Shown: in pieces, positions 1-64,000 of the stretch
Layout: each line of letters opens with the position of its first letter
How positions within the stretch are numbered: position 1 is the stretch's first letter
NCBI GenBank assembly: GCA_963817245.1
Contig: CAWFNQ010000002.1
Location: 35,281-99,280 of the forward strand
Direction of reading: 5' to 3'
Length of the DNA stretch: 64,000 bases
DNA from: an uncultured Chloroflexia bacterium
GTDB taxonomy: Bacteria; Chloroflexota; Limnocylindria; Limnocylindrales; CSP1-4
Made by a program: the position numbers and the translations under genes
Notes under the pieces: generated by a model
The model's database searches: none
Told to the model about the DNA's origin: nothing
Seen by the model: the letters and a program-made list of their open reading frames with translations, nothing else

Positions 1-197
1 ACCGGCCGGACCGGCTCGAGGTGGGATGGGTGCTCATGGTCCTGCCGAACCAGCAGGTCGACCCGGAGAACCTGCCGACCCTGTCGCCGGTGCCGACCCC
101 GACGCCGCGCTCGTCCCCGTCCGGCGCCGCCCCGAGCGAGACGCCCGCGACCTAGCCGGGCGCCGCCGGCGGTCTCGAATGCCCGCGCCCGTCCTGC

Positions 198-1064
198 TCA
201 ATTCGAGGCGAGATCGATGAGGAATGGCGGCGTCCAGAGCTGCGAGTCGTGATCCCGCATCCACGCCGAGCGCCGTGATGAGGACCAGCAGGCCCGCGAA
301 GAGCACGCGATGACCAGCCAGTCGAGCCGCTCGTAGGCGAGGTGGCGCAGCCAGGTCCGTCGCGAGGTCCCGAAGGCGCGGAGGTCCATCGCGTCGATCG
401 TGTCCTCGGCGCCGGCGATCGCGTTGACCACGGTCGGGACCACGAGCGGGACCGAGTTGCGCAGGCGGCCGATGACACCCGCCGCCCCCTCGCTCCAGTC
501 GAAGCCGCGGATGCGCTGGGCATCGGCGGTGGTCTGGAGGTCCGCGGCGAGCGATGGGCAGGAATCGGAACGTCAGGTCGATCCCGTACGGCGAACTTCT
601 CCGGTACGCCGAGGCGGTGGAAGGCCACCCCGAAGTCGGCCGGCGCCACCGCGAACGCGAGGGGGAAGCCGATCGTCGCCATCGCCAGGTAGCGCATCAG
701 CTGGGTGACGGCGAGGCTGATCGACTCGGCGGAGATGGGCGTGCCCAGGAGGGGCATATAGAAGAGCACGTGGGTCTCGCCCGGCGGGATGCCCTCGACG
801 TTGCCGCCCGCGATGATCACGTTGACGGTGACGAGGAAGCCGATGAAGACGAAGACGATGGTCCAATTCCGTCGGACTCTGCCGCCACGGGATCCCGGCG
901 AGGCGGTAATAGGCCACCGAGATCAGGAGCAGACCGAAGACGACGCGCCCGTCCCAGACCTGCAGGACGGTGAAGATGAAGAAGACGATGACGAGGATGA
1001 GGACGCGAGGGTCGCGGCGTGCCAGCCACGACCCTCGGCCCAGATATCGCGGAGCGATATTCAC
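198..1064 (-). pseudogene. ecfT: ECF transporter transmembrane (T) component, EcfT/CbiQ family; reading frame broken several times
   Basis: Three minus-strand ORF pieces (573-1064, 152-820, 198-443) read consecutively as one EcfT-like protein. N-term is MNIAPRYLGRGSWLARRDPRVLILVIVFFIF. Middle is IIAGGNVEGIPPGETHVLFYMPLLG...FHRLGVPEKF. C-term by hand translation is SLAADLQTTADAQRIRGFDWSEG...VVNAIAGAEDTIDAMDLRAFG. At least 3-4 frame changes. GTG start at 1064. Confidence 0.75.
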
Positions 1065-1078
1065 GGTGTCGGCGGAGG

Positions 1079-1684
1079 TCAGCGCCCGAGGCGCTCCTTG
1101 AGCGGTTCCCAGGCGTACACGAGGATCGGCACGAGGATGATCGTGCCGATGAGGTCACCGACGATGACCGGGATGTAGACGGTCGTCAGGATGGTCCCGA
1201 ACGTCCAAGCCCTGACCAGGATCGCATCGGTGAAGACGAACAGGAAGCCGATCACGACGCCGATGGACCCAGCGATGGCGCCGCCGATCGCTCGCTGTCG
1301 GATATTGCCCGCGACCCAACTCGCGAGATAGAGGGGAGCGAGACCTGCGATCAGGCCGACGAAACCGTTGGCGAGGCTCCAATTCCAGGACGTGAGGGCG
1401 CCCTAGCCGGAGATCTGATCGCCGATGGCATTGCCGACGAAGCCGGTGAAGAAGCCGACGATCGGCCCGAACGCGTAGCCGAAGAACGGCACGAGGGCGA
1501 ACGCCGGACGGACCGAGACGGTGCTGCCCGGGATCGGGATCTGTGCGACGAGCAGGATCCCGTACAGGGCCGCGCCGACCGCGGAGTAGACGATGACGCG
1601 TGAGGTGACTTCCCACAGCCGATTGCTGCTCGGTTGCGCAGTCAGGGTGGACATGCTTCCTCCCATGGGTATCTCAAGGGACAC
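1079..1684 (-). pseudogene. ECF transporter substrate-specific (S) component interrupted by one in-frame TAG
   Basis: ORF 1403-1684 (...VSVRPAFALVPFFGYAFGPIVGFFTGFVGNAIGDQISG*) continues in the same frame after TAG (1403-1405) as GALTSWNWSLANGFVGLIAGLAPLY...ILVPILVYAWEPLKERLGR*. The whole protein is a multi-TM S-component-like protein lying between the ATPase and T genes. Confidence 0.7.
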
Positions 1685-1693
1685 GCCGACGAG

Positions 1694-3482
1694 TCAGGAC
1701 GCGGTCAATACCCTGCCCGGGCCTCCTTCCGATCCCCGAGCCGCTTCCGGACCTTGGGCGACGATCCGGCGTGCCAGCGTCTCGGCATCCAGGAACCCCT
1801 CCCCCGGCACTCGATACCGGAGGTTGGCCTGTATCAGCGACGTGAACCGTAGGTTGCAGGCGCGCCAGCGATCTGCATCCGTGATCACATCGACCGGAGG
1901 ACCGTCGGCCACGACCCGACCGTCCCTGAACAGAAGGATACGGTCTGCATACGTCAATGCAAGGTCTGCGTCATGCGTGACGAGGTACAGGCTGCGCAGC
2001 CCTGGGATGGCCACGACGGCACGCATGAACGCGTTTGCCGTCCGGTGATCCTGGCCGGCCGACGGTTCGTCGAGGATCAGGGTCGGCGGGCGGAGGGCGA
2101 GGGCGATGGCGAGCGCCAGCCGCTTCTGCTGTCCGAACGAGAGCGCCAGGGGTGGCCGCTCCTCGATCTCCTCGATCGTGTCGAGGGCCGTACGCCTGAG
2201 GCAGTCCTCCAGCAAGGCATCGAAGGTCGCCGGGTCACGCTTCATGTTCTGCGGACCGAACAGGATCTCCTCGCGGACCGTCCTTGAGAAGAGCATCTGG
2301 CTGGGGCTCTGGAAGACGTAGCCGAACTCGGTGGCGAGCTGGGCCGTCTTGCGCGTCCCCATCGCTGCGCCGTCGATGAGGATCGCGCCGTCGGTGACGG
2401 GGAGCAGCCGCATGGCGGTGCGGAACAGCGTGGTCTTGCCCGAGCCGTTCGGGCCGAGCACGGCGACGATCTCGTCGGGCCCCAGGCTGGCATCGACGCC
2501 GCGCAGGACCTCGTAGCCGTCGATGGCGGCACGAACGGCGCTGAACCTGAGCCGGTCGGTCGAGGCTCCAGCCGCTGTGGTCGGCGTAGCCGGATCCGGC
2601 GTCTCGTTGGGGGCCGCCCGCGCCAGCCCGGCGTCGACGGTCGGCGTCTTTCGCTCGCGTTCGAGGATGACCTCGAACGGCAGCTTGACCGCGTCGCGGG
2701 TCGGCCATCGTCAGGAAGCCGTCGATCGGGCCGAGGTAGCGAGTCCGGCCCTCATCGAGATACAGGATCGCGGTCGGGCCGCAGGTCGAGCGCCTCCTCG
2801 ACCCGGTGCTCGACGATGAGGATGGCGTTGCCCTCGTCGGCAAGGGCCCGGAGCATCGCGAGGAGTCGTTCCGCCGTCGCCGGGTCGAGGTTGGCCAGCG
2901 GCTCGTCGACGACGTAGACGCGAGGCCGCATCATCAGGATCCCGGCCACCGCCAGCAGCTGCCGCTCGCCGCCGGACAGCTGGTGGGTCTCGCGGCCGAC
3001 GAGCGACTCGATCCCGCGCCTGCTTGGCGACCTCGCGGATCCGGTCCCGGATCTGCTCGCGCGGGACGCCCATGTTCTCGGGCCCGAACGCCAGCTCGGC
3101 CTCGACCGTCGCTCCCACGATCTGCTTCGCTGGGTCCTGCAGGACGGTCCCGATCGTCCGCCCGATGTCGCGCAGCTTCGCCTCGGTCGTGAAGCGCGCC
3201 GGCGACCCGGACGGTCCCGGAGAGCTCGCCCGGGTAGGCGTGGGGGATCAGGCCGTTGATCGCCCGGATGAGGGTGCTCTTGCCGCAGCCCGACGGACCC
3301 GCGACGAGCAGCACCTCGCCTGGGTGGATCGTGAGCCCGATGTCCCAGATGGCCGGCTCGGTGGCCCGCCGATAGCGGAAGGTGAGGCCCTCGATCTCGA
3401 CGAGCGGCGCGGGCGCATCGGTCGCGGTCGCGGTCGCGGTCACGGGAGCGCGTGGGTCGGGCCGGGCCTCGGCGTCAGCCAC
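1694..3482 (-). pseudogene. Fused duplicated ECF/ABC ATPase (EcfA1-EcfA2-like, two nucleotide-binding domains), about 4 frame changes
   Basis: Domain 1 has Walker A GPSGCGKST (ORF 2934-3482), then VEAELAFGPENMGVPREQIRDRI (2711-3118), then Walker B VYVVDEPLANLD...ILIVEHR (2752-2949). The linker was hand-translated (DAVKLPFEVILERERK...). Domain 2 has GPNGSGKTT, LSFGQQKRLALA and LILDEPSAGQD (1694-2461). The pieces lie in four different frames. Confidence 0.8.
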
Positions 3483-3485
3483 GGC

Positions 3486-4313
3486 TCAAGCCGGGCGGAT
3501 GCGGACCGGTCGGTCGACGACGAGACCAAGGCGTGCGGCCGCGTCGCCCTGGTTGTCGGCCAGGGAGAGGTGCCCCTCCGAGTCGGCCATGAGCAACGAG
3601 GCGCCGACCGGCACGCGGCCGAACGTCCGCTCCCAGATGGTCCGTTCCGTGACGGCGGGGGCGCCGTCATGGGCCGCGAACTCGAGGACGAGCGCCCGCC
3701 CGGGGATGAGCGGTCCGATGGCGTTGGCCAGGTCGGCGGCGGTGCCGGCGATGGTCACGTTCCCGAAGATCAGCACGTGGACGATCACCGACTCGAGCGC
3801 GCCGTCGACCGCGGTCGGGGTCGGCTCGGTCAGCCGGTGGAGGTCCGCGACGGGGATCGTGTGACCCACGGACTCGTACGGCACGCCGGCCGCGAGGTGC
3901 CCGGCCATCGGGGCGAAGATGTCGCGCCCGTGGAAGCTGTTCGAGATGACCGGTCGCATCAGGTCGCGGTTCTCGAGCGCTCGCGCCTCGACGATGCCGC
4001 CGATGGCCTCGGCGCCCGCGATGAGGAGGCCGTTGTCGGGGCCGATGACCACGTCGCCGCGACCCGTGAGCAGCGCGACCGGCAACCGCTCCGTGCCGAC
4101 GCCCGGGTCGACGACCGCCACGTGGGTGCCCACCGGCATGTGCGGCAGGGCGAATTCAAGGGTCCTCGCGCCCTCGCGGATCGAGTACCTCGGGACCTGG
4201 TGGCTGATGTCGATGATGTTCGCGTCGGGGCAGATCTGGAACATCACCCCGCGGCAGACGGCCGGCGCCGAGGGTCCGAAGTCGGTGGTGAAGGAGATGA
4301 CGGGTCGTGCCAT
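3486..4313 (-). CDS. S-adenosyl-L-methionine hydroxide adenosyltransferase (SAM hydrolase, DUF62; fluorinase/chlorinase-related fold)
   Basis: MARPVISFTTDFG...DISHQVPRYSIREGA...VDPGVGTER...SFHGRDIFAPMAGHLA is typical of the DUF62 family. ATG at 4313. The stop is 3 nt before the GTG of the ECF ATPase. Confidence 0.8.
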   Translation of the reverse strand: MARPVISFTTDFGPSAPAVCRGVMFQICPDANIIDISHQVPRYSIREGARTLEFALPHMPVGTHVAVVDPGVGTERLPVALLTGRGDVVIGPDNGLLIAGAEAIGGIVEARALENRDLMRPVISNSFHGRDIFAPMAGHLAAGVPYESVGHTIPVADLHRLTEPTPTAVDGALESVIVHVLIFGNVTIAGTAADLANAIGPLIPGRALVLEFAAHDGAPAVTERTIWERTFGRVPVGASLLMADSEGHLSLADNQGDAAARLGLVVDRPVRIRPA

Positions 4314-4364
4314 GCGCGGGATGGTACCCAAAGCGAGGACACGCCCTGATCCGCCCCGATACGT

Positions 4365-4403
4365 GCCGAAGCGGCGCCGGGAGGAGGCTCGGCGCCGCGT
4401 CGA
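4365..4403 (-). repeat. Single GC hairpin with 10-nt loop (plus strand GGAGGAGGCT, minus strand AGCCUCCUCC); copy C of the repeated hairpin family
   Basis: GCGGCGCCG (4371-79) / CGGCGCCGC (4390-98) form a perfect 9-bp stem. The loop and flanks match the hairpin-2 module at 4944-65 and 5675-96. It lies just 3' of the minus-strand gene 4417-4773. Confidence 0.5.
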
Positions 4404-4416
4404 GCCTGCCCGAGCT

Positions 4417-4773
4417 TCAGGGCGAACGGCTCGGCCGAGGCCCGATGTCCCAGTAGTCACCGGCGCACATCTTGTCGCGGCGGGCAACCTCAGTGCCAGA
4501 AGGGTCAAGCGCGACCAGCAAAACGTCGGAACACCCGTCGCTGTAGCTGCCGAAGGTGATTGACGCCCCGGGCGGAATGGGCTCTGTGAGCACCCCCTGA
4601 CGACGCCCATCGTCTACACGGGAGATGGTGATCGGCGTCTCGGTGTAGTTGTTGACGTAGGCACCCGTGAAGCGATCTACCTGCCAGCAGGCCGCGACGG
4701 AGACCGACACCATCAGCAGGCCGATCCCGGCGGTCTGGAAGCGGATCCTCACGCGCCGATCTTCCGCACCCAC
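4417..4773 (-). CDS. Hypothetical membrane-anchored or secreted small protein
   Basis: 118-aa ORF with an N-terminal hydrophobic segment (AGIGLLMVSVSVAAC), a protein-like remainder (YVNNYTETPITISRVDDGRRQGVLTEPIPPGASITFGSY) and high GC3. Confidence 0.5.
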   Translation of the reverse strand: MGAEDRRVRIRFQTAGIGLLMVSVSVAACWQVDRFTGAYVNNYTETPITISRVDDGRRQGVLTEPIPPGASITFGSYSDGCSDVLLVALDPSGTEVARRDKMCAGDYWDIGPRPSRSP

Positions 4774-4885
4774 AGCCCGTCGGTCAAGGATCCGAGTTCG
4801 CCCAACAGGCTCTGAGACGGATGGCGACCGCGGCTGCCATGTAACGACCAGCCGAGCCGGAGCGACCGGGCGGCCCAGGAACGAC

Positions 4886-4972
4886 GTGACCCCCGGCTCG
4901 GGAGGAGGTTCGAGCCGGAGGTCATGTCTGCCGATGCAGCATCGCGCCTAGAGGAGGCTCGGCGCCGCTCAG
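4886..4972 (-). ncRNA. Two-hairpin element with CCUCCUCC-type loops (6C-motif-like), copy A; strand assignment tentative
   Basis: Hairpin 4888-4923 has a 13-bp stem with 1 mismatch and plus-strand loop GGAGGAGGTT. The second hairpin is GCGCC(4944-48)/GGCGC(4961-65) with loop TAGAGGAGGCTC. It is homologous to 5610-5706 with compensatory stem changes. Confidence 0.45.
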
Positions 4973-5032
4973 GGGCCCGATGCCGGCACAAGTCACCTTG
5001 CGGGAGATGCGTCCTCGCTCGATATTTCATCC

Positions 5033-5587
5033 GTGGCTCGTCAGGTTGGCCGCCCGTGGATCGCCTTCGCCGTGGTGTTCCTGATCGCGACGACGGTCTT
5101 GGCGTGTTCACGAGGCCCCAACCCACCGGCCCCGGCCGAGGACCTCACGCCAACCATCGTCGGTGTGATCACCGGGTCGAGCGGGCTTCCGGTCGGACTA
5201 CGCGGCGGCAAGACGTTCGACCCGCCGCCGGGAAGCGTCGTCGGGCGCATCAAGAACTGGCCCGCTGGCGATATCTATGAACCCGACGGATTGCCGATCG
5301 GCGGGCTGCTGCTCGGCGGCGAACGAGCGGACGGGTCGTGGTGGTACGAGCTCGCCGGGTTCTACGGCCCGACGAACGATGGGTGCTGGTCGATCTTCGG
5401 TGGGTCGTTCGATGAGGGCGACAGCGTCCGGCTCTCGTCAGGACTGCGGCTGCCGAAGGCCCCGGAGTTCGCGATCCGCACACATGGACACGACGATGTC
5501 GACTGGTTCCCGGGTCACCAGGACGACAGCATCTGCGTGGACGAGCAGGGCCGGGCCGTCTACTTCGATGCCTTCATCGGCGCGTGA
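5033..5587 (+). CDS. Hypothetical lipoprotein
   Basis: 184-aa ORF with signal peptide plus lipobox (AFAVVFLIATTVLAC-S) and a protein-like mature part. Confidence 0.65.
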   Translation: MARQVGRPWIAFAVVFLIATTVLACSRGPNPPAPAEDLTPTIVGVITGSSGLPVGLRGGKTFDPPPGSVVGRIKNWPAGDIYEPDGLPIGGLLLGGERADGSWWYELAGFYGPTNDGCWSIFGGSFDEGDSVRLSSGLRLPKAPEFAIRTHGHDDVDWFPGHQDDSICVDEQGRAVYFDAFIGA

Positions 5588-5609
5588 CTGGCGCCTGGTA
5601 GCCGGCACG

Positions 5610-5706
5610 AGAAACGGATGACCCCGGTCCGGGGAGGAGGTTCCGGACCGGGGTCATGTTGCCGATGCAGCGTTGCGCCTGGAGGAGGCTCGGCGCCGCT
5701 TCGGCG
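5610..5706 (-). ncRNA. Two-hairpin element with CCUCCUCC-type loops (6C-motif-like), copy B; strand assignment tentative
   Basis: A perfect 15-bp stem ATGACCCCGGTCCGG/CCGGACCGGGGTCAT (5618-5657) encloses GGAGGAGGTT. The second hairpin is at 5675-5696 with loop TGGAGGAGGCTC. On the minus strand the strong hairpin is followed by CCGUUUCU. Confidence 0.5.
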
Positions 5707-5762
5707 GTTTGGCCCGGGCGACGGGAGGAGGGATTCGCCGCCCAGGCCGATGGATGCAGGGA

Positions 5763-6134
5763 TCAGTGCGGGCGGGTGGGACCTCCGTCCTTGCGGCCGA
5801 AGCGTCCGGACCGCTGGAGCTCCCGCAGGAAGAGCAACTCGTTGATCTGGCGGATGGACCAGTGGGCTCCCTCGATCGGGATGCCGCACATGAATGCGGT
5901 CAGGTTGGCGGCTTCCTCAGGCGTCAGGCCGAGGGCCGTCAGCGTCCGGTAGGTCCGCTTCGGAGCGGGCGTCGCGGCTGCCGTCGCCCGCTGCCGGCTC
6001 GTCCTCGAGCCGCGGGACGGCGTGGATCCGGGACCAGCTGCGACCCCGGAGGGCACCGACGGAGTTCCCCATGACGAGGCGCGGCGAGATGGTCGCCCGT
6101 GTCCCCGTGAGCCTCGCGGTACCTGGCCGGCCAT
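5763..6134 (-). CDS. Hypothetical protein; only the C-terminal ~65 aa look convincingly coding and the start is uncertain
   Basis: This is the tail of the 511-aa ORF: ...YRTLTALGLTPEEAANLTAFMCGIPIEGAHWSIRQINELLFLRELQRSGRFGRKDGG*. GC3 is high only in this part. The ATG at 6134 is the nearest start. The rest of the 511-aa ORF is judged spurious. Confidence 0.35.
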   Translation of the reverse strand: MAGQVPRGSRGHGRPSRRASSWGTPSVPSGVAAGPGSTPSRGSRTSRQRATAAATPAPKRTYRTLTALGLTPEEAANLTAFMCGIPIEGAHWSIRQINELLFLRELQRSGRFGRKDGGPTRPH

Positions 6135-6293
6135 GGCGCAATCGGAACCCCCGGTCCTGTCCTCGACACCCACCGGAGACCCGGTGGGGTTTCGCGCATG
6201 GTCCGGTGACAGCCTGCGCCGTCGCGATGACCCGGCGGTCCGGGGGACCCCGGTACTTGCGGCCACATGGCCGTCGGTCGGTAGACTCCGCCC

Positions 6294-7478
6294 GTGCGTG
6301 TCCGCCGGTTCGAACTTCGCCTCGTCGGTGCGGCCCTCGTGGCCGGCTGGACGATCGCGGCCGGGTTGGTGCTGTTGGCCTACCGCCCCGGCGGACCCCT
6401 TGACGTCCTCGTCGGGCTGACGCTGGCCGTCCCCATCGCGATCGCCACGGCCGGGACGATCTGGCCGCCCGTGGCCCGCGGCAGCGTCGCGTTCGCCAGC
6501 ATGGTCTGGCTCGGGATCGGTGCGCTCCTGTGCCTCGTCCCGTCCATCGCGGGCCTGATCGACCAGCTCCAGGCGCTCGGCTCGCAGACGTTGCTGCCCT
6601 CGTTCGAGGCCGCCTATCCATGGCTGATCGCGCTGATCGCGACCAGCCTGTTCAGCGGGTTCGGGATCAGCGGGCATGTCCGGGGTCCAGGCGCTCTTCG
6701 CCGGAGGCGGCTCGCCGACGGTGCCTTCATCGCGGTCCTCCTCACGATGTTCTCGGCCACGGTCTTCGCGGGGGCGGCGATGGCGAACGAGCTGGCCGTG
6801 AGGGACACCGTCCCGGCATCGTCCCGCTTCGGGCCGACGGGCCAGGATGCCTGGCCGCCGCTGTGCGACAGCCGGCTGTCGGCGGGACCCGCGGCGCGAC
6901 TGCAGTTCGACCTGAGTGCGACCGTCGACCTGCGACCGATCGGCACGGTCGACGGCAGCGGCACCCGCGCGGGCGCCGATTTCCGCTGGACCGGCTACGC
7001 CGCGACCGACCAGCAGTTCGCCCAGGTCGGCGCAGCCCGGATCGGCCAGGACGCCTGGACGCGCGAGCCGGGAAGGCCGTGGGTCGGGACCGTGACCGCG
7101 GCGGTCGAGAACGACACCCTCGATCTCCAGGTCCTCGATACCGCCCTGGCCGCCGGCAACCGGGCGACGGCCGAGGATCGCGGCGTCGACATCATCGAGG
7201 GGGCCCGGGCTCGGCGCTGCCGCGTCGCCGTCGACGGCACGACGTTCGCCGCCGCCTTCCCGCAGGTCCGCTGGCTCACCGGCAACGCGGACCTGCATCG
7301 CTGGCGCGGGCAGCTCGACTACTGGGTGTTCATGGACGGCGAACTCGGCCAGGTCGCCGGCAGCGCCAGCGGCGAGGCGGCCGGCATCCAGCCCGACACG
7401 ATCCTGGGCCAGGTGGACGTGAAGCTGACCGCGACGGACCGGAACCGCGATCTCGTCGTCGATCCTCCTGCCCCGTGA
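6294..7478 (+). CDS. Hypothetical polytopic membrane protein with a soluble C-terminal domain
   Basis: 394-aa ORF with several N-terminal TM segments (LVGAALVAGWTIAAGLVLLAY, LVGLTLAVPIAIATAG, WLGIGALLCLVPSIAGL, YPWLIALIATSLFSGFG, FIAVLLTMFSATVFAGAA), then a globular region. The stop overlaps the next gene's GTG (GTGA). Confidence 0.7.
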   Translation: MRVRRFELRLVGAALVAGWTIAAGLVLLAYRPGGPLDVLVGLTLAVPIAIATAGTIWPPVARGSVAFASMVWLGIGALLCLVPSIAGLIDQLQALGSQTLLPSFEAAYPWLIALIATSLFSGFGISGHVRGPGALRRRRLADGAFIAVLLTMFSATVFAGAAMANELAVRDTVPASSRFGPTGQDAWPPLCDSRLSAGPAARLQFDLSATVDLRPIGTVDGSGTRAGADFRWTGYAATDQQFAQVGAARIGQDAWTREPGRPWVGTVTAAVENDTLDLQVLDTALAAGNRATAEDRGVDIIEGARARRCRVAVDGTTFAAAFPQVRWLTGNADLHRWRGQLDYWVFMDGELGQVAGSASGEAAGIQPDTILGQVDVKLTATDRNRDLVVDPPAP

Positions 7479-8479
7479 CCGTCGACGACGAGACCGAGGA
7501 CCGGCGGAGCACCAAGCGCGACCGGCTCGCCCGGATGACCCGGCTGATGGGCATCCTCCAGGCCCACCCCGACGGCATGCGCACCGCCGACCTGGCCGAG
7601 CGCGTCGGCATGTCGGTCCGGACCGTCTATCGCGACCTCAAGGCCATCGACGACGAGATCGCCCCGTTGTGGGCCGAGGGCGGCCTGTGGGGCATCGACC
7701 GTGACGGGGCGTTCCTTCCGCCGCTCAAGCTGACCCAGGCCGAGGCGATGGCCGTCGTCCTCTCGGCCCGGCTCATGGTCCGCTACGCCGACAAGTACGA
7801 CCCGGACCTCGCGGCGGCCTTCGAGAAGCTGGCCGTCGGGCTGCCGCCGACCCTCGCCGAGTACGTCGAACGGACCCTCGACGTCATGACGACCGCGCCC
7901 CGCGACGAGCGATTCGCCACGAACGTCCGGCTCCTGACGAAGGCCTGGGCGGAGCGGCGGGTCGTGACGATCCACTACCGGCCGGCCCGCTACGAGGGCG
8001 GTGCCCAGCCGCGGCGGGCCACGGTCCGGCCGTATCTCATCGAGCCGTCGCTGCAGACCCACGCGCTCTATCTGATGGGCTACGACGAGGAGCGAGCGGC
8101 CGTCCGGACCTTCAAGATCGAGCGGATCGAGAGCGCGTCGCTGACCCCGCGGACGTTCGAGCGGCCCGATCCGGCGGCCACCACCGCGGACCTGCGGCGG
8201 GCCTGGGACATCATCGCGGACCAGGAGCCGACCGAGGTCGTCCTGCGCTTCGCGCCGGCCGTCGCGGCCCGGGTCGGCGAGACCCGCTGGCACCCGACCC
8301 AGGTCGTCGAGACCGAGCCGGACGGCTCCCTGCGCTGGCGCGCGACGGTCGCCGGGACCATCGAGATCCGGCTCTGGATCCTCTCGTGGGGCGACGATGT
8401 CGAGGTCCTCGAGCCCCCCGCGCTCCGCGCCGACGTTGCCGCCACACACCGGAGGGCTGCCAGCCGTTACCATTCCTAG
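7475..8479 (+). CDS. WYL-domain transcriptional regulator (HTH + WYL + WCX, YafY-like)
   Basis: This is the tail of ORF 6530-8479: RLARMTRLMGILQAHPDGMRTADLAERVGMSVRTVYRDLKAID (HTH_11-like), then ...RVVTIHYRPARYEGGAQPRRATVRPYLIEPSLQTHALYLMGYDEERAAVRTFKIERI (WYL-like). GTG at 7475 is in frame; ATG alternatives lie a few codons downstream. Confidence 0.8.
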   Translation: MTVDDETEDRRSTKRDRLARMTRLMGILQAHPDGMRTADLAERVGMSVRTVYRDLKAIDDEIAPLWAEGGLWGIDRDGAFLPPLKLTQAEAMAVVLSARLMVRYADKYDPDLAAAFEKLAVGLPPTLAEYVERTLDVMTTAPRDERFATNVRLLTKAWAERRVVTIHYRPARYEGGAQPRRATVRPYLIEPSLQTHALYLMGYDEERAAVRTFKIERIESASLTPRTFERPDPAATTADLRRAWDIIADQEPTEVVLRFAPAVAARVGETRWHPTQVVETEPDGSLRWRATVAGTIEIRLWILSWGDDVEVLEPPALRADVAATHRRAASRYHS

Positions 8480-9253
8480 ATGAGAGTGTTCGCTGGCATG
8501 TTTGCCATCCTGACCCTGCTCGTCTGGGCCCCTACCGCCGAGGCGACCACCTCCACCACCGACCTCGAGTACGGCCTCCTCAACAAGATCAACGACGCCA
8601 GGTCGGACCATGGACTGCGGCCCCTGCGCCCCCTGTCCGGCGTGTGGTCGATCGCCGGGACGCGCGCCGCGCGGATGGCCAGCACGAACGTCCTGAGCCA
8701 CACGATCGCCGGCAGCCTGTCCGCGCAATTGCGGGCCAAGGACGTCCCCTGGTACGCCTACGGCGAGGACGTCGGGTACACCCGGGCGCAGCGCGGGACG
8801 ACCGCGATGAACGACCTGTTCCGGCTCTGGCAGGCGAGCCCGGAACACTGGAAGCTCATGATGAGCTCGGACTACAACTACATCGGCGTGGGCCTCGCCT
8901 ACCGGTCGAGCAACAACAAGACGTTCGGCTCCCTGGTGTTCACCGAATCGCGCGACCAGACCGACGCCCGTACCTACATGAACGGGGTGTCGACCTCGGG
9001 GTCGAGCGCGACCTGGTCGTGGTGGGGCACCGATCCGGTCCTCCAGACCCACACCGCGGGGCTCCGCTCGTTCGACGTCCAGGTCCGGGTGGACGACGGC
9101 AGTTACCGGACGGTCTCGACCAGCACGACCGCGACCGCGCGGATCTGGACCGGCCTCGACTCCGGGCACGTGTACCGGATGCGGGTCCGGGCCCGCGACC
9201 GGGCGGGCAACATCGGCTCCTGGACGGCGCCGGTCGCGGTCCGGATGCCCTGA
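8480..9253 (+). CDS. Secreted CAP/SCP (cysteine-rich secretory protein family) domain protein with a C-terminal beta-sandwich-like domain
   Basis: Signal peptide MRVFAGMFAILTLLVWAPTAEA. CAP-like region is LLNKINDARSDHGLRPL...MASTNVLSH...WQASPEHWKLMMSSDYNYIGVG. The ATG directly follows the WYL gene stop. Confidence 0.75.
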   Translation: MRVFAGMFAILTLLVWAPTAEATTSTTDLEYGLLNKINDARSDHGLRPLRPLSGVWSIAGTRAARMASTNVLSHTIAGSLSAQLRAKDVPWYAYGEDVGYTRAQRGTTAMNDLFRLWQASPEHWKLMMSSDYNYIGVGLAYRSSNNKTFGSLVFTESRDQTDARTYMNGVSTSGSSATWSWWGTDPVLQTHTAGLRSFDVQVRVDDGSYRTVSTSTTATARIWTGLDSGHVYRMRVRARDRAGNIGSWTAPVAVRMP

Positions 9254-9258
9254 CCTAG

Positions 9259-10665
9259 GTGCGCACCCGGCGCTTCGTCGCGGTCAACCTGATCTCGGAT
9301 CCCATCCACGGGTACATCGACCTCACGAAGCGCCTCACCCGGGCCGAGTCCGCGGCCGCGGGCCTCCCCGACGAGGACGTCGCCGAGCAGGACCTGCTCG
9401 ACACCACCTGGCTGCAGCGGCTGCGCCGGATCAGCCAGCTCCAGAGCGCGCGGTGGGTCTTTCCGACGGCCGAGCATTCGCGGTTCACCCATGGGCTCGG
9501 CGTCATGCACGAGGCCGGCCTGTGGGCTCGATCGCTCTACCCGAGCCTTCGGGACGAGCTGGCCGCGGCCGGCGAACCGATCCCGTCCGAGGGGCTGGTC
9601 GTCGAGACGCTGCGCATCGCCGGGCTGCTCCACGACGTCGGGCACGGCCCGTTCGCCCACTTCTTCGACGAGCAGGTGCTCGCGGCGTTCGCGGCGCCCG
9701 CCGACCCGCGCCGGCCCGGCGGCAAGCGCCTGACCCACGAGGACCTCTCCGGCCGGATCATCGAGGACGAGCTGGGTCCACTGATCCGGGGACTCAGGCG
9801 AGCGCCGGCCGGAGTCCCCGAGCGCGCCGCCTTCGCGAGCGACGAGCACCTCGATCCCGCCTGGGTGGCCTACCTGATCTCGAAGCCGGCGCTCGTCGAC
9901 GAGTCGATGCCGCGCTGGCTGCGCTGGCTGCAGCCACTCCTGTCGGGCGTCTTCACGGTCGACAACCTCGACTACGTCCGCCGCGACTCGTACCTGACCG
10001 GCGTCGCGGCCGGACCCGTGGACGTCGAGCGGCTGCGGCGCTACGCGTTCATCTCGTCGCGAGGGCTGACCCTCTACGAGCCCGGGCTCGGCGCCCTGGA
10101 GATCTTCCTGACGGCTCGTCGGTTCATGTACCAACAGGTCTACTTCCATCGGACGGTCCGCGCGATCGACCTCGACCTGGCGGCCGTCTTCGGGCCCTCG
10201 ATCGTCGCGCTCGCCGGCGACCGGTCGCCCGTCGAGGACCTGCGCGCCTACGCCGACCTTGACGAGTACGCGCTCCTGCACCAGGCCGCGCGCTGGGCCC
10301 GCGGCGAGTCCGTCTCGGCGCATCCGCTGGCGGGCGACGGCACCGCCACCCCGGCCATCGCCGATGCCTGGCGGGCGATCCTGCTCCGCCAGCCGACGTG
10401 GCGCGCCGACCGCGAGATCCGCGCCGAATACGAGCCCGGGGGCCGGCCGGACGACCGCATCGCCGCCCTCGGTGCGCCCGAGCCGGGCCGGACGGCGATC
10501 GATCTCGCCGAGGTCGACGCTCGCCCGGCCGGGACGGACGCCGATGCGCTCCTGGCGCTCGAGGCCCGCGACGGCTCGACGATGTCGTTGTCGGACGCGC
10601 TCGCCTCGATCCCGCCGTACTGGCTCATCGCGCGGCGCTACCGGCGGATCACCCCGCCCGCCTGA
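9259..10665 (+). CDS. HD-domain deoxynucleoside triphosphate triphosphohydrolase-like protein (SAMHD1/EF1143-type)
   Basis: DPIHGYIDLT...WLQRLRRISQLQSARWVFPTAEHSRFTHGLGVMHEAG...LLHDVGHGPFAHFFDE...DNLDYVRRDSYLTGV are the characteristic motifs of SAMHD1-like dNTPases. 468 aa, intact. Confidence 0.8.
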   Translation: MRTRRFVAVNLISDPIHGYIDLTKRLTRAESAAAGLPDEDVAEQDLLDTTWLQRLRRISQLQSARWVFPTAEHSRFTHGLGVMHEAGLWARSLYPSLRDELAAAGEPIPSEGLVVETLRIAGLLHDVGHGPFAHFFDEQVLAAFAAPADPRRPGGKRLTHEDLSGRIIEDELGPLIRGLRRAPAGVPERAAFASDEHLDPAWVAYLISKPALVDESMPRWLRWLQPLLSGVFTVDNLDYVRRDSYLTGVAAGPVDVERLRRYAFISSRGLTLYEPGLGALEIFLTARRFMYQQVYFHRTVRAIDLDLAAVFGPSIVALAGDRSPVEDLRAYADLDEYALLHQAARWARGESVSAHPLAGDGTATPAIADAWRAILLRQPTWRADREIRAEYEPGGRPDDRIAALGAPEPGRTAIDLAEVDARPAGTDADALLALEARDGSTMSLSDALASIPPYWLIARRYRRITPPA

Positions 10666-10668
10666 CCC

Positions 10669-11761
10669 CTAGGGGGTCGTGTCCGAGGGGACCTCGCTCG
10701 CCTTCTTCGCCTTCTTGCGGTCCGGCAGGACGAGCATCGGATCGATGCGCGCGATGACCAGGCGGGGCAGCTTCATCCGCTTGGCGACCGACGCGTCGAT
10801 GCCGAACTGGTCGGTCTCCTGCGGGCTGAACAGGCCGTAGTGGAGGTGGCAACCCGACGCGCGACCCGTCATCCCCTCGTAACCGAGGAACTGGCCCGCC
10901 TTGATGGTCTGCCCCTTCTTGACCACGATCTTGCCGAAGTGCGCGTACATGCTCCGGTAGCCGTTGCCGTCGTCGACGACGATCACGATCGGCAGCGTGT
11001 TCCAGAGCTGCTTCTGGTCGAGGCGACGGGTATACGGGCCGAGGTCGCCGATCCAGCCGATCTGCGAATCGAAGTGCCGGCCGGCGGCCAGGACCGTGCC
11101 CGCATGGGCGGCGACGATGCGGTCCCCGCAGAACGTCGCCAGGTCGATGCCGTCGTGGAAGTTCTTGCCGTCGACGAGATGCGAGCCCCACGGCGAGGGC
11201 CCGAACGGGAGGGTCAGGCGGGCGTTGGGGATCGGCCAGCGATAGCCGGTGAGGGTGGCGGGGTCCGGTCCGTGGAGCGGCGTCGCGACCGCGACCGTGC
11301 CGCTGCCGCCGGCATCATCGCCGCGGCTCGTGTGCGCCGCTTGCGTCGCTGGGGCTGCTGTCGCCCGTGGACCCGCCACCCGACACGATCGCGGCCCCGC
11401 CCTCGGAGGCGAGGGGCTCCCTCGACGGCAGTGCCACGCTGAAGATCGGGCCGCCGATATCGGTCGGGTCGGGCGTCGCGACCACGCCCGCCACCTCGCC
11501 GATCGTCGGTCCGGGCTGACCGCCCAGTGTGCCCGTGGCGTACACCACGCCACCGACGACGAGGACGATGCTCATCAGCGCGAGGAACCGCCAACGACCA
11601 CGCCCACGGCGCGCTCGACGCTCGCGCTCGTCGAGGGGTCGCGGGAGCGTGTCGAGAGGGCGCGGCCTCCGCGACCGGTCGTTCCTGGGCACCGGCGATG
11701 TGTAACACCGCTGGCCGAGGCCTGCAAGCGCGACCCGCGGAACCACGCGGTCAGCGGGCAT
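10669..11761 (-). pseudogene. M23 family metallopeptidase with N-terminal membrane anchor; one frame change near 11340; start uncertain (11761 or 11575)
   Basis: C-terminal ORF 10669-11553 has HDGIDLA...GYRSMYAHFGKIVVKKGQTIKAGQFLGYEGMTGRASGCHLHYGLF (M23 motifs). The N-terminal piece in ORF 11315-11896 is RWRFLALMSIVLVVGGVVYATG...GGGSTGDSSPSDASGAH, which joins TSRGDDAGGSGTVAV in another frame. Confidence 0.75.
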
Positions 11762-11807
11762 CGGCCGCCCGCTAGGATGGCCTTGCCGACACCCACAGGA
11801 GTGACCG

Positions 11808-12863
11808 ATGACCCTTCCCACCGAACCGATCGGCAGCATCCCCCGGCCCCCCGTGCTCGTCGAGGGCATGGGCGCGGCGGCGGCCGGCCGGATCACCCCC
11901 GAGGAACTCGACGCGCTCTACGACGACGCCGTGCGCGACACGATCCGGCGATTCGAGGCGACCGGCTCGCCGGTCATCACGGACGGCGAGCAGCGCAAGC
12001 CGAGCTTCGCGACCTACCCGGTCGCCGGCCTGCCGCTCGGGTCGGGCGGCGTGACGATCCCCTTCGAGGACGGCCACACGCGGCAGCTGCCGACCCTCAC
12101 GACCGCCCCGTTCCGCTATGCCACCAAGGCGTACGAGTATCTCGACGGCGCCCGCCCGATGACGACGACGCCCCTCAAGCAGGCGGTGATCTCCGCGTCG
12201 GCGATCAGCCTCATGTACCCGGGCGACGGCATCGCCGGATATCCACGTGAGGCCTTCATCGAGGACCTCGTCCGGGAGGCGGCCTCCGAGATCCGCGGCT
12301 GCCTCGACCGGGGTGCGATCGTCCAGATCGACTTCACCGAGGCCCGACTGTCGCTCAAGCTCGACCCGTCGGGCGGGCTCCTCGGTGCCTTCGTGGACCT
12401 GAACAACCGGGTGCTCGAGGGTCTGTCCGACGCGGATCGGGCCCGGGTCGGCGTCCATTCCTGCCCGGGCGGCGACCAGGACTCGACCCACAGTGCCGAC
12501 GTGGACTACGAGTCCCTGCTGCCGATCCTGTGCCGCCTGAACGTTGGCTCGTTCTACGTCCAGCTCGCGAGCGAAGCGGATCGAGCGCCGGCGCTCCGGA
12601 TCCTCGGCGAGCGGGCCGGCAGTCGCCGCGTCTTCGTGGGGGTGATCGACCCGATCGACCCGCGCGTCGAGACGCCCGAGGAGGTCCGGGACCGCATCGT
12701 CGAAGCCGCTCGCTTCATCGATGTGGAGCATCTCGGGACGACCGACGACTGCGGGTTCTCGCCGTTCGGGGACGACCTCTCGACGTCGCGGGACACGGCG
12801 TTCGCCAAGATCCGGGCGCGGGTCGAGGGGAACGCCATGGCCTCGGCCGAACTCGGCGTCTAG
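11808..12863 (+). CDS. Cobalamin-independent methionine synthase family protein (MetE C-terminal-domain-like)
   Basis: MTLPTEPIGSIPRPPVL...ITDGEQRKPSFATYPV...VHSCPGGDQDSTHSADVDY...GTTDDCGFSPF is the typical short MetE-like (Meth_synt_2) protein. An AGGAG Shine-Dalgarno (SD) sequence lies upstream. Confidence 0.75.
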   Translation: MTLPTEPIGSIPRPPVLVEGMGAAAAGRITPEELDALYDDAVRDTIRRFEATGSPVITDGEQRKPSFATYPVAGLPLGSGGVTIPFEDGHTRQLPTLTTAPFRYATKAYEYLDGARPMTTTPLKQAVISASAISLMYPGDGIAGYPREAFIEDLVREAASEIRGCLDRGAIVQIDFTEARLSLKLDPSGGLLGAFVDLNNRVLEGLSDADRARVGVHSCPGGDQDSTHSADVDYESLLPILCRLNVGSFYVQLASEADRAPALRILGERAGSRRVFVGVIDPIDPRVETPEEVRDRIVEAARFIDVEHLGTTDDCGFSPFGDDLSTSRDTAFAKIRARVEGNAMASAELGV

Positions 12864-12866
12864 ACC

Positions 12867-14486
12867 TCAGTTGGGAGTCGAGCCGGGCAGCACCGCGACG
12901 TTCAGCCAGCGCGACCCGGTCGCGCGGCGCATGACGAACGTGAGATCGAACGGCTTCGTCTCGGTCGACAGGAGCTTGCCCGCGGCGTCGTAGGTCTCCT
13001 CGGTCACCGTGCCGGTCGAATCGAGACCCAGGCTCAGGCCGGTCTGCAATCCGAACGGCCGGCGGATCGACATGTCGATGGCGTCGAACGTGTAGTGCGC
13101 AATGGTCGCCTTCCCCGACGACGTGGCCTCCTGCAACCGCTGCTGCATCTCGAGCAGGCGGTCGCCGTGGTCGATCGCCGGGAGGATGGACGCGTCGCGC
13201 CGGAGGAGCGCCTGGTTCTCGAGCTCGATGTTCTCGGCAAGCGTCTGGACGATGTCTCGCGCGCCCTTGTCGGTGATCTCGTTGTCCCAGTCCGTGACGT
13301 CCTTGCCGACCGTGATGGCCGGGAACGTCGCCGGATCGACCTGGTGGGGCACCTGGTCGAGGACCTCGGCCATGTCCGGCCCGATGAGGCCGCGCGCCGG
13401 CGTCCCGGCGGCGACGATCCCGACGCCGAGCCCGAAGACGGCGACGACCAGGACGAGCACCCCGGCGATCCCGCGGAGGGCGCCGGCGCCCGGCTTGCCG
13501 ATGGCCAGTCGCGAAGCGAAGCGACCGACCTGGTCGCCCGCGGACCGCGGCTCGGGGACGAGCCGGTCGAGGATCGGGCGGGCCGCGCAGATGACGACGA
13601 GGCCCGCGAGCAGGCCCACCTTCGTCCCGAACTCGTTGGTCTGCGGCGCCATGAGCAGCGTGCTCGTGATCGCGACGAGCAGGCCGAACAGCACGCGACC
13701 GACCTGCCCACCCGGCGTCGTCTTCGGATCCGTGATCATGAAGAACAGGAAGATCAGGACCTCCGGCGAGGTGACGATCACCCGCCAGAAGTCGAACCCG
13801 CAGACGGGCGCGAACGCCCAGTTCGCGGTCATGCAATGACCGGAGCCGGCGAGGATCCCGACGCCGATCGTGAGCGAGACCCAGAACGTGGCGGCCAGGA
13901 CCAGCAGGTGCAGCCGACGGGTGATGAGCACGCCGCCGGTGATGATCACGGCGTACGCGATGAGCATCCACGGGTCGGTGAGTGGCGCCCACCAGAAATC
14001 GAGCGGCTCGACCCGCGAGCTCCCGAGGACGACGAAGGTGACGACGAGCCCGATGTTCGACGGGTTGAAGACGTGCGTCCCGCGGTACTTGATGACGTAC
14101 TTCGTCAGGAGCGAGAGTCCGGCGACGACCGCGAAGACGTACCAGGCGTAGGTGTTCCACGGGTCGTCCGGCGGCGTGCCCACGACGCGCAGGATCAGGG
14201 CCACGCCGCTGCCGGTGAGCATGGCGCTGGCCGGCCACACGAAGGCGCGCGACGACCGGAAGGTCAGGGCGACCTCGATGATCGCGCAGGTGATGATCGC
14301 CGCGAGGATCTGCGGGATGCTGACCCGGAAGTGGAGCCCCACCTGACCGAGGACGTGGATCGTGATGATCACCGACGCGACGTGCAGGCGCGGATCCCGG
14401 ATGCTCGGCAGGAAGACCGGATAGGTCGTGCCGCCCAGCGTGAGAGTCCGCGACGGCGGCCGGGCAGGGGTCGGCGCGGCGGTCAT
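12867..14486 (-). CDS. Polytopic membrane protein (N-terminal NqrB/RnfD-like region, tentative) with a C-terminal extracytoplasmic domain
   Basis: 539-aa intact ORF with about 9 predicted TM segments (e.g. HVFNPSNIGLVVTFVVLG), then a soluble tail (EITDKGARDIVQTLAENIELENQALLRRD...). Family assignment is from memory of the FNP motif only. Confidence 0.6.
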   Translation of the reverse strand: MTAAPTPARPPSRTLTLGGTTYPVFLPSIRDPRLHVASVIITIHVLGQVGLHFRVSIPQILAAIITCAIIEVALTFRSSRAFVWPASAMLTGSGVALILRVVGTPPDDPWNTYAWYVFAVVAGLSLLTKYVIKYRGTHVFNPSNIGLVVTFVVLGSSRVEPLDFWWAPLTDPWMLIAYAVIITGGVLITRRLHLLVLAATFWVSLTIGVGILAGSGHCMTANWAFAPVCGFDFWRVIVTSPEVLIFLFFMITDPKTTPGGQVGRVLFGLLVAITSTLLMAPQTNEFGTKVGLLAGLVVICAARPILDRLVPEPRSAGDQVGRFASRLAIGKPGAGALRGIAGVLVLVVAVFGLGVGIVAAGTPARGLIGPDMAEVLDQVPHQVDPATFPAITVGKDVTDWDNEITDKGARDIVQTLAENIELENQALLRRDASILPAIDHGDRLLEMQQRLQEATSSGKATIAHYTFDAIDMSIRRPFGLQTGLSLGLDSTGTVTEETYDAAGKLLSTETKPFDLTFVMRRATGSRWLNVAVLPGSTPN

Positions 14487-14564
14487 CGTTCGATCCTTGA
14501 CACCGGGCGATGTGTAACACCGCGGCCCGTGCCCGGCAAGTCAGGCCTGGTTGCCGCGCGCCTC

Positions 14565-14593
14565 TTGCATGAAATCTAGACTATGCGTATAGT
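14565..14593 (+). promoter_or_regulatory. Candidate sigma-A-type promoter for the dap leader: TTGCAT -17 nt- TATAGT
   Basis: -35 TTGCAT is at 14565-70 and -10 TATAGT at 14588-93, in a locally AT-rich patch. The ATG at 14601 lies 7 nt after the -10, consistent with a leaderless start. Palindrome GACTAT-GCGT-ATAGTC (14579-94) overlaps the -10. Confidence 0.5.
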
Positions 14594-14600
14594 CACGCAC

Positions 14601-14681
14601 ATGCACCGTCACCTCTTCTCGAGCGACTCGAAGAAGAAGCTCTGGCGGCCCTGCCGGGAGGCACGGGCCCTGGGGCTCTAA
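14601..14681 (+). CDS. Candidate 26-codon leader peptide MHRHLFSSDSKKKLWRPCREARALGL with three consecutive Lys codons
   Basis: Hand translation from ATG 14601 to TAA 14679-81, with AAG AAG AAG at 14631-39. It lies between the candidate promoter and a terminator upstream of the lysine/DAP biosynthesis operon. Confidence 0.45.
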   Translation: MHRHLFSSDSKKKLWRPCREARALGL

Positions 14682-14730
14682 CGGCGCGTCGACGACGAAC
14701 CGGGGCCTCCAGGGAACGGAGGCTCCAGGG

Positions 14731-14763
14731 GCCGCGGCACCACGATGGTGACCGCGGCTTTTT
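14731..14763 (+). terminator. Intrinsic terminator/attenuator upstream of dapB
   Basis: GCCGCGGCACC (14731-41) pairs with GGTGaCCGCGGC (14747-58) with one bulge and loop ACGAT. It is followed by TTTTT (14759-63), 51 nt before the dapB ATG. Confidence 0.65.
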
Positions 14764-14814
14764 CATGCCTCCCTCCGGCGGCCCCTCACCGACGAACAGT
14801 GAGGGCAGACCGAT

Positions 14815-15540
14815 ATGCAGATCACGATCCTCGGCGACGGGCCGCTCGGCCGGGCCGTCGCCGACACCGCCCGCGAAGCCGGGCACGACGTCCGGATCGT
14901 CGGCCGCGCGGCCGGCGGCCGACATGACCCCGGTTCGCTCGGCGGCGATGTCGTCGTGGAGTGCTCACGGGCGGACGCGGTGGCCACGAACGTGGCGGCC
15001 GCACTCGACGCGGGCGTCCGGCGACTCGTCATCGCCACGACCGGCTGGGGTGCCGACCGCGAGCTGATCGCCGGCCTGGTCGCTGGACGGGACGCGGCGG
15101 CCGTCGCCTCGTCGAACTTCAGTCTCGGCGTCGCGCTCTTCGGGCGGCTCGTCGACGCCGCCGTCGACCTCTTCGGCCGGGTCGACGGCTTCGATCCGTA
15201 TCTCGTCGAATGGCACCGCCGGGCGAAGCGCGACCGACCGTCCGGCACGGCGCGCGACCTCGCCGAGCGGATCGCCGCCCGGCATCCGGGTCTCGCGACG
15301 CCCGACGACCTCGAGGTCGTGTCGGTGCGGGCCGGCTCGTCGCCGGGCATGCACCTCGTCGGGTTCGACGCCGCGGGCGAGACCCTCGAACTCCGGCTGA
15401 CGGCCCGGGACCGAACGGCCTACGCCGCCGGGATCCTCGCCGCGGCCGACTGGCTGACGCGTGCCGATCGACCGGCCGGCCTCCACCCCTTCGACCCGAT
15501 CGTCGACGAGCTCATCGCTCGCCGCGCGATCGCCGCCTAG
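14815..15540 (+). CDS. dapB: 4-hydroxy-tetrahydrodipicolinate reductase
   Basis: MQITILGDGPLG...VIATTGW...EWHRRAKRDRPSGTA...SVRAGSSPGMHLVGF are DapB signature regions. 241 aa, intact. Confidence 0.85.
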   Translation: MQITILGDGPLGRAVADTAREAGHDVRIVGRAAGGRHDPGSLGGDVVVECSRADAVATNVAAALDAGVRRLVIATTGWGADRELIAGLVAGRDAAAVASSNFSLGVALFGRLVDAAVDLFGRVDGFDPYLVEWHRRAKRDRPSGTARDLAERIAARHPGLATPDDLEVVSVRAGSSPGMHLVGFDAAGETLELRLTARDRTAYAAGILAAADWLTRADRPAGLHPFDPIVDELIARRAIAA

Positions 15541-15613
15541 TCCACGCGCGACCACGCCCCGATCCGTCGCACCACCCGACGACACCGCCCGACCGACCCG
15601 AAAGGAGATCCCG

Positions 15614-16594
15614 ATGACCCGCACCGTCCGATCCACCCGCCCGATGCTCCGCGGCGCGTTCACGGCCCTCGTGACCCCGTTCAGTGCCGACGGCACCCTC
15701 GACGAGGCCGCGTTCCGACGGCTCGTCCGCTGGCAGATCCTCGCCGGGATCGACGGGCTGGTCCCGTGTGGCACGACCGGCGAGTCCCCCACCCTTACGG
15801 AGGCCGAGCGCGAGCGGCTCATCGCCGCGACCGTCGAGGTCGCCACGGAACGGGACGCCCGGCCTCGCGTCCGCGTGGTCGCCGGGACTGGCACCAACGA
15901 CACGGCCGCCACGATCCGGGCGACGCGCCGCGCCGCCGAGCTCGGCGCCGATGCCGCATTGGTCGTCGCCCCGTACTACAACCGGCCCGACGGCCGGATG
16001 CTCGAGGCGCATTACCGGGCCGTCGCCGACGAGGGCGACCTGCCGATCGTCGTCTACAACGTCCCGAGCCGGACGGGCACGAACGTCGACGCCGACACGT
16101 TCCTGCGGCTCGCGGAGCACCCGCGCGTGGTCGCGGTCAAGGAGGCGAGCGGCAACCTCGACCAGATCGCCCGGATCTGCCGCGACCGTCCGCGCGACGT
16201 CGCCGTCCTCGCGGGCGACGATGCCTGGACGCTGGCGGTCCTGGCGATGGGCGGTGACGGCGTCGTGTCGGTCGCCTCGAACGAGGTCCCAGGCGAGCTC
16301 GTCGGCCTATGTGCGGCGGCGACGGCTGGTGACTGGGACGGCGCACGACGGATCCACGAACGCTGGCTGCCGCTGTTCCAGGGCAACTTCCGCGGCGGAC
16401 CGAACCCGGTCCCGGCGAAGGCCGCCCTGGCCCTCATGGGCCTGATCGAGACGGACACCGTCCGGGCGCCCCTGTTGCCGCTCGACCCGGACGCCCGCGC
16501 CGCGATGGCCACGACGCTTCGCGGCCTCGGCCTGCTCGAGGCGGCCGGCGGCCGCATGTCGACGCCGGCGGCGACGCAGGAGGCCGTGGCATGA
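15614..16594 (+). CDS. dapA: 4-hydroxy-tetrahydrodipicolinate synthase
   Basis: GAFTALVTPFSADGTLDEAAF...GIDGLVPCGTTGESPTLT...VVAPYYNRP...IVVYNVPSRTG...AVKEASGN is DapA-like. AAAGGAG SD at 15601-07 and ATG at 15614. Confidence 0.85.
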   Translation: MTRTVRSTRPMLRGAFTALVTPFSADGTLDEAAFRRLVRWQILAGIDGLVPCGTTGESPTLTEAERERLIAATVEVATERDARPRVRVVAGTGTNDTAATIRATRRAAELGADAALVVAPYYNRPDGRMLEAHYRAVADEGDLPIVVYNVPSRTGTNVDADTFLRLAEHPRVVAVKEASGNLDQIARICRDRPRDVAVLAGDDAWTLAVLAMGGDGVVSVASNEVPGELVGLCAAATAGDWDGARRIHERWLPLFQGNFRGGPNPVPAKAALALMGLIETDTVRAPLLPLDPDARAAMATTLRGLGLLEAAGGRMSTPAATQEAVA

Positions 16595-17443
16595 CCGCGA
16601 CCTTCGACACGGTCGGTGCCATCGAGCGCGACCCGGCCCTTCGGACCGAGGCCGGCGTGGTCGACGCTGACGCCGGACGAGCTGCTGGCCGCGCTCGAAG
16701 CCGGGGAGCTGCGCGCCGCGGAGCCCGATCCATCGAGCCCGGACGGCTGGCGGGTGCGGGCCGAGGTCAAGACGGCGATCCTCGGCTGCTTCGCCGACCG
16801 GACGACGACGTCGTGGTCGATCGGTCCACTGACCTTCCGCGACCGCGCGGCGGTCCGGCCTCGGGACGACCTCGCGGACGGGCCGTGGCGGATCGTCCCC
16901 GGGGGCACCTCGATCCGCCGCGGGGCGTTCCTCGGCGAGTCCGTCGTCGTGATGCCGCCGTCGTACGTCAACGTCGGGGCGTGGGTCGGGGCCGGCACGA
17001 TGGTCGACTCGCACGTGCTCGTCGGCTCGTGCGCCCAGATCGGCGAGCGGGTCCACCTCTCGGCCGGGGTCACCATCGGCGGCGTCCTCGAACCGGCCGG
17101 CGCCCGCCCGGTCATCGTCGAGGACGACGCGTTCATCGGCGCCGGCAGCCGGTTGCTCGACGGCGTGCTCGTGGGTCGCGGCGCGGTCATCGCCGCCGGC
17201 GTCACGCTCACCGGGACCTCGCGGTTGTACGACCTGGTGCGCGAACGGGTGCTCGAGGGGACGGCCGACCGGCCACTCGTCGTCCCGTCGGATGCCGTGG
17301 TCGTGCCGGGCGCCCGGCCCGTGTCGGCCGCGCCCGGGTCGTTCGGGGCGGCCCACGGCCTGACCATCGCGACCGCCGTCCTGGTCAAGGACCGCGATGC
17401 CGGGACGTCGGCCCGGGTCGCGCTCGAAGCCGCGCTCCGATGA
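16591..17443 (+). CDS. dapD: 2,3,4,5-tetrahydropyridine-2,6-dicarboxylate N-succinyltransferase; probable frame change in the first ~25 codons (uninterrupted ORF starts at GTG 16616)
   Basis: RIVPGGTSIRRGAFLGESVVVMPPSYVNVGAWVGAGTMVDSHVLVGSCAQIGERVHLSAGVTIGGVLEP is the hexapeptide-repeat DapD core. ATG 16591 overlaps the dapA stop (ATGA) and reads MTATFDTVGAIERDPALRTEAG, resembling DapD N-termini, but in a different frame from the body. Confidence 0.8.
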
Positions 17444-18782
17444 GTCCGATCGGCGCCCCGGCGGCGGGCACCGCCGGGCCCGCCCGAGCGCCGGTGCCGA
17501 CCGAGGACGACGGGCTCATCCGGGGAGGTCGCATCGGCGGCGTCGAGGCCGCGGAGCTGGCGCGACGGTTCGGCACGCCGCTCTACGTCTACGACCTCGG
17601 TGTCGTCGACCGACGGGTCGCCGCCCTGCGCGCCGCGCTGCCTCCCGACGTCGACATCGCGTACGCCGTGAAGGCGAACCCGTCGCTCGCCGTCGTCGCG
17701 CATCTCGGACGGTCACGGGCTCGGCGCGGACGTGGCGTCGGCCGGCGAACTGGCCACCGCCATCCGCGCGGGGATCGAGCCCGGCAGGATCGTGATGACC
17801 GGGCCGGGCAAGCGCGACGACGAGCTGGAGGCCGCGGTCGAAGCCGGGATCCGCGCCGTCACGGTCGAGTCGCCCGGTGAGCTGGCACGCCTCGAGGCGA
17901 TCGCCGCCGGCCGCGGACGCCGCGTCCCGGTGATGCTTCGCGCCGCTCGGACGGGCGGCGTCCCCGACGAAGCCGTGCGGCTCATCGGCGATGCCGGCGC
18001 GGGCAAGTTCGGCATGGACGATGCGGATCTGCTCCGCGCCGCGATGCGGGCCGTCCGCTCGCCGCACCTCGACTGGCTCGGGCTGCATGCCTTCGGCGCA
18101 TCCAACGTCCGGGATGCGAACGCCCTGGTCGAGCATGCGCGCGGCGACGGCGGCGGCCGCCCGCGACCTGGCCCTCCGGACCGGGTCCACGGTCGCGCTC
18201 GTCGACATCGGCGGGGGCCTGGGGATCCCGTACGGCCCGGGCGAACGCGACCTCGACATCGAGGCGCTCGGGCTCGGGCCTTGCCGCGATGGCCGCCGAT
18301 CTGGGCGGACGATCCGGTCCTCGCCGGCGCTCGCCTCCTGATCGAACCCGGCCGGTTCCTGGTCGGTCCCGCCGGCGCCTACCTCGCCCGCGTCGTCGAT
18401 CGGAAGGTCGTCGATGGCTCGACGGTGGTCGTGCTCGACGGCGGCGTCCACCACGTGCTCCGACCCGCCCTCGTCCGCGAGCCGCACCGGGTGGTCGGCG
18501 GTCGGCCGCGCCGACGGGCCCGTCGAGCCGGTCACCGTCGTCGGCCCGCTGTGTACCGGCCTCGACGTGCTTGCCCGCCGGACCCAGATGTCCCGTCCCG
18601 AAGTCGGCGACCTGCTCGCCGTGCTGGACGTCGGGGCGTACGGGTTCACCGAGTCGATGCCGTTCTTCCTGTCGCACCCGATCCCGGCGGAGGTGGTCGT
18701 CCAGGCCGGCCGCGTCGCGCTCGTGCGCCCGCGGCAGGACCCCGGGGAGTGGCTCGCGCGCCAGACCCTGCCGGCCTGGTGA
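17440..18782 (+). pseudogene. lysA: Diaminopimelate decarboxylase, about 5 frame changes
   Basis: The ATG overlaps the dapD stop (ATGA). Pieces in different frames are: FGTPLYVYDLGVVDRRVAALRAALPPDVDIAYAVKANPSLAVV; GADVASAGELATAIRAGI...GKFGMD...LDWLGLHAFGASN; VALVDIGGGLGIPYGPGE; LAAMAADL; ADDPVLAGARLLIEPGRFLVGPAG; VTVVGPLCTGLDVLA...GDLLAVLDVGAYGFTESMPFFLSHP. Confidence 0.85.
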
Positions 18783-18937
18783 CGCGGCGTCGGGCCGGGC
18801 GGGCCAAGGCCGCCTATCTCCGCCAAGGTCGATAGCGAACTCTTCATCGTTCGGGATGCGGCATCGCTACCCGCGCTCGCTAGGGTGAGCTCATCGGCCC
18901 GCCCAGGACGCCGAGCCAGACGAAGGAATGCCGCTCC

Positions 18938-19393
18938 GTGCTCCACGCCGCCCCCGACGACCTTCCTCTCCTCGCCGAACGTCTCCGGTTCGGCGTCCCG
19001 CTCGTCGGGTTCGACGGCCGGATGATCCCGCTCCGCGACCACTTCGGACAGCCGGTCCCACCGATCCACGCCGCGCGCGAGCTGCTCGATTCGGGGGCCT
19101 GCCTGCTGGATCCGGCGGAGGCGCCAGGGTTCGTCCAGGACACCCTCGCCAGGGCCCGGGAGATCGAGACGGCCGCGTGCATGGAAGGCGTCGACGGGTT
19201 CGGGATCACGGCACGTGTCGCGGCGGTCCTCGTGAGCGCCGCGGTCCGCGCCCGGGCGATCGCGCGCCAGCACGACGTCAGCCCGAGCGAGATCAACCGC
19301 GCGACGCTGTCGTGGTACCAGCTGCACCAGCTCCAGCGACGGGCGCTGTTCGATCCGGAGCTCACGGCGAGTCGCCCCGCGCTGTCCGTGTAG
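18938..19393 (+). CDS. Hypothetical protein
   Basis: 151-aa ORF with a GTG start, high GC3 and protein-like composition. I recognise no family. Confidence 0.55.
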   Translation: MLHAAPDDLPLLAERLRFGVPLVGFDGRMIPLRDHFGQPVPPIHAARELLDSGACLLDPAEAPGFVQDTLARAREIETAACMEGVDGFGITARVAAVLVSAAVRARAIARQHDVSPSEINRATLSWYQLHQLQRRALFDPELTASRPALSV

Positions 19394-19457
19394 CCGTCGT
19401 CCCGGGCAGGGGCGGGCCGCTGGCATCGCCGTCCGGCGCGGTATCATCCGCGGGCGT

Positions 19458-19534
19458 CCGCCCGTAGCTCAGTGGATCAGAGCGACTGACTTCGGATCAG
19501 TAGGTCGGGGGTTCGAATCCCTCCGGGCGGGCCA
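19458..19534 (+). tRNA. tRNA-Arg (anticodon UCG)
   Basis: Hand-folded cloverleaf: acceptor CCGCCCG/CGGGCGG, D arm GCTC-AGTGGATCA-GAGC, anticodon stem ACTGA/TCAGT with loop CTTCGGA (anticodon TCG), T arm GGGGG-TTCGAAT-CCCTC, discriminator G, encoded CCA. Confidence 0.9.
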
Positions 19535-19536
19535 GC
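19514..19536 (+). repeat. attL-like 23-bp direct repeat (3' end of tRNA-Arg)
   Basis: CGAATCCCTCCGGGCGGGCCAGC is identical to 22445-22467. Confidence 0.8.
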
Positions 19537-19690
19537 TCGCCGCCATCACGGCCGGCGGATCATCACCGTCAACGCGCGGCCGAAGCGGTCAGTACCACCG
19601 ATGCGTCCGGACCTGCCGCGTGTGCGCCGCCCGAGCCGCGATGCGCAGACGCGAGCGCGAGATCATCCGGTCGCACCGTATGCTCGCTGG

Positions 19691-22357
19691 ATGGCGAGCC
19701 AGCTGTCCCGGTCGCGCGCTGCTTCCCTCCCCGTCGGCACGCTGACGTTCCTGTTCACGGACATCGAGGGATCGACCCGTCTCGTGGCTGCCCTGGGACC
19801 TGCGTTCGGCCCGCTTATCGAGCGCCACCACGCCGTCTTGCGCGCCGCGATCGGGGAGGCCGGTGGGATCGAGGTCTCCACCGAGGGAGACGCATTCTTC
19901 GTCGTCTTCCAGAGCGCCATTGCGGCAGTGGCGGGGACGGTCGCCGCACAGCGTTCCCTCGCGGCCGAGCCCTGGCTCCCCGGGGTCGGCGCCATCCGCG
20001 TTCGGATGGGACTCCACACGGGCGAGGGCATCCTGGGCGGAGAGGACTACGTGGGCCTCGATGTCCATCGGACGGCGCGGATCGCGGCGGCCGCCCACGG
20101 CGGCCAGATCCTCGTCTCCGAGGCGACGGCGACCCTCGTGCGAGACTCGCTGCCGGGAGATCTGCGATTGCGCGAACTCGGCGAGTTCCGGCTCAAGGAT
20201 CTCGACAAGCCCGAGCGCCTAGCCCAGCTCTCCGGGCCGGGCCTTTCCGACGACTTCCCGCCGCCGCGCACGCTGGAGACTCCGTCCAACCTGCCGACCG
20301 AGGTGACGACCTTCGTTGGCCGTGAACGCGAGGTCGGCGAGGTCTGCGAACTGGTGCGTCGGTCGCGGCTCGTGACGCTGACAGGCCCCGGCGGGTCTGG
20401 CAAGACACGGCTCAGCCTTCGCGTGGCCGAGCAGCTCCAGCCGGAGTACGCGAGCGGCGCCTTCTTCGTGGAGCTCGCCCCGATCAGCGACGCTGGCTTG
20501 ATCCCGACGACCATCGCCCAGGCGATCGGTCTCCGCGAGGACCCGCAGTGGCCGATCGTCGAGCTCCTTGAGGCGCACCTGCGCGATCTGCACCTGCTGC
20601 TCATCGCCGACAACTTCGAGCAGGTCGTCGATGGCGCACCGGTGGTGGGTCGGCTCCTCATGGCCGCGCCACACCTGACCGTCCTCGCGTCAAGCCGCGA
20701 GGTCCTTCACCTCCGGGGCGAGCAGGAGTATCCGGTCCCGCCGCTGGGCGTCCCCGACCCCCGCGACCTGCCGCCGCCCGAATCGCTCACTCGGTTCGAT
20801 GCGGTCGCGCTCTTCATCCAGCGCGCGCGTGCCGTGCGCCCCGACTTCGAGCTCGACGCTCAGAACGCATCGGCGGTCGCCGCCATCTGCATCCGCCTTG
20901 ACGGCCTCCCCCTCGCCATCGAGCTGGCCGCGGCCCGCATCAAGCTCTTCGATCCGACAGCGATCCTCGCACGGCTCGACAGGAGCTTGACGCTCCTGAC
21001 GAGCAGCGAACGCGATATCCCCGAGCGACAGCGCACCCTGCGCGGGGCCATCGCCTGGAGCCAAGACCTGCTGGACGAGCCGGAGCGCGTCCTCTTGAGA
21101 CGGCTCGCCGTGTTCGTCGGCAGCTGTACCGTCGACGGTGTGCTGGCAGTCTGCGACCCGGACGGCGAGCTTGATCTCGACATGCTCGACGCCCTGGGCT
21201 CGCTCGTCGACAAGAGTCTCCTGAAGCGAGTCGGATCGCCGGATGGCGAGCCCCGCTTCCTCATGTTGCAGACCATTCGCGACTACGGGCTGGAGCGGCT
21301 CATCGAGAGCGGTGAGGCAGAGCTGGTCCAGCGCCGGCACGAAGATCACTTCGTGGCCCTCGCACGGGCGGCCGAGCCCGAGCTCCTCGGCGCCCGCCCG
21401 ACGGAGTGGCTCGACCTCCTTGATGCCGAGCGGGACGACCTACGGGCGGCGATCCAGCGAGCGGCTGACGATGGGCGGATCGAGGTGGCCCTCGACGCGG
21501 CCGCGGCGCTGTGGCGGTTCTGGCAGCAGCGGGGACACCTGGTCGAGGGCCGCGAGACGCTCCGGGCGCTGCTCGACCTACCCACGGCGGCCAACCCGAC
21601 CGGGGCCCGCGCCAGGGCGCTCGGCGGCCTCGGCGGCGTGGCGTACTGGCAGGCTGACATCGCCACTGCCCAGCGCGCCTATGCGGAAGCCGTCTCCATC
21701 GAGCGCGGGCTCGATGACCGGGCCGGGCTCGCTGAAGCGCTATACAACGCCGGGTTCGTCGATGCGCTCATCGGCGATAGTCCTCGCGCTCGGGCCGAGT
21801 ACGACGAGGCGATCCGCATCTACGAGGCGATCGGGAACCGCAAGGGCCTGCTGGACGTTCGCGAGGCGCTTGTCTTCATCCACCTGCACTCCGGTGATCT
21901 GTCGGCGGCACGCGACGTCGAACGGCAGACGCTGGCGGACTTCCGGATCGCGGGCGAGTCCTTGCGGATCGCCAGCGCCCTGAGCGCCGGCACCCTGATT
22001 GACGTGCTGGACGGGGAGTACGAGGCGGCCCATGAGAGCCTCGACGAGGCACTCGCCATGTTCCGTGCGGCGGGCGATATGCAGCGCGTCTCCAGCCTCC
22101 TCACCATGGCGGCGGCCTTAGCGCTCGGCGAGGGCGACGCCGAGCGTGCCGCACGCCTCAGCGGTGCCGCCGCGGTGCTGATGGAACCGCTGGGCCACGT
22201 CGCCACGCCGATGCAGCTCCTGCGGTTGGATGACCCTGTGCCTGCGGCCCGAGCGGCTCTGGGCGACGACGCCTTCGATGGCGCGTATGCAGCGGGACGG
22301 TCGCTGAGCCTCGACGAGGCCCTCGAGCTGGCGCGCGCGAGGACGGCACCGACCTGA
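19691..22357 (+). CDS. Class III adenylate/guanylate cyclase domain fused to a P-loop NTPase (NB-ARC/AAA-like) and TPR repeats (STAND-type signalling protein)
   Basis: LTFLFTDIEGSTRL...GIEVSTEGDAFFVVF...VRMGLHTGE...GLDVHRTARIAAAAHGGQILVS is the cyclase domain. FVGREREVGEV...LVTLTGPGGSGKTRL is the Walker A. LLIADNFEQV is Walker B-like. The C-terminal ~400 aa are TPR-like. ATG 19691 (MASQLSR) is preferred over the ORF-track start 19601. Confidence 0.85.
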   Translation: MASQLSRSRAASLPVGTLTFLFTDIEGSTRLVAALGPAFGPLIERHHAVLRAAIGEAGGIEVSTEGDAFFVVFQSAIAAVAGTVAAQRSLAAEPWLPGVGAIRVRMGLHTGEGILGGEDYVGLDVHRTARIAAAAHGGQILVSEATATLVRDSLPGDLRLRELGEFRLKDLDKPERLAQLSGPGLSDDFPPPRTLETPSNLPTEVTTFVGREREVGEVCELVRRSRLVTLTGPGGSGKTRLSLRVAEQLQPEYASGAFFVELAPISDAGLIPTTIAQAIGLREDPQWPIVELLEAHLRDLHLLLIADNFEQVVDGAPVVGRLLMAAPHLTVLASSREVLHLRGEQEYPVPPLGVPDPRDLPPPESLTRFDAVALFIQRARAVRPDFELDAQNASAVAAICIRLDGLPLAIELAAARIKLFDPTAILARLDRSLTLLTSSERDIPERQRTLRGAIAWSQDLLDEPERVLLRRLAVFVGSCTVDGVLAVCDPDGELDLDMLDALGSLVDKSLLKRVGSPDGEPRFLMLQTIRDYGLERLIESGEAELVQRRHEDHFVALARAAEPELLGARPTEWLDLLDAERDDLRAAIQRAADDGRIEVALDAAAALWRFWQQRGHLVEGRETLRALLDLPTAANPTGARARALGGLGGVAYWQADIATAQRAYAEAVSIERGLDDRAGLAEALYNAGFVDALIGDSPRARAEYDEAIRIYEAIGNRKGLLDVREALVFIHLHSGDLSAARDVERQTLADFRIAGESLRIASALSAGTLIDVLDGEYEAAHESLDEALAMFRAAGDMQRVSSLLTMAAALALGEGDAERAARLSGAAAVLMEPLGHVATPMQLLRLDDPVPAARAALGDDAFDGAYAAGRSLSLDEALELARARTAPT

Positions 22358-22444
22358 GCGAGGGCTCCGTTGCCGGTCGTTCCTCCTTGACCCGAGTATG
22401 GCGTCGCTGATCTGCATGCGGCTCGTGTGTTGTTCATACGCGCC

Positions 22445-22467
22445 CGAATCCCTCCGGGCGGGCCAGC
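22445..22467 (+). repeat. attR-like 23-bp direct repeat of the tRNA-Arg 3' end
   Basis: CGAATCCCTCCGGGCGGGCCAGC is identical to 19514-19536. No tRNA body precedes it. Confidence 0.8.
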
Positions 22468-22714
22468 ATCCACGCGCGAAGCGACCCCGGACCAGCGTCC
22501 GCGGGTCGTTCTGATTCGGCCGCCCCCGAGCCGGTACCCAACTCGGGCGCGTGGGACCCTCGGCAGGCAAGGATCACGTCGGTCTGATCGGCTGCTCCGC
22601 CGAGCATCGCGTCGGTCAGGTGGCCGGAGACGTCAGCCGTGGAGGTCAGAGTTGCGTGGCCGAATGCCCGTTTGGCCCCGCAAGGTCGCGTGACTCGTGA
22701 TTCGTCCCGTCAGG

Positions 22715-23104
22715 TCAGCTCCAGAACTCATCGTCGGCGTACTGGTCGCCGGGGTGGAACCACGATTCGGTAACCTTGCCGCTCTTGACGTGGAAGACCT
22801 GCGCGCCGTTGTCCTTCAGCATCTTCCCTTCACGTTGCGCGGTCAGCGTGACCAGGGCGACGACATGCTCGTCGTTCGCCAGCACATCGTGGATTTCGGT
22901 GCGGAAGGTGCCGCCCGCACGCACGGCGAGGCTAGCGAAGAACCCGAGGACGTCGGCTTTGCCCTTGTAGTCCCCCGCGATCGGGCTGCGTCCGCCGGCG
23001 TGCCAGACGATGTCGTCGGCGAATAGCTCGCTCAGCGTCCCGACGTCTCCACTCCCGAATGCCGCGTAGCCGCGACGGACCAGATCCTCGTTCGGATGCG
23101 CCAT
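22715..23104 (-). CDS. SnoaL-like / NTF2-fold protein
   Basis: 129 aa: MAHPNEDLVRRGYAAFGSGDVGTLSELFADDIVWHAGG...VFHVKSGKVTESWFH is the typical SnoaL_2 pattern. Confidence 0.7.
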   Translation of the reverse strand: MAHPNEDLVRRGYAAFGSGDVGTLSELFADDIVWHAGGRSPIAGDYKGKADVLGFFASLAVRAGGTFRTEIHDVLANDEHVVALVTLTAQREGKMLKDNGAQVFHVKSGKVTESWFHPGDQYADDEFWS

Positions 23105-23198
23105 TCTCCGCTCCTCCTCGTGGCTCGGGACTACTGCGACCGGTCGCCGGATGCGCCGGGACTCGCTGCTGTTCCGTCCGATCCCGCGGCGGTGAACC

Positions 23199-24212
23199 TT
23201 ACGGCTGATGGAACCTGAGTACGACGTCGCCGAACGGCTGTGACCCGTAGATATCGCCTTGCTTGTCTACGGCGATCAACCCGACATCGGGGGAAAAGCC
23301 GCTCAGTGCGGCCAGGAAGGCCCCGCTGCCGTCGTACTTGCAGATTCGATCGTTGACCAGGTCGTTCACATAGACGTTGCCCTGGGAATCGAGCGCCACG
23401 CCCGTTGCCTCCATTAAGGGACGGTCGTCCCCGCAGCCATCCCACTTCGCCACGAACTGCATGTCGCGATCGAACACCTGGAGCCCATTCTGGCGGTCCG
23501 TCACGTAGACATTCCCAAGGGCGTCGGTGGCGATGTCGGCGAGTTCCTCGCTGAATTGACCGGCGCCGATGCCTCGGCTGCCCCATTTCGCCAGGAACTT
23601 GCCGTTGTTGTCGAACTTCTGGATACGCGACGTGATCGGATCGCCGACGTAGACGTTCCCATCTCGATCGACGGTTATGCCGAACGGGCCAGTGAACTGA
23701 CCGTTCCCCTTACCCGGGCTGCCCCACTTCGCGAGGAACTTGCCGTTGCCGTCGAACTTCTGGACACGATAGTTGCCGGAGTCCGTGACATACACGTTCC
23801 CATCGCCATCGACGGCCAGCCCACAGACGCCGCAGTCGAACTGACCGTCCTTGCTGCCCTGGCTGCCCCACTTCCGGAGTAGGTGCCCCTCGCCGTCGAG
23901 CTTTTGGATCCGGGAGTTGCCGGCATCCGCCACATACAGATCGCCTTTCTGGTCGAGCCCGATCCCGTCCGGCTTGCTGAACAGGTCCGGCGCACCGGTG
24001 AACGTCGAGACCAACTCCATGGGGCTCGGTGTGGACCGGCTCGTGGCCGGCGACGCGGCGACCGTCGGCGCCGCCGCAGAAGGCGCCGCCACGAAGGTCG
24101 ACCCGCGCGGGGTGATGCTTGGCGCGGAAGTCGGTCCCGGTCCAGAGCTACAGCCGGACATCAGGAGGCTGGCGACGATGACGCCCAGCCATGCAGGGGG
24201 CCGCGCGATCAA
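23199..24212 (-). CDS. NHL-repeat beta-propeller lipoprotein
   Basis: Lipobox LLMSGC-S. It has six repeats of the type GQFxxPxGIAVDxxGNVYVxDxxNxRIQKF. Confidence 0.8.
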   Translation of the reverse strand: MIARPPAWLGVIVASLLMSGCSSGPGPTSAPSITPRGSTFVAAPSAAAPTVAASPATSRSTPSPMELVSTFTGAPDLFSKPDGIGLDQKGDLYVADAGNSRIQKLDGEGHLLRKWGSQGSKDGQFDCGVCGLAVDGDGNVYVTDSGNYRVQKFDGNGKFLAKWGSPGKGNGQFTGPFGITVDRDGNVYVGDPITSRIQKFDNNGKFLAKWGSRGIGAGQFSEELADIATDALGNVYVTDRQNGLQVFDRDMQFVAKWDGCGDDRPLMEATGVALDSQGNVYVNDLVNDRICKYDGSGAFLAALSGFSPDVGLIAVDKQGDIYGSQPFGDVVLRFHQP

Positions 24213-24407
24213 GGCTGGATGCTGAATCTCGTCTTCACATATCGCTCTTCTGACCTCACGTCGGGCGAGCAGAACGGCGAGATCCTTTGGGCGGACCGTC
24301 TGCGTCCACGTCGGAACATACGCCCAAGCCGTATCGGCGGCGTCCGCAGTCCGGCACGGTGGAGGCAGCCGAGCCCGGTCGCGAGACGATGCGCGCCATT
24401 CCGACCA

Positions 24408-24440
24408 TCGAAAGAGGCCGGCCCAGTGTGGGCCGGCCTC
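24408..24440 (-). terminator. Intrinsic terminator after the ester-cyclase gene
   Basis: On the minus strand GAGGCCGGCCCA-CAC-TGGGCCGGCCTC forms a perfect 12-bp stem followed by TTTCGAT. It lies between gene 24482-24919 and the NHL gene. Confidence 0.65.
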
Positions 24441-24481
24441 GTGAGTCTGCGGCTGAGTGACCTAGGGGGTCGATCTCGCGA

Positions 24482-24919
24482 CTAGACCGTGACGGGGGTC
24501 CGTCCGGGAGCTGCGATGACGCCCAGCTGGACCATCATGCCCAACTCCTGGATCAGGCCCCAATGCTCAACGACGTGCTCGTTGGCGACACGCGAGATGT
24601 GGATCTCAGTCCACGTCGCGCGCTTGCCGGTGGCCGGCATGCCGGCGAATTCGCCGCGCATCGTGCCGCTTGCGGTGAGCCGAGTCACGAACTTGTCGCC
24701 AGCCTCGATCGAATCGTCGATCGTGTAGTGAAGGTCCGGGAACGCCGTACGGAGCGACGTCACGAACTGCTTGAAGCCCTCGCGTGTCGGCGCCACGCCG
24801 CTCTGCGGCATCCGTTCGACATACTCGGGCGCGTAGAGCTCGTCGATGAGCTGCAGCTTGCCCTGGTTGTAGATCTCGAGCGGGATCCGGTCGAGCTTGG
24901 TCTTGAGGATCGTGGTCAT
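24482..24919 (-). CDS. Ester cyclase / SnoaL-like polyketide cyclase family protein
   Basis: MTTILKTKLDRIPLEIYNQGKLQLIDELYAPEYVERMP...FPDLHYTIDDSIEAGDKFVTRLTASGTMRGEFAGMPATGKRATWTEIHISRV. 145 aa from ATG 24919; the longer ORF-track N-terminus is judged spurious. Confidence 0.75.
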   Translation of the reverse strand: MTTILKTKLDRIPLEIYNQGKLQLIDELYAPEYVERMPQSGVAPTREGFKQFVTSLRTAFPDLHYTIDDSIEAGDKFVTRLTASGTMRGEFAGMPATGKRATWTEIHISRVANEHVVEHWGLIQELGMMVQLGVIAAPGRTPVTV

Positions 24920-25047
24920 GGGAAACCACCTCTCGTTGTTGCGTCGGCACTGCCGCGACGGTGGCCCAGTGGCGACGTTGCTTGGTCGCGGCTGTGTGGA
25001 ACCTCCGGCGTCTCGTGCTTGTGTGGGAACAGCACTGACACTGCGTA

Positions 25048-25659
25048 GTGTATGGTACGAGTCACATGATGTCAACCGAACGATTGACGCCGACCTCCTA
25101 CCTCGTGCTGGGTTTGCTGGCGCGCGAGGGGCCCTCGACCCCCTACGCGCTCGAGCGGCAGGTCGCGGCCACGCTGGGCAATTTCTGGTCATTCCCTCAT
25201 ACCCTGCTGTACAGCGAGCCGACACGCCTCGAGGCGCTCGGGCTGGTGACCGAGAATCGCGAGTCGGGAGGTCGACGCCGACGCATGTTCGCGATCACGC
25301 CGATCGGCCGCGAGGCGCTCGGGGCCTGGCTCGAGCGGCCTGCCGACGTACCGACAGAGCTTCGTGACCGCGGGCTGCTTCAGCTCTTCTTCATGGACCT
25401 GGCCTCCGACGAAGCCCGTCTGCGCCTTGCGCAGAAGCAACTCGCGATCCATCGATCGAAGCTGTCGGCGTACGAGATCGATGCTCGCCTCGAGCGACGG
25501 GGTGGCACGACGGGTATGGGCGTTCGGACCGCCGAGCATTGGCGAGGGGCGACCCTGCCGATGGGCCTGCTGTACGAGCGAGCAGCTGTCGCCTTCTGGA
25601 CCAGCGTCGCCGAGGACGCGGCGGGGCCCGACGCAGCCAGCGAACCGGCCGGGCCGTGA
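25048..25659 (+). CDS. PadR family transcriptional regulator
   Basis: LTPTSYLVLGLLAREGPSTPYALERQVAATLGNFWSFPHTLLYSEPTRLEALGLV is the PadR winged helix, followed by a C-terminal dimerisation-type domain. It is divergent from the ester cyclase. The start may be a few codons downstream. Confidence 0.75.
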   Translation: MYGTSHMMSTERLTPTSYLVLGLLAREGPSTPYALERQVAATLGNFWSFPHTLLYSEPTRLEALGLVTENRESGGRRRRMFAITPIGREALGAWLERPADVPTELRDRGLLQLFFMDLASDEARLRLAQKQLAIHRSKLSAYEIDARLERRGGTTGMGVRTAEHWRGATLPMGLLYERAAVAFWTSVAEDAAGPDAASEPAGP

Positions 25660-25783
25660 TCAGGCGGGCGCCGATCCAAGGCCCCGAAGTCGACCTGATC
25701 CCACTACCTCGTCGGGAGCGTCGCGGCCCCGAGGCGCATACTCGGCAGAGAGCGGGCCCCTCGGGCTCGACGATGACGGGGTC

Positions 25784-26041
25784 ATGATGACGAAGCATTC
25801 GAGGCGAGAGCGCGAGCGACGCGACCAGGAGACCGTCCGGGTCCGGGAGATCGAGGCGGCCTGGGTGGGAAGCGTGCCACCGGCGATCGCGCGCGCGTTC
25901 GCGCTGGACGTCGACGCCGCACGGGCGCGCGGCCCCGAGCCGCGTCGACCGGACATGGTTCCCGGGACCCGGCCGAACCCACCGCGCCCGGGGCGTGAAC
26001 CCCGCCCGCCGAAGGATTCGGAGCGGCCGCGCCGCGGGTAG
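25784..26041 (+). CDS. Possible small Arg/Pro-rich hypothetical protein
   Basis: MMTKHSRRERERRDQETVRVREIEAAWVGSVPPAIARAFALDVDAARARG... Its TAG stop abuts the ATG of the next gene. GC3 is high, but the C-terminal half is low-complexity. Confidence 0.3.
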   Translation: MMTKHSRRERERRDQETVRVREIEAAWVGSVPPAIARAFALDVDAARARGPEPRRPDMVPGTRPNPPRPGREPRPPKDSERPRRG

Positions 26042-26932
26042 ATGAAGACGAGCCTGGTCGCGGACCCTCGGACGGCGATCGTCACCGGAGGGACCGCCGG
26101 GATCGGGCGGGCCGTGGCCGAGGCCTTGGCCGCGGCGGGGCTGTCGGTCGGCCTCGTCGTCCGCGATGCCGGCCGGGGCGAAGCGGCGAGAAGCGCGATC
26201 GCGACGGCGACCGGCAACGATCGGGTGGAGGTCCAGGTCGGCGACCTGTCGGACATGTCGTCGGTCCGTCGCCTCGGGGCAGCGCTCGCCGAGTCCCACC
26301 AGTCGATCGATGTCCTCGTGCATTGCGCCGCCGTCTACACGGCACACCATGCCCTGACCGCGGATGGCCTCGAGACGATGTTCGCGACGAACCTCGCCGG
26401 GCCGTTCCTGCTCACGAACCTCGTCCTCGATCAGCTCCGGGCCGGGCCGGCGCGGATCCTGGTCTTGACTGCCCCATCGACCGTCCACCTCGACTTCGAC
26501 GACCTCCAGGCCCTGCGCCGGTTCCGGTCACTGAGCGCATTCGGCGCCTCGAAGTCGGCCGACCTGCTGTTCACCTTCGAGCTCGCTCGCCGGCTCGAAG
26601 GGAGCGGCGTGACGGCGAATGCCATCCACCCCGGGCTCGTCCGAACGAACCTGATGCGCCAGGCCCCAGCGCCCCTGCGATGGGCCGTCCGGGTCGTCTC
26701 ACGGAGCCCGGCGCGCGCGGCCGCCGCCATCGTCCCGGTCGCGCTGTCGCCGACGTACGAGGGCCAGACGGGTCGGTTCTACAAGGGCGGCCGTGAGATC
26801 GATGCCCCCTCGTACGCTCGCGATCCCGAGGTCGCCCGCCGGCTCTGGGACGTGACGGCCGCCCTCACAGGCGTCAGCGAGGGAGCGACTCCCCGCGACG
26901 ATCCGAACGAGCGCGTGGGTCCTCGCCCTTGA
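26042..26932 (+). CDS. Short-chain dehydrogenase/reductase (SDR)
   Basis: TAIVTGGTAGIGRAVA is the TGxxxGxG motif. Also present: ...NLAGPFLLTN...FGASKSADLLF...NAIHPGLVRTNL. 296 aa. Confidence 0.8.
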   Translation: MKTSLVADPRTAIVTGGTAGIGRAVAEALAAAGLSVGLVVRDAGRGEAARSAIATATGNDRVEVQVGDLSDMSSVRRLGAALAESHQSIDVLVHCAAVYTAHHALTADGLETMFATNLAGPFLLTNLVLDQLRAGPARILVLTAPSTVHLDFDDLQALRRFRSLSAFGASKSADLLFTFELARRLEGSGVTANAIHPGLVRTNLMRQAPAPLRWAVRVVSRSPARAAAAIVPVALSPTYEGQTGRFYKGGREIDAPSYARDPEVARRLWDVTAALTGVSEGATPRDDPNERVGPRP

Positions 26933-27688
26933 GCTTCGATGTCGCCGCGGAGGCCTACGACAGCTTCATGGGCCGGTACTCGTCGCAGCTGTCCGCCCCG
27001 TTGGCGGACTTCGCGCAGGTGCATCCCGGGCAGTCGGTGCTCGACGTGGGCTGCGGCACGGGCGTCCTGACAGGAGAGCTCATGGCGCGGGTCGGACCGG
27101 CCGGCGTCGCCGCGGTCGACCCCTCCGAGCCGTTCGTCGCGGCCACCCGGGCTCGCTACGAGGGCGTCGACGTCCGACATGCGCCGGCCGAGCGGCTCCC
27201 GTTCCCGGACGACACGTTCGACGCGGTCCTGGCGCAGCTCGTCGTCCATTTCATGCAGGACCCGGTGGCGGGCCTGTCCGAGATGGGTCGCGTGACCCGC
27301 CCGGGCGGCAACGGTCGCCGCGTGCGTGTGGGATCACGCCGGGCGCCAGGGTCCCCTGCGGCTCTTCTGGGACGCGGCACGGGAGCTCGACCCGGATGTC
27401 GCCGATGAATCGGATCTCCCAGGGACCCGCGAAGGCCACCTCGCCGAGCTGTTCGACGCCGCCGGGCTGCGGGAGGTCGAGTCGACCGCACTGGACATCC
27501 GCGTCGAGCACCCGACCTTCGATTCGTGGTGGGGGCCCTTCACGCGCGGCGTGGGTCCCGCCGGCGCATACCTGGCGAGCCTCGACGATGACCGCGCCGC
27601 GGCGCTGCGCGATCGATGCCGGCGCGAGGCGCCGTCGGCGCCGTTCGTCGTCACCGCCGTCGCCTGGGCGGCACGCGGCCGAGCGTAG
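26929..27688 (+). pseudogene. Class I SAM-dependent methyltransferase (Methyltransf_11-like), one frame change near 27310
   Basis: VLDVGCGTGVLTGEL...FDAVLAQLVVHFMQDPVAGLSEMGRVTRPGG (ORF 26929-27408) continues in another frame as ...VWDHAGRQGPLRLFWDAAREL... (ORF 27326-27688). An extra A is visible at 27310-11. Confidence 0.75.
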
Positions 27689-27694
27689 GGCCGG

Positions 27695-27916
27695 TCAGCG
27701 ACGCGCGCCGACCGCGATCGGCTCCAGCCGCAGGGCTTTCATCGGACAGCAGTCGACCGCCCGCTGCGCGGCGTCCAGCCGCTCCCGGTCGACGGGCTCG
27801 CGACCCAGGATCGGGTACCGCCAGTCGTCGAGCGCGATCAGGTCCGGGACCAGGTCGCCGCACAAGCCGTAGCCATCGCACAGGATCCAGTCGACCTCGA
27901 GGCGGACGTCCTTCAT
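27695..27916 (-). CDS. Small ferredoxin
   Basis: 73 aa: VDWILCDGYGLCGDLVPD...AVDCCPMKAL is a ferredoxin-type Cys pattern. Its ATG abuts the stop of the upstream gene. Confidence 0.65.
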   Translation of the reverse strand: MKDVRLEVDWILCDGYGLCGDLVPDLIALDDWRYPILGREPVDRERLDAAQRAVDCCPMKALRLEPIAVGARR

Positions 27917-29227
27917 CTAGGCGACCCCGGCCCGTGCGCGCGCGGCCTCGGTCCGCCTCGGGATCGCGTCGATCCGCCGTCCCGTGACCTCGACCGGTGA
28001 CCCGCTGACCGAGCATCGGCCCGTTCGGGCATGGTGGACGAATTCGTCACCGAAGACATTCAGGGCGCTGACCATCAGCTGCGCCGCGCCATCCGGGTGG
28101 TGACAGGCGCCTCGGCCCTGGACCAGCGACGTCCATCGCTCGATATCGGCGACGTCGCTGCCGCCCGCCCGGCCGTCGGCGACACGCCGGGTGGCGTCGC
28201 CGATCGCCCGGAGGCCGTGGACGCACGGACCGCACTGGCCGGCACTCTCGGCGGCGAGGAACGCCACGATGTCCGCGGTCGCGGACACGCCACAGACCTC
28301 CGTCGGCAGGAGTCCGACGATCCCACAGCCGAACGCCAGGCCGCGCTGGGTCATCACCGCCGGATCGAGGGGCATGTCCCAGACGTCGCCGATGCTCGCC
28401 CACGTCCCGAAGTAGCCGCCGAGCACGACCGCCGAGATCCCGTCGGCGCGGGCATCCAGCCGGGTCGCCAGCTCGCCGACCGTCACGCCGAGCTCGATCT
28501 CGCGGACACCCGGGGCGGGCAGGGCCCCGGTGACGGTGACGAGGGCCGTGCCTCGCGTCCCGCCGCGACCCGCCGATCGATACCACCCCTCGCCGCAGCG
28601 GGCGATGAGTGCCGCATAGGCGAGGCTCTCCACGTTCTGGACGAGCGTCGGCCGACCGCGGACGCCGCGTTCGGAGACGCGGGGCGGCGTGGTGACGGGC
28701 CGGGCGTCGCCGGTGTCGATGGCATGCACGACGGCGGACGCCTCGCCGGCGACATAGCTGATCGGGGCCTGGACCAGACGGATCTGGTGTCGGAGCTCGC
28801 TCGCCCGTTCCTCGACCGCGCGGCCGATCGCCCGACGGGCGGCCGTGTGCTCCTCCCCGACGTAGAAGACGATCTCGTCGGCCCCGATCGCCTCGGCCGC
28901 CAGGACGGCCCCGTCGATGACGAGGTGCGGCCGATGCGCCATCAGGATCCGATCCTTGTGACTCGCCGGCTCGCCCTCGGCCCCGTTGGCGACGACCACG
29001 GCCTTGCCGGACGCTCGCTCCGCGATGTTCCGCCACTTGCGCCCGACCGGGAAGCCGGCCCCGCCACGGCCCAGCAGCCCACTCGCCTCGATCTCGGCGA
29101 TCGCGTCCGACGCGGCGTACCCGGCCGGCGGCTCGCCGAGCCGCGCCAGGTGCTCGTCGAACCGCTCGGCGCGGCCATCGAGCGGCGGACCGGCCAGGAG
29201 CCGGTCGATGGACCCGTGCTGGATCAA
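27917..29227 (-). CDS. NuoF-like protein (Complex I 51-kDa subunit family, NADH/FMN-binding plus 4Fe-4S region)
   Basis: GLLGRGGAGFPVGRKW...VVANGAEGEPASHKDR...ISYVAGEASAV...ESAGQCGPCVHG...GACHHPDG are NuoF/HoxF-type motifs. 436 aa. Confidence 0.75.
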   Translation of the reverse strand: MIQHGSIDRLLAGPPLDGRAERFDEHLARLGEPPAGYAASDAIAEIEASGLLGRGGAGFPVGRKWRNIAERASGKAVVVANGAEGEPASHKDRILMAHRPHLVIDGAVLAAEAIGADEIVFYVGEEHTAARRAIGRAVEERASELRHQIRLVQAPISYVAGEASAVVHAIDTGDARPVTTPPRVSERGVRGRPTLVQNVESLAYAALIARCGEGWYRSAGRGGTRGTALVTVTGALPAPGVREIELGVTVGELATRLDARADGISAVVLGGYFGTWASIGDVWDMPLDPAVMTQRGLAFGCGIVGLLPTEVCGVSATADIVAFLAAESAGQCGPCVHGLRAIGDATRRVADGRAGGSDVADIERWTSLVQGRGACHHPDGAAQLMVSALNVFGDEFVHHARTGRCSVSGSPVEVTGRRIDAIPRRTEAARARAGVA

Positions 29228-29369
29228 GTGCTGCGCCCCGTGTTGATCGGCCCGGCGTCACGTCGACAGGTGGCGGCCGATCTCACTAGGACCGAGGCAA
29301 GCGCCCGCGAAAAGGTTTCACCCGATCGCCGATCATCGCCGGCGCCGCCAGACGTTAGGCTCCGCGACG

Positions 29370-29693
29370 ATGAAGTCCGAGTACCGAGCATTCGGCGTCG
29401 GCCTGGCGGGCGCCGTCCTGGCCACGATCCCCGGCGTGTCGTGGTACGCGTCGCTGATCCTCTTTGCCACGGCGGCCGTCGTCGCCGCCCTCATGCGCGG
29501 CGACCGCGTCGGGTTCGTCGCCGCATGGCTCGGCGCCCTCGTCCGGATCCTGACGATCGTGATCCCGCTGCTCGGCAACCCCGAATACGGCTTCGAGGGC
29601 GCCCTCTACCTGACGCTCGAGCTCGGGATCATCAGCGCGGCCGTGCTCGGCGCCACCTTCCTCGTGGTCAGGGCGATCAGAGAGCGTCTCTGA
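29370..29693 (+). CDS. Small hypothetical membrane protein (3 TM)
   Basis: 107 aa, hydrophobic segments, high GC3. Confidence 0.55.
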   Translation: MKSEYRAFGVGLAGAVLATIPGVSWYASLILFATAAVVAALMRGDRVGFVAAWLGALVRILTIVIPLLGNPEYGFEGALYLTLELGIISAAVLGATFLVVRAIRERL

Positions 29694-29836
29694 CCCGCCC
29701 CGGTGGACGCTGCGGACGGTTCGCCTGGTGACGGCATGCCACGGTCCTGGGAACCGTTCGGCGTCAACCCTCGTCTCGCGGCTGACACGGTCGCTCCGGC
29801 GGCCCCACCAGCCAGCTACCACACGAGGTTCGCCCG

Positions 29837-30590
29837 ATGTCCCGATCCTTCCAGACCCTCGGCGCCGCCGCCATCGGTGCCATCGTGGTCGCCGTCCTGG
29901 CGATGGCCCTCCGACCGGCGACGGTCGCGGGCGCGCCGGTCGCCACGACCGACCAGCCGGCCATCCACACGATCACGGTCTCCGGGACCGGCACGATCAC
30001 GCTCGTCCCCGACACCGGCCACGTGGGCGTCGGCGTCACGATCACCAAGCCCAGCGTCAAGGCGGCGCGCGAGGCCGCGGCCAAGGCCATGACCTCGATC
30101 ATCGACTCGGTCAAGGCACTCGGCGTCGACGAGAAGGACATCAAGACCGTCGGACTGAACCTCTATCCGCAGTACAACAACAGCACGCCGGCACGTGTCG
30201 TGGGCTACACCCTGAGCGAGCAGGTGCAGGTGACCGTCCGGGACCTCGACAAGGTCGGCGACGTGGCCGACGCCGCGATGGCCAACGGCGCCACCGACGC
30301 CAACGGGATCTGGTTCGACCTTGCCGACCCGGCCAAGGCGATGGACGACGCTCGCGCCGCCGCGGTCGGGGCCGCCAAGACGAGCGCCACGGCGATGGCC
30401 AAGGCCGCCGGCGTGAACCTCGGCGCGGTGATCTCGATCAGCGAGCCGACCCAGGTCGTCTATCCGTACCCGTACGCGATGGCCGGCGCCGCTCGTGAGG
30501 CCGCGCCCGACGCCGCCACGCCGACGCCCGGTCCAGCCCGGGACCCAGGACGTCCAGTCGAGCGTCACGGTCGTCTTCGAGATCGACTGA
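29837..30590 (+). pseudogene. SIMPL/DUF541 family secreted protein, one frame change near 30527
   Basis: ...ITVSGTGTITLVPDTGHVGVGVTI...GLNLYPQY...GYTLSEQVQVTVRDLDKVGDV is DUF541-like. The expected C-terminus PVQPGTQDVQSSVTVVFEID* is read in another frame ending at TGA 30588-90. An extra C is visible in the run 30527-29. Confidence 0.7.
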
Positions 30591-31003
30591 CGCCGTTCGA
30601 TACGGCGGCTCATTCGGTCACCCGGTGGTTCAACTAGGGGTCGGGCCGCCGGGATACGGGGCCCCGCCGGGCCTCAGCCGCTCGTTCGGTCACCCGGTGG
30701 CCCAACCAGCGTTCGGGCGGCCGGGATGCGGGCGAGACGGGCACTCCGGGGCCCCTCAGCCGCTCGTTCGGTCACCCGGTGGACGAACGGACGATCGAGC
30801 CGCCGGGATGCTGGGCTCGGCGGGTCCTCGGCCGGACTCAGCCGCTCGTTCACCCACCCGGTGGCCCGATCAGCGATCGAGCCGCCCATCGCGGGCCGCG
30901 GCGGACCTTCGGCCGGCCCTCAGCCGCTCGTTCACCCACCCGATGGCCCAACCAGCGATCGGAGCGGCCGGGATTGCGGGTCGGACGAACTTCCGGGCTG
31001 ACC
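30591..31003. repeat. Intergenic tandem repeat, about 5 diverged copies of an 82-nt unit
   Basis: The unit start CTCAGCCGCTCGTTC recurs at 30673, 30755, 30837 and 30919 (period exactly 82), with a degenerate first copy from ~30609 and a remnant at 31004. The period is not a multiple of 3. Confidence 0.85.
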
Positions 31004-31004
31004 C

Positions 31005-31523
31005 TCAGCGCATCGGTTTCGGTGGCAGATGGAGGTCGTGCCGGAGCGTGTCGACGGCCGCCGCCCGCCTCGAATACGCCGGGTCGACCTTCTTCTCGAT
31101 GGCCTTGATCGCCTTGAGCGTCTTGGCCTTCGTGCATTTCGTGAGGATGTCGATGACGTCCTGGGTCCGGTCCATGACGGCCTGGACCTGGACCTTGTAC
31201 TCGTCGGTCCAGGGGATGCCCTGCAGGTCGGCCAGGAACTCGTTGTCGATGGACAGGAAGGACTCGCACCAACGCTGCTGATGCTCGACCGTGTTCGTAT
31301 AGAGGCCCTGACGGGCGAACATGGCGGAGTACGAGTGCGTGGCCCGATCGGCGGCGACCACGTAGGCCTCCTGGAGCTTGTGCCAGGAGGCGGTCGGCTC
31401 GGGCGTGGGCGAGTGGAAGACGTACGGCGTCTCGGTCGGGCGGGCCGCACCGGCCGGCATGCAGGCAGCGACGCCGATGGCGAGGAACAGTGGGAGCAGC
31501 GCCTGGGCGGCGTGGCGAAACAT
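31005..31523 (-). CDS. Hypothetical lipoprotein
   Basis: MFRHAAQALLPLFLAIGVAAC- is a signal peptide plus lipobox, with a GGAGG SD upstream of ATG 31523. The mature part is protein-like. Confidence 0.65.
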   Translation of the reverse strand: MFRHAAQALLPLFLAIGVAACMPAGAARPTETPYVFHSPTPEPTASWHKLQEAYVVAADRATHSYSAMFARQGLYTNTVEHQQRWCESFLSIDNEFLADLQGIPWTDEYKVQVQAVMDRTQDVIDILTKCTKAKTLKAIKAIEKKVDPAYSRRAAAVDTLRHDLHLPPKPMR

Positions 31524-31657
31524 CCGGACCTCCGGTGGAACGTGAGCCGATGGTAGGGCGGCGGTGACTCCGTGCAACGTCACCCGAAGGTCCGGGGTGG
31601 TCCGATCCGGTCGGGTGGCGCCCGCGTCCGCCGGGGCGGACCGTCGACCGGCGCGCG

Positions 31658-32077
31658 TCAACCGCTCGCCGACACCCGGGCTTCGCTGATCTCGAACAGG
31701 TGGCCGTCCGGGTCGCGGAAGAAGCCGCGGATCTCCCAGTCGGACACCTCGAGCGGGGCGAGGAACGTCGCGCCCCGAGCGACGAGGAGGTCGTGGGCGG
31801 CCGTCGCGTCCGGGACGCGGATCGTCATCGCGTGGCTGACGGCATCCGGATCGCGCGGCGGTGCGAACGTGACGGTCGGCTTATCCGGCGTCGGACCGCC
31901 ACCGGTGACGAGCAGGAGCCACGTCCCGAAGGCCTGGAGCACGCACGACGTCCCGCCGTACTCGCGGTAGACCGTGGCGCCAAGGACCTCGGTGTAGAAC
32001 GCTCGGGCCCGGTCGAGATCGGACACCACGAGGATGTGGGTGAGGGCCATGTCGTCGGTCGGGAAGGCGGTGGACAT
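31658..32077 (-). CDS. VOC (glyoxalase/bleomycin-resistance/dioxygenase) family protein
   Basis: LTHILVVSDLDRARAFYTEVLG...FFRDPDGHLFEI is the typical VOC pattern. 139 aa. Confidence 0.75.
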   Translation of the reverse strand: MSTAFPTDDMALTHILVVSDLDRARAFYTEVLGATVYREYGGTSCVLQAFGTWLLLVTGGGPTPDKPTVTFAPPRDPDAVSHAMTIRVPDATAAHDLLVARGATFLAPLEVSDWEIRGFFRDPDGHLFEISEARVSASG

Positions 32078-32101
32078 CGCAGCGAGGGTACCCTCTCGCC
32101 G

Positions 32102-33041
32102 ATGCGACGGAGCGGCGGCCCACCCGACGAGGCACGACGTGGCCTGGCCGCCGCGGCGGGAGCCGCCGTCCTCTACGGCGCCGCCTACCCCGCGACGGCG
32201 ATCGCCCTCCGCTCGTTCACGCCGCTCGGGATCGCCGGCATCGCCTGCACCATCGCGCTCCCGTTCGTCATCGCCGCGGCCGCCCTGCGGATCGTGACGC
32301 CACCGAGCCGGGCCGCCTGGAACCCGGCCAGCCTGCTCCGCCTCGCGGTGCTGGGCACCCTCGGCGGGGTCGCGTTCATCGCGGCGACGAACCTCGCCGT
32401 CTCCCTGAGCGGTCCGACCGTGACCGGGTTCGTCGCGCCCGCTCTACGCGGTGGCGGCAGCCGTCCTCGCCGTGCCGGTCCTCGGCGAGCGGCTTCGTCC
32501 GATGACGGCCGCCGCGTTCGGGCTGGCGCTGGTCGGCACGGCCCTGCTGGCCGGGGTGGACCCGAGCGCCACCTCGCTTGCGGGCATCGCCTTCGCGGCG
32601 GCGGCCGCCGTCATCTTCGGCCTGTACCTCGTCCTCGCCCGGCGATGGGGCTCGCGCTACGCGCTGGAAGGCTCGCTCGTCACGATCGCGAACCTCATCG
32701 GTCGCGGCCCGGTCCTTCTGCTGTTCGAGTTCGTGCGCTCACCGGGCACGCTCGTCCCGCCCCATCCGGACCCCGCGGCGGTCGTCGCGCTGCTGTCGAT
32801 CGCGTTCGGCGCCAGCTCGACCGCGAACCTGCTGCTCATGGTCAGCGTCCGACGCGTCCCGGCCAGCTCCACGTCGGCCGCGCTCCTCCTGGTGCCGATC
32901 TCCTCGGCGGCCATCGGGGCGGTCCTGCTCGGCGAGGGGCTCACGCCGCAGGGACTGCTCGGCGCGGTGCTGATCCTGCTCGGGATCGCCGGCGCGAGCG
33001 GGCTGGCGCTGCGGTCGCCGGCGGCCGAGGTCGCCGGGTGA
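32102..33041 (+). pseudogene. EamA/DMT family transporter, one frame change near 32438
   Basis: The N-terminal half (AAVLYGAAYPATAIALRSFTPLGIAG...TGFVAP) in the frame of ORF 31700-34360 continues as LYAVAAAVLAVPVLGERL... in ORF 32451-33041. An extra C is visible in the run 32438-40. Confidence 0.7.
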
Positions 33042-33076
33042 TGCCCGGCGCAGGTCGCGCTGAAGCGGCCGACGTC

Positions 33077-33616
33077 CTAGGCGCGAGCGGCGCCGGCGGC
33101 GCCCCAGCGACGGACCTCGGCGTCGAGGTCGAGCGGCATCACGACACCCTTGTCGGCGAACTCGCCCCACGCCTCACGCGGCACGCGCCACATGATCTCG
33201 AACTCGTTGCCATCGGGGTCTGCCCCGTAGAGGGACTTCGAGACGCCGTGGTCGGATGCCCCACCCAGCGCTCCGGCCTCGGACAGGAGGGCCGCGGCGG
33301 CCGCGAGGTCGTCGATGGTCGGCACTTCCCAGGCCAGGTGGTAGAGGCCGACCGTGCCACGGGACGGCCGCGGCGCGTCGGGTCCGACCGAGAAGAGGCC
33401 GAGGTCGTGGTGGTTGTCGGTGCCGGCCGCGCGCATGAAGACGGCACGTCCGCCGAATGCGCTCTCGACCACCTCGAACCCGAAGATCCGGCCGTAGAAC
33501 TCGGCCGCACGCGTGGCGTCGCGAACGTACAGCACGGCGTGGTTCAGGCGGGCGACGGGGATGGCCACGCCCGAAGTCTGCGTCATCGGATCGATCGTGT
33601 CAGGGCCAGCAGTCAC
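33077..33616 (-). CDS. VOC family protein (extradiol-dioxygenase-like)
   Basis: LNHAVLYVRDATRAAEFYGRIFGFEVV...HHDLGLF...LYHLAWEV...LYGADPDGNEFEI. The GTG start overlaps the upstream stop (GTGA). Confidence 0.75.
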   Translation of the reverse strand: MTAGPDTIDPMTQTSGVAIPVARLNHAVLYVRDATRAAEFYGRIFGFEVVESAFGGRAVFMRAAGTDNHHDLGLFSVGPDAPRPSRGTVGLYHLAWEVPTIDDLAAAAALLSEAGALGGASDHGVSKSLYGADPDGNEFEIMWRVPREAWGEFADKGVVMPLDLDAEVRRWGAAGAARA

Positions 33617-34263
33617 GCGGCCACCGGCACGGTCTCGGGGGCCCCGACGAGCTTCCAGCCGGACTGCCAGCTGCCGCCGTTGGCGACGTTGAGCGCGATG
33701 TTCAGGAACGCGAGGGCCTCCAGCTGGCGCGCGCGCACGAGCGATCCGGCGTCGACCGGATGCAGGCCGACGGAGCGGACGAGCTCGAGCACCTGCGTCT
33801 TGGCGCCGGCGTCGTCGGCGGCCACGAACCCGTCGAGCTGGACGCCCTCGGTGATCGGGTCCGCCTGGTTGGCGGCGAACAGCGTGTTGAACGCCTTCAC
33901 GACGTGCGCACCGGGCAGGAGCGCGGCCAGTTCCTCCGCGTTCGAGGAGGTCGTGTCGATGGCGGGGCCGTCGGCACCGAATGACATGCGGTTGCTGACG
34001 TCGACGACCGTCTTGCCGTCGACCGACGGGGCGATCTCGGCGGCGACGGCGGCGACGCTGTCGAACGGGATCGCGAGCACGACGATGTCGCCGGCGGCGG
34101 CCGCCTCGGCATTCGTCGCGGCCACGCGGGCCCCGGTCGATGCGGCGACCTTGCCCGCATCTTCGGCGTCGCGGGAGGCGATGATGATCGTGTGGCCGGC
34201 CCGTCGGAACGAGGTGGCGAGGGCGCTGCCGACGTTGCCGGCTCCGATGATCGCGATGTCCAT
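33613..34263 (-). CDS. NADPH-dependent F420 reductase-like oxidoreductase (NpdG family)
   Basis: MDIAIIGAGNVGSALATSFRRAGHTIIIASRD...VVLAIPF...VVDVSN...VVKAFNT is the Rossmann fold and family pattern. ATG at 34263. Confidence 0.7.
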   Translation of the reverse strand: MDIAIIGAGNVGSALATSFRRAGHTIIIASRDAEDAGKVAASTGARVAATNAEAAAAGDIVVLAIPFDSVAAVAAEIAPSVDGKTVVDVSNRMSFGADGPAIDTTSSNAEELAALLPGAHVVKAFNTLFAANQADPITEGVQLDGFVAADDAGAKTQVLELVRSVGLHPVDAGSLVRARQLEALAFLNIALNVANGGSWQSGWKLVGAPETVPVAA

Positions 34264-34312
34264 GTGGATGATCCTCCGTGGCTTGACGCGTTTGCCCACA
34301 TCAAGCAAGATT

Positions 34313-34328
34313 TGTTGTGGACACAACA
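34313..34328. promoter_or_regulatory. Candidate operator: inverted repeat TGTTGTG-GA-CACAACA
   Basis: Perfect 7-2-7 palindrome in the 113-bp divergent region between the F420-reductase-like gene and the XRE-cupin regulator. It is locally AT-rich. Confidence 0.4.
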
Positions 34329-34376
34329 TACGCCAGCACGACAGCCTGTGTCAATACTAGTTTGCGGAGAGCCAAC

Positions 34377-34958
34377 ATGACGATCGAGGAGCGGGAGGGT
34401 CGCGAGGGGCGCGAGGACCGGCGCCGGCCCGCCGTCGGCGTGCAGATCCGCCGCTGGCGGACGGAACGCGGCCTGACCCTCGCGAACGTCGCCGACCGGA
34501 GCGGCCTCAACATCGGGTACCTCTCCCAGATCGAGAACGACAAGGCCTCGCCGTCGCTCGCCTGCCTGACCTCCATCGCCGACGCGCTCGAGGTGCCGGC
34601 GGCCTGGTTCCTGGTCGATGACGTCCCCGCCCCAGTCGTGGTCCGGGCCGCTGACCGGCCGGTGACCCCGACCGAGTTCGGGCGGGCGGAGCATGTCGAT
34701 GGCCGCGCCTCGCGCGACGTGTCGATCATCGAGATCAAAGGCGGCCAGGCCGGGCAGCACATCCCGGTCCATTCGCATGCCGGCGAGGAGCATCACGTCG
34801 TACTGCGGGGCCGGTTCCGGATGCGCCAGGGCGACCACGTCGTCGACATCGGTCCGGGCGACTACGTCCGCTGGGACGGCACCATCCCGCACGAAGGCGA
34901 GCTGCTCGACGGCGACGACGCCTCGATGCTCATCATCCGCATCCGGCCGTCGAACTAG
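34377..34958 (+). CDS. XRE-family HTH regulator with C-terminal cupin domain
   Basis: IRRWRTERGLTLANVADRSGLNIGYLSQIENDKASPSLACLTSIADAL is the HTH_3 domain. HSHAGEEHHVVLRGRFRMRQGDHVVDIGPGDYVRW is the cupin. GGAGAG SD, ATG at 34377. Confidence 0.8.
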   Translation: MTIEEREGREGREDRRRPAVGVQIRRWRTERGLTLANVADRSGLNIGYLSQIENDKASPSLACLTSIADALEVPAAWFLVDDVPAPVVVRAADRPVTPTEFGRAEHVDGRASRDVSIIEIKGGQAGQHIPVHSHAGEEHHVVLRGRFRMRQGDHVVDIGPGDYVRWDGTIPHEGELLDGDDASMLIIRIRPSN

Positions 34959-34978
34959 GCGCCGCGTACCATCGGGAC

Positions 34979-35755
34979 GTGACCCGTCGAGCCGTCACCT
35001 ACGCCTCGTACCTCAAGGTCCCGGAGCTGCTCTCGCTCCAGGTGGAGCGGTCGGTCGGGCCGGACGGGCCCGAGCACGACGAGCTCCTCTTCATCGTCAT
35101 CCACCAGGTCTACGAGCTGTGGTTCAAGCAGCTCCGCCATGAACTGCGAGGCATCCAGGCGGCCCTCGAGGCGAACGACACCGACACCGCCCTCCACCTG
35201 CTCAACCGGGTCCTCAAGATCCTCAAGACCCTGGTCGCCCAGATCGACGTCCTCGAGACGATGACGCCGCTCCAGTTCCTGTCCTTCCGCGACCGCCTGG
35301 AGTCCGCCTCCGGGTTCCAATCGGCGGGGTTCCGCCAGGTCGAGGCGGTCCTGGGCCTGCGCGACCCCGGGGCGATCGCGGCCCAGCCGGCGGGCTCCCC
35401 GGCACGCGTCGCGGTCGAGGCCGCCCAGGCCGGCCCATCGGTCTGGGACTCGTTCCTTGCCTACCTTCGGGCACGCGATGCGGCACTCCCCGCCGATCCG
35501 GCGATCCCCGACGAGCGGGTCCAGGCCGCCCTGATCGACGTCTACCGCGGCGATCCCGACGCGGCCCTGGTCGCCGAGCGACTCGTCGACCTCGACGAGG
35601 GTGTCCAGGAATGGCGCTACCGCCACGTGAAGATGGTGGAGCGGACGATCGGCACGAAACGCGGCACCGGCGGATCGAGCGGCGTGGAGTACCTGCGGGG
35701 GACGCTCTTCCGCGCCGCGTTCCCGGACCTCTGGGAGATCCGCTCCCGGTTGTGA
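34979..35755 (+). CDS. kynA: Tryptophan 2,3-dioxygenase
   Basis: YASYLKVPELLSLQ...HDELLFIVIHQVYELWFKQLRHEL...MTPLQFLSFRDRLESASGFQSAGFR...WRYRHVKMVERTIGTKRGTGGSSGVEYL are TDO hallmark motifs. Confidence 0.85.
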   Translation: MTRRAVTYASYLKVPELLSLQVERSVGPDGPEHDELLFIVIHQVYELWFKQLRHELRGIQAALEANDTDTALHLLNRVLKILKTLVAQIDVLETMTPLQFLSFRDRLESASGFQSAGFRQVEAVLGLRDPGAIAAQPAGSPARVAVEAAQAGPSVWDSFLAYLRARDAALPADPAIPDERVQAALIDVYRGDPDAALVAERLVDLDEGVQEWRYRHVKMVERTIGTKRGTGGSSGVEYLRGTLFRAAFPDLWEIRSRL

Positions 35756-35903
35756 CGGTGACGGCGACGGCCGGCGCCCGGATCGCAACCTCCAGCGAGC
35801 GGCAACCCTCCGGGCGGCCGAGTAGACTTCCCATCGACCGCAAGTGTCCCCGCGGGATGCCCCAGATCCGCGGCCCGTCATCCCCCTGCAACAGGTGGTA
35901 CCC

Positions 35904-37052
35904 ATGAAGGTTGGTGTCGCCAAGGAGACCGCGCCCGGCGAACGGCGGGTCGCCCTGGTGCCCGAGGCCCTCGGCAAGCTGACCGCGGCCGGGCTCGAGA
36001 TCCTCGTGGAGACCGGCGCCGGCGCCGGCTCCGCGTTCCCCGACTCGGCCTACCAGGAGGCCGGCGCGACGGTCGTCTCGACCGATGCCCTCTACGCGGG
36101 GGCGGATGTCATCCTCAGGGTCGCCAAGCCGTCACCGGAGGAGGCGGCCAGGCTGCGCAGCGGCCAGGCGGTCGTCGGGTTCCTGCAGCCGCTCATCGAC
36201 CCAGGACTGGCCAGGACGCTGGCCGATCTCGGCGTCACTGCGATCAGCCTCGATGCGATCCCGCGGACGTTGTCCCGGGCGCAGACGATGGATGCCCTTT
36301 CGAGCCAGGCGAACGTCGGTGGCTACAAGGCGGTCCTCATCGCGGCGAACGCCTACCCACGCTACTTCCCGCTGCTGACGACCGCCGCCGGCACGGCCAA
36401 GCCCGCCAACCTCCTGATCCTCGGGATCGGCGTGGCCGGCCTGCAGGCGATCGGCACGGCCAAGCGTCTCGGGGCCGTGGTCCATGCCTACGACGTGCGG
36501 CCCGAGACGCGCGAGCAGGCGGAGAGCCTCGGCGCGAAGTTCGTCAAGCTCAAGACCACGATCGATGCGACCGGCGCGGGCGGCTACGCCCGTGAGCTGA
36601 CCGCCGAGGAGCGCGCCGCGCAGCAGGCGGAGCTCAACGAGGTCATCGGCGGCATGGACGTGGTCATCACCACCGCCCAGGTCCCGGGCCGCAAGCCACC
36701 GGTCCTCGTCACCGTGGAAGCCGTCGGCAAGATGAAGCCCGGTTCGGTCATCGTGGACATGGCGGCGTCGACGCTCGGCGGGAACGTGGAGCTCTCGAAG
36801 GTCGGCGAGACCATCGAGACCTCGAACGCCGTGACGATCATCGCGCCCGACAACCTGCCGGCCTCGATGCCGGCCGGCGCGTCCGCCTTCTACGCCCGCA
36901 ACATCTCGGCCCTGCTGCTCGGGATGGTCAAGGACGGTGCGCTCCACCTCGACTTCGAGGACGAGGTCACGAAGTCGACGGTCATCACGAACGGCGGGGC
37001 GGTCCTGTCGGACGCCGTCAAGAAGCTGCTCGAGCCCGGAGGCGCGGCGTGA
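35904..37052 (+). CDS. pntAA: NAD(P) transhydrogenase subunit alpha, part 1 (dI)
   Basis: MKVGVAKETAPGERRVALVPE...MDALSSQANVGGYKAVL...LILGIGVAGLQAIGTAKRLGA. 382 aa from ATG 35904. Confidence 0.9.
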   Translation: MKVGVAKETAPGERRVALVPEALGKLTAAGLEILVETGAGAGSAFPDSAYQEAGATVVSTDALYAGADVILRVAKPSPEEAARLRSGQAVVGFLQPLIDPGLARTLADLGVTAISLDAIPRTLSRAQTMDALSSQANVGGYKAVLIAANAYPRYFPLLTTAAGTAKPANLLILGIGVAGLQAIGTAKRLGAVVHAYDVRPETREQAESLGAKFVKLKTTIDATGAGGYARELTAEERAAQQAELNEVIGGMDVVITTAQVPGRKPPVLVTVEAVGKMKPGSVIVDMAASTLGGNVELSKVGETIETSNAVTIIAPDNLPASMPAGASAFYARNISALLLGMVKDGALHLDFEDEVTKSTVITNGGAVLSDAVKKLLEPGGAA

Positions 37053-37387
37053 TCCCGCAAGACGTCCTCGACCTGCTCAACAACCTGACGATCTTCGTCC
37101 TGGCGATCCTCGTCGGGTTCGCGGTCATCAGCAAGGTCCCGGCCACGCTCCACACCCCGCTGATGTCGGGCGCCAACTCGATCCATGGGATCGTGCTCGT
37201 CGGCGCGATGATCATCGCCGCCGAGGTGAACGATCCGATCGGCTACTTCCTCGCGCTCGTGGCCGTGGCATTCGCGTCGATGAACGTCGTCGGCGGCTAC
37301 GTGGTCACCGACCGGATGCTCCAGATGTTCAAGAAGAAGCCTGCGGCTCCCAAGCCCGCCGAGGCGGACGCGGAGGCCCAGGCCTAG
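37049..37387 (+). CDS. pntAB: NAD(P) transhydrogenase subunit alpha, part 2 (membrane)
   Basis: LTIFVLAILVGFAVISKVPATLHTPLMSGANSIHGIVLVGA...NVVGGYVVTDRMLQMF. The GTG overlaps the pntAA stop. Confidence 0.9.
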   Translation: MIPQDVLDLLNNLTIFVLAILVGFAVISKVPATLHTPLMSGANSIHGIVLVGAMIIAAEVNDPIGYFLALVAVAFASMNVVGGYVVTDRMLQMFKKKPAAPKPAEADAEAQA

Positions 37388-38821
37388 ATGGACACCCTCG
37401 GCTACATCGAAGTCCTCGTTCGCGTCCTGTGGGTCGCCGGCGCCGTCTGCTTCGTGCTCGGCCTGGTCCGCATGAACTCCCCCGCCACCGCCCGCAACGG
37501 CAACCTGCTGTCGGCCGGCGGCATGGTCGTCGCCATCGGCGCGACCGCCGTTCTGCTGCTCGCCCAGCAGCTGCTCGGCGACGGATTCGCGGTCACGGGC
37601 TGGGTGATCATCGTCATCGGCATCGCGATCGGCGGTGGGCTCGGCCTGTACACGGCCAAGACCGTGAAGATGACCGCGATGCCGCAGCTGGTCTCGTTGT
37701 TCAACGCGGTCGGCGGCGGCGCGGCGGCCCTCATCGCGATCGAGGATTACCTCAACTTCAACAACGTCGGCGGGTCGATCCCGCTGAGCACGAACCTGTT
37801 CATCGTCCTCGACATCATCATCGGCTCGATCACATTCAGCGGGTCGCTCATCGCCTCGGGCAAGCTCCAGGGGCTGATCGCCGGCAAGCCGATCATGATC
37901 CCGGGCGGGCGGCTGGTGACCCTGGCCCTCGCGGTGGTGACGCTCATCGCCGCCCTCGTCCTCTTCGCGACCGGCACACCGAACGTGGCGGTCATGCTCG
38001 TGATCCTTGCCGCGGCCCTGATCTTCGGCGTGACGATGACGCTGCCCATCGGCGGCGCCGACATGCCGGTCGTCATCAGCCTCTTGAACTCGTTCACGGG
38101 CACGGCCGTAGCCATGGCCGGCTTCGTCATCGACAACCCGGTGCTGATCATCGCCGGCGCCCTGGTGGGTGCCTCGGGCGCGATCCTGACCAAGCTCATG
38201 GCCGACGCGATGAACCGCTCGGTCATCAACATCATGCTCGGCGGCTTCGGGGGCGGCGAGGGGACGCAGACCGTGACCGGGGCCGGTGGCGGTTCGGTCC
38301 GCGAGATCAGCGCCGACGACGTGGCGATCCAGCTGGCGTACGCCCAGCACGTGATCATCGTGCCGGGCTACGGCCTCGCGGTCGCCCAGGCGCAGCACGC
38401 CGTGCGCGAGCTGGCCGACCTCCTCGAGGAACGCGGCGTCGACGTCAAGTACGCGATCCACCCGGTCGCGGGGCGGATGCCGGGGCACATGAACGTCCTC
38501 CTGGCGGAGGCGAACGTGCCCTACCCGCAGCTCAAGGAGATGGACGACATCAACCCCGAGTTCGACCGGTGCGACGTGGCCCTGGTCATCGGCGCCAACG
38601 ACGTCACGAACCCGGCGGCTCGCCGCCCCGGCTCGCCGGTGTCGGGGATGCCGATCCTCGACGTGGACCACGCCAAGTCCATCGTCGTCATCAAGCGCTC
38701 GATGGGCCGCGGCTACGCCGGCATCGACAACGAGCTGTACACGGACCCGAAGACGGGGATGCTCTTCGCCGACGCGAAGGACGGCCTGGCCGCCCTGACC
38801 GCCGCCGTCAAGGCCCTGTAA
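37388..38821 (+). CDS. pntB: NAD(P) transhydrogenase subunit beta
   Basis: 477 aa: ...MPQLVSLFNAVGGGAAAL...VIIVPGYGLAVAQAQH...AIHPVAGRMPGHMNVLLAEA...ALVIGANDVTNPAA. Confidence 0.9.
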   Translation: MDTLGYIEVLVRVLWVAGAVCFVLGLVRMNSPATARNGNLLSAGGMVVAIGATAVLLLAQQLLGDGFAVTGWVIIVIGIAIGGGLGLYTAKTVKMTAMPQLVSLFNAVGGGAAALIAIEDYLNFNNVGGSIPLSTNLFIVLDIIIGSITFSGSLIASGKLQGLIAGKPIMIPGGRLVTLALAVVTLIAALVLFATGTPNVAVMLVILAAALIFGVTMTLPIGGADMPVVISLLNSFTGTAVAMAGFVIDNPVLIIAGALVGASGAILTKLMADAMNRSVINIMLGGFGGGEGTQTVTGAGGGSVREISADDVAIQLAYAQHVIIVPGYGLAVAQAQHAVRELADLLEERGVDVKYAIHPVAGRMPGHMNVLLAEANVPYPQLKEMDDINPEFDRCDVALVIGANDVTNPAARRPGSPVSGMPILDVDHAKSIVVIKRSMGRGYAGIDNELYTDPKTGMLFADAKDGLAALTAAVKAL

Positions 38822-38847
38822 GCGCGGCCGGCGCGAGTCGGCCGCGC
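38822..38847 (+). terminator. GC hairpin after pntB (possible terminator, no U tract)
   Basis: GCGCGGCCG (38822-30) / CGGCCGCGC (38839-47) form a perfect 9-bp stem with an 8-nt loop, immediately after the pntB stop. Confidence 0.35.
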
Positions 38848-38900
38848 GCGTCCCTCCGCCGGTCACAGGGCCCGGCGGGCGCGGAGCCCTGCCACTGGCC

Positions 38901-39924
38901 ATGCATCTCGACCCGACGCTCGTCCTCGCGATCCTGATGGCGTTCGCGTTCGCGCTGACGAACGGGTTCCACGACGCCGCGAACTCGATCGCCACGATCG
39001 TGGCGACGCGGGTCGCCCGGCCGCTGCCGGCGGTGGCCATGGCGTCGGTCTTCAACCTCGTCGGGCCGCTCGTCTTCGGGGCGGCCGTGGCGAACACCGT
39101 CGGGAAGCTCGTGTCCGTCGACCCGGCCCACACGGTCCCGGTCATCGGCGCCGGCCTGACCGGCGCCGTGCTGTGGAACACGTTCACCTGGCGCCGGAAC
39201 CTCCCGTCGAGCTCCAGCCACGCCCTCGTCGGTGGACTGGTCGGCGCGGCGCTCCTCGAGTCCGGCCCGGACTCGATCAACCTGGGCCCCGTGTCGCACG
39301 GCCAGCTCAGTGGGGTGCTCGGGGTCCTCGTCGGCATGCTCGTCGCGACGATCCTCGGCTTCGTCGTCGCGTTCGTGCTCTCGCGGCTCGCCCTGCGGGC
39401 GACGCGTCGCGCGTCCACCCGGCTGCACCGCCCGGTGGCGAGCGCCCAGTGGGTGGCCTCGGCCTGGCTCGCGTTCAGCCACGGATCCAACGACGCACAG
39501 AAGACCATCGGGATCATCGCCGGGCTCCTCGTGGCCAGTGGGAACGCCACGACCCTGACGGCGCCGCTGCCGGTCGTCCTCGGCGCCGCGATCGCCCTCA
39601 CCCTCGGGCACGGCGCTCGGCGGTTGGGGCATCATCAAGACCGTCGGCCGTCGGATCTTCCCGATCCGGAGCCTCGACGGTCTCGTCAGCCAGACGGCGT
39701 CCGCGGGCGTCATCTTCGCCGCCTCGATCGCCGGGGCGCCGGTGAGCACCACGCAGGTCGTCTCGAGCTCGATCGTGGGGATCGGCGGCGGCCGGTCGCG
39801 CTGGCGTCACGTGAGCTGGGAGGTGGTCCGCCAGATCGCCTTCGCGTGGGTCACGACGATGCCGGCGGCCGGGCTCATCGCCGCCCTCGCCCTACCGATC
39901 TGGAAGGCGCTGCCGGGAGGATGA
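38901..39924 (+). pseudogene. PiT-family inorganic phosphate transporter, one frame change near 39606
   Basis: ALTNGFHDAANSIATIVATR...SSSHALVGGLVGA...FSHGSNDAQKTIGII... then, in another frame, TALGGWGIIKTVGRRIF...STTQVVSSSIVGIGGG. An extra G is visible in the run 39606-08. Confidence 0.8.
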
Positions 39925-39928
39925 ACCG

Positions 39929-40559
39929 ATGCCGGGCAAGATGAGCTGGTTCCTGCCGGAGACCCCGGACGTCCTCGGTACGCTCCGTCATCAGGCGGCC
40001 GTCACGAAGGAGGGGATGGCCGCCCTGGTCGAGTGGGCGAACGGCGACGCGAGCGCGAGCGACCGGATCCGCGACGCGGAGCATCGGGCCGACGAGATCA
40101 AGGCCCAGCTCCGGGCGTCGCTCAAGACCGCGTTCATCACGCCGATCGGCGCCGAGGACCTCTTCGTGATGTCGGGGCGGCTGGACGCGGTGCTCAACGG
40201 CGCGAAGGACGCGGTCCGCGAGTCCGAGGTCATGGCCATGCCACCCGACGCGACCGTGGCGACGATGTCGGCGCAGCTGGCCGAGGCCGTCGGGCAACTC
40301 GCCGTGGCCTTCGACCGGATCGGGAACGAGCGAGGCGAACGGCGACGGCGACGCCGCGACGGATGCCGCGGATCGGGCGGTGAAGGTCCAACGCCAGATG
40401 GAGCGCACGTATCGTCTCGGGATGTCGTCCCTCCTGGAGGTGGCCGACCTGCGCGAGGTGATGGGCCGCCGCGAGCTCTACCGGCGGTTCGCGCGGATCG
40501 GCGACGACGTAGTCGAGGTCGCCGAGCGGGTGTGGTACGCGGCGGTCAAGGAGGCCTGA
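39929..40559 (+). pseudogene. DUF47 / PhoU-like putative phosphate-transport regulator, one frame change near 40340
   Basis: The N-terminal part is FLPETPDVLGTLRHQAAVTKEGMAAL...AEHRADEIKAQLRASL...FITPIGAEDL. The C-terminus, hand-translated in another frame, is ADRAVKVQRQMERTYRLGMSSLLEVADLREVMGRRELYRRFARIGDDVVEVAERVWYAAVKEA*. Confidence 0.7.
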
Positions 40560-40577
40560 CGGCGCTACCCTGACCGG

Positions 40578-42007
40578 GTGCACCCCGCCGAGACCACCCT
40601 CCCGGCCGTCGGCCTGACCGGGGGCCCGCCCGCGTTCCACATGCTGGCGAAGCCGACGGGCGCGACGTGCAACCTCGACTGCGCGTACTGCTTCTTCCTC
40701 TCGAAGGAGATGCTGTACCCGGGCAGTCGCTTCCGCATGGCGGACGAGCTCCTCGAGACCTACATCCGACAACTGATCGAGGGGCACCGAACGCCCCATG
40801 TGACCGTCGCCTGGCAGGGCGGCGAGCCGACGCTGATGGGGGCCGACTTCTTCCGCCGCGCCCATGCGTACGTGGACCGGTACCGGCGTCCCGGGATGAG
40901 CGTCGAGTACACGATCCAGACGAACGGCACGCTGATCGACGACGAGCTGGCGGCGCTGTTCAAGGAGCACGAGTACCTCGTCGGGATCAGCATCGACGGA
41001 CCGCCCGAGATGCATGACGCCTACCGCGTTGATCGCGGCGGGGCGCCGACGTCGGACCGCGTCCTGCGCGGGCTCGAGACCCTCAAGCGACACGGCGTCG
41101 AGTTCAACACGCTGACGACGCTCCATCGGGCCAACGCCGATCACCCGCTCGAGGTGTACCGCTACCTGCGCGACGACCTGGGATCGAAGTACCTCCAGTT
41201 CATCCCGATCATCGAGCGTCTGCCCACGCCGCAGATCGATGTCCCGCTCGACGAGCTCGGCCTGTCGCCGGGGCTGGCCCGCGAGGCGCCGTGGCGGTCC
41301 TGGCGGGACCGTCCGCTCTATCGCCAGGAAGGCGAGCTGGTCACGGACCGCTCGGTGACGGCCGACCAGTACGGGCGCTTCCTCATCGCGGTGTTCGAGG
41401 AATGGGTCAGGCGCGACATCGGCGAGGTCTACGTCCAGATGTTCGACGTCGCGCTCGCGAACTGGCACGGCGAGCCGGGCGGCCTGTGCGTCTTCGAGCC
41501 CACCTGCGGCGGGGCCCTGACCATGGAGCACAACGGCGATGTCTATTCGTGCGACCACTTCGTGGAGGAGGCCTACAAGCTCGGCAACATCACCGAGACC
41601 CCGATGGCCGAGCTGGTCGCATCACCGGCCCAGCGGAAGTTCGGCCAGGACAAGCTCGACACGCTGCCGCAGTTCTGCCTCGATTGCGACGTCCGCTTCG
41701 CGTGTCACGGGGCATGCCCCAAGGACCGCTTCATCCGGACGCCGGCCGGCGAGCCGGGGCTCAACTACCTGTGCGCCGGCTACAAGGCCTTCTTCCACCA
41801 CGTGGACGCGCCGATGCGGGCGATGTCCGACCTGTTGCGCCAGGGCCGGGCGCCATCCGAGCTGATGGCGGCCTACGCGACACGCGACGCCGCCATCCCG
41901 CGGCGGTCGCCAAGGCCGGCCGCAACGACCCGTGCCCGTGCGGCAGCGGCCGCAAGGTCAAGCACTGCCACGGCCATACTGAGGCGGGATCGATCGCCGC
42001 GGGCTGA
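40578..42007 (+). pseudogene. Anaerobic sulfatase-maturating enzyme (radical SAM/SPASM) with C-terminal SEC-C motif, one frame change near 41895
   Basis: AKPTGATCNLDCAYCFF is the CxxxCxxC motif. Also present: ...WQGGEPTLMG...IQTNGTLIDDE...GISIDGP...CGGALTMEHNGDVYSCDHF...CLDCDVRFACHGACPKDRF (SPASM). The tail GRNDPCPCGSGRKVKHCHG is in another frame (ORF 41291-42007). Confidence 0.8.
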
Positions 42008-42105
42008 GCTGCTGTGCCGAGGCGCGTTCACCCGACGTTGATGTCTCGGACACGGGCACCGGGGATGCTGCCCGTCGGGGACCAAGTCTGCAGGAGGTCC
42101 GGATC

Positions 42106-44454
42106 GTGGCGAAGCCATTCAAGGGCACGGTCAACATCGACATCAAGGACTCGACGCCGGACTGGGAGCCGTACACCCAGCCGATCGCGCCGAAAGGCGC
42201 GCCGAACGTCCTCTATGTCGTCCTCGACGATGTCGGCTTCTCGGCGATGGAGCCCTACGGCGGCCTGATCGAGACGCCGAACATCAAGCGCATCGCGGAC
42301 CGCGGCCTGACCTATACGAACTTCCATACGACCGCGCTCTGCTCGCCGACCCGCTCCTGCCTGATGACCGGCCGCAACCACACCCGCAACGGGATGGCGT
42401 GCATCACCGAGGCCACGTCCGGGTTCCCGAACGCCAACGGGCACATCCCGTTCGAGAACGCCAACATCGCCGAGGTCCTCGGCCAGCACGGCTGGAACAC
42501 CTACATCGTCGGCAAGTGGCACCTGTGCGCCGAGGACGAGATGAACCTCGCCTCCTCGAAGCGCCAGTGGCCGCTCGGCCGCGGCTTCGAGCGCTACTAC
42601 GGGTTCCTCGGCGGCGAGACGAACCAGTGGTATCCGGACCTCGTGTACGACAACCATCCGGTCGCCCAGCCGGCCCTGCCGGAGGACGGCTACCACCTGT
42701 CCGTCGATCTGACCGACAAGGCGATCGAGTTCATCCAGGACGCCAAGGCGGTCGCGCCCGACAAGCCGTTCATGCTCTATTACTGCCCCGGCGCGGCACA
42801 CGCCCCCCACCACGTCCCGCGCGAGTGGGCCGACAAGTACAAGGGCGTCTTCGACATGGGCTACGAGGCCTACCGCGATGGGGTCCTCGAGCGGCAGAAG
42901 GCGATGGGCCTGCTGCCCGAGGGCGTCGAACTCTCGCCGCGCGATCCCTATGCCGACACGACCAGCCATGACGGGAAGACGTGGTCCCTCAACGACCGCG
43001 TCCGGCCGTGGGATTCGCTCTCGGTCGGACGAGCAGCGGCTGTTCTCGCGGATGGCCGAGGTCTACGCCGGTTTCCTGAGCCACGCCGACCACCAGCTGG
43101 GTCGCCTGCTCGACTTCCTGGAGGGCAGCGGCGAACTCGACAACACGATCATCGTCCTGGTCTCCGACAACGGGGCATCGGGCGAGGGCGGGCCGAACGG
43201 CTCGGTCAACGAGAACAAGTTCTTCAACGGCATCCCGGACTCCATCGAGGAGAACCTCAAGCTCATCGACGAGCTGGGGAGCACGAAGACCTACAACCAC
43301 TACCCGACGGGCTGGGCGTGGGCCTTCAACACGCCGTACAAGCTGTGGAAGCGGTACGCCAACTTCGAGGGCGGGACGGCCGACCCCTGATCGTCGCCTG
43401 GCCGAAGGGCGTCAAGGCCGCCGGGGAGTACCGGCGCCAGTACACGCACGCGATCGATATCGTCCCGACGCTCTACGAGTGCCTCGGCATCGAGATGCCC
43501 GAGGTCGTCAACGGCTACACCCAGTCCCAGCTCGACGGCGTGAGCTTCCGGGCGACGCTCGACGACGCCGATGCGACGACCGCCAAGGAGACGCAGTTCT
43601 ACTCGATGCTCGGGACGCGGGCGATCTGGCACAAGGGCTGGAAGGCGGCGACGGCGGTCCCGGCCGCGCCGGAGTCATGGGGCGATTTCAACCAGCAGCG
43701 CTGGGAGCTCTACGACACGACGACCGATCCGAGCGAATGCCAAGACCTGGCGGCGGACCATCCGGACAAGCTCCAGGATCTCATCGCCCTCTGGTGGGCC
43801 GAGGCCGGGGCGAACCAGGCCCTGCCCCTGGAATCCCGAGGCGCCATCGAGATCCTCGGGACCGCGCGACCGGAGCTCTCCAGCCCGCGGAGTCGGTACG
43901 TGTACTACCCCGGTGGCGCGGAGGTCCCGGAGTCGAGCGCCCCGAACATCCGCAATCGCTCCTACACGGTCGGCGTGGAGGTCGACATCGCGTCGCCGGA
44001 GGCCAGCGGCGTCCTCTTCTCGCAGGGCTCCCGGTTCGGTGGCCACGCGCTGTACGTCAAGGACGGCCTGCTTGACCTACGTGTACAACTTCGTGGGCGA
44101 GCATCTCCAGGTGATCGAGTTCGAGCGAACGGGTCCCGACCGGGCACGTCGTCCTGTCGGCGACGTTCGAGCGCCAGAACCAGGCGATGCCCACCCAGGG
44201 CGTGCTGACCCTCCACATCCGCGACAAGGCCTGTCGGACAGGGCGGGATCATGACCCAGCCCGGCAAGTTCGGCCTCGGCGGTGGCGGGCTGGTCCTCGG
44301 ACGGTCGGGTGCGGAGCCCGTGACCGATGACTACCCCGGCGTTCGGCCATGGCCGTTCGTCGGCGGGACGATCATCAAGGCGGTCATCGACGTCAGCGGC
44401 GAGGCCTTCGTCGACCTCGCGCGCGAGGCGGCCGCGATGTTCGCTCGCCAATGA
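42106..44454 (+). pseudogene. Arylsulfatase (Cys-type, formylglycine-dependent), about 5 frame changes
   Basis: NVLYVVLDDVGFS...ALCSPTRSCLMTGRNH (sulfatase signature)...GKWHL...; then IIVLVSDNGASGEGGPNG...HYPTGWAWAFNTPYKLWKRYANFEGGTADP in a second frame; LIVAWPKG...GVSF... back in the first; the tail (LTYVYNFVGEHLQV..., ...FGLGGGGLVLGRSGAEPVTDDY...) is in further frames. Confidence 0.85.
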
Positions 44455-46063
44455 CCGAGGGCCCGCGCTGAAGCGTCCGCCACTCCCGTCGTTCATCGCG
44501 GACCTGTTCGTCGATCCTGTCGCGCAGGGCGCCCTGCTGGCGGGATCGGTGGCCCTGTTCGCCGCGGCGCTGGATCCCCAGGTCTGGAGTCCGGCCCTGC
44601 CGTCGGTCCAGGCGGCGGTCCGGGCGAACCCCGACCTGGAGACGCTGACGGTCCTGGCCTCGACCGCGGCGGCGGCGCTGCTGCTCCTCGGTGGCGCGAT
44701 CGGCGACTCACGCCCGGCCAGGCCGATCATCCTCGGCGGGCTCTCGCTCGAAGCCGTGGGCTGCCTCATCGCCGTCGTCATCCCCAGCGGCCCGATCTTC
44801 GTCGTCGCGCGACTCGTGGGTCATGCCAGCGCGGCGTTCGTCATCCCGGTGTCGATCGCCCTGGTCGCGACGAGCTACCGCGGGCCGGTCCGGGCGACCG
44901 CGATCGGGATCGCCTACGGCGCCTACGGGGCGGCCGGCGCGGCTGCCCCGATCCTGCTGCAGCTCGTGCCGGGCGAACGCTGGCCGGCATTCCTGGCCGC
45001 GTTCGTCGCATGCGTCATCGCGATCCGCGTTGCATCGACCACGTCCTGACGCTGCGGCGGCCGTCGCTCGCCGAGCGCCCGCTGGTCGTCGGTGTGGCCG
45101 TCTGGGCCTTCGGGATCATCGTGATGACCGTCGGGTTGACATGGTTCAACGGCGGCTTCGACAACCCGGTCCGCTGGGCGCTGATCATCGGTGGCCCGGC
45201 GCTCGTGATCGGCTTCGACCGGCTGGCTCGTGCTCGAGCCGCGCCCCCGCCCGACATCATCCGTCGAAATGTCGCGATCGCGCTGTTCGTCGGGGTGGCC
45301 ATCGCGATCTCGCAGACGGCGGCGATGCTCGACCTGCCGCTCTACTTCCGGCTGGTGCTCGGGTACGGACCGGTGATGGCGACCGTGGCCCTGGCCCCGC
45401 TCTTCGGCGCGCTGGTCGTCGCGGGCCCGGTGGCCGGGCTTCCTGCTCGAGCGTGTCGCACCGCGCTGGCTGGTCGGCGGGGGCGTCATCTTCGTCGGGC
45501 TCGGGAACCTGGTCCTGGCGGCCGTGGCCACCCAGTCCGCGTCCTACCTCGGGTTCATCGTCCCGTGCCTGCTCATCGGGGCGGGCTTCGTGGTGGCCAC
45601 GACCGTCCGCACGGCGATCATCTTCGCCAGCGTTCCCAGGGGTTGCCGGCGACCGCGGCGGCGTTGAACGAAGCCTCGATCGCGGTCGGCTCGCGGCTCG
45701 GGATCGTGCTCGTCAGCGCGGTCGTCGCCCAGGTCGCCCTCTCGACCTACAGCGCATCCCTCGCGGGCTGCCGGGCCGCAGGCCGAGGCCGCCATCGCCG
45801 CCTTCCGCACGGTGCTCGTCGCCGTCGGGACGCCGTCGTTCAGCCAGGTCGCGACGACCATCGGTGCCGCCGACGTCCGTCCGTACGTCGATGCCTACTT
45901 GGCAGGCCTCAACGAGGCCTTCATCTTCTGCGGCCTCGTCGGCGTGGTCGGGGGCGTCATCGCCTTTCTTGCGTTCGGGCAGTCGGATCCGCTCCGGACC
46001 GTCTGGGACAATCGCGACGAACGGTCGGCCAGGGAACCCTCGGAGACGGCCGCCACGGCCTGA
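44451..46063 (+). pseudogene. MFS transporter, about 5 frame changes
   Basis: Consecutive TM-rich pieces lie in three frames: ...LLLLGGAIGDSRPARPIILGGLSLEAVGCLIAVV...; ...VGVAVWAFGIIVMTVGL...LFVGVAIAISQTAAM...; ...WLVGGGVIFVGLGNLVLAAV...IGAGFVVATTVRTAIIFASVP; ...NEASIAVGSRLGIVLVSAVV...; ...FIFCGLVGVVGGVIAFLAFG. ATG 44451 overlaps the sulfatase stop. Confidence 0.7.
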
Positions 46064-46301
46064 CGGCCCACGCTCGCATCGACCCGCTTTGGGGACCACT
46101 GGGGCGTATGCTGACCGGCACCGGATGACGACCCCCGCGCGTGTGTGTCGGCGTCCGCGGTGGAAGGGAGTCCACGGCCGATGGCGCGGAGGCGTCACGA
46201 CCGTGCGTACGCGTCAGGGCCAGTGGTTCCACGAGGAGGACCCCATCGTGGATGGGCCCGCCGGCCCATCCAGTCGATCGGATGCAGGTGAGGTGAGCGG
46301 G

Positions 46302-47128
46302 ATGACAGCGAGCACATCGGGCGATGCCACGGGCGAGCCCCTCCTGGCGTGGCTCGAGCGGCGTACGGCCGGGTCCCGGCAGCACGACATCGACTTCGAC
46401 AATGCGGGGCTCGAGTTCCGCCGACTGTTCAGCGAAGTCTGGGGAACGTTCCTCCTGGTCCTCGTGGCGGCTGGCGGTGGGGTCATCGGCGCGACCGCCT
46501 TCGGGTCCGACCTGACCCTGGCGATGAAGGCCCTGGCGCCCGGCATGATGGTCATGGGCATCATCTTCTTCATGGGCCCGATCGGGGGCGCCCACCTCAA
46601 CCCGGCGGTCACCATGGCGTTCGCGGTCCGCGGGAACTTCCCGTGGCGACGCGTGCCCGGGCTACATCGTCGCCCAGGTCATCGGAGCGATCCTCGCGTC
46701 GGTGTTCCTGCAACTGATGTACGGCGGCATCATCAACGGCGCCACCGAGCCCACGCCGGACGTCAACCAGGGCGTCGCCGTGCTGACCGAGGCCGTCCTG
46801 ACCCTCGGCCTCGTCAGCGTCATCCTCGGGACGGCGACCGGTGCTCGGAACGTCGGCTTCAACGGTGCGATCGCGGTCGGCGCATACATCGGCCTCGTCT
46901 CGGTGTGGGGTGCCCCGGTGACCGGCGCGTCGATGAACCCGGCGCGTTCGTTCGGGCCGATGCTGGTCGGCGGCGACCTGACGAACTACTGGATCTACCT
47001 CGTCGGGCCACTCGCTCGGCGCGATGATCGCGGTCGCCTTCGAATTCATCCTCCGCGGCAGGGCCACCAAGGCCGGCGCCGAGGCCGCCCAGGGCATCCT
47101 CGACGAGGCGAATCCGGCCGCGCTATGA
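46302..47128 (+). pseudogene. MIP-family channel (aquaporin/glycerol facilitator), 2 frame changes
   Basis: Both NPA boxes are present: GGAHLNPAVTMAF and GASMNPARSFGP. The frame changes at 46659-61 (extra G in CCCGGG) and near 47010. The hand-translated tail is GAMIAVAFEFILRGRATKAG...*. Confidence 0.8.
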
Positions 47129-48525
47129 CATCGACGGCCGGGGGACCGACGACGGCCACGGAGTGGCCGGCCACACCCCTGCCGGACCGTGCCGCAAGGA
47201 GCGCGGCCGGCGCGGCGGTCCGCGCGACCGTGCCACCCGCCGACCTCGGGTCGTGGTCGCCCCGGAAGGACCGGGGCGATCCGATCGCCCTCCTCGAGGG
47301 ACAGGCGACGACCCGCCTACCCGACCTCGTGCCCGTCCGCTACGGGCGGATGGCGATCTCGCCGTTCACGTTCTATCGGGGCGCGGCCCTGCCGATGGCC
47401 GCGGACCTGTCGGTCGGCCCGCGCACGGATATCGAGGTCCAGCTGTGCGGGGACGCGCACCTCGTCAACTTCGGCCTCTTCGCGTCACCCGAACGCGACC
47501 TCGTCTTCGACATCAACGACTTCGACGAGACCCTGCGCGGGCCGTTCGAATTCGACCTGAAGCGGCTGGCGGCGAGCCTCGTCGTCGCCGGTCGGGACCG
47601 GGGCTTCGACGTCCACGAGAACCGCCACATCGTCCACCGGGCCATCCGCTCGTACCGCGACCGGATGGCCGGCTACGCGACGATGCGGGCGATCGACGTC
47701 TACTACGCCGAGCGTGGACGCGACCGGGGTCATGGCCTACGTCGACAAGCACGCGCGATCCATGATCGCAGGGGACCGTGAAGTCGGCCGCGCACCACGA
47801 CGCGCTCCACGAGCTCCCCAAGCTGACGGCCCTCGTCGACGGGCAGCGGCGCATCGTGGAGCACCCGCCGACGCTCGTGAAGCTCAAGGACATGACCCAG
47901 CCGCTCGCCGACGCGGCCCTCGAGGCCTACCGCGAGTCCCTCCAGGAGGACCGCCGCGTCCTGCTCGACCGGTACCGGCTCGCGGATTACGCGCTCAAGG
48001 TCGTCGGGCGTGGGCAGCGTCGGGCTGCTCGCCTTCGTCGCCCTGTTCATCGGCGACGCCGACGACGACCCGCTGTTCCTCCAGGCCAAGCAGGCCGAAG
48101 CGTCGGTGTACGAACGCTTCCTCCGGCCGAGCCGGCACGACGAGCCACGGGGAGCGCGTCGTCACCGGGCAGCGCCGGCTCCAGGGCGACGAGCGACATC
48201 CTGCTCGGTTGGGGCGGTCGGCGATGCGCGGCAATCACGCCTATATCCGCCAGCTCCAGGACCAGAAGGGCAGCGCGGTCGTCGACACGATGACGCTCGA
48301 GGACCTCGCGACGTGGGGCGAGTTGTGTGCATGGGCCCTCGCCCGCGGCCACGCCCGGTCAGGCCAGCCGGCCACGATCGCCGGGTACCTCGGGCACCGA
48401 CAACGGGTTCGAGCACGCGATGGCCGATCTTCGCCGACGCCTACGCCGACCAGAACGAGCAGGACCACGCCGCCATGCTGGCGGCCATCAAGAGCGGCCG
48501 GATCACCGCCCAGAGCGGCGTCTGA
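47125..48525 (+). pseudogene. DUF2252 family protein, about 5 frame changes
   Basis: LVPVRYGRMAISPFTFYRGAALPMAADL...VQLCGDAHLVNFGLFASPERDLVFDINDFDETLRGPFEFDLKRLAAS is DUF2252-like. Later pieces (AYVDKHARSM, HHDALHELPKLTALVDG, GSVGLLAFVALFIGDADDDPLFLQAKQA, YIRQLQDQKGSAVVDTM, FADAYADQNEQDHAAM) are spread over three frames. Confidence 0.75.
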
Positions 48526-48571
48526 TCCGAGGTCCCGCCGGGACCCCGCGATCGCGCCACGACGTCGATGG

Positions 48572-49183
48572 CTACCCGGCCGAGGTGTCGCCCGCCGCCT
48601 CAGCCGCGGTCTTGAGGGCCTCGGCCGTCTCCGCGTCGACCTCGGCCGTCTTCACCTCGGTCGCCGCCGGCATCGCGGCCTTCGCATCGGCCACGGCCGA
48701 GAGGTCCATGACGGCGACGATGCCCGAGCTGCCCGGCGTCAGGACGCTGGCCAACTCCGCGGCGACGTCATTGCGCGTCGCGAGGTTGGCGCCCTTGCCG
48801 ATCACCGCGCCGATCGCGCCGCCGGCGATGGCACCCGCGATGATGCTCGGCGGGAAGATGATGGCCAGGGCCACGCCGGCGGCGGCGCCCCAGGCCGTCC
48901 CTCTCCGGGTGTGGTGGTCCGTGAGCTTGCGGATCGAGATCTTGCCGTAGCCGTCCGCGTCGGCGACGAGGACCCCGTCGATCTTGAGGGCTCGCTCCGA
49001 CTCGGCCTGGCGGAGCGCGTCGTAGGCCGCCGCGGCCGCCGCCTGATCGGCGAAGCGCGCCACGAGCAGGACCTCGGTCCCCTGGACGGCCACCGCCGCT
49101 TCCGCGGCGATCCCGCGCTCATCGCCGACGGCCGCTGCCGCGACGACGACGGGCTCATCGGACGGATTCGTCTTGTCGGTCAT
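48572..49183 (-). CDS. DUF1269-like membrane protein
   Basis: 203 aa from ATG 49183 with a GGGGAGGA SD: ...LLVARFADQAAAAAAYDALRQAE...GAAAGVALAIIFPPSIIAGAIAGGAIGAVIG... The Gly-zipper TM region is typical of DUF1269. Confidence 0.65.
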   Translation of the reverse strand: MTDKTNPSDEPVVVAAAAVGDERGIAAEAAVAVQGTEVLLVARFADQAAAAAAYDALRQAESERALKIDGVLVADADGYGKISIRKLTDHHTRRGTAWGAAAGVALAIIFPPSIIAGAIAGGAIGAVIGKGANLATRNDVAAELASVLTPGSSGIVAVMDLSAVADAKAAMPAATEVKTAEVDAETAEALKTAAEAAGDTSAG

Positions 49184-49339
49184 GGTGTGGTCCTCCCCGA
49201 TCGGCGAGACGCGGCTGGTTGCCATCGCCAAGGTGCCGGACCGCCTATCTTGGCGGCTCCGAGCGCATCTGTCCTCAACGGCCTGTGAACGGACGACCAT
49301 CGTGCGAACCGTTGGAGCACGGCATCTGTGCCCGTCGGT

Positions 49340-50338
49340 TCAGAGGCGGGCGACCGCCCGTCCGAGCCGGTGCCGGTAATCGGTGTCCATGACACCGCGG
49401 GCGGCCGGGCCGAGCCGGCGGCGCAGCCGCTCCACCCGCGACGCCTGGCCCTCGGAGAAGCGGCCGATGGCGATGGGTGCGGCGTTCGTCGAGGCCGCTT
49501 CCGCCGCATAGGCGACCGCCGACGATGCCGCGGCGTGCCGGTCGTGGATCTCACCGAGCTGGTCCTGCAGGATCACGACCCGGCGGATCAGGTCGGTCGC
49601 CGGCGGGCCGAGCGGCTCACGGACGAACTCGAGCGTATAGCGCAGCCACTTGGCCTCGATCCGCAACTGGTGCAGGGCGACGATGTCCACCAGCTCGAGC
49701 TCGGCGCCGTAGGCCGAGACCGCCTGGTAGTCCCCCCACAGGACGGACGGGACGCGATCGCGGACGAGGTTCGGGGTTCGCGGCGCCACGACGCGGGCCG
49801 CGGCCCCGGGGGTCTCGACGAAGGCGGCGAGGCCAGTGGCGACGTCGGCGAACCACGGCGAGGCGATGACCGCGGCCAGATCGGCGTGGCGCGCGGCGCG
49901 ATCGGCCTCCCACGCGGCGGCGAGGACGCGCAAGCCGGCGCGATCGCGTTTCGAGCGGCGGCGCGCGTCGTCGGCGAGGAGCCCCAGCCAGACGTCCAGG
50001 TCGCGGACCACGCCGAGGCGACCGCCGAGCAGTCGCAGGTCGTCGAGATGGGCGCGCGTGACCCGGCGGTCGTACGCGCCACCGAAGACCCGCATCGCGG
50101 CCCGCATCCGGCGGGTCGCCACGCGCATCGCGTGGACCTCCTCCGGGTCCTCCCCCGAGACGACGCCGGCCGCGCGCGCCAGGACCCGGCCGAGGTGGCC
50201 GGCCAGGACCTTGCGGCCGGCTTCCGACCACGGATCGTCGGCCCGGACCTCGACGACCGGCGCCGCACCCAGGCGCTCCGCCAACGGGAGGATCGTCTCC
50301 TGCCACGGACCCGCCAGCTGGCGGATGGCCGCGCTCAT
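49340..50338 (-). CDS. CHAD domain-containing protein
   Basis: ...EEVHAMRVATRRMRAAMRVF...LGVVRDLDV...LHQLRIEAKWLRYTLEF...LQDQLGEIHD is the CHAD helical-repeat pattern. Preferred start is MSAAIRQL (50338). Confidence 0.75.
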   Translation of the reverse strand: MSAAIRQLAGPWQETILPLAERLGAAPVVEVRADDPWSEAGRKVLAGHLGRVLARAAGVVSGEDPEEVHAMRVATRRMRAAMRVFGGAYDRRVTRAHLDDLRLLGGRLGVVRDLDVWLGLLADDARRRSKRDRAGLRVLAAAWEADRAARHADLAAVIASPWFADVATGLAAFVETPGAAARVVAPRTPNLVRDRVPSVLWGDYQAVSAYGAELELVDIVALHQLRIEAKWLRYTLEFVREPLGPPATDLIRRVVILQDQLGEIHDRHAAASSAVAYAAEAASTNAAPIAIGRFSEGQASRVERLRRRLGPAARGVMDTDYRHRLGRAVARL

Positions 50339-50342
50339 CGGG

Positions 50343-53108
50343 TCAGGCCGCGGCGGCCACAGCCGCCGGCGCCTCGACGACGGGCTCGTCACCCGTGCGT
50401 ATCTTGAGCAGCTTCCTGGCCTCCTCGACGACGATGAGCGACAGGCTCACCAGGATGCAGACCGCCCATTGGTCGGCCGTCAGGCTCACGGTCCCGAGGA
50501 TCCGCTGCAGGACGCCCAGCTCGGTGGCGAGGATGATCGACAGGACGGAGATTCCCGTCCCGATCAGCAGGGGCTGGTTCGAGAGGATCGTGCCGCTGAA
50601 CAGCGACTCGTCCTCGTCCGCGGTCTCGAGTGACGAGAACAGGCGGAACAGCGCGAACGTGGTGACGCCCATCGTCCGAGCGACGACGTCGCCGTAGGCC
50701 GCGTCGCTCCAGGCCAGGACGCCGAGCGTGCCGGCGGCCATGACCAGGCCGCACAACACGAGCCAGCGCATCAGGCGCGGCGGCATGATCTTCTGCTCCT
50801 TCGGCCGCGGCGGGACCTCCATGAGGCCCTCGCGCGGCTTGCCGTAGCCAAGGCCGATCGCCTGGAAGACGTTCACGGTGAAGTTGAGCCACATCGTCTG
50901 GAGCGGCAGGAACGGGATCCCGCCCAGGATGTTCAGGAGGGACGAGCCGAGGAACGTCGCGATGAATGCGAACAGGCCCGCCATCTGGAACCGGATGAAC
51001 CGCATGAGGTTGTCGTAGACCGCGCGTCCGAGGCCGACGGCCTTCACGATCGTCGCGTAGTTGTCGTCGGTGAGGATCATGACGGCGGCCTGCTTCGAGA
51101 CCTCCGTGCCGGTGATGCCCATCGCGATGCCGATGTCGGCCTTCTTGAGGGCCGGCGCATCGTTGACGCCGTCCCCGGTCATCCCGACGACGTGGCCCTT
51201 CTTGCGCAGGATGTCCACGAGGTGGACCTTGTCCTCGGGTGACACGCGGGCGATGACACCGATCCCGTCGATCTGGCGCATCGCCTCGTCGTCGCTCATC
51301 GCGCGGAACTCGGCGCCGGTGATCGCCCGGCCTTCGATGCCGAGCTGGTGGGCGATCGCCTCGGCGGTGACCGCGTGGTCACCGGTGATCATCCGGACCT
51401 GGATGCCCGCCGCGTGCGCCTGGGCGATGGCCGCCTTGGCGGCCGGCCGTGGCGGATCGACGATGCCGACGATCGCCAGGAGCGTGAGCCCCTGGATCGC
51501 CGGAAGCAGGTCGGCGTTCGGGTCGAACGTCGCCGGATCGAAGTCCTTCTGGCCGGTGGCCATGACGCGCAGGCCCTAGCGTGCCGAGTCGTTCGTTCTC
51601 GGCGAGGTAGGCGTCGCGCAGCTGGGCGATCGGGACCTCGGTGCCGTCCGGCCCATGCGCGGAGACGGCGCGGGCCAGGAGCTGGTCCGGCGCGCCCTTG
51701 ATGTAGCCGCGGATGACGTCCTTGCCGCTGGCGTCCTTCATCCGATGGAACGTCGCCATCATCTTGTAGGCCGCGTCGAACGGCAGGGTCGCGACCCGCG
51801 GGTACTGCTCGCGGGTGAGCGTGGGGTCGACGCCACCCTTGGCGGCCAGGACCACGAGGGCGCCCTCGGTCGGGTCGCCGACGAGTGCGCCGTCACGGAC
51901 CTCGGCGTCGGCGCACAGGGCCATCGGTAGCAGGTATTGCTCGAGCGGCACCTCCGGCTGGCCGCCGGTGTGGGTGATCTGGCCGGTCGTCGAATAGCCG
52001 TCGCCGCTGATCGCGTAGCGTCGGCCGACGATCGCCATCTGGACGGCAGTCATCTGGTTGAGGGTGAGCGTCCCGGTCTTGTCGCTGTTGAGCGCCGACG
52101 TCGACCCGAGGGTCTCCACGGAGCGAAGGCGCTTCATGATCGCGCCGGCCGCGGCGAGCGTCTGGGAGCCCTTCGACAGGATGGCCGTGACGACGGCCGG
52201 GAGCGCGGTGGGGATCGCCGCGACCGAGAACGCCACCGCGCTCAGGAACAGCTCCTGCGCCTGGACGCCGCGGTACAGACCGAGCGCGATCGAGATGACG
52301 AGCGCGATGCCGGCGATGACCAGGATCTGATTGGTGAGCGCGTCGAGCTGCTTGGTGAGCGGCGTCTTCTCGACCGTGGTGGCCTGGAGCATGCCACTGA
52401 TGTGGCCCACCTCGGTCGCCATCCCGGTCGTGGTGACGAGGACGGTCCCCGCGCCGCGGGTGACCTGGCAGTTCATGAACGCCATGTCGACCCGGTCGCC
52501 GAGCGCGGCGTCCGCGGCAACGGCCTCGACTTGCTTGGGCGTCGGGACGCTCTCGCCGGTGAGCGCGGACTCGTCGATCTCGAGGGTCGCGGCCGAGAGG
52601 ATCCGCGCGTCCGCCGGTACGAGGTCCCCGGCCTCGATGTTGACGATGTCGCCGGGGACCAGCTGGTCCATCGGGATCTCGACGAGGTCGCCGTTTCGCC
52701 GGACCTTGGCCTTGACGACCATCATGCTCTCGAGCGCCGAGGCGCTCGCCTCGGCCTTGCCCTCCTGGTTCATCGCCATCCAGGCGTTGAACATCGTGAG
52801 CAGGATCAGGAAGACGCCGGTGTAGAACTGGCCGGGCAGGAACAGGCAGATCACGCCCGCGATCAGGAGCACGATCTGCATCGGGTCGGCGTACTGGCGG
52901 GTGAACAGCTGCAGCTTCGAAGCCTTCTTCGCCTCGGCGAAGGCGTTCGGGCCATAGGTCGCCCGCCTGCCATCTGCCTCGGCGGCCGTCAGTCCGACGC
53001 CAGGGTCGACCTTCAGGCGAGACGCCGCCTCCTCGGCGACAGCGCGAACCAGGCGACCTCGGGCGGCGTCGCGGCCGCTGTCGTCGCCGGACCGGTGGAC
53101 GCCGTCAT
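50343..53108 (-). pseudogene. Cation-transporting P-type ATPase (P2-like), 2 frame changes (near 53030 and 51574-76)
   Basis: N-terminal, hand-translated: AEEAASRLKVDPGVGLTAAEADGRRATYGPNAFAE. Also present: ...TGESVP...SDKTGTLTLNQM...; after the frame break GLRVMATGQKDF...MITGDHAVTA...GMTGDGVNDAPALKKADIGIAMG. ATG 53108 overlaps the PPK2 stop (ATGA). Confidence 0.85.
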
Positions 53109-54136
53109 GAGCCCTTCCCCTTCGCCTTCTTGCGCTTCCGATCGGCTTTCGCTTGCATCTCGGCGGCGTAGGGATCGGGTTCGGCGCCCTTGGGGGCCTG
53201 CGCTTCGAGGACGTCCTTCGCTGCCGCGAGGTCGGCCAGCTGGTCCTTCGAGACCTTCGGGTACTTCGGGTCGATCTCGATCAGGGTGTGCGCCAGCACG
53301 CCGGCGGCGGCGACCCGCGCGAACGGCTTGTCATCGGCCGGGATCACGTACCACGGCGCCCAACTCGTGCTGGTCTTGCTCAGGACGTCCGAGAACGCCT
53401 TCTGGTAGTCGTCCCAATGCTCGCGCTCCCGGGCGTCGGCGCTCGAGAACTTCCAGTTCTTGTCGGGCTCGTCGATCCGTGACAGGAACCGGCGCCGCTG
53501 TTCCTCGTGACTCAGGTTGAGGAAGAGCTTGACGAACCGGAATCCCTGGTCGGTCAGGTAATGCTCCCAGTCGTTGATCTCCCGGAACCGGCGGTTCCAG
53601 ATCCCGGGACCACGGACCGAGCGCGGAAGCTTCTGCTTGTCGAGGATCGCCGGGTGGACCCGGACGACGAGGAGCTCCTCGTAGTACGAGCGGTTGAAGA
53701 TCCCGATATCGCCCCGCGCCGGCAGCTTCCGGGCATACCGCCACAGGTAGTCGTGATCCAGATCGGTCGCCGACGGTTGCTTGAAGCTCGAGACCTGGAC
53801 GCCCTGCGGGTTCACCCCGCTCATCACGTGGCGGATCGTGCCGTCCTTTCCGGCAGCATCCATCGCCTGCAGGAGCATGATCACGCCATAGTCGTCCTGC
53901 GCCGCGAGCCGCGACTGGTACTCGGCGAGCATCTGGACCCCCTGCGCGAGGAACTCCTTGGCCTCGCGCTTGCTCGCGCGGCCGGAACCGGCGGCGGGAT
54001 CGAAGTCGTGGGGCAGGCGGACCTTGCGTCCGGGCTCCACGCGGAACTGCTCGACGAATTCGGCGATGCGCTTCGGACCGATCTCGACCACTACAGGGCC
54101 CTCCTCCCGCTCACCACCGGTCGATGGGCCGCCCAT
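53105..54136 (-). CDS. ppk2: Polyphosphate kinase 2 family protein
   Basis: VIMLLQAMDAAGKDGTIRHVMSGVNPQGVQVSSFK...YLWRYARKLPARGDIGIFNRSYYE...FLNLSHEEQRRRFLSRIDEPDKNWKFSSAD are PPK2 Walker A/lid motifs. 343 aa, intact. Confidence 0.85.
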   Translation of the reverse strand: MGGPSTGGEREEGPVVVEIGPKRIAEFVEQFRVEPGRKVRLPHDFDPAAGSGRASKREAKEFLAQGVQMLAEYQSRLAAQDDYGVIMLLQAMDAAGKDGTIRHVMSGVNPQGVQVSSFKQPSATDLDHDYLWRYARKLPARGDIGIFNRSYYEELLVVRVHPAILDKQKLPRSVRGPGIWNRRFREINDWEHYLTDQGFRFVKLFLNLSHEEQRRRFLSRIDEPDKNWKFSSADAREREHWDDYQKAFSDVLSKTSTSWAPWYVIPADDKPFARVAAAGVLAHTLIEIDPKYPKVSKDQLADLAAAKDVLEAQAPKGAEPDPYAAEMQAKADRKRKKAKGKGS

Positions 54137-54229
54137 CGTACCGATTGCGGTGGATGCTCGCCACGCGGTCTCGTACCGGGCCGAACCGGGCCGGACGGTC
54201 CCGACGGACCCTCCCGTCGAGGAGACGGC

Positions 54230-55345
54230 TCAGGCGCTCGGGACCACCGAGGCGCTCTTGGCGGGCGACATCGCGTCGCGCAGCTCGAGCGGCGCCAGGG
54301 TCCCGAGCGATTCGGCGACGACGATCGCGTCATCACCGACCTCGAGGCGGAAGTCCGAGTGCGGATTGACGAAGGCCCGGCCGCCTCGGTTCACCGAGAG
54401 GAGCGTCGCCTTGTGGTCGTTGCGCAGGCGGGACGCGACCTCGTCGATCGAGAGCCCGTGGTACTCGTCCGGCAGGGTGATGCGGTACAGCTCCGAGCCC
54501 TCCCCGCCCGACACGATGTCGGTCACGATCGCGGTGAGCCCCGGGTAGAGCGCCGAGCGGGCCAGGAGATGCGAGGCGACCTTGGACGTGACGAGCAGCT
54601 CGTCGACCTCGGCCCGCCGGAAGTGCGGCTCGTGGCGCGGGTTGTTCACCTCGGACACGGTCCTGACGCCGGGCGCGACCGACTTGACCGCCATGATCGT
54701 GAGGATCGAGTGCATATCGGCCTCGTCCGATGAATTGACGGGGAACACGATCGCGGCGCCGGCCTCCTCGATGCCCGCCCGCGCAAGGTCATCGGCGTTC
54801 GTCGTGTCACCACGGACGAAATAGACGCCGCTGCCGCCGGGGTTCTTCTCGACGTCCGCGAGCAGTACGACCTTCTGCTTGTAGTCGTCACCGCGCAGCT
54901 CGTCGATGAGGTCGCGGGCGGTGCTGTTCCAGCCACAGACGACGATGTGGTCCTTGAACCCCGACGCTCCCAATCCCTGGCCCTCCTTGAGCAGGAAGTC
55001 GATGACCATCGCGACGAGGGCGCCGGTGATCATGCCGAGCATGGCGACGCCGAACAGGATGAGCAACCAGCCGACGGCCCGCCCGCCCGGCGAGGTGACG
55101 AAGCCCGAGTCCCCCTGGCCGAGGACGGTGGCGATCCCCCAGTTGAACGAGTCGAAGATCGACTCGAGCGTCCACGGCTTCTCGAAGAGCGTGATGAGGA
55201 CCGCGGCCACCAGGACGAAGCCGACGATCCCTTCGACGAGGGTCAGGAAGAAGCGCCGGTCGAGGTTGCCGGCGACGCGACGGACGTGCCATGCGACGCG
55301 ACGGACGATCGGGCTCGCGATGCTCGGCAGGGGAAGGCGGCCCAT
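54230..55345 (-). CDS. Two-TM ion channel with RCK/TrkA-N and TrkA-C domains (K+-channel-like, non-canonical filter)
   Basis: The pore region is FNWGIATVLGQGDSG, where TVGYGD is expected. RCK is HIVVCGWNSTARDLIDEL... The TrkA-C-like tail is ...RITLPDEYHGLSIDEVASRL. Start at ATG 55345; the upstream part of the ORF is judged spurious. Confidence 0.75.
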   Translation of the reverse strand: MGRLPLPSIASPIVRRVAWHVRRVAGNLDRRFFLTLVEGIVGFVLVAAVLITLFEKPWTLESIFDSFNWGIATVLGQGDSGFVTSPGGRAVGWLLILFGVAMLGMITGALVAMVIDFLLKEGQGLGASGFKDHIVVCGWNSTARDLIDELRGDDYKQKVVLLADVEKNPGGSGVYFVRGDTTNADDLARAGIEEAGAAIVFPVNSSDEADMHSILTIMAVKSVAPGVRTVSEVNNPRHEPHFRRAEVDELLVTSKVASHLLARSALYPGLTAIVTDIVSGGEGSELYRITLPDEYHGLSIDEVASRLRNDHKATLLSVNRGGRAFVNPHSDFRLEVGDDAIVVAESLGTLAPLELRDAMSPAKSASVVPSA

Positions 55346-55502
55346 GGCCGCGATCGTGCCACATCGCCGCCCGGGGTCGCTCGGCGAGCCCGACGATCGC
55401 GGCGAGCCCGACGATCGCGGGTACCCCGACCACGAGTGACCCGGCCGCGCCGATATCATCGGCGGGCTGACCCATCGGATCGAGCCGGGACGGAGGTGCG
55501 CG

Positions 55503-56493
55503 GTGCTCGCGATCCGTATCGACATCCATGGCGGACCGGAGGTGCTCCAGCCCGTCGAGTTGCCAGTCCCTACGCCCGCGCCGGATGAGGTCCTCGTTCG
55601 CCACGAGTGGATCGGCGTCAACTATGTCGACACCCAGCACCGGGCGGGCGCGCCGTACCCGGTCCACTTGCCGCTCATCCCCGGCATCGAGGCGGCCGGC
55701 GTCGTCGTGCGGCCGGGCGCGGGCGTCCGCGACCTCGCGGTCGGGGACCGGGTCGCCTATGGCGGGCCCATGGTCGGGGTCTACGCGGAGTCCGCGGCCG
55801 TCCCCCGGTCCGTCCTGGTGCGTGTCCCGGACGGCCTCACGACCCGCGACGCGGCCGCAGTCCTCCTCCAGGGGATGACCGCCCACCTCATGACCCACGA
55901 TGTCCACACGGGCCGCCCGGGCGAGACCGCGCTGGTCCATGCCGCGGCCGGCGGCACCGGCTCGCTCCTCGTGCAGTTCCTTCGATGCCCAGGGCGTGAC
56001 GGTCATCGCAAGCGCCTCGGCCGGCCCGAAGGCGGCCTACCTTCGAGAGCTCGGCGTGGCGCACGTCCTGGATTCGCGGCGGCCGGATCTGGCCGAGGCC
56101 GTTCGGGCGATCGTGCCCGGCGGCGTGGACGTCGTCTTCGACTCCGTCGGCCGGGCGACGTTCGAGACGACGCTGCGCGCCGTGCGGCCGATGGGCCTGA
56201 TCGTCGCGTTCGGACAGTCGAGCGGACCGGTCGCGCCGATCGACATCGCGCGCCTGTCCGGCCTGACCGGGGAGGGTCTGCCCGGCTCGCTCACCCTGAC
56301 CTGGCCGACACTCAGCGACCACAACGCCGCGCGCGAGGCCCTCGTGACCCGGGCGGCTGCCGTGTTCGAGGCGGTCCTCGATGGCACCCTGCGGCCAGCG
56401 ATCGCAGCCGCGCTGCCGCTCCGGGACGCCGCCCGGGCGCACGAGCGTCTCGAGTCGCGCGACCTCATCGGAAAGGTGCTCCTGGAAGCCTGA
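55503..56493 (+). pseudogene. Quinone oxidoreductase / zeta-crystallin-type MDR, one frame change near 55985
   Basis: GGPEVLQPVELPVPTPAPDEVLVRHEWIGVNYVDT...GIEAAGVV...VHAAAGGTGSLLVQF, then in another frame AQGVTVIASASAGPKAAYLRELGVAHV...GKVLLEA*. Confidence 0.8.
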
Positions 56494-56535
56494 CGGATCA
56501 GGCCGGCCTCGCCGGGCCGGCCGGGGTCGGCCGGG

Positions 56536-57286
56536 TCAGGACGGGTCCTCGAGCGCGATGCGGATCCGCTTGTTGATGCGCCCCTTCGACTCGTAGCCCG
56601 TGACCCGGATGCGGCCGACCTCGCGCGTGTTCGAGACGTGGGTCCCGCCGTCGGCCTGCAGGTCGAGCCCGACGATCTCGATCGTCCGGATCTCCTCGAT
56701 GCCCACGGGCAGCAGGTTCACCTTGGTGCGGATGAGATCCGGGATGGCGAACGCCTCGGCCCGGGGCAGCACCGCGACACGGACGTCGCGCGCCTTGGCG
56801 AGCTCGTCGTTGACCGTCGCCTCGATCGCGTCCGACGAGGTCCCCCGACATCCGTTCGAACTCGAAGTCCATCCGCCCGGCGCCCGGTTCCATGTTCCCG
56901 CCGGTCACCAGCGCGCCGTAGTCGCGCCAGACCACGCCGCACAGGGCGTGGAGCGCCGTATGCGTCCGCATGAGCTGGAGCCGTCGAGCCCAGTCGAGGT
57001 CGACCTCGAGCGTGTCGCCGACGGCCGGCGGGTCCCCGTCCGTCGGGTCGAGCTCGTGGACGATCTCGCCGTCGAGCTTGCGCGCGGCACGGACCGTCCA
57101 GGTCCGCCCGTCCGCGGCGCGAAGGAACAACCCCCGATCCGACGGCTGACCGCCGCCACCCGGGTAGAAGACCGTCCGGTCGAGGACGACGAGCGTGGTT
57201 TCGCCGGCATCGACCGCGCGGACGCGCGCCTCCGTGGCGCGCGCATACGCGTCCGTGTAGCAGAGCTGCTGGCCGGTCGGGGTCAC
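56536..57286 (-). pseudogene. AlaX-like alanyl-tRNA editing protein (tRNA_SAD/HxxxH family), one frame change near 56800
   Basis: YTDAYARATEARV...VLDRTVFYPGGGGQPSD...MRTHTALHALCGVV...GGNMEPGAGRMDFEF, then in another frame ...VLPRAEAFAIPDLIRTKVNLLP...LQADGGTHVSNTREVGRIRV... Confidence 0.75.
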
Positions 57287-57294
57287 CGCAGGAC

Positions 57295-57801
57295 CTACTG
57301 GACCGTGAGCGTCCCGGTCATGTTCGAGTGCACCGTGCACACGAACGGATAGGAGCCCGGAGCCAGCGGCCCGACCGAGAACGTCTTGGTCGCTACGCCC
57401 GGGAAGATGTCGGTCACGAAGACCTTCGCGCCGTTCGCGTCCTTGATCTCGACGTCGTGCGGCGTACCGGCATCCTCGTTATCGAATGCGAGGGTGAACC
57501 CGGTCGACGGCGCGGTGACGGTCGGCGTCGTGAACTGGATGTTCTGGGCCGTGATCGTCACCGTCGGCCCGCCGCCGCCCGAGCCGGACGGGGCCGGGGC
57601 GCTGCCCGATGGCGCGGCCGAACCCGATGGTGCCGCGGACGCGCCGGCCGAGGGTTCGGTGCTCGGAACCGGCGTCGGGGGCGGGGCCGGCGCGTAGGTC
57701 CAGCCGGCCGATGTGGAGCTGCATGCCGCCGCGAACGCGGCGATCACGAGGAGGGCCAGCAGGGCCGGGACGAGGGGTCGCGGGTGGGGCATGGGCAGCA
57801 T
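57295..57801 (-). CDS. Cupredoxin (blue-copper, amicyanin/plastocyanin-like) lipoprotein
   Basis: Lipobox AAFAAAC-S, then a Pro/Ser/Ala linker, then ...GTPHDVEIKD...YPFVCTVHSNMTGTLTV (His, Cys, His, Met copper ligand pattern). Confidence 0.8.
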   Translation of the reverse strand: MLPMPHPRPLVPALLALLVIAAFAAACSSTSAGWTYAPAPPPTPVPSTEPSAGASAAPSGSAAPSGSAPAPSGSGGGGPTVTITAQNIQFTTPTVTAPSTGFTLAFDNEDAGTPHDVEIKDANGAKVFVTDIFPGVATKTFSVGPLAPGSYPFVCTVHSNMTGTLTVQ

Positions 57802-58041
57802 CGGGACCTCTGTCAGGACGGTCGCGGGGACCTCTGGTGTAAACGGCGGCGCGTCGGTGCACCGGGGGTGAGCCCATCGAATCTACCCGTTCACGCACGG
57901 ATGTGTCCCCTGTTGCACCTCGAGTACTACGGACCCCCCAGGACTATCGGGCCGATTGTGGCGAGCTCGAGCCAACCCGTAGGCTCGCTATCCACCTCCC
58001 GCAGCGGGAGTGTCTTCGCCCAATAGATCGGAGCCCCCCCG

Positions 58042-58146
58042 ATGGTCAAGCAGTACACCCAGCGAGCTTGGCGCCTCGCCATGACGGTCGCTTCGCTGGC
58101 CGCCATCGCCCTCACCCTCGCCGCCGGCAATCGCTGGCACAGCTAA
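58042..58146 (+). CDS. Possible 34-aa single-TM peptide (below the ORF-track cutoff)
   Basis: Hand translation gives MVKQYTQRAWRLAMTVASLAAIALTLAAGNRWHS*. GGAGC lies 8 nt upstream, and GC3 is high throughout. Confidence 0.3.
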   Translation: MVKQYTQRAWRLAMTVASLAAIALTLAAGNRWHS

Positions 58147-58292
58147 GTCACCAACTCTTCGCTCGCCTGACCGGTCCCTCCCGGTCGAGGCGATCCGCGA
58201 CCCCGAGAGACCCGGAGACCCTCCCTCCGGGTCTCGCGGCATCTCCGGGGGTTCGCGCTTCGACGGCCCGGCCTCCGCAGCGCCCCGGATCG

Positions 58293-61200
58293 TCAGCCCG
58301 GGCGACGGTCGGTGAGTCCGAGGCGGATCGCCACCGCGGCGGCCTCGACGCGGCCCGACACCTCGAGCTTGGCCAGGATGTTCCCGACGTGAACACCCAC
58401 CGTCTTCTGGCTGATGAACAGCCGCTCCCCGATCTCGCGATTCGTCCGCCCCTGCGCCACGAGCGCCAGCACTTCCCGTTCTCGACCTGACAGCCCGAAC
58501 GTGTCGGCGCGGCGCGCGGGACCCGATGGTTCGCCGGCGATGACCCGGACCAGCTCGGAAGGGACCGCGGCGCCGTGGCTGGCGCGAGCCGGCTCGATCG
58601 GGATCGCCACGGTCATCCGGCCCAGCCGCTCGTCCATCGCCGAGGCGAGTTCGGGCGGGAGGCTGATGAGCGCTCGGCCGGCGAGCTCCGCGAGCTCCTG
58701 GAGCAGCGGGCGGGCCTCCAGTTCGAGGGCGATGCGCACCGATTCCGCAAGCGGCTTGCGCGCGACCGCCCGGCTCGATCGGCCGGTGCCACCGGCGAGG
58801 ATCGCCTCGGCCTGCCGCCAGCGCGCGAGGGCGACCTCGTAGGGTGCCGTGAGGTCGGCCCACATGGCGGCGACCCTGGACCACACGTCGGCATCGTCGT
58901 CGCCCTCGAGGCGTCGCTGGTAACCGCGGGCCGTGGCGAGATACGCCTCGGCGATCCGCCGCGAACCCGTGGATGCCGGCGCTCCACCCGCCGCGACCAG
59001 GCGGCCGGCGTCGCGGAGCACCGCCGCGGTCCGGCTCCGGGCGGTGGCCAGCGGGGCGAGCTGCCGGCGCTCGCGCGCCTCGGCACCGACCGCGGCATCG
59101 ACGCGCGCGACCATGGCGGCCATCCGTGCGGCGAGGATCCAGTCCTCGGTCGGGGCGACAACGGCCCAGCCGCGCTCGATCGATCGACTCGCGTCCGCGA
59201 CGTCGCCGCGCCACAGGCCGTACGAGGCCGCCGCGAGGTAGTACGGCCCGGCGAACTGCGAGTCGCGCAACGCGTCGTACTCGAGCACGGTCTGGCCGAG
59301 CAGCTGGGCGGCGCGCTCGCCCGCGTCGGACTCGATCTCGACGGTGGCGAGCTGGACGATGCCCATCAGGAACGCCACCCCCACCGGCTTCCAGGCGAGG
59401 GCCGTCCGGCTCAGCTCGCGAGCCTCGGGCCAGCGCCCGAGGAGCACGAGGGTCTCCATCACGTTGCCGGCGAGGAAATTGCCGTAGACGGCCTCGAGGT
59501 CGAACCGGGCCGCATCCTCGATGCCCCGATAGGCGACATCGACGGCCTCGGATCGGCGACCGACGAGGTCGAGGACCGTCGTGAGGTTCGCGGTGATCCG
59601 GAAGATGATGTCGGGGTCATCGAGGGTGCGCGCGGTCGCCTCGGCCTCCCGCAACAGCTCGAGGGCGGCATCGGGGTCGCGGCCCCAGGCCATGGCCACG
59701 GCGAGCGTCGTGGTCGCGTGGACGACCTCGGCCTCATCGACGGGCGTGCACGCCCGAGCGACACGGATCGCGTCCTTCGCGTGGCGCTGGGCGTCGGAGA
59801 AGATGCCATCGAGCATCAGCAGCTGCGCGAGCAGGGCCACGACCCGCGCGCGCTCCCTGGTGGGTTCGCGCGGGACGAGTTCGACCGCGCGTCGTGACGC
59901 GGCGATGGCGGCGTTCGGATCGCCCACGACCTGGAGCATCCAGGCGAGGCGGCCGTAGAGGAGCCCGATCCGGACGCGGTCCCGGCGCGGATCGAGCCCG
60001 GCGATCGCGGATTCGAGGAAGGCCGCCGCCCGCGAGGTGCGGCCGATCGAGAAGGCCGCCTCCGCCGCCCGCACCTGGAGGTCGATCCGGTCGTCGCCCC
60101 GCCGGTCGGCGCGGCGACGCGCCCGCTCGGTCCGGCCACCCTGGTCGGTCAAGGCCAGCGCGAGCTCGAGCGCGTCGAGCTCATCCGCAGCCGCGTGGCG
60201 GGCCGCGGCCAGGTCGGCCGCCTGGATCGCCGCTTCGCGGGCGGCCCGCGCGTCGTGGGCCTGCAGCCAGTGGTACGTGGCCGCGGCCGGGGTGTCCTCG
60301 AGCCCGACGGCGAGCGCCGCGTGGTGGCGGGTCCGGTTATGGGGCAGGAGGTCGCGCTCGACGGCCGCTCCGATGAGCTCGTGCCGGAAGGCGACACCGT
60401 CCGGCCGTTCGACGAGGAAGCCGTTCTCGATGCCCTCGGTCAGGCCGGCCGTGAGGTCCGCGTCGAGCGCGCCCTGGCCTCGGCGAGGGCCGCTGACCGA
60501 GCGCGGCGCCGGCCGGTCGGCATCGGCCTCGTACTCGGCGGCGATGAACGAGAGCCGCTCCCGGCCGATCGGCCGGCCCGCGGGGGCCAGGAGGCGCAGG
60601 ACGCGCCGGCACTCCACGGACCGGATCGCCATCCGGCCGACGACGATCTCACCGAGCGAGCCGGTCAGCGACACGGTCGGCAGCTCGCGACGCGCCGCCA
60701 GGAGTTCCTCGGCCACGAGCGGCAACCCACCGGAACGTTCCGCGACGAGCAGCAGGACGCTGGCCGAGGCACGTTCGCCCTCGATCCCCTCGATCAGCGT
60801 CGCGAGCTCGCTCCGGTCGAGCGGCGGCAGCATCAGCCGGACGGGCGGCACCTCGGCCGCCCCGAGGGCCCCGCCCGTGTCGGTCCAGGGGTCGCTCCGG
60901 AACGGACCGTCCACCGCCTCGGACGCGATGATCGCCAGGCGCTGGTGCGCCGCGATACGGCCGAGGAACGTCACGAGGGCGCGCGTCGCGGCATCGGCAT
61001 GGTGGAGGTCCTCGATCACGACGACGACCGGCCGCGCCTCCCCGAGCCGCCCAAGGGTGCCGAGCACGCCCTCGAGCGTCCGAGCCTGACGGCGCTCCGG
61101 CGAACCGGGCGGTCGGGGCGGGACGCCCGCCCGCTCGAGCCGGGCGGCGACCGCGGGAAGCAACAAGGCGACATCACCCGCCGCCGGGCCCAGGGCCCGC

Positions 61201-61496
61201 TCGAGCACGTCGTCGGGCAGGGCGGCGAGGACCGGTTCGAGGGCGCGGACCACCGGCCCGTACGGCTCGTCCGTGCCGGCCGGCCGCGCACGGCCTCGCA
61301 GCACGGTCATCGGCTCGTGGAGACCGCCGATCCGGCCGATGGCTTCGTCGAGGAACCGGCTCACCCCGACACCCGGGCGTCCGCCGATGAGCATGGCGCG
61401 AGCCTGCCCCCGGGCGGCGTCGTCGAGCACGGCGGCGAGGCGCGCGAACGCGTCTTCGCGCCCGACGAACCGCACGCTCGAATATCGGCCGGGCAT
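58293..61496 (-). CDS. Large ATP-binding LuxR-family regulator (LAL/MalT-like: AAA ATPase + TPR-like region + LuxR HTH)
   Basis: FVGREDAFARLAAVL...MLIGGRPGVGVSRF is the P-loop. VVVIEDLHHADAAT is Walker B. A long helical-repeat middle follows. The C-terminal LSGREREVLALVAQGRTNREIGERLFISQKTVGVHVGNILAKL is the LuxR HTH. Intact. Preferred start is MPGRYSS (61496); the ORF-track start is 61565. Confidence 0.85.
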   Translation of the reverse strand: MPGRYSSVRFVGREDAFARLAAVLDDAARGQARAMLIGGRPGVGVSRFLDEAIGRIGGLHEPMTVLRGRARPAGTDEPYGPVVRALEPVLAALPDDVLERALGPAAGDVALLLPAVAARLERAGVPPRPPGSPERRQARTLEGVLGTLGRLGEARPVVVVIEDLHHADAATRALVTFLGRIAAHQRLAIIASEAVDGPFRSDPWTDTGGALGAAEVPPVRLMLPPLDRSELATLIEGIEGERASASVLLLVAERSGGLPLVAEELLAARRELPTVSLTGSLGEIVVGRMAIRSVECRRVLRLLAPAGRPIGRERLSFIAAEYEADADRPAPRSVSGPRRGQGALDADLTAGLTEGIENGFLVERPDGVAFRHELIGAAVERDLLPHNRTRHHAALAVGLEDTPAAATYHWLQAHDARAAREAAIQAADLAAARHAAADELDALELALALTDQGGRTERARRRADRRGDDRIDLQVRAAEAAFSIGRTSRAAAFLESAIAGLDPRRDRVRIGLLYGRLAWMLQVVGDPNAAIAASRRAVELVPREPTRERARVVALLAQLLMLDGIFSDAQRHAKDAIRVARACTPVDEAEVVHATTTLAVAMAWGRDPDAALELLREAEATARTLDDPDIIFRITANLTTVLDLVGRRSEAVDVAYRGIEDAARFDLEAVYGNFLAGNVMETLVLLGRWPEARELSRTALAWKPVGVAFLMGIVQLATVEIESDAGERAAQLLGQTVLEYDALRDSQFAGPYYLAAASYGLWRGDVADASRSIERGWAVVAPTEDWILAARMAAMVARVDAAVGAEARERRQLAPLATARSRTAAVLRDAGRLVAAGGAPASTGSRRIAEAYLATARGYQRRLEGDDDADVWSRVAAMWADLTAPYEVALARWRQAEAILAGGTGRSSRAVARKPLAESVRIALELEARPLLQELAELAGRALISLPPELASAMDERLGRMTVAIPIEPARASHGAAVPSELVRVIAGEPSGPARRADTFGLSGREREVLALVAQGRTNREIGERLFISQKTVGVHVGNILAKLEVSGRVEAAAVAIRLGLTDRRPG

Positions 61497-61587
61497 GCGC
61501 CATTCTAGGCGGGGTCGATCGGGCGGCGACAGACCCCCGCCCGGACCCGAGGTGTCGGGACGCACCTGGTATCGCTACGCTGCCCCG

Positions 61588-62511
61588 ATGACCGACGGAC
61601 GCGCCGCCCCCCACCCCGACAACACGCTCAACGAGCTCTCGGGCGAGGCGTGGCTCTACTTCACGAAGTCGGTCCTCACCACCGCCTATCCATCCGAGCT
61701 CGGCCACCTGGCCCGCAAGGCCCACGGGGCGAACAAGCCGCCGCGGCTGATGGCGCGGCTCATCGAGTTCTTCACCCGCAGCGGCGACCTCGTCCTCGAC
61801 CCGTTCGCGGGGGTCGGCGGCACGCTCCTGGGGGCGGCCATCGCCCACGGTCCGCGGCGGGCGCTCGGCATCGAGCTCGATCCGCGCTGGGTGCGCATCT
61901 ACGAGGACGTGGTCGCCGCGCTGTGTGCCGAACGCGACGGACTGGGCCCGCTGATCGCCGACCTGGGCGCGTCCGACCCGGGCGGGCCGCGCGGCTTCGA
62001 CCCGTCGGGTTGCGAGATGCGGACCGGCGACGCGCTTGCGATGCTGCCGAACCTCGGGGCCGAGACGGTCGACTTCGTGGCCATGGACCCGCCGTACAAC
62101 GTCCAGCTGCCGCTGACGATGGCCGGTGGCAAGCTCGCCGAGGCCCATGCCAACCGGCGGACGGACTACGCGATGGTCACCGATTCACCGGCGGATCTCG
62201 CGAACGCGCCCGACTACCCTACGTTCCTCGACCGGATGGAGGAGGCCTTCGACGGCGTCGTGCGCGTCCTTCGGCCGGGGCGCTACGCCGTCGTGATCGT
62301 GCGGGACGCCTACCAGGACGGTCGGTACCTGTTCACGGCCTCGGACCTGGCCGCCCGGGCGGACCGTGCAGGGCTCGTCCCCAAGGGCGATCTCATCTGG
62401 TACCAGGCCGGCACGCGCCTTCGGCCGTACGGCTACCCGCGAGCCTTCGTCCCGAACATCGCCCACCAGCACATCGTCGTGCTGCGCAAGGAACCGTCGA
62501 GCCGGCGCTGA
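61588..62511 (+). CDS. N6/N4 DNA methyltransferase-family protein with circularly permuted motif order; no adjacent restriction gene
   Basis: KPPRLMARLIEFFTRSGDLVLDPFAGVGGTLLGA (AdoMet-binding motif I region) precedes MRTGDALAMLPNLGAETVDFVAMDPPYN (motif IV). This is the reverse of the usual order in this family. 307 aa from ATG 61588. Confidence 0.7.
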   Translation: MTDGRAAPHPDNTLNELSGEAWLYFTKSVLTTAYPSELGHLARKAHGANKPPRLMARLIEFFTRSGDLVLDPFAGVGGTLLGAAIAHGPRRALGIELDPRWVRIYEDVVAALCAERDGLGPLIADLGASDPGGPRGFDPSGCEMRTGDALAMLPNLGAETVDFVAMDPPYNVQLPLTMAGGKLAEAHANRRTDYAMVTDSPADLANAPDYPTFLDRMEEAFDGVVRVLRPGRYAVVIVRDAYQDGRYLFTASDLAARADRAGLVPKGDLIWYQAGTRLRPYGYPRAFVPNIAHQHIVVLRKEPSSRR

Positions 62512-62545
62512 TGCGGGCGGCTCCCGGGCCGCGCCGATCCCCCGA

Positions 62546-64000
62546 TCAGCCGGCGCGCTCCCTCGAGGCGATGTACGCGGCGAGGACGTCGTCGTCGACG
62601 TCGGACTCACCCATCGTCCAGGTGTCGGCGGCGAGGGGAAGCGAGGCGCTCGGAGCGTCGCCGAGGGAGGGCTGACCGACCGGGTTGCCCAGGGTCATCT
62701 TGTGGATCCAGCCGCGACCGCCGTCCGGGCACGCCACGAGCCAGTAGACGCCCTGCTTCTCGAGCAGCTCGACCTCGTCGCCCTCGCCGAGCACCCCGAT
62801 CTCGCGGCCACGAAGCTCGTCGGGGGCGTCGAGCAGGCGAACGACCGTATAGCGGATCTGGCGACGCTCGGTCCCCGCGAGCGAGCCGTTGAAGCCGTGG
62901 TCGAACGCGAGCCGGGGCGCCGGGCCGCTCGTGCGCAGCGGGTCGGCCTTGCGGGCCTGGAGGAGCGACGGCCGGCGCCAGCGCGGCAGCAGCGCTTCGG
63001 CTTCGGCGTCGAACCCCTCGGGCCCGGCCAGGCTGCCCTCGTCTTCTTCGTCGTCTTCGAGGAGGCCGGCCAGGGCGCCGACGCCGACGCCGATCCCCTC
63101 GGCCGCGGCGACCGCCATCACCTCATCAGGCTCGGGCTGTTCCTCGTCCCGGCGACGGCGACCGAACAGCCCGAGGGCCATGGCCGATGCCGCGACGCCG
63201 GTCGTCGTGACGACCGTCGGCATGAACGGCAGGACGGGCATCGTCGGCGACCCGAACCCGACGATGGCGGCGAGACTGGCGAGCGGGCCCCAGGTGTGCT
63301 CCCCGCCGCTGCCGTTGCGGCCGCCGGTCGGTGACCCGGGCCCGGCCGGCGTGCCGGAACCGCCCGTGCCCGTGGCGTCGTCACCGGTCGGCGTCAGCAC
63401 CGCGGTGACCGCCGCGCTCGGCGAGGGGGAGGGCGATCCGACGGTCGCGTCGGCGCTCGGTTCTGCGTCGAACGGGCTGTCGGGGTCGGTCCATGCCGGC
63501 CCAGCCGAGTCGGTCGTCGTGCTGGGCGCCGTCGTGGGTCCCGAGCCGTCGCTGCCGGGGATCTCCGGTGCCGTCCGCGGTTGGATCCGGTCGGGCGCGG
63601 GGGTCGGCTTGGGGGTCGCGTGCGACGTGATCTCCGGCTGCGGCGTGGGCCTATGCGTGGGTCTGGGAGTGGGCTTGGGCTTCGGGGTCGGCGTCGGCGT
63701 CGGCGTCGGCGTGGGTGCCGGGCCGACCTGGATGGCACCGCCGCCCATCGCCAGCGCCTGGCCGCCGTGGCTTCGCGCCTCGAACGACACGTCGTACTGC
63801 CCGTTCTTGAAGCGGCCCGTCCAGCGGTAGACGACGCCCGCGCGCCAGTCGTGACCGTTCGCCCGGCGAAGGCGATGGGTCTCCCCGCCGACGCGAACGT
63901 TGATCGAGTCCGGCCAGAAGCCGGACGGGTCGCGGTACGTGACCGAGAAGGTGAACCGGGTGTCGCTCGTGCCGGCCCGTGGCGTGACGTTCGGCCCGGA
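62546..64000 (-). CDS. Partial (5' end outside window) single-pass membrane protein: extracellular domain, Pro/Thr-rich linker, TM, cytoplasmic SH3-like domain
   Basis: The frame stays open to the window edge (hand translation [39 protein letters not shown]...). It continues with [18 protein letters not shown], then [20 protein letters not shown], then C-terminal [56 protein letters not shown]. Confidence 0.65.

What the first reader, a model, noticed from the sequence alone, without database searches (positions are those of the whole stretch)
150..57300. About 19 genes have broken reading frames; lesions are strongly clumped and mostly 1-nt run-length changes
By hand translation I had to change frame roughly 40-45 times to follow obviously homologous proteins. 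The count is approximate, not computed.

Per gene: ECF T/S/A (>=8 plus one TAG), M23 (1), dapD 5' end (1), lysA (5), methyltransferase (1), SIMPL (1), EamA (1), PiT (1), DUF47 (1), anSME (1), sulfatase (~5), MFS (~5), aquaporin (2), DUF2252 (~5), P-type ATPase (2), Qor (1), AlaX (1).

Junctions I could resolve include:
- Extra G at 39606-08, 46659-61 and 18303-05.
- Extra C at 32438-40, 30527-29, 51574-76 and 18279-80.
- Extra A at 27310-11.
- One missing C in the run 43384-87.

Indels in short homopolymers are the signature of long-read, 454 or IonTorrent consensus errors, but also of slipped-strand mutation. Against uniform error, long stretches are clean: 6294-10665, 11808-16590, 19691-26932, 33077-38821 and 58293-64000. 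Meanwhile 150-3480, 17440-18782 and 42106-48525 carry about one lesion per 300-400 bp. The heavily hit genes are plausibly dispensable (transporters, sulfatase, lysA). Real, ongoing gene decay in a reductive lineage therefore remains possible.
Basis: seen in the sequence. Interest (0 to 1): 0.6.

Follow-up and report, generated by a model that had tools for sequence, protein, structure and literature searches.

The report
Assembly indel errors mimic gene decay
The roughly 40 broken reading frames in this soil-bacterium genome window are almost certainly single-base consensus errors of a low-coverage long-read metagenome assembly, not real gene decay, so the finding is a data-quality flag and not biology.

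Summary
The frame breaks are really in the sequence. Clumping is also real.

The same lesions occur genome-wide: about 1,040 switches (0.31 per kb), breaking 667 of 3,245 gene chains.

Evidence that they are artefacts:
- Single-copy essential genes (ileS, nrdJ, carB, smc, and also dnaE and polA) are split across frames.
- At 21 window sites, short-read contigs from other soil metagenomes, some 99-100% identical nearby, lack the lesion. They show no other unbalanced indel, and none in a clean control stretch.
- Lesions per kb do not depend on gene length or on position within a gene.
- Clumps cross genes and strands, decay over about 10-20 kb, and are enriched at contig ends.
- Extra bases outnumber missing ones 3:1.
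- In-frame stop candidates are at most about 39.
- Few-contig sister MAGs of the genus even carry frameshifted rpoB.

The "run-length change" claim fails: there is no long-homopolymer enrichment, and most placed extra bases are not in runs.

The organism is a Limnocylindria (Chloroflexota) MAG. Its few-contig relatives are Nanopore-only Flye+Medaka bins.

One point stays unexplained: lesions are 3.5-fold depleted in housekeeping genes.

The parts
304..3410 (-). ECF/ABC transporter module (T, S and A components). At least 8 frame switches: HMM 573, 876, 1086, 2694, 2778, 3012, 3192. One in-frame TAG at 1403-1405 (minus strand).
   Evidence: HMM. Pfam ABC_tran. Short-read contigs 98.7-99.3% identical lack 2 bases at about 300, 1 base at 559 and 1 base at 3195, and read C instead of T at 1404 (TGG Trp instead of TAG).
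16588..17436 (+). dapD-like hexapeptide transferase with a frame switch at about 16665.
   Evidence: HMM. Pfam Hexapep.
17437..18776 (+). lysA (diaminopimelate decarboxylase) in five frame segments. Switches at 17700, 18132, 18277 (doublet) and 18495.
   Evidence: HMM. Pfam Orn_Arg_deC_N. The read-through aligns 100% to intact homologs. tblastn of an intact homolog hits frames 1, 2 and 3. No short-read contig coverage.
26935..27670 (+). Methyltransferase with one extra base near 27309-27311.
   Evidence: HMM (frame 0 to 1). Pfam Methyltransf_11.
29849..30640 (+). SIMPL/DUF541 gene. The C-terminal approximately 30 profile positions are missing from the main frame.
   Evidence: Pfam SIMPL covers profile positions 1-173 of 205. 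The junction itself was not checked independently.
32141..33035 (+). EamA transporter with one extra base near 32436-32440.
   Evidence: HMM. Pfam EamA.
38820..40556 (+). PiT/PHO4 phosphate transporter (switch at 39603) and its DUF47/PhoU_div partner (switch at 40329).
   Evidence: HMM. Pfam.
40572..41900 (+). Radical-SAM/SPASM maturase (anSME-like) with one missing base after 41898.
   Evidence: Pfam. Contigs of 2 runs put in a G after 41898.
42088..44442 (+). Sulfatase. Extra bases at 43025, 44072, 44118 and 44232. Missing base after 43387.
   Evidence: Pfam Sulfatase and SGSH_C. HMM. Contigs of up to 4 runs.
44444..46009 (+). Extra base at 45436; missing bases after 45634 and 45774; possible switch at 45024.
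   Evidence: HMM. Contigs.
46326..47110 (+). MIP aquaporin with extra bases at 46662 and 47013.
   Evidence: Pfam MIP. Contigs of 3-4 runs. One contig is 99.5% identical except for the indel, and neighbouring contigs are 100% identical.
47203..48522 (+). DUF2252 protein with extra bases at 47711, 47770, 48009, 48189, 48392 and 48424.
   Evidence: Pfam DUF2252. Contigs.
50346..53109 (-). P-type cation ATPase split into two frames by one extra base at about 51574-51578.
   Evidence: Pfam finds the N-terminal and C-terminal domains in different frames. Contigs of 2 runs leave out 1 base at 51578. This is the only indel in 6.4 kb.
55455..56490 (+). Qor-type zinc alcohol dehydrogenase with a switch at about 55977.
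   Evidence: HMM. Pfam ADH_N.
56545..57289 (-). AlaX-type editing protein with a switch at about 56832.
   Evidence: HMM. Pfam tRNA-synt_2c.
33000..38800 (.). Clean control stretch (including AlaDH/PntA and PntB): no frame switch and no indel against short-read contigs.
   Evidence: HMM. Read laying reports 'letters left out or put in: none'. Coverage by close contigs is patchy before 36900.

Best explanation
The lesions are consensus errors in the deposited assembly. They are mainly spurious single-base insertions, and fewer are single-base deletions.

The genome is a 6-contig, 3.27 Mb, 71% GC metagenome-assembled genome of a soil Limnocylindria (Chloroflexota) population. It was most probably built from long noisy reads alone at modest depth. 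Where few reads, or reads of mixed strains, supported the consensus, random indels survived polishing. Where depth was better the sequence is clean.

Local depth varies on the scale of read length and drops at contig ends. Errors therefore come in multi-kb clumps that ignore gene and strand boundaries. The genes themselves are intact in the organism.

Shown here:
- The lesions exist.
- They are genome-wide.
- They hit essential genes.
- They are absent from independent short-read contigs.
- They have an error-like spectrum.

Inferred, not shown:
- The platform and pipeline. This rests on the few-contig relatives named MFD...bin, which are Nanopore-only Flye + one round of Medaka.
- Local depth as the cause of clumping.
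For: 1. Scale. About 1,040 switches, 0.31 per kb, break 667 of 3,245 gene chains. Another window of the same genome was independently flagged for the same thing.

2. Essential genes are split across frames. Both pieces match adjoining parts of the same NCBIfam profile:
- ileS: profile positions 141-685, then 696-850
- dnaE: 1-303, then 318-1022
- nrdJ: 17-89, then 91-953
- carB: three pieces
- smc, typA and uvrA
There is no second ileS, nrdJ, carB, smc or polA copy; polA's split is shown only by tblastn of its own read-through.

3. Independent short-read contigs.
- At 21 window sites, Logan contigs from up to four soil metagenomes of two studies lack the lesion.
- Several of these contigs are 99-100% identical to the window right beside the lesion.
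- At most of these sites every spanning contig lacks the lesion.
- With one exception (a balanced -1/+1 pair 6 nt apart at 45964/45970), every indel in the tables shown falls at a frame switch.
- A clean 5.8-kb control stretch shows none.
- In 51000-57400 the single indel is the ATPase lesion.

4. There is no sign of a selection filter.
- Lesions per kb are flat across gene-length classes (0.33-0.42), so half of the genes of 1.8 kb or more are broken.
- Position within single-lesion genes is uniform, with no 3' bias.

5. The clumps are regional.
- Neighbour correlation holds on opposite strands too.
- Pair correlation is 3x at under 250 bp and fades to 1x at 16-32 kb.
- 41 lesions lie within 5 kb of contig ends against 19 expected, P = 9e-6. 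The first 5 kb of C5 has 17.

6. The spectrum is error-like.
- Net +1 to net -1 is 788 to 252.
- Long runs are not enriched.
- Placed extra bases are mostly outside runs and half are A/T.
- At most 39 candidate in-frame stops stand against about 1,000 frameshifts.

7. Sister genomes.
- Few-contig MAGs of the genus have 59-83% estimated completeness (one, G010, reaches 95%), against 91-93% for the best many-contig ones.
- They show fragmented hits.
- rpoB is frameshifted in G001 and G003.

8. Context.
- Few-contig relatives are MFD long-read bins, made with Flye --nano-hq and one round of Medaka without short-read polishing (PMC12313526).
- Nanopore bins below about 40x need short-read polishing (PMC9262707).
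- Coverage, platform and assembler drive spurious pseudogene counts (PMC11017572).
Against: - The MAG's own reads could not be found. Depth at the lesions and read support were therefore never seen directly.
- The short-read contigs come from other samples, so strictly they show that close relatives are intact, not that this population is.
- Lesions are 3.5-fold depleted in 33 conserved housekeeping genes: 7 against 24.5 expected, P = 3e-5. rpoB, rpoC, gyrA/B, EF-G/Tu, dnaK, groEL, atpA/D and dnaA are all intact. Selection would also predict this.
- The insertion-dominated, non-homopolymer spectrum is not the textbook Nanopore error profile.
- At 45634, 48009 and 48392 only part of the contig depth shows the indel.
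- The lysA cluster and the ileS junction were not spanned by any contig.
- The HMM makes some false joins at real gene junctions (the glmM, eno and ftsW chains), so genome-wide counts are approximate.
Confidence: 0.93

Rival explanations
1. Real, recent gene decay. This Limnocylindria population has fixed hundreds of frameshift mutations in dispensable genes, and purifying selection keeps housekeeping genes intact.
For: - Lesions are 3.5-fold depleted in 33 conserved housekeeping genes.
- The heavily hit window genes are transporters, a sulfatase and the like.
- The order contains a family with 1.0-1.4 Mb genomes, so genome reduction occurs in the wider lineage.
Against: - ileS, nrdJ, carB, smc and polA, all single copy, and dnaE are broken mid-gene.
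- Equally dispensable genes are clean.
- The per-kb rate is independent of gene length and of position in the gene.
- Clumps cross strands and are enriched at contig ends.
- There are at least 25 frameshifts per candidate nonsense codon, and none of the 1-2 kb genes carrying 5-6 indels contains an in-frame stop.
- The 3:1 insertion bias runs against the deletional bias of bacterial mutation (my own knowledge).
- Contigs 99-100% identical lack the lesions.
- Codon-usage signal is intact even in 51-100 nt frame segments.
Confidence: 0.03
2. Slipped-strand or mismatch-repair-deficient hypermutation. A mutator lineage accumulates 1-nt indels in short runs, filtered by selection.
For: - The lesions are 1-nt indels, and some lie in GG/GGG or CC/CCC runs.
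- Housekeeping genes are depleted.
Against: - Slippage rates rise steeply with run length (my own knowledge). Here run length near the switches equals that at random positions, and lesion density correlates negatively with the density of runs of 4 or more.
- 11 of 16 placed extra bases are not in runs.
- Few nonsense codons are seen, although mutators raise transitions strongly.
- Essential genes are hit.
Confidence: 0.01
3. Mixed origin. Most lesions are assembly errors, but a minority are genuine strain-specific pseudogenes hidden among them. Candidates are some multi-hit accessory genes or the TAG in the ECF S component.
For: - Any natural genome carries some pseudogenes.
- The housekeeping depletion leaves room for this.
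- The TAG at 1403-1405 is a substitution, not an indel. A 99% identical contig reads TGG there, which fits either a real nonsense allele or a base error.
Against: No lesion tested was shared with any independent contig. Nothing distinguishes any subset by spectrum or context.
Confidence: 0.03

Closest known systems
Spurious pseudogenes from indel errors in low-coverage long-read (Nanopore-only) assemblies and MAGs (PMC9262707; PMC11017572; pipeline of PMC12313526)
   Same: - Single-base indels fragment otherwise conserved genes genome-wide.
- Estimated completeness is lowered despite very high contiguity (6 contigs, 85.7%).
- Sister long-read bins are worse, and essential genes are hit.
- Independent short-read data lack the lesions.
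- Dependence on local support is implied by multi-kb clumps and hot contig ends.
   Different: - The classical description stresses deletions or insertions in long homopolymers. Here insertions dominate 3:1, long runs are not enriched, and many inserted bases are A/T outside any run.
- The platform of this particular record could not be verified.
Reductive genome decay with mass pseudogenisation (Mycobacterium leprae type; recent host-restricted pathogens and symbionts)
   Same: A large share of genes (about 20%) is interrupted in a genome of about 3.3 Mb. Some genes carry several lesions. Housekeeping genes are relatively spared.
   Different: - Essential single-copy genes are broken.
- There are almost no nonsense codons and no large deletions, and coding signal is not lost.
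- Lesion rate is independent of gene length and position.
- Clumps ignore gene and strand boundaries and favour contig ends.
- Near-identical relatives are intact.
Slipped-strand mutation at homopolymers (contingency loci, mismatch-repair mutators)
   Same: 1-nt length changes, some of them in short G/C runs.
   Different: No dependence on run length. Most insertions are not run extensions. The lesions are spread over all gene classes and are not focused on particular tracts.

Membership tests
Long-read consensus indel artefact | Lesions are absent from independent, more accurate sequence of the same or a near-identical strain | tested here: met
   21 window sites lack the lesion in Logan contigs of up to 4 soil metagenomes. 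Some contigs are 99-100% identical beside the lesion. These are not the same sample, so the test is indirect.
Long-read consensus indel artefact | Lesions hit genes indiscriminately, including essential single-copy genes | tested here: met
   ileS, dnaE, nrdJ, carB, smc, typA, uvrA and polA are split across frames. The rate per kb is flat with gene length and position. Caveat: 3.5-fold depletion in 33 housekeeping genes.
Long-read consensus indel artefact | Lesion density tracks read depth or assembly structure | tested here: inconclusive
   Depth is not available. Indirect support: contig ends have 41 lesions against 19 expected, and pair correlation decays over about 10-20 kb across genes and strands.
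Long-read consensus indel artefact | Raw reads do not support the indels, and polishing restores the frames | not testable with these tools
   The source run was not found.
Long-read consensus indel artefact | Errors concentrate in long homopolymers (the classical Nanopore/454/IonTorrent signature) | tested here: not met
   No run-length enrichment at the switches. 11 of 16 placed extra bases lie outside runs. This does not exclude a low-depth random-indel error mode.
Genuine pseudogenes / reductive decay | Essential genes are spared and lesions are confined to dispensable genes | tested here: not met
   ileS, nrdJ, carB, smc (single copy) and dnaE are broken. Dispensable regulators are clean.
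Genuine pseudogenes / reductive decay | A mixed lesion spectrum: nonsense codons and larger deletions alongside frameshifts, with eroding coding signal | tested here: not met
   At most 39 candidate in-frame stops against about 1,000 frameshifts. Codon signal is intact in 51-100 nt segments. The read-through lysA aligns end to end.
Genuine pseudogenes / reductive decay | Lesions respect gene boundaries and are unrelated to assembly features | tested here: not met
   Opposite-strand neighbours are correlated (rho 0.12, P = 4e-4). Contig ends are enriched.
Slipped-strand / mutator indels | Rate rises with homopolymer length | tested here: not met
Programmed frameshifting or transcriptional slippage rescue | Conserved slippery site or long tract at the shift, conserved in relatives | tested here: not met
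   Shift sites have no common motif or tract, and relatives lack the shift.

The most novel reading that the evidence does not exclude
A minority of the lesions is real. Under this reading the soil Limnocylindria population carries a recent burst of frameshift pseudogenes in accessory genes, and the 3.5-fold sparing of housekeeping genes reflects purifying selection, not better read support. That would be early-stage genome reduction in a free-living soil Chloroflexota lineage whose order also contains 1.0-1.4 Mb genomes.
Probability: 0.04. Interest if true: 0.5.

Novelty: not a real feature. Interest (0 to 1): 0.08.

Why it matters
There is no new biology here. The practical point is data quality.

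This genome stands in a one-genome-per-species collection, so it is presumably a species representative. About one gene in five is artificially fragmented, including ileS, dnaE, nrdJ and carB.

Several analyses that take the sequence at face value will be misled:
- gene calls
- pseudogene counts
- completeness estimates (85.7% for a 6-contig genome)
- metabolic reconstructions, for example an apparent lysine auxotrophy from the 'broken' lysA and dapD
- evolutionary inferences about genome reduction

Several few-contig sister genomes of the genus appear worse, with frameshifted rpoB.

The error spectrum may interest people who build polishers for low-depth metagenomic bins. It is insertion-biased, independent of homopolymers, clumped over several kb and hot at contig ends.

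Tried and rejected
1. Reference-based frameshift calling against short-read congeners.
- I passed 22 ORFs through align_proteins to get them into Python.
- tblastn of these ORFs found only a few orthologs, so I dropped this in favour of a reference-free HMM.

2. Finding the MAG's own reads.
- Four run searches, one restricted to NANOPORE, gave only other soil metagenomes holding at most 38% of the words.

3. Short-read contigs over the lysA cluster and the ileS junction.
- There was essentially no spanning coverage.
- lysA was checked with intact homologs from the protein collection instead.

4. The homopolymer explanation was tested and rejected.

5. GC content as a driver gave only a weak correlation (rho 0.11).

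6. Essentiality as an explanation of the clean stretches was rejected, because clean genes include many dispensable regulators.

7. I considered reference-guided frameshift correction or short-read polishing of only part of the genome as a cause of the clean/dirty mosaic and the housekeeping sparing. This could not be tested. The pipeline of the likely source project uses neither.

8. A rough comparison of lesion positions with cross-mapped contig depth in the window was suggestive at best, and I do not use it.

Full report
**What the window is**

The window is bases 35281-99280 of contig C2 of a 3.27 Mb, 6-contig, 71% GC genome. The genome's estimated completeness is 85.7%. Close relatives of its PntB protein are all Chloroflexota, named Candidatus Limnocylindria or Limnocylindrales. 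The relatives with contigs of 0.2-2.3 Mb are named 'MFD....bin'. These are bins of the Microflora Danica long-read catalogue. That catalogue was made with Flye --meta --nano-hq and one round of Medaka, without short-read polishing (PMC12313526). The window's own record name is withheld, so its platform is inferred, not shown.

**Checking the observation**

Third codon positions are 91.7% G+C, so the reading frame can be followed without any reference. I trained codon tables on 620 long ORFs of the genome. I then ran a 7-state Viterbi segmentation with six coding phases and one non-coding state. A lesion was called where coding continues on the same strand in another frame at least 30 nt before the stop codon of the old frame.

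- In the window this gives 29 firm switches.
- There are also four switches that happen to lie near a stop, three doublets, and three extra sites seen only in short-read contigs.
- lysA, read through its five segments, aligns over its whole length to intact 440-460 aa diaminopimelate decarboxylases (81% best identity). An intact homolog hits three frames of the window.
- The clean stretches are individually unlikely at the window's mean rate (P 0.006-0.047).

Broken frames and clumping are therefore confirmed.

The third part of the observation, 'mostly run-length changes in short homopolymers', is not confirmed.

- Maximum run length within 10-25 nt of the switches is the same as at random coding positions.
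- Bins rich in runs of 4 or more have slightly fewer lesions.
- Where short-read contigs fix the exact base, 11 of 16 extra bases are not part of any run, and 8 are A or T.

**The phenomenon is genome-wide**

- The HMM finds about 1,040 such switches (0.31 per kb) in all six contigs.
- They break 667 of 3,245 gene chains.
My scan finds the same permease with 8 switches.
- The HMM is not perfect. Three of 20 chains I annotated (glmM, eno, ftsW) contain a full-length gene joined to a neighbour, so roughly one call in ten is a false join.
- In the best-checked stretch (42.9-48.6 kb), all 12 firm calls coincide with indels seen in contigs, and 4 of 16 lesions were missed.
- The total is thus of the right order.

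**Evidence that the lesions are errors**

1. Essential genes.
   - ileS, dnaE, nrdJ, carB, smc, typA and uvrA are each split over two to four frames.
   - The pieces match adjoining parts of the same NCBIfam profile.
   - tblastn finds no second copy of ileS, nrdJ, carB, smc or polA, and shows polA's own read-through lying in two frames.
   - A cell cannot live with ileS cut at residue 750 of 1,105.

2. Independent sequence.
   - I laid Logan contigs of soil metagenomes from two studies on the window.
   - At 21 sites they lack the lesion: 300 (2 nt), 559, 3195, 41898, 43025, 43387, 44072, 44118, 44232, 45436, 45634, 45774, 46662, 47013, 47711, 47770, 48009, 48189, 48392, 48424 and 51578.
   - With one exception (a balanced -1/+1 pair 6 nt apart at 45964/45970), every indel in the tables shown falls at a frame switch.
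   - A clean 5.8-kb stretch shows no indel at all.
   - In 51000-57400 the only indel is the one in the P-type ATPase.
   - Some contigs are 100% identical to the window over 160-270 nt right next to a lesion. One is 99.5% identical with the indel as its only gap. So a strain that is the same or nearly the same, read with short reads, has the open frame.

3. No selection footprint.
   - Lesions per kb are the same in short and long genes, so half of all genes of 1.8 kb or more are broken.
   - Positions within single-lesion genes are uniform.

4. Assembly-linked geography.
   - Lesion counts of neighbouring genes are correlated, also on opposite strands.
   - The pair correlation falls smoothly from 3x to 1x over about 16-32 kb.
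   - The 5 kb next to contig ends hold 41 lesions against 19 expected. There are 17 in the first 5 kb of C5.

5. Spectrum.
   - Extra bases outnumber missing bases 788 to 252.
   - At most 39 places could be in-frame stops.
   - Genes with five or six indels have no stop.

6. Sister genomes.
   - In this genus the few-contig genomes have 59-83% estimated completeness (one, G010, reaches 95%). The best many-contig, short-read-like ones have 91-93%.
   - In two of the few-contig genomes even rpoB is frameshifted.

This fits published experience:
- Nanopore bins below about 40x need short-read polishing (PMC9262707).
- Coverage, platform and assembler drive spurious pseudogene counts (PMC11017572).

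Clumping is expected if consensus quality follows local read support. The clean stretches are not essential genes. They hold WYL regulators, an HD protein, hypothetical proteins, a cyclase-AAA-TPR regulator that has at least ten paralogs, a LuxR-AAA regulator and PntAB.

**What remains unexplained**

- Lesions are 3.5-fold rarer in 33 conserved housekeeping genes picked by sequence motifs (7 against 24.5 expected). rpoB, rpoC, gyrA/B, EF-G/Tu, dnaK, groEL, atpA/D and dnaA are all intact.
- My inference is that conserved core genes receive more reads in the consensus step, because strains collapse there and reads of related populations map to them. Strain-specific segments are thin by comparison. 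I could not test this without the reads.
- The insertion-biased, run-independent spectrum is also not the textbook Nanopore profile. It looks like random indels surviving at low depth.
- Neither point rescues the decay reading, because essential genes are hit and near-identical strains are intact.

**Verdict**

It belongs to a known kind of artefact and has no biological novelty. Its value is as a warning for anyone using this genome or its few-contig congeners.

Noticed in passing
A 196-nt short-read contig with 2 mismatches reads C instead of T at 1404. That gives TGG (Trp) on the coding strand. The stop is either a substitution error or a strain allele.
   Followed up: partly
G001:C10:197325-200637 and G003:C5:25537-28847: rpoB is split over several frames in two few-contig sister genomes of the genus (estimated completeness 75% and 69%). 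It is one open frame of about 1,180 aa in the many-contig genomes and in this one. The long-read members of this genus seem systematically affected.
   Followed up: partly
whole genome G000 (33 housekeeping genes, e.g. C1:1545984-1554075 rpoC/rpoB): Frame switches are 3.5-fold depleted in conserved housekeeping genes (7 against 24.5 expected), although ileS, dnaE, nrdJ, carB and smc are hit. The cause was not established.
   Followed up: partly
G013-G020 (same order, other family): The nearest other family in the order has genomes of only 1.0-1.4 Mb at 89-93% estimated completeness, against 2.3-3.8 Mb in this genus. That is a strongly reduced sister lineage.
   Followed up: no
window 16588-18776: dapD ends exactly where lysA begins, with no spacer. 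One database protein of 715 aa (P0008, on a 156-kb contig) carries both the hexapeptide-transferase and the decarboxylase domains. This is either a real dapD-lysA fusion in some relatives or a read-through gene call.
   Followed up: no
window 42011-42093: In the spacer between the radical-SAM maturase and the sulfatase, contigs of three runs replace 81 nt of the window with 35 other letters. This is a small strain-level replacement, not a 1-nt lesion.
   Followed up: no
window 19724-22333 and G000 C1:858613, C1:1974186, C2:201977, C2:686662 and others: The adenylate-cyclase / AAA / TPR regulator of the window has about ten paralogs in this genome and many in each congener (37-48% identity).
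   Followed up: no
G000 C5:1-5000; C1:1-5000; C6 last 5 kb; C4:1-5000: Several contig ends are extreme hot spots. There are 17 frame switches in the first 5 kb of C5. Contig termini of this assembly should not be trusted at base level.
   Followed up: partly

Follow-up and report, generated by a model that had tools for sequence, protein, structure and literature searches.

A DAP-pathway operon, dapB-dapA-dapD-lysA, lies on the forward strand of the window, by which we mean the whole stretch of 64,000 nucleotides that was analysed. The gene identities given in the first-pass annotation held up. DapB matched the profiles DapB_C (84.5 bits) and TIGR00036 (95.9 bits, under the 122-bit cutoff), DapA exceeded the cutoff of TIGR00674 (299.9 bits), and DapD scored 259 bits with NF008808 (cutoff 204). 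The N-terminus of LysA is in the frame of the ORF at 16591-17880 and the remainder in that at 17732-18835; in the relative L002 these pieces are contiguous in a single frame. Upstream of dapB we found a promoter, a short leader ORF and a series of hairpins, named as follows.

14565..14570, +: -35 hexamer TTGCAT, read from the sequence, with a 17-nt spacer to the -10
14588..14593, +: -10 hexamer TATAGT, 7 nt upstream of the leader ATG, a leaderless geometry
14601..14681, +: leader ORF MHRHLFSSDSKKKLWRPCREARALGL*, 26 codons plus TAA (14679-81), starting with ATG at 14601
14614..14637, +: hairpin P1, CUUCU paired with the Lys codons, -10.3 kcal/mol
14631..14639, +: Lys codons AAG AAG AAG, codons -14, -11 and -8 relative to G14645
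14639..14676, +: hairpin P2, proposed anti-antiterminator and pause hairpin, -28.7 kcal/mol, with S1 = GCGGCCCU (14645-52) and S2, the P2 3' arm (14667-78), which extends 2 nt beyond the hairpin base
14645..14735, +: extended alternative helix and proposed antiterminator, formed by S1:S5, S2:S3 and pairing of the P2 tip to S4
14682..14702, +: P3, a small, variable, poorly alignable hairpin, -8.7 kcal/mol, the apex of the alternative helix
14703..14725, +: hairpin P4, -18.6 kcal/mol, with S3 = 5' arm GGGCCUCC and S4 = 3' arm GGAGGCUC
14728..14763, +: intrinsic terminator, with S5 (14728-41), loop, S6 (14747-58) and U tract (14759-63)
14782..14805, +: hairpin CCCCUCAC/GUGAGGG sequestering the SD sequence (GAGGG, 14801-05), -11.0 kcal/mol
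14815..15540, +: dapB (4-hydroxy-tetrahydrodipicolinate reductase), first regulated gene in the proposed model
15461..16594, +: dapA, given by the limits of its ORF, with the true start probably 3' of the dapB stop
16616..17443, +: dapD (tetrahydrodipicolinate N-succinyltransferase)
17533..18835, +: lysA (diaminopimelate decarboxylase), its coding sequence in the window spread across two or more frames

The same leader was present directly upstream of dapB in all of 80 related loci from Chloroflexota MAGs, mostly labelled Limnocylindria, with covariance-model scores of 35-200 bits. The DapB proteins of these loci share 48-81% identity, and the conservation covers 80 species-level genomes; 79 of the leader copies are complete. 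Rfam yielded no relevant match for the whole window at the gathering score or for 14400-14900 at E values up to 10. The L-box lysine riboswitch (RF00168) was considered and matched in neither of these searches, and the T-box leader (RF00230) gave no match in 14400-14900 at E up to 10 and no conserved UGGN bulge by eye.

Leader ORF, promoter and lysine codons

The first-pass annotation had read a promoter (TTGCAT, 17 nt, TATAGT), an ATG at 14601 and a 26-codon ORF from the sequence, and we located each of them as listed above. A strict pattern of TTGnnn, 17-19 nt and NAnnnT matched 62 of the 79 homologues, 34 of which carry TTGCAT, the commonest -35 hexamer. By eye, most of the other 17 share this promoter geometry, their -10 being AAnnnT or TAGGGT. 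The start codon follows the -10 after 4-10 nt, most often after 7, and an RTG start is found in 79 of 79 copies (ATG in 71, GTG in 8). Taken from this geometry, the leader transcript would be a leaderless mRNA whose first nucleotide is the A of the ATG at 14601 or one adjacent to it. A simple consensus scan reported neither the leader promoter nor the leader terminator, likely because TTGCAT agrees with TTGACA at 3 of 6 positions and because the terminator stem has a bulge.

Start, frame and stop of the leader ORF are preserved in 79 of 79 complete homologues. Counted from the CGG codon, the in-frame stop lies at +33, +24, +27 or +30 nt, and all three stop codons are used (at +33, TGA in 35, TAA in 11 and TAG in 10 sequences). 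It sits in or just 3' of hairpin P2 even with frame-shifting indels, and subfamilies whose P2 3' arm has lost 1 nt or carries a substitution have gained a TAG in frame close to the original position. Whether a short ORF, a Lys run and a terminator are found together in relatives had been raised in the first-pass annotation; they do co-occur, with the ORF in 79 of 79 complete copies and the terminator at 80 of 80 loci.

The AAG AAG AAG run at 14631-39, conspicuous at first reading, is present, and its Lys positions -14 and -8 are kept across homologues. Codon -8 is AAG in 79 of 79 complete copies and codon -14 encodes Lys in 77 (AAG in 75, AAA in 2). The middle codon, -11, varies at all three nucleotide positions and is AAG in 50 sequences and TCG, CAG, TCC, GCG, ACC, ACA or GCC in the rest; an additional Lys at codon -20 occurs in 15. 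The 79 leader peptides, 18-26 amino acids long, carry 2-4 Lys each. Lys makes up 9 of the 1201 residues of the operon's own proteins (0.75%), at which frequency the chance of three Lys in 26 residues is P ~1e-3. All nine are encoded by AAG and none by AAA, a codon bias that accounts for the lack of AAA synonyms in the leaders. The distance between Lys codon and P2 is fixed in all homologues. The regulatory codons are few, only two or three per leader.

Hairpins, terminator and the alternative helix

The predicted hairpins of the first-pass annotation were recovered by folding, one of them in a larger form. The hairpin containing the Lys codons (14614-37) is P1, whose inner pair shows covariation within the main family (G-C replaced by C-G); distant subfamilies do not retain P1. 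The hairpin drawn at 14647-69 is present but is only the upper part of P2 (14639-76), which without its lower stem has an energy of -17.4 kcal/mol. Six of the 16 P2 pairs have changes on both sides: UGCC/GGCA, for instance, is replaced by AGCC/GGCU, UUCC/GGAA or UGUC/GACA. The hairpin placed at 14702-26 corresponds to P4 (14703-25), with such changes in six of eight pairs. The terminator is also as proposed, an 11-bp GC stem (14731-58, with one bulged A; -24.4 kcal/mol) followed by TTTTT (14759-63), 51 nt upstream of the dapB ATG; 7 of its 14 pairs have changes on both sides, and the U tract is weak in some homologues such as L004 and L035. P2, P4 and the terminator together have 19 pairs with changes on both sides, compared with 4.2 in shuffled controls, and none of 500 shuffles reached 19. 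The whole leader folds with z = -4.97, and none of 200 shuffles folded as well. Sequences were folded one by one, as RNAalifold on the model-based alignment lost P2 owing to register shifts in divergent rows.

Many unpaired nucleotides are near-invariant, namely the P2 loop GGGA, the P4 loop AGGGAAC and a CGGCGCG in P3 directly 3' of the leader stop codon. A simple attenuator has no obvious need of such invariance. An RNAfold-based terminator scan of the window for further attenuators found none other than the dapB leader; a Thr/Arg-rich candidate at ~37338 on the minus strand appears to fall within coding sequence.

The first-pass annotation had also suggested an alternative pairing of 14666-75 with 14724-33. 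This pairing exists (-14.9 kcal/mol, one mismatch), but it is weaker than both S2:S3 (14667-78 with 14703-15; -21.1 kcal/mol) and S1:S5 (14645-52 with 14728-35; -16.6 kcal/mol), and the longer helix of S1..S2 with S3..S5 is better supported. For RNA that ends before S6 (14639-14736), the alternative helix is the minimum free energy (MFE) structure, at -60.0 kcal/mol compared with about -56 kcal/mol for P2, P3 and P4. Folding for mutually exclusive structures, which had been advised, gave a candidate helix that would sequester the 5' arm of the terminator. When the helix derived from the window sequence itself was tested in an alignment of 85 sequences, 89% of the cells pair, and S1:S5 pairs in 98%. 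The duplex energies range from -40 to -56 kcal/mol with a median z of -3.9 against shuffles, and z is below -2 in 81 of 82 sequences. Few of the pairs covary and five of the eight S1:S5 pairs never vary, so that its role as antiterminator is inferred, mainly from conserved complementarity; the longer helix appears to be the best-supported candidate.

Because equilibrium folding of the full leader placed the terminator in the MFE structure under every ribosome mask, we applied the masks to transcripts ending before S6. With a ribosome masked on a Lys codon, the alternative helix was the MFE structure in most homologues. With the ribosome on the stop codon, S1:S5 was still predicted in 59-66 of 82 sequences. 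Since equilibrium folding fails to separate the two situations, discrimination between a stalled ribosome and one at the stop codon must be kinetic. If the widest footprint is assumed, stalling at codon -8 leaves part of S1 under the ribosome.

Downstream of the terminator, a conserved CCUCC and GGCGGCCCCU (14769-86) precede the hairpin that was described as burying the dapB SD sequence (CCCTCAC/GTGAGGG), which we confirmed. Its arms covary by eye (CUCAC/GUGAG, CUCG/CGAG, CUCC/GGAG), and in 72 of the 81 regions that were folded the SD lies in a paired stretch, although the start codon seems to have been picked wrongly in several. The hairpin is missing from the most divergent subfamily, which retains the ORF, P2, P4 and the terminator. 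On these predictions, the SD hairpin may provide a second, translational layer of control.

Methionine-codon paralogues, proposed mechanism and rival explanations

Eight paralogous leaders, seven of them distinct, have Met codons at the same -14 and -8 positions. They precede metY-metX (L052, L069, L076, L201, L202, L203) or a thrC-like gene (L059, L166), and their peptides contain the motifs M-x-M and C-M-C-M. The shared scaffold consists of S1 GCGGCCCC, a P4-like hairpin and S5/S6 GGGGCCGCGG...CCGCGG with a U tract. S1, S5 and S6 are thus retained, whereas the P2 tip is entirely different from that of the Lys leaders and the terminator tip (UUUCC...GGAA) is unrelated to theirs. Since the copies of the scaffold with Met codons precede methionine genes, codon identity tracks the pathway. 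A codon-repeat search over 780 kb returned only the Lys and Met leaders, its other matches looking like coding sequence. A metagenome search with the pattern GCGGCCC N55-85 GGGCCGCG N10-30 CGCGGC gave mostly GC-rich chance matches, with at least one real leader, the Met-type L166, among the matches listed.

The conserved ORF, the fixed Lys positions and the Met-codon paralogues favour a translated Lys-codon leader over a merely structured RNA. We consider it likely that the dapB leader is a ribosome-mediated (leader-peptide) attenuator that senses the supply of lysyl-tRNA and controls dapB-dapA-dapD-lysA, as the first-pass annotation had suggested; its behaviour in vivo, including translation of the ORF and stalling of ribosomes at the Lys codons, is deduced from comparative sequence data. 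In the proposed mechanism, transcription would start at or next to the A of the ATG at 14601 and the ORF would be translated as a leaderless mRNA. The nascent RNA would fold P2 first and P4 second, and the terminator would then form and end transcription before dapB. When charged tRNA-Lys is scarce, a ribosome would stall as a Lys codon enters its A site (the invariant -8, 14637-39, or the nearly invariant -14). Its leading edge would reach the base of P2 and melt the lower stem, freeing S2 (14667-78) to pair with the emerging S3 (14703-15). S2:S3 pairing would block P4, while S4 and S5 would zip onto the unfolded P2, with S1 (14645-52) pairing with S5 (14728-35). The 5' arm of the terminator would then be sequestered and RNA polymerase could read through. 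With plentiful lysine the ribosome would translate as far as the stop codon at the base of P2 and then dissociate, so that P2, P4 and the terminator would form.

Extending this attenuator model, Limnocylindria-type Chloroflexota could possess one modular leaderless scaffold (S1 GCGGCCC, P2, P4 and the GGGGCCGCGG terminator), the specificity of which is set by codons -14 and -8, and versions for further amino acids may exist. We put this forward tentatively, giving it slightly less than an even chance. If true, the scaffold would be a naturally reprogrammable sensor of tRNA charging, including a rare Met-codon attenuator. In a stronger variant, the near-invariant loops may also bind a factor or ligand, making the leader a dual ribosome-plus-RNA sensor.

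We also weighed readings that dispense with the codons. A metabolite riboswitch of a new class, with P2-P4 as aptamer for lysine, diaminopimelate or a related ligand, the terminator as expression platform and an incidental ORF, was favoured initially because a core of ~50 nt, loops included, shows nucleotide-level conservation and lacks synonymous drift. The hairpins covary, the fold is unusually stable (z = -4.97), and lysine operons are classically under riboswitch control. We dropped this pure-RNA reading after the census of ORFs and codons and the discovery of the Met paralogues, and now regard it as unlikely: indels leave start, frame and stop intact in 79 of 79 copies, the pattern of conservation repeats every three bases (Lys, any codon, Lys), two sequences using the synonym AAA, and neither the L-box nor any other Rfam family matched in the searches above. 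Moreover, the scaffold with Met codons precedes methionine genes, and an aptamer would not be retargetable by two codons outside the conserved hairpins; a wholly different P2 tip in leaders that retain S1, S5 and S6 argues in the same direction. Somewhat less probable still is a T-box-like, or tRNA- or protein-binding, leader in which AAG and AUG serve as specifier-like triplets without translation. The triplets do fit the amino acid of the pathway, Lys or Met, T-boxes occur in Chloroflexi, and ACCA/UGGU in the terminator resembles a tRNA 3'-end interaction. However, no Rfam T-box matched even at E up to 10, the UGGN bulge is not conserved and the terminator tip of the Met leaders (UUUCC...GGAA) is unrelated, the triplets of the main family lie in a paired strand (P1) instead of a specifier loop, and the conserved RTG at the predicted 5' end of the transcript and the in-frame stops would be left unexplained.

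Two further readings assign the conserved parts other roles. The leader might act mainly on dapB translation or mRNA stability, through the SD hairpin or reinitiation, with the terminator being constitutive or a mere transcript-end signal. This would fit the conserved anti-SD/SD hairpin (14782-14805) and the CCUCC and GGCGGCCCCU elements 3' of the terminator, and GCGGCCCCU (14778-86) is, as judged by eye, an exact complement of S5 AGGGGCCGC (14727-35). Against it, no parts of the leader are better conserved than the terminator and the helix competing with it, the most divergent subfamily lacks the SD hairpin but has the ORF, P2, P4 and terminator, and a constitutive 11-bp GC terminator before an essential biosynthetic operon makes little sense; we rate it as about as improbable as the T-box-like leader. 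Least probable of all, and by our estimate very unlikely, is an ORF encoding a small peptide with a function of its own, or a nascent peptide that arrests the ribosome; in either case the amino acid sequence and not the codons would matter. Its tail KLWRPCREARALGL looks highly conserved, and K-x-K is like the +X+ motif; a passage in PMC12583479 describes K/R-x-K/R motifs as known macrolide-dependent stalling sites. Yet residues change where the RNA covaries (C to S/F, E to M/L/T/K, A to E/T, W to R/L/M/G), the N-terminal half is unconserved, M-x-M of the Met paralogues is not a +X+ motif, and the downstream genes are biosynthetic and not for resistance. Since compensatory changes alter the amino acids, the near-invariant tail LWRPCREARALGL reflects an RNA-level constraint on P2, not selection on the peptide.

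Relation to known regulatory systems

The dapB leader resembles the classical proteobacterial attenuators (trp, his, leu, thr, ilv, pheA; Rfam Trp_leader, His_leader, Leu_leader, Thr_leader) in its short ORF rich in codons for the end product, its hairpins, predicted to be mutually exclusive, with an intrinsic terminator before the first structural gene, and a stop codon placed where its first hairpin begins to close. It differs from them in that it would sense Lys and control a DAP-pathway operon, in occurring in Chloroflexota, and in its start, which is predicted to be leaderless instead of Shine-Dalgarno-led. Three successive hairpins and one long alternative helix replace the 1:2 / 2:3 / 3:4 scheme, and the two to three regulatory codons are fixed at -14 and -8. 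None of the Rfam leader families matched the leader region at E values up to 10.

Lysine (DAP-pathway) operons are textbook cases of control by riboswitches or proteins, beside which a conserved Lys-codon leader attenuator would be a third solution. As proposed for the dapB leader, the L-box (RF00168) controls genes for lysine biosynthesis or transport, commonly via a terminator, but it needs no ORF and has a five-way junction, whereas the dapB leader has a conserved frame and a simple series of hairpins. Lys leader-peptide attenuation has reportedly been described by Tsubouchi et al. (J Biol Chem 2005) for the alpha-aminoadipate lysine cluster of Thermus thermophilus, where a short leader ORF with tandem Lys codons is said to mediate lysine-dependent attenuation of lysine-biosynthesis genes. 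T. thermophilus is GC-rich and has many leaderless mRNAs. That leader, which we liken to ours by description only, belongs to the AAA/LysW pathway and another phylum, in contrast to the DAP pathway here; if the report holds, the principle of Lys attenuation is not unprecedented. A literature search found no description of this dapB leader element. Most likely, it represents a known control principle applied to lysine in a lineage, soil and freshwater Chloroflexota, where it was previously undescribed.

The model would be the first concrete one for regulation in this globally abundant, largely uncultured lineage, and our covariance model can be used to annotate the leader and operon regulation in Chloroflexota MAGs. 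The Lys and Met versions, which differ chiefly in two codons and the P2 tip, are a natural experiment on the evolution of attenuator specificity, and the element is attractive as a part for synthetic sensors of tRNA charging.

Among Actinobacteria, leaderless leader-peptide attenuators include the poly-Cys uORFs of Corynebacterium and mycobacteria. Leaderless genes have been predicted in some Chloroflexi (PMC3160421), and leaderless attenuators of this kind are documented in Streptomyces lividans for leuL, trpL, ilvL, metL and others (PMC8079986). The latter share with the dapB leader a GC-rich genome, an ORF at the 5' end of the transcript (predicted for dapB), a TAnnnT-type -10 about 6-7 nt upstream, and hairpins often followed by a U-rich tract. 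They come from a different phylum and the study mentions lysine nowhere, and it is in Chloroflexota that Lys and Met versions share one RNA scaffold and that the leader is conserved in 80 species-level genomes. The putative Met-dependent leader of S. lividans (...ARCMCRRMCAF*; PMC8079986) resembles the M-x-M and C-M-C-M leaders of Chloroflexota.

The dapB leader and its reading frame

The first-pass annotation had proposed a ribosome-mediated lysine attenuator at 14565-14814, upstream of dapB-dapA-dapD-lysA. Reading the sequence directly, we found every element that it had listed, correctly placed; they are given here with free energies from folding.

Elements of the dapB leader
from 14565, promoter: TTGCAT, 17 nt, TATAGT
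7 nt past the -10, ATG start codon of the leader
leader ORF of 26 codons, with AAG AAG AAG at 14631-39 and TAA at 14679-81
14614-37, hairpin P1: -10.3 kcal/mol
14639-76, hairpin P2: -28.7 kcal/mol (upper part alone, -17.4)
14703-25, hairpin P4: -18.6 kcal/mol
14731-58, terminator: 11-bp GC stem followed by a five-T tract, -24.4 kcal/mol
14782-14805, hairpin sequestering the dapB Shine-Dalgarno (SD) sequence: -11.0 kcal/mol

The 232-nt leader folded far more stably than its dinucleotide shuffles (z = -4.97). Using the DapB protein, we retrieved 80 loci from a species-representative genome collection, all of them from Chloroflexota MAGs, mostly labelled Limnocylindria/Limnocylindrales (DapB identity 48-81%). 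A covariance model made from 50 leader sequences placed the element immediately 5' of dapB in all 80 loci, with scores of 35-200 bits. Rfam gave no match at the leader even with E up to 10, ruling out L-box and T-box identity.

Near-invariant nucleotides gave the first impression of a riboswitch. Some 50 nt spanning the Lys codons and P2 hardly vary at the nucleotide level, and the rare changes in this core are compensatory within hairpins (UGCC/GGCA to UGUC/GACA, UUCC/GGAA or AGCC/GGCU). Both-side changes affect 19 pairs in P2, P4 and the terminator, compared with 4.2 in shuffles, and none of 500 shuffles reached 19. The conserved peptide tail LWRPCREARALGL has altered residues at each place where the RNA covaries, and is therefore a by-product of RNA constraint. 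The reading frame, however, is conserved in ways that RNA structure does not account for, and this counts against a riboswitch. The short ORF and its Lys codons recur among relatives, in 79 complete copies. These start with ATG (71) or GTG (8), 33-45 nt before the CGG codon. Stop positions are counted from this codon, and Lys-codon positions from G14645. The start codon lies 4-10 nt past the -10 box (mode 7), with the -35 box 17-19 nt further upstream, a spacing that points to leaderless mRNA geometry. The in-frame stop is at +33 (TGA 35, TAA 11, TAG 10) or else at +24, +27 or +30, and subfamilies whose P2 3' arm carries a 1-nt deletion or a substitution have gained another in-frame TAG in nearly the same place. 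Codon -8 is AAG in 79/79 copies and codon -14 is AAG or AAA in 77/79, while the codon between them varies freely (AAG, TCG, CAG, TCC, GCG, ACC, ACA or GCC). In 15 sequences a further Lys codon occurs at -20; by eye, most of these lack one at -11 (K-P-K-S-K types). A three-base period of this kind, with AAA as a synonym, is a codon-level signal.

Competing folds

In the ground state, P2, P4 and the terminator would form in this order. An alternative fold is also predicted, longer than the competing pairing that the annotation had seen by eye: the stretch from S1 (14645-52) to S2 (14667-78, the P2 3' arm) is complementary end to end to that from S3, the P4 5' arm, to S5, the terminator 5' arm (14703-35). 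The resulting extended helix combines S2:S3 (-21.1 kcal/mol), the P2 tip with S4 (the P4 3' arm), and S1:S5 (-16.6 kcal/mol; duplex energies). It is compatible with all homologues, with 89% of alignment cells pairing (98% for S1:S5), and its z against shuffles is about -3.9, with all but one of 82 sequences scoring below -2. The pairing of 14666-75 with 14724-33 proposed in the annotation (-14.9 kcal/mol) may be an alternative or partial antiterminator.

For RNA lacking the terminator 3' arm, the MFE structure is the extended helix at -60.0 kcal/mol, compared with about -56 for P2, P3 (14682-14702) and P4. The two states are nearly iso-energetic, and therefore the choice should be kinetic. We infer that P2 forms first and normally holds the RNA on the termination path. 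If a ribosome stalls with its A site on Lys codon -8 or -14, it would reach the P2 base and remove about 11 kcal/mol; melting of the base would open S2 to the emerging S3, and the remaining extended helix could then zip up. When a Lys-stalled ribosome was masked, the predicted fold moved to the extended helix in most homologues. Because S1:S5 is also predicted with the ribosome parked on the stop codon, and the terminator is always in the MFE of the full-length leader, the two states would be told apart by release of the ribosome and refolding of P2, as the trp model has it.

Met-codon leaders and known attenuators

Two weak covariance-model matches in L052 and L069, each about 3 kb 5' of the dapB leader, are built in the same way. 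With the Lys leader they share S1 GCGGCCCC, a hairpin resembling P4, and a terminator of the form GGGGCCGCGG...CCGCGG followed by a U tract. Their peptides read ...S-M-M-S-M-(S/P)-G-R-P..., with ATG at -17, -14 and -8. The following gene is metY, encoding homocysteine synthase (TIGR01326, 684.6 bits; cutoff 495.1), and then metX. Further Met leaders, some found via MetY homologues (L201, L202, L203/L204), are listed with these two.

Met-codon leaders in relatives
L052:1639-1834, before metY-metX
L069:1308-1517, before metY-metX
L076:8811-8990, before metY: C-M-C-M
L201, L202, L203/L204, about 1200-1500, upstream of metY-metX: M-M-A/S-M
L059:2669-2800, before a thrC-like gene: ..IMAMPGRP.. or ..TMAMPGRP.. 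(M-A-M)
L166, minus strand, ~3170-3450 in reverse-complement coordinates, before a thrC-like gene: ..IMAMPGRP.. or ..TMAMPGRP.. (M-A-M)

The leaders before metY(-metX) have Met codons at -17/-14/-8 (MMSM, MMAM, CMCM), leaderless geometry and the S1/P4/terminator scaffold of the Lys leader, and are candidate methionine-sensing leader-peptide attenuators. Met codons stand at -14 and -8 relative to S1 in 8/8 Met loci (seven distinct sequences, L203 and L204 being identical upstream). As these are the places of the Lys codons, the identity of the two codons tracks the regulated pathway, exactly as predicted for a ribosome-read sensor and not for a ligand-binding aptamer. Conserved frame, Lys codons at -14/-8 and Met-codon paralogues all favour the annotation's reading, and we consider the leader likely to be a ribosome-mediated lysine attenuator. 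Together the Lys and Met leaders make up a regulatory family with good support, open to direct test by codon swapping.

This kind of system is already known and involves no new principle; new are the lysine specificity for the dapB-dapA-dapD-lysA operon, the lineage, and the scaffold common to Met-codon paralogues. Tsubouchi et al. reportedly showed in 2005 a Lys leader-peptide attenuator for the alpha-aminoadipate lysine cluster of Thermus thermophilus. Our full-text literature search found no Lys-codon attenuator described for a DAP-pathway operon, and none of any kind in this Chloroflexota lineage. By its proposed mechanism the Lys leader would resemble the classical attenuators of trp, his and leu, and more closely still the leaderless leader peptides of Streptomyces lividans, mapped by RNA-seq (leuL, trpL, ilvL, putative metL and others), in a paper with zero mention of lysine (PMC8079986). 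Some Chloroflexi are predicted to have leaderless genes (PMC3160421).

Promoters, ribosome-binding site and neighbouring genes

In the main family, conservation of the -10 region (14583-14594; same position in L001-L031) extends well past the hexamer, TATGCGTATRGT, and together with the -35 makes up a partial inverted repeat (TTGCAT ... ATGCG); an extended promoter element is one possibility, an operator for a further regulator another. One sub-lineage has an unusual arrangement of TTGACA, 7 nt, TAGGGT (or TAGCGT), 6-9 nt and start codon, both in Lys leaders (L059, 4773 region; L076, 4768 region; L077, 1697 region) and in Met leaders (L059, L076, L166). Its TTGACA is too near the -10-like TAGGGT for a normal -35. 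The thrC-like proteins of L059 and L166 are threonine-synthase-like with an N-terminal Cys-rich motif and are 72% identical to each other; the gene may encode a ThrC-like enzyme in methionine biosynthesis or reflect Met/Thr branch-point control.

Across most of the family the SD-sequestering hairpin is conserved and its arms covary; the most divergent subfamily lacks it. We treat it as a putative accessory translational layer. Past the terminator (14769-14805), conserved CCUCC and GGCGGCCCCU precede this anti-SD/SD hairpin. GCGGCCCCU (14778-86) resembles S1 and is a perfect complement of the terminator 5' arm AGGGGCCGC (14727-35), which may couple freeing of the dapB ribosome-binding site to read-through.

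The assignments of dapB, dapA, dapD and lysA held up. Lys makes up only 0.75% of the operon proteins (9/1201 residues, 14815-18835, every one AAG), so that three Lys in a 26-residue leader peptide are a real enrichment. The low content may fit enzymes needing synthesis under lysine limitation, or be a mere effect of a 71% GC genome. lysA (17533-18835) is split across at least two reading frames, with a break near 17701-17732 and non-aligning stretches (~18140-18300 and past ~18475) suggesting additional ones. In the relative L002 the pieces join up in a single frame, and similar frame changes occur in other MFD-labelled MAGs (L038, L004, L001); indel errors in assembly seem a likelier cause than a pseudogene. 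Directly downstream of the operon lies tRNA-Arg (anticodon TCG, 19458-19534) with a promoter-like site at 19420-47 (CTGGCA, 16 nt, TATCAT). A 918-aa protein encoded next to the operon (19601-22357) presumably serves in signalling or regulation; it unites TPR repeats and an AAA/STAND-type ATPase with an adenylate/guanylate cyclase domain. The divergent neighbour (12867-14486, minus strand) is a 539-aa membrane protein whose sole similarity, to NqrB/RnfD, is weak and below cutoff.

What the first reader, a model, noticed from the sequence alone, without database searches (positions are those of the whole stretch)
19514..22467. Integrase-less 2.9-kb islet at tRNA-Arg(UCG) bounded by a perfect 23-bp repeat of the tRNA 3' end
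CGAATCCCTCCGGGCGGGCCAGC occurs at 19514-36, spanning the T-arm to CCA and 2 nt beyond of the tRNA. It occurs again at 22445-67 with no tRNA body in front. This is the classical attL/attR signature of site-specific integration into a tRNA 3' end. Between the repeats there is only one convincing gene (19691-22357). I found no integrase, excisionase or replication gene in any frame. The segment is therefore either the stripped remnant of a larger element or a minimal cargo mobilised in trans. Its composition looks like the host, which suggests it is not recent.
Basis: seen in the sequence. Interest (0 to 1): 0.6.

Follow-up and report, generated by a model that had tools for sequence, protein, structure and literature searches.

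The report
Recombinase-less gene cassette at tRNA-Arg
A 2.9-kb single-gene insert really is spliced into the 3' end of a tRNA-Arg gene in this soil Chloroflexota genome; it is one of many small recombinase-less cassettes piled at a genus-wide insertion hot spot, a known kind of mobile DNA in a new lineage.

Summary
CGAATCCCTCCGGGCGGGCCAGC occurs at 19514-36 (the end of tRNA-Arg(TCG), 19458-19534) and at 22445-67, and nowhere else in the 3.27-Mb genome.

- **It is an insertion.** Joining the tRNA to the flank after copy 2 gives a sequence that aligns colinearly with three same-genus species.
- **Cargo.** There is one gene, 19691-22357, encoding a class III cyclase-STAND-TPR protein. It is about 90% identical in DNA to copies in other species, whose core flanks are 69-78% identical.
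- **Hot spot.** About 25 of 116 genus genomes that carry the site have extra direct copies of the tRNA end, 0.4-16 kb downstream.
- **Shared arm.** Twenty-two such cassettes, including this one, end in a conserved non-tRNA arm, GTTGTTC(C/G)TGCGCGCC. None encodes a recombinase.
- **Recombinases at the same tRNA in relatives.** Large serine recombinase (LSR) elements have a related arm and the same junction. Tyrosine-integrase elements have a 46-52-bp repeat.
A dead tyrosine-integrase remnant lies just outside the islet, at 22530-22670 on the minus strand.

Best reading: a CIME-like cassette integrated in trans, probably by an LSR. It closely parallels the Dehalococcoides ssrA islands. It is a new member of a known kind.

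The parts
19458..19534 (+). tRNA-Arg(TCG), intact, CCA encoded. It serves as the attachment site and was reconstituted after the insertion.
   Evidence: ARAGORN. It is 77/77 identical to the tRNA of 19 other species of the genus.
19514..19536 (+). Repeat copy 1 (attL core): mid T-loop to CCA plus GC.
19537..22444 (+). Inserted islet (cassette), 2908 bp, with no recombinase gene.
   Evidence: Colinear empty-site alignment with G136, G080 and G129c13. No PF00589, PF07508 or LSR hit inside it.
19649..19690 (+). Upstream stretch conserved with the gene in other species. It includes a -10-like TATGCT (19679-19684) 6 nt before the ATG. I infer it is the cassette's own promoter and that the mRNA is leaderless or nearly so.
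   Evidence: Homology with G059, G072, L112 and L113 begins at 19593-19650. The promoter role is inferred, not tested.
19691..22357 (+). Cargo gene: class III adenylate/guanylate cyclase + STAND (AAA_16/nSTAND) NTPase + TPR, 888 aa, intact.
   Evidence: Pfam, PDB cyclase domains, NCBIfam. No meaningful PADLOC hit. It belongs to a family with about 1-17 copies per genome in most of the genus.
22429..22444 (+). Conserved element-side arm GTTGTTCATACGCGCC ('type A' arm). It is not derived from the tRNA.
   Evidence: The same arm precedes the tRNA-end copy in 22 cassettes from more than 15 genomes or contigs.
22445..22467 (+). Repeat copy 2 (attR core): the displaced original 3' end of the tRNA.
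22468..22516 (+). Former tRNA downstream flank: motif ATCCACGCGCGAA, a hairpin (22483-22507) and a T-rich run. In relatives this flank directly follows the tRNA.
   Evidence: Alignments.
22530..22670 (-). C-terminal remnant of a tyrosine integrase (IntY pseudogene). The catalytic Tyr is replaced by Ser and there is a stop upstream. It belongs to an older element layer and is not part of the islet.
   Evidence: tblastn against the G129 integrase C-terminus: 45% over 47 aa, E 2e-8. An intact 373-aa homologue lies in the same position in G052 (PF00589, 100 bits).

Best explanation
The segment 19537-22444 is a small recombinase-less gene cassette. It was inserted by site-specific recombination into the 3' end of tRNA-Arg(TCG).

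The crossover lay in or just after the T-loop. The incoming DNA brought its own copy of the tRNA end, which now completes the tRNA (attL). The original tRNA end was pushed 2.9 kb downstream (attR), where it still carries the tRNA's former flank.

The cassette's right end is a conserved 16-nt arm that it shares with at least 21 other mini-cassettes (0.4-6 kb, median about 1.2 kb) at the same tRNA in related species. None of these encodes a recombinase. The enzyme was therefore supplied in trans. The most likely source is a large serine recombinase (LSR) of the family found at this same tRNA end in relatives. The behaviour is that of a cis-mobilizable element or cassette.

The cargo is a cyclase-STAND-TPR signalling gene with its own promoter-like region, acquired from another species of the genus.

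Shown: the repeat, the insertion, the hot spot, the shared arm, horizontal origin of the gene, and the absence of a recombinase in the islet and of an LSR in the assembly. Inferred: which recombinase acted, that it acted in trans, and whether the cassette can still move. Its left end lacks any conserved half-site, so it may now be fixed.
For: - **Repeat.** It is exact, and only two copies exist in the genome.
- **Empty site.** The tRNA joined to the 22468+ flank aligns in one HSP with G136 (77% over 280 nt), G080 (77% over 261) and G129c13 (73% over 265).
- **Hot spot.** Twenty species have 20 different sequences after CCA. Twenty-five genomes carry two or more direct copies of the 16-mer on one contig. 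Arrays reach 6-7 sites in G005 and G072. The variable region spans 4-54 kb.
- **Shared arm.** Twenty-two sites carry the arm. Positions 1-5 of the 21-mer often differ from the tRNA (CGACG or CGATG against CGAAT), while CCCTCCGGGCGGGCCA is kept. This places the junction at the T-loop/T-stem border.
- **Cassettes behave as site-to-site units.** G005 8526-9639 corresponds to G059 12466-13529. G005 7501-8525 corresponds to G072 21835-22861 at 96.5%, ending exactly at the site.
- **Horizontal origin.** The islet gene is 90.6% identical to G059, 89.9% to L112 and 85% to L113. Core flanks are 69-78% identical.
- **LSR link.** Intact LSRs of 533 and 551 aa (L097, L096) and many C-terminal remnants read into this tRNA end in 11 of 13 contigs examined.
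  - Their distal arm (GGTTGGCACCGCGCGCT) matches the type A arm at 11 of 16 positions.
  - Their repeat starts at the same place.
- **Remnants.** No type A cassette has an LSR remnant at its own left end, whereas remnants are common for LSR elements.
- **Precedent.** The Dehalococcoides ssrA islands show the same design (PMC3146451).
Against: - No recombinase has been seen next to any type A arm, so the LSR assignment rests on arm similarity, junction position and co-occurrence at the same tRNA.
- G000 has no LSR, and only Xer-like intact tyrosine recombinases. The assembly is about 86% complete and MAGs tend to lose mobile elements.
- The cassette's left end (19537-19592) has no conserved half-site. 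The GAACAAC motif that would make a palindromic attP occurs at only a few junctions.
- In G059, L112 and L114 the homologous gene lacks these boundaries. In L113 a site lies only on the left.
- No excised circle or empty-site read was found. The available runs are too shallow to show one.
Confidence: 0.6

Rival explanations
1. Stripped remnant. A larger integrase- or LSR-bearing island integrated here. An internal deletion later removed its recombination module and left only the distal cargo gene and the distal arm.
For: LSR and tyrosine-integrase remnants are common at this tRNA in relatives and in metagenome contigs, so decay is frequent. The islet's left end lacks any conserved half-site. 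G093's own LSR has a degenerate N-terminus.
Against: The deletion would have had to end exactly 2 nt after CCA and leave no trace of the recombinase gene. None of the 22 type A cassettes, some only 0.4-1 kb long, shows a remnant at its left end. Elements with the other arm types do show remnants.
Confidence: 0.2
2. Capture by the neighbouring resident tyrosine integrase (IntY). That gene once lay directly behind the tRNA and is now the remnant at 22530-22670. This would be an integron-like arrangement, with cassettes inserted between the tRNA and the integrase gene.
For: The IntY remnant lies immediately beyond copy 2. tRNA, terminator and IntY are adjacent in at least 12 genus genomes, and IntY is intact in G052. 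At least 5 type A sites are followed by this IntY-type flank. The type A arm contains an inverted version of the flank motif GCGCACGAA.
Against: Elements that carry IntY have a different signature. Their repeat is 46-52 bp, starting in the anticodon stem, and their distal arms lack GTTGTTC. Most array-bearing genomes have only dead IntY remnants.
Confidence: 0.12
3. No dedicated recombinase. Cassettes were exchanged between species by transformation and homology-facilitated recombination. The 77-bp identical tRNA served as one anchor and the roughly 40-bp arm plus core as microhomology.
For: The tRNA is 100% identical across the genus. Gene homology in G059, L112 and L114 does not respect site boundaries.
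Against: This does not explain the precise duplication of the tRNA end, the conserved non-tRNA arm at a fixed distance, or the sharp junction at the T-loop seen in many independent cassettes.
Confidence: 0.06
4. Target-site duplication by a transposase, a chance repeat, or an assembly artefact.
For: An IS481-family element in relatives does insert exactly after CCA with a 15-bp duplication, CCTCCGGGCGGGCCA.
Against: The islet has no terminal inverted repeats and no transposase. A 23-bp exact repeat is not expected by chance (0 in 100 shuffles). The attL junction is present in an independent metagenome contig.
Confidence: 0.02

Closest known systems
Dehalococcoides ssrA genomic islands (McMurdie et al. 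2011, PMC3146451), including their integrase-less members, which were proposed to be cis-mobilizable elements
   Same: The phylum is the same (Chloroflexota). The target is the 3' end of a small structured RNA gene. [quoted passage not shown] Islands form tandem arrays downstream of the gene. A CcrB/XisF-like large serine recombinase sits on the reverse strand next to attL in the complete elements. Many islands lack any integration module.
   Different: The target here is tRNA-Arg(TCG), not tmRNA. The lineage is Limnocylindrales-type soil Chloroflexota. The cassettes are much smaller (median about 1.2 kb, often a single gene). The type A class has never been seen with its recombinase. No DsiA/RecF/ParB-type integration module was identified. 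Homology of this LSR to DsiB was not tested directly.
CIMEs (cis-mobilizable elements) of streptococcal ICE/IME systems
   Same: The element is flanked by attL and attR, has no integrase or transfer genes, and lies at a site used by integrase-bearing elements. Tandem accretion is seen (listing; PMC3146451 discusses the concept).
   Different: CIMEs are defined relative to a known parental ICE and its tyrosine integrase. Here no parent element is known, and mobilization has not been demonstrated.
Tycheposons and island remodelling at tRNA genes in Prochlorococcus (bioRxiv 10.1101/2020.12.28.424599)
   Same: Integration is targeted to a tRNA. Repeated integration pushes older elements outward. 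Partial tRNAs and fragmented integrases are scattered through a hypervariable island. Both tyrosine and large serine recombinases are used.
   Different: Tycheposons are defined by hallmark genes (a deep-branching tyrosine recombinase and replication genes). None is present in the islet.
Integron gene cassettes
   Same: The units are small, often single-gene, lack a recombinase, end in a conserved recombination site, and are stacked next to one attachment site.
   Different: There is no IntI-type integrase beside the attachment site. Gene orientation is mixed. This cassette appears to have its own promoter. The site is a tRNA-end mimic rather than an attC.

Membership tests
tRNA-integrated genomic island (site-specific att duplication) | Direct repeat identical to the 3' part of the tRNA bounds the insert | tested here: met
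   23/23 identical. Only two copies exist in the genome.
tRNA-integrated genomic island (site-specific att duplication) | An intact tRNA is reconstituted at attL | tested here: met
   ARAGORN call. The tRNA is 77/77 identical to that of 19 other species.
tRNA-integrated genomic island (site-specific att duplication) | Relatives show the uninterrupted (empty) site | tested here: met
   The joined flanks align colinearly with G136, G080 and G129c13.
tRNA-integrated genomic island (site-specific att duplication) | An integrase gene lies inside the island next to an att site | tested here: not met
   No PF00589, PF07508 or LSR hit in 19537-22444. The integrase remnant at 22530-22670 lies outside the islet.
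Cis-mobilizable element (CIME) | Flanked by attL and attR but lacking recombination and transfer genes | tested here: met
Cis-mobilizable element (CIME) | Integrase-bearing elements use the same att site, so that trans recombination or accretion is possible | tested here: inconclusive
   LSR elements and IntY elements occupy the same tRNA end in relatives, and tandem arrays exist. None was found in G000, and no recombinase has been linked to the type A arm.
Cis-mobilizable element (CIME) | Demonstrated excision or mobilization | not testable with these tools
   The available runs are shallow short-read assemblies and show no joints.
Dehalococcoides-type LSR islands (ssrA-GI design) | Direct repeat of about 20 bp starting mid T-loop, with a conserved non-target motif directly upstream of the distal repeat | tested here: met
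   The repeat begins at CGAAT of the T-loop. The arm GTTGTTC(C/G)TGCGCGCC is present at 22 sites.
Dehalococcoides-type LSR islands (ssrA-GI design) | Large serine recombinase on the reverse strand adjacent to attL | tested here: not met
   Absent from the window and from G000. Present in G093, L096 and L097, with remnants in G005, G022 and other contigs.
Dehalococcoides-type LSR islands (ssrA-GI design) | Target is ssrA (tmRNA) | tested here: not met
   The target is tRNA-Arg(TCG).
Integron cassette | IntI-type tyrosine recombinase beside the attachment site, and attC-type folded site at the cassette's 3' end | tested here: not met
   No conserved integrase upstream of the tRNA. The site forms only a 6-bp hairpin, z = -1.9. 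Gene orientation in the arrays is mixed.
Transposon or IS with target-site duplication | Terminal inverted repeats and a transposase | tested here: not met
   The islet ends are unrelated to each other, and no transposase is present.

The most novel reading that the evidence does not exclude
The type A units form an integron-like cassette system that does not use an integron integrase. In this reading there are dozens of recombinase-less, mostly single-gene cassettes. Each ends in a roughly 37-bp site made of a conserved arm plus a mimic of the tRNA-Arg 3' end. They are shuffled between species and stacked at the tRNA by a recombinase supplied in trans, either a large serine recombinase or the resident tyrosine integrase. 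This builds 4-54-kb flexible regions in a whole genus of soil Chloroflexota.
Probability: 0.25. Interest if true: 0.7.

Novelty: new member of a known kind. Interest (0 to 1): 0.45.

Why it matters
The finding shows how an uncultured, abundant soil Chloroflexota lineage acquires and reshuffles accessory genes. One tRNA-Arg gene acts as a landing pad for at least three kinds of integrating DNA, and it accumulates small cassettes that carry signalling and metabolic genes.

The design repeats what was described for the Dehalococcoides ssrA islands. This suggests that a shared way of building flexible regions may be widespread in the phylum.

If the recombinase-less cassettes prove to be moved in trans, they would be a serine-recombinase (or resident-integrase) counterpart of integron cassettes. 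Their short, well-defined site would also be a candidate substrate for genome-engineering recombinases.

Tried and rejected
- **Tyrosine integrases near the tRNA.** A search of 19 relatives found none. I first took this to mean no tyrosine integrase ever sat there. A later tblastn with a short C-terminal ORF showed that remnants are common. The Pfam-based genome search had missed them.
- **The flank motif plus terminator.** I first read it as the pristine chromosomal flank. It is in fact the left end of an older IntY element.
- **The 400-aa ORFs next to the tRNA in G005, G010 and G004.** I suspected integrases. They are IS481-family DDE transposases.
- **The 15.8-kb segment between two full tRNA copies in G072.** I checked it for mobility genes. 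By eye it reads as heterodisulfide-reductase and [NiFe]-hydrogenase-like cargo, and no family search was run.
- **A palindromic attP model (GTTGTTC-N30-GAACAAC).** It folds well, but the right-hand motif is present at only a few junctions, so I did not adopt it.
- **Viral contigs.** They contain no type A or LSR-type junction. The two hits to the bare core are unrelated.
- **Reads from four soil runs.** They are too shallow and fragmented to show excision.
- **PADLOC.** It gave no meaningful defence-system hit for the cargo protein.
- **Earlier-findings look-ups.** They added nothing about the islet's mobility.
Full report
**Observation**

ARAGORN finds a single tRNA in the window, tRNA-Arg(TCG) at 19458-19534 on the plus strand, with CCA encoded. 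The 23-mer CGAATCCCTCCGGGCGGGCCAGC lies at 19514-19536 and again at 22445-22467. There are no further copies even with 3 mismatches allowed, and none in 100 shuffles. The whole 3.27-Mb assembly (6 contigs, about 86% complete) contains only these two copies.

[quoted passage not shown] Copy 2 is preceded by sequence unrelated to the tRNA.

The only convincing gene between the copies is 19691-22357 (888 aa). It encodes a class III adenylate/guanylate cyclase domain, a STAND/AAA_16 NTPase and TPR repeats. It has no meaningful match to known defence systems. The islet's G+C (0.69-0.715) is host-like. An independent soil metagenome contig spans the tRNA-islet junction (19500-19871, 3 differences), so that junction is not an assembly artefact.

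**It is an insertion**

The tRNA is 77/77 identical in 19 other species of the genus. Yet each of 20 fetched loci has a different sequence immediately after CCA.

The sequence after copy 2 has three parts:
- a short motif, ATCCACGCGCGAA;
- a hairpin followed by a T-rich run;
- on the minus strand, a C-terminal remnant of a tyrosine integrase (22530-22670). It matches the G129 integrase C-terminus at 45% over 47 aa, has Ser in place of the catalytic Tyr, and has a stop upstream.

The same series (tRNA, motif, terminator, integrase) directly follows the tRNA in at least 12 other species. The integrase is intact in G052 (373 aa; PF00589, 100 bits).

I joined window 19458-19536 to 22468-22720 in a script. 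The joined sequence aligns in one colinear piece with G136 (77% over 280 nt), G080 (77% over 261) and G129c13 (73% over 265). It also shows that the islet landed between the tRNA and an older, now dead, tyrosine-integrase element.

**The locus is a genus-wide hot spot**

In 131 genus genomes the 16-nt core CCCTCCGGGCGGGCCA was found in 116. Twenty-five of these have two or more copies on one contig, always as direct repeats 0.4-16 kb downstream of this tRNA. A few further copies lie on separate short contigs. The reversed-pattern control gave one hit. Arrays reach 6-7 sites in G005 and G072. The distance from the tRNA to the first conserved core gene (the homologue of window 33079+) ranges from about 4 kb to about 54 kb.

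**Three kinds of integrating DNA use this tRNA**

1. *Tyrosine-integrase (IntY) elements.* Their repeat is 46-52 bp long and starts in the anticodon stem. The integrase lies next to the tRNA.
2. *Large serine recombinase (LSR) elements.* The LSR gene lies on the reverse strand and reads through the tRNA end (…ARPEGFEPPTY).
   - G093 carries an 8.5-kb element whose LSR has a degenerate N-terminus.
   - Intact LSRs of 533 and 551 aa occur in metagenome contigs L097 and L096.
   - C-terminal remnants occur in G005, G022 and other contigs.
   - Eleven of 13 contigs examined have the LSR or its remnant at tRNA-Arg(TCG).
   - The enzyme is XisF/CcrB-like.
   - The distal end has the arm GGTTGGCACCGCGCGCT directly before a roughly 21-bp copy of the tRNA end.
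3. *'Type A' cassettes, to which the window's islet belongs.* The distal copy of the tRNA end is preceded by the conserved arm GTTGTTC(C/G)TGCGCGCC.
   - I found 22 such sites in more than 15 genomes or contigs.
   - Cassette sizes are 0.4-6 kb, with a median of about 1.2 kb.
   - Cargo includes cyclases, a serine hydrolase, an SDR-cyclase fusion, an apparent ABC ATPase (read by eye) and others.
   - None has a recombinase gene or a recombinase remnant at its own left end.

In most type A sites the first five bases differ from the tRNA (CGACG or CGATG against CGAAT), while CCCTCCGGGCGGGCCA is conserved. This places the junction at the T-loop/T-stem border, the same place as in the LSR elements. 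The type A and LSR-type arms match at 11 of 16 positions.

**Cassettes move**

- The islet gene, with about 40-100 bp upstream, is 90.6% identical in DNA to a copy in the G059 array. It is 89.9% identical to L112, 85% to L113, and about 80% to G072 and L114. The conserved core flank is only 69-78% identical between the same genomes.
- Other cassettes are shared as site-to-site units in different neighbourhoods. G005 7501-8525 matches G072 21835-22861 at 96.5% and ends exactly at the site. G005 8526-9639 corresponds to G059 12466-13529, flanked by sites in both genomes.
- The homologues of the window's gene do not all keep the same boundaries. L113 has a site 15 bp upstream but none downstream, and G059 and L112 have none nearby.
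- Units can therefore be re-cut, or their sites can decay.

**Mechanism**

The best-supported reading is classical site-specific integration of a circular DNA that carried the arm plus a copy of the tRNA end. The recombinase came from elsewhere. G000 has no LSR. Its only intact tyrosine recombinases are the two Xer-like genes.

I favour an LSR for three reasons: the junction position is the same, the arm is related, and LSR elements recur at this exact site. Confidence is about 0.6 for the combined statement and about 0.9 for site-specific insertion as such.

The alternatives are:
- a deletion remnant of a larger element (0.2);
- capture by the once-functional neighbouring IntY (0.12);
- homology-facilitated exchange (0.06).

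The islet's left end has no conserved half-site, so it may no longer be excisable.

**Comparison with known systems**

The closest described system is the family of Dehalococcoides ssrA genomic islands (PMC3146451). It shares these features:
- a 20-bp repeat of the RNA gene's 3' end that starts in the T-loop;
- a conserved 15-bp non-target motif upstream of each repeat;
- tandem arrays within 100 kb;
- a CcrB-family LSR on the reverse strand next to attL;
- 15 islands without an integration module, which the authors suggested are cis-mobilizable elements.

Tycheposon-driven island remodelling at tRNAs in Prochlorococcus is a more distant parallel.

The present case differs in four ways: the target is tRNA-Arg, the lineage is Limnocylindrales-type MAGs by their record titles, the cassettes are very small, and the type A class consistently lacks a recombinase.

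**Verdict**

This is a new member of a known kind. It is of moderate interest, mainly for the genus-wide cassette pattern.

Noticed in passing
window 22530-22670 (-): C-terminal remnant of a tyrosine integrase directly beyond repeat copy 2. The catalytic Tyr is replaced by Ser and the N-terminal part is lost. It marks an older integrated element whose distal end is no longer detectable.
   Followed up: yes
window 22700-25300: Lower-G+C stretch (0.62-0.68) carrying SnoaL-like (22715-23104 -), NHL beta-propeller (23199-24212 -) and SnoaL (24482-25225 -) genes. It is absent between the site and the SDR gene homologue in G007. It may be cargo of the old integrase element.
   Followed up: partly
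L039 (G005) 6078-7389; also L046, L056, G059, L085, L087, L113: An IS481-family insertion sequence (DDE transposase, ends TGTCAT...GACA) sits exactly after the CCA of the tRNA or of its copies in at least 7 genomes or contigs. It is flanked by a 15-bp duplication, CCTCCGGGCGGGCCA. L085 keeps only a 47-bp remnant made of the two ends. The IS seems to target this sequence while keeping the tRNA intact.
   Followed up: partly
G000 genome: C1:7405-9654 (Gly-CCC), C1:1221632-1223718 (Val-TAC, 3 copies), C1:623038-628905 (Arg-TCT), C2:548223-552656 (Thr-CGT), C2:808054-817974 (Pro-CGG): Five other tRNAs of this genome have nearby duplicated 5' or 3' end fragments (19-50 bp) that bound 1-10-kb segments. 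Only the Arg-TCT segment holds broken integrase pieces. A separate remnant lies next to tRNA-Pro(GGG) at C1:930500-930730.
   Followed up: no
G072:C29:65130-81017 (loci L063/L061): Two complete tRNA-Arg(TCG) genes lie 15.8 kb apart. Between them, by eye only, are heterodisulfide-reductase and [NiFe]-hydrogenase-like genes. An 80% identical, apparently frameshifted copy of the window's cyclase gene also lies there.
   Followed up: partly
window 19691-22357: Precomputed Pfam lists for homologues at 79-88% identity include PF25872 (HTH_77). My Pfam scan of the window protein did not report it. The protein may therefore contain a helix-turn-helix or winged-helix module after all.
   Followed up: no
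L067 (G093) 12284-13771: The only LSR found next to this tRNA among the 131 genus genomes lacks the first ~41 Pfam Resolvase-model positions, catalytic-serine region included. It is probably inactive, or the sequence carries errors.
   Followed up: partly
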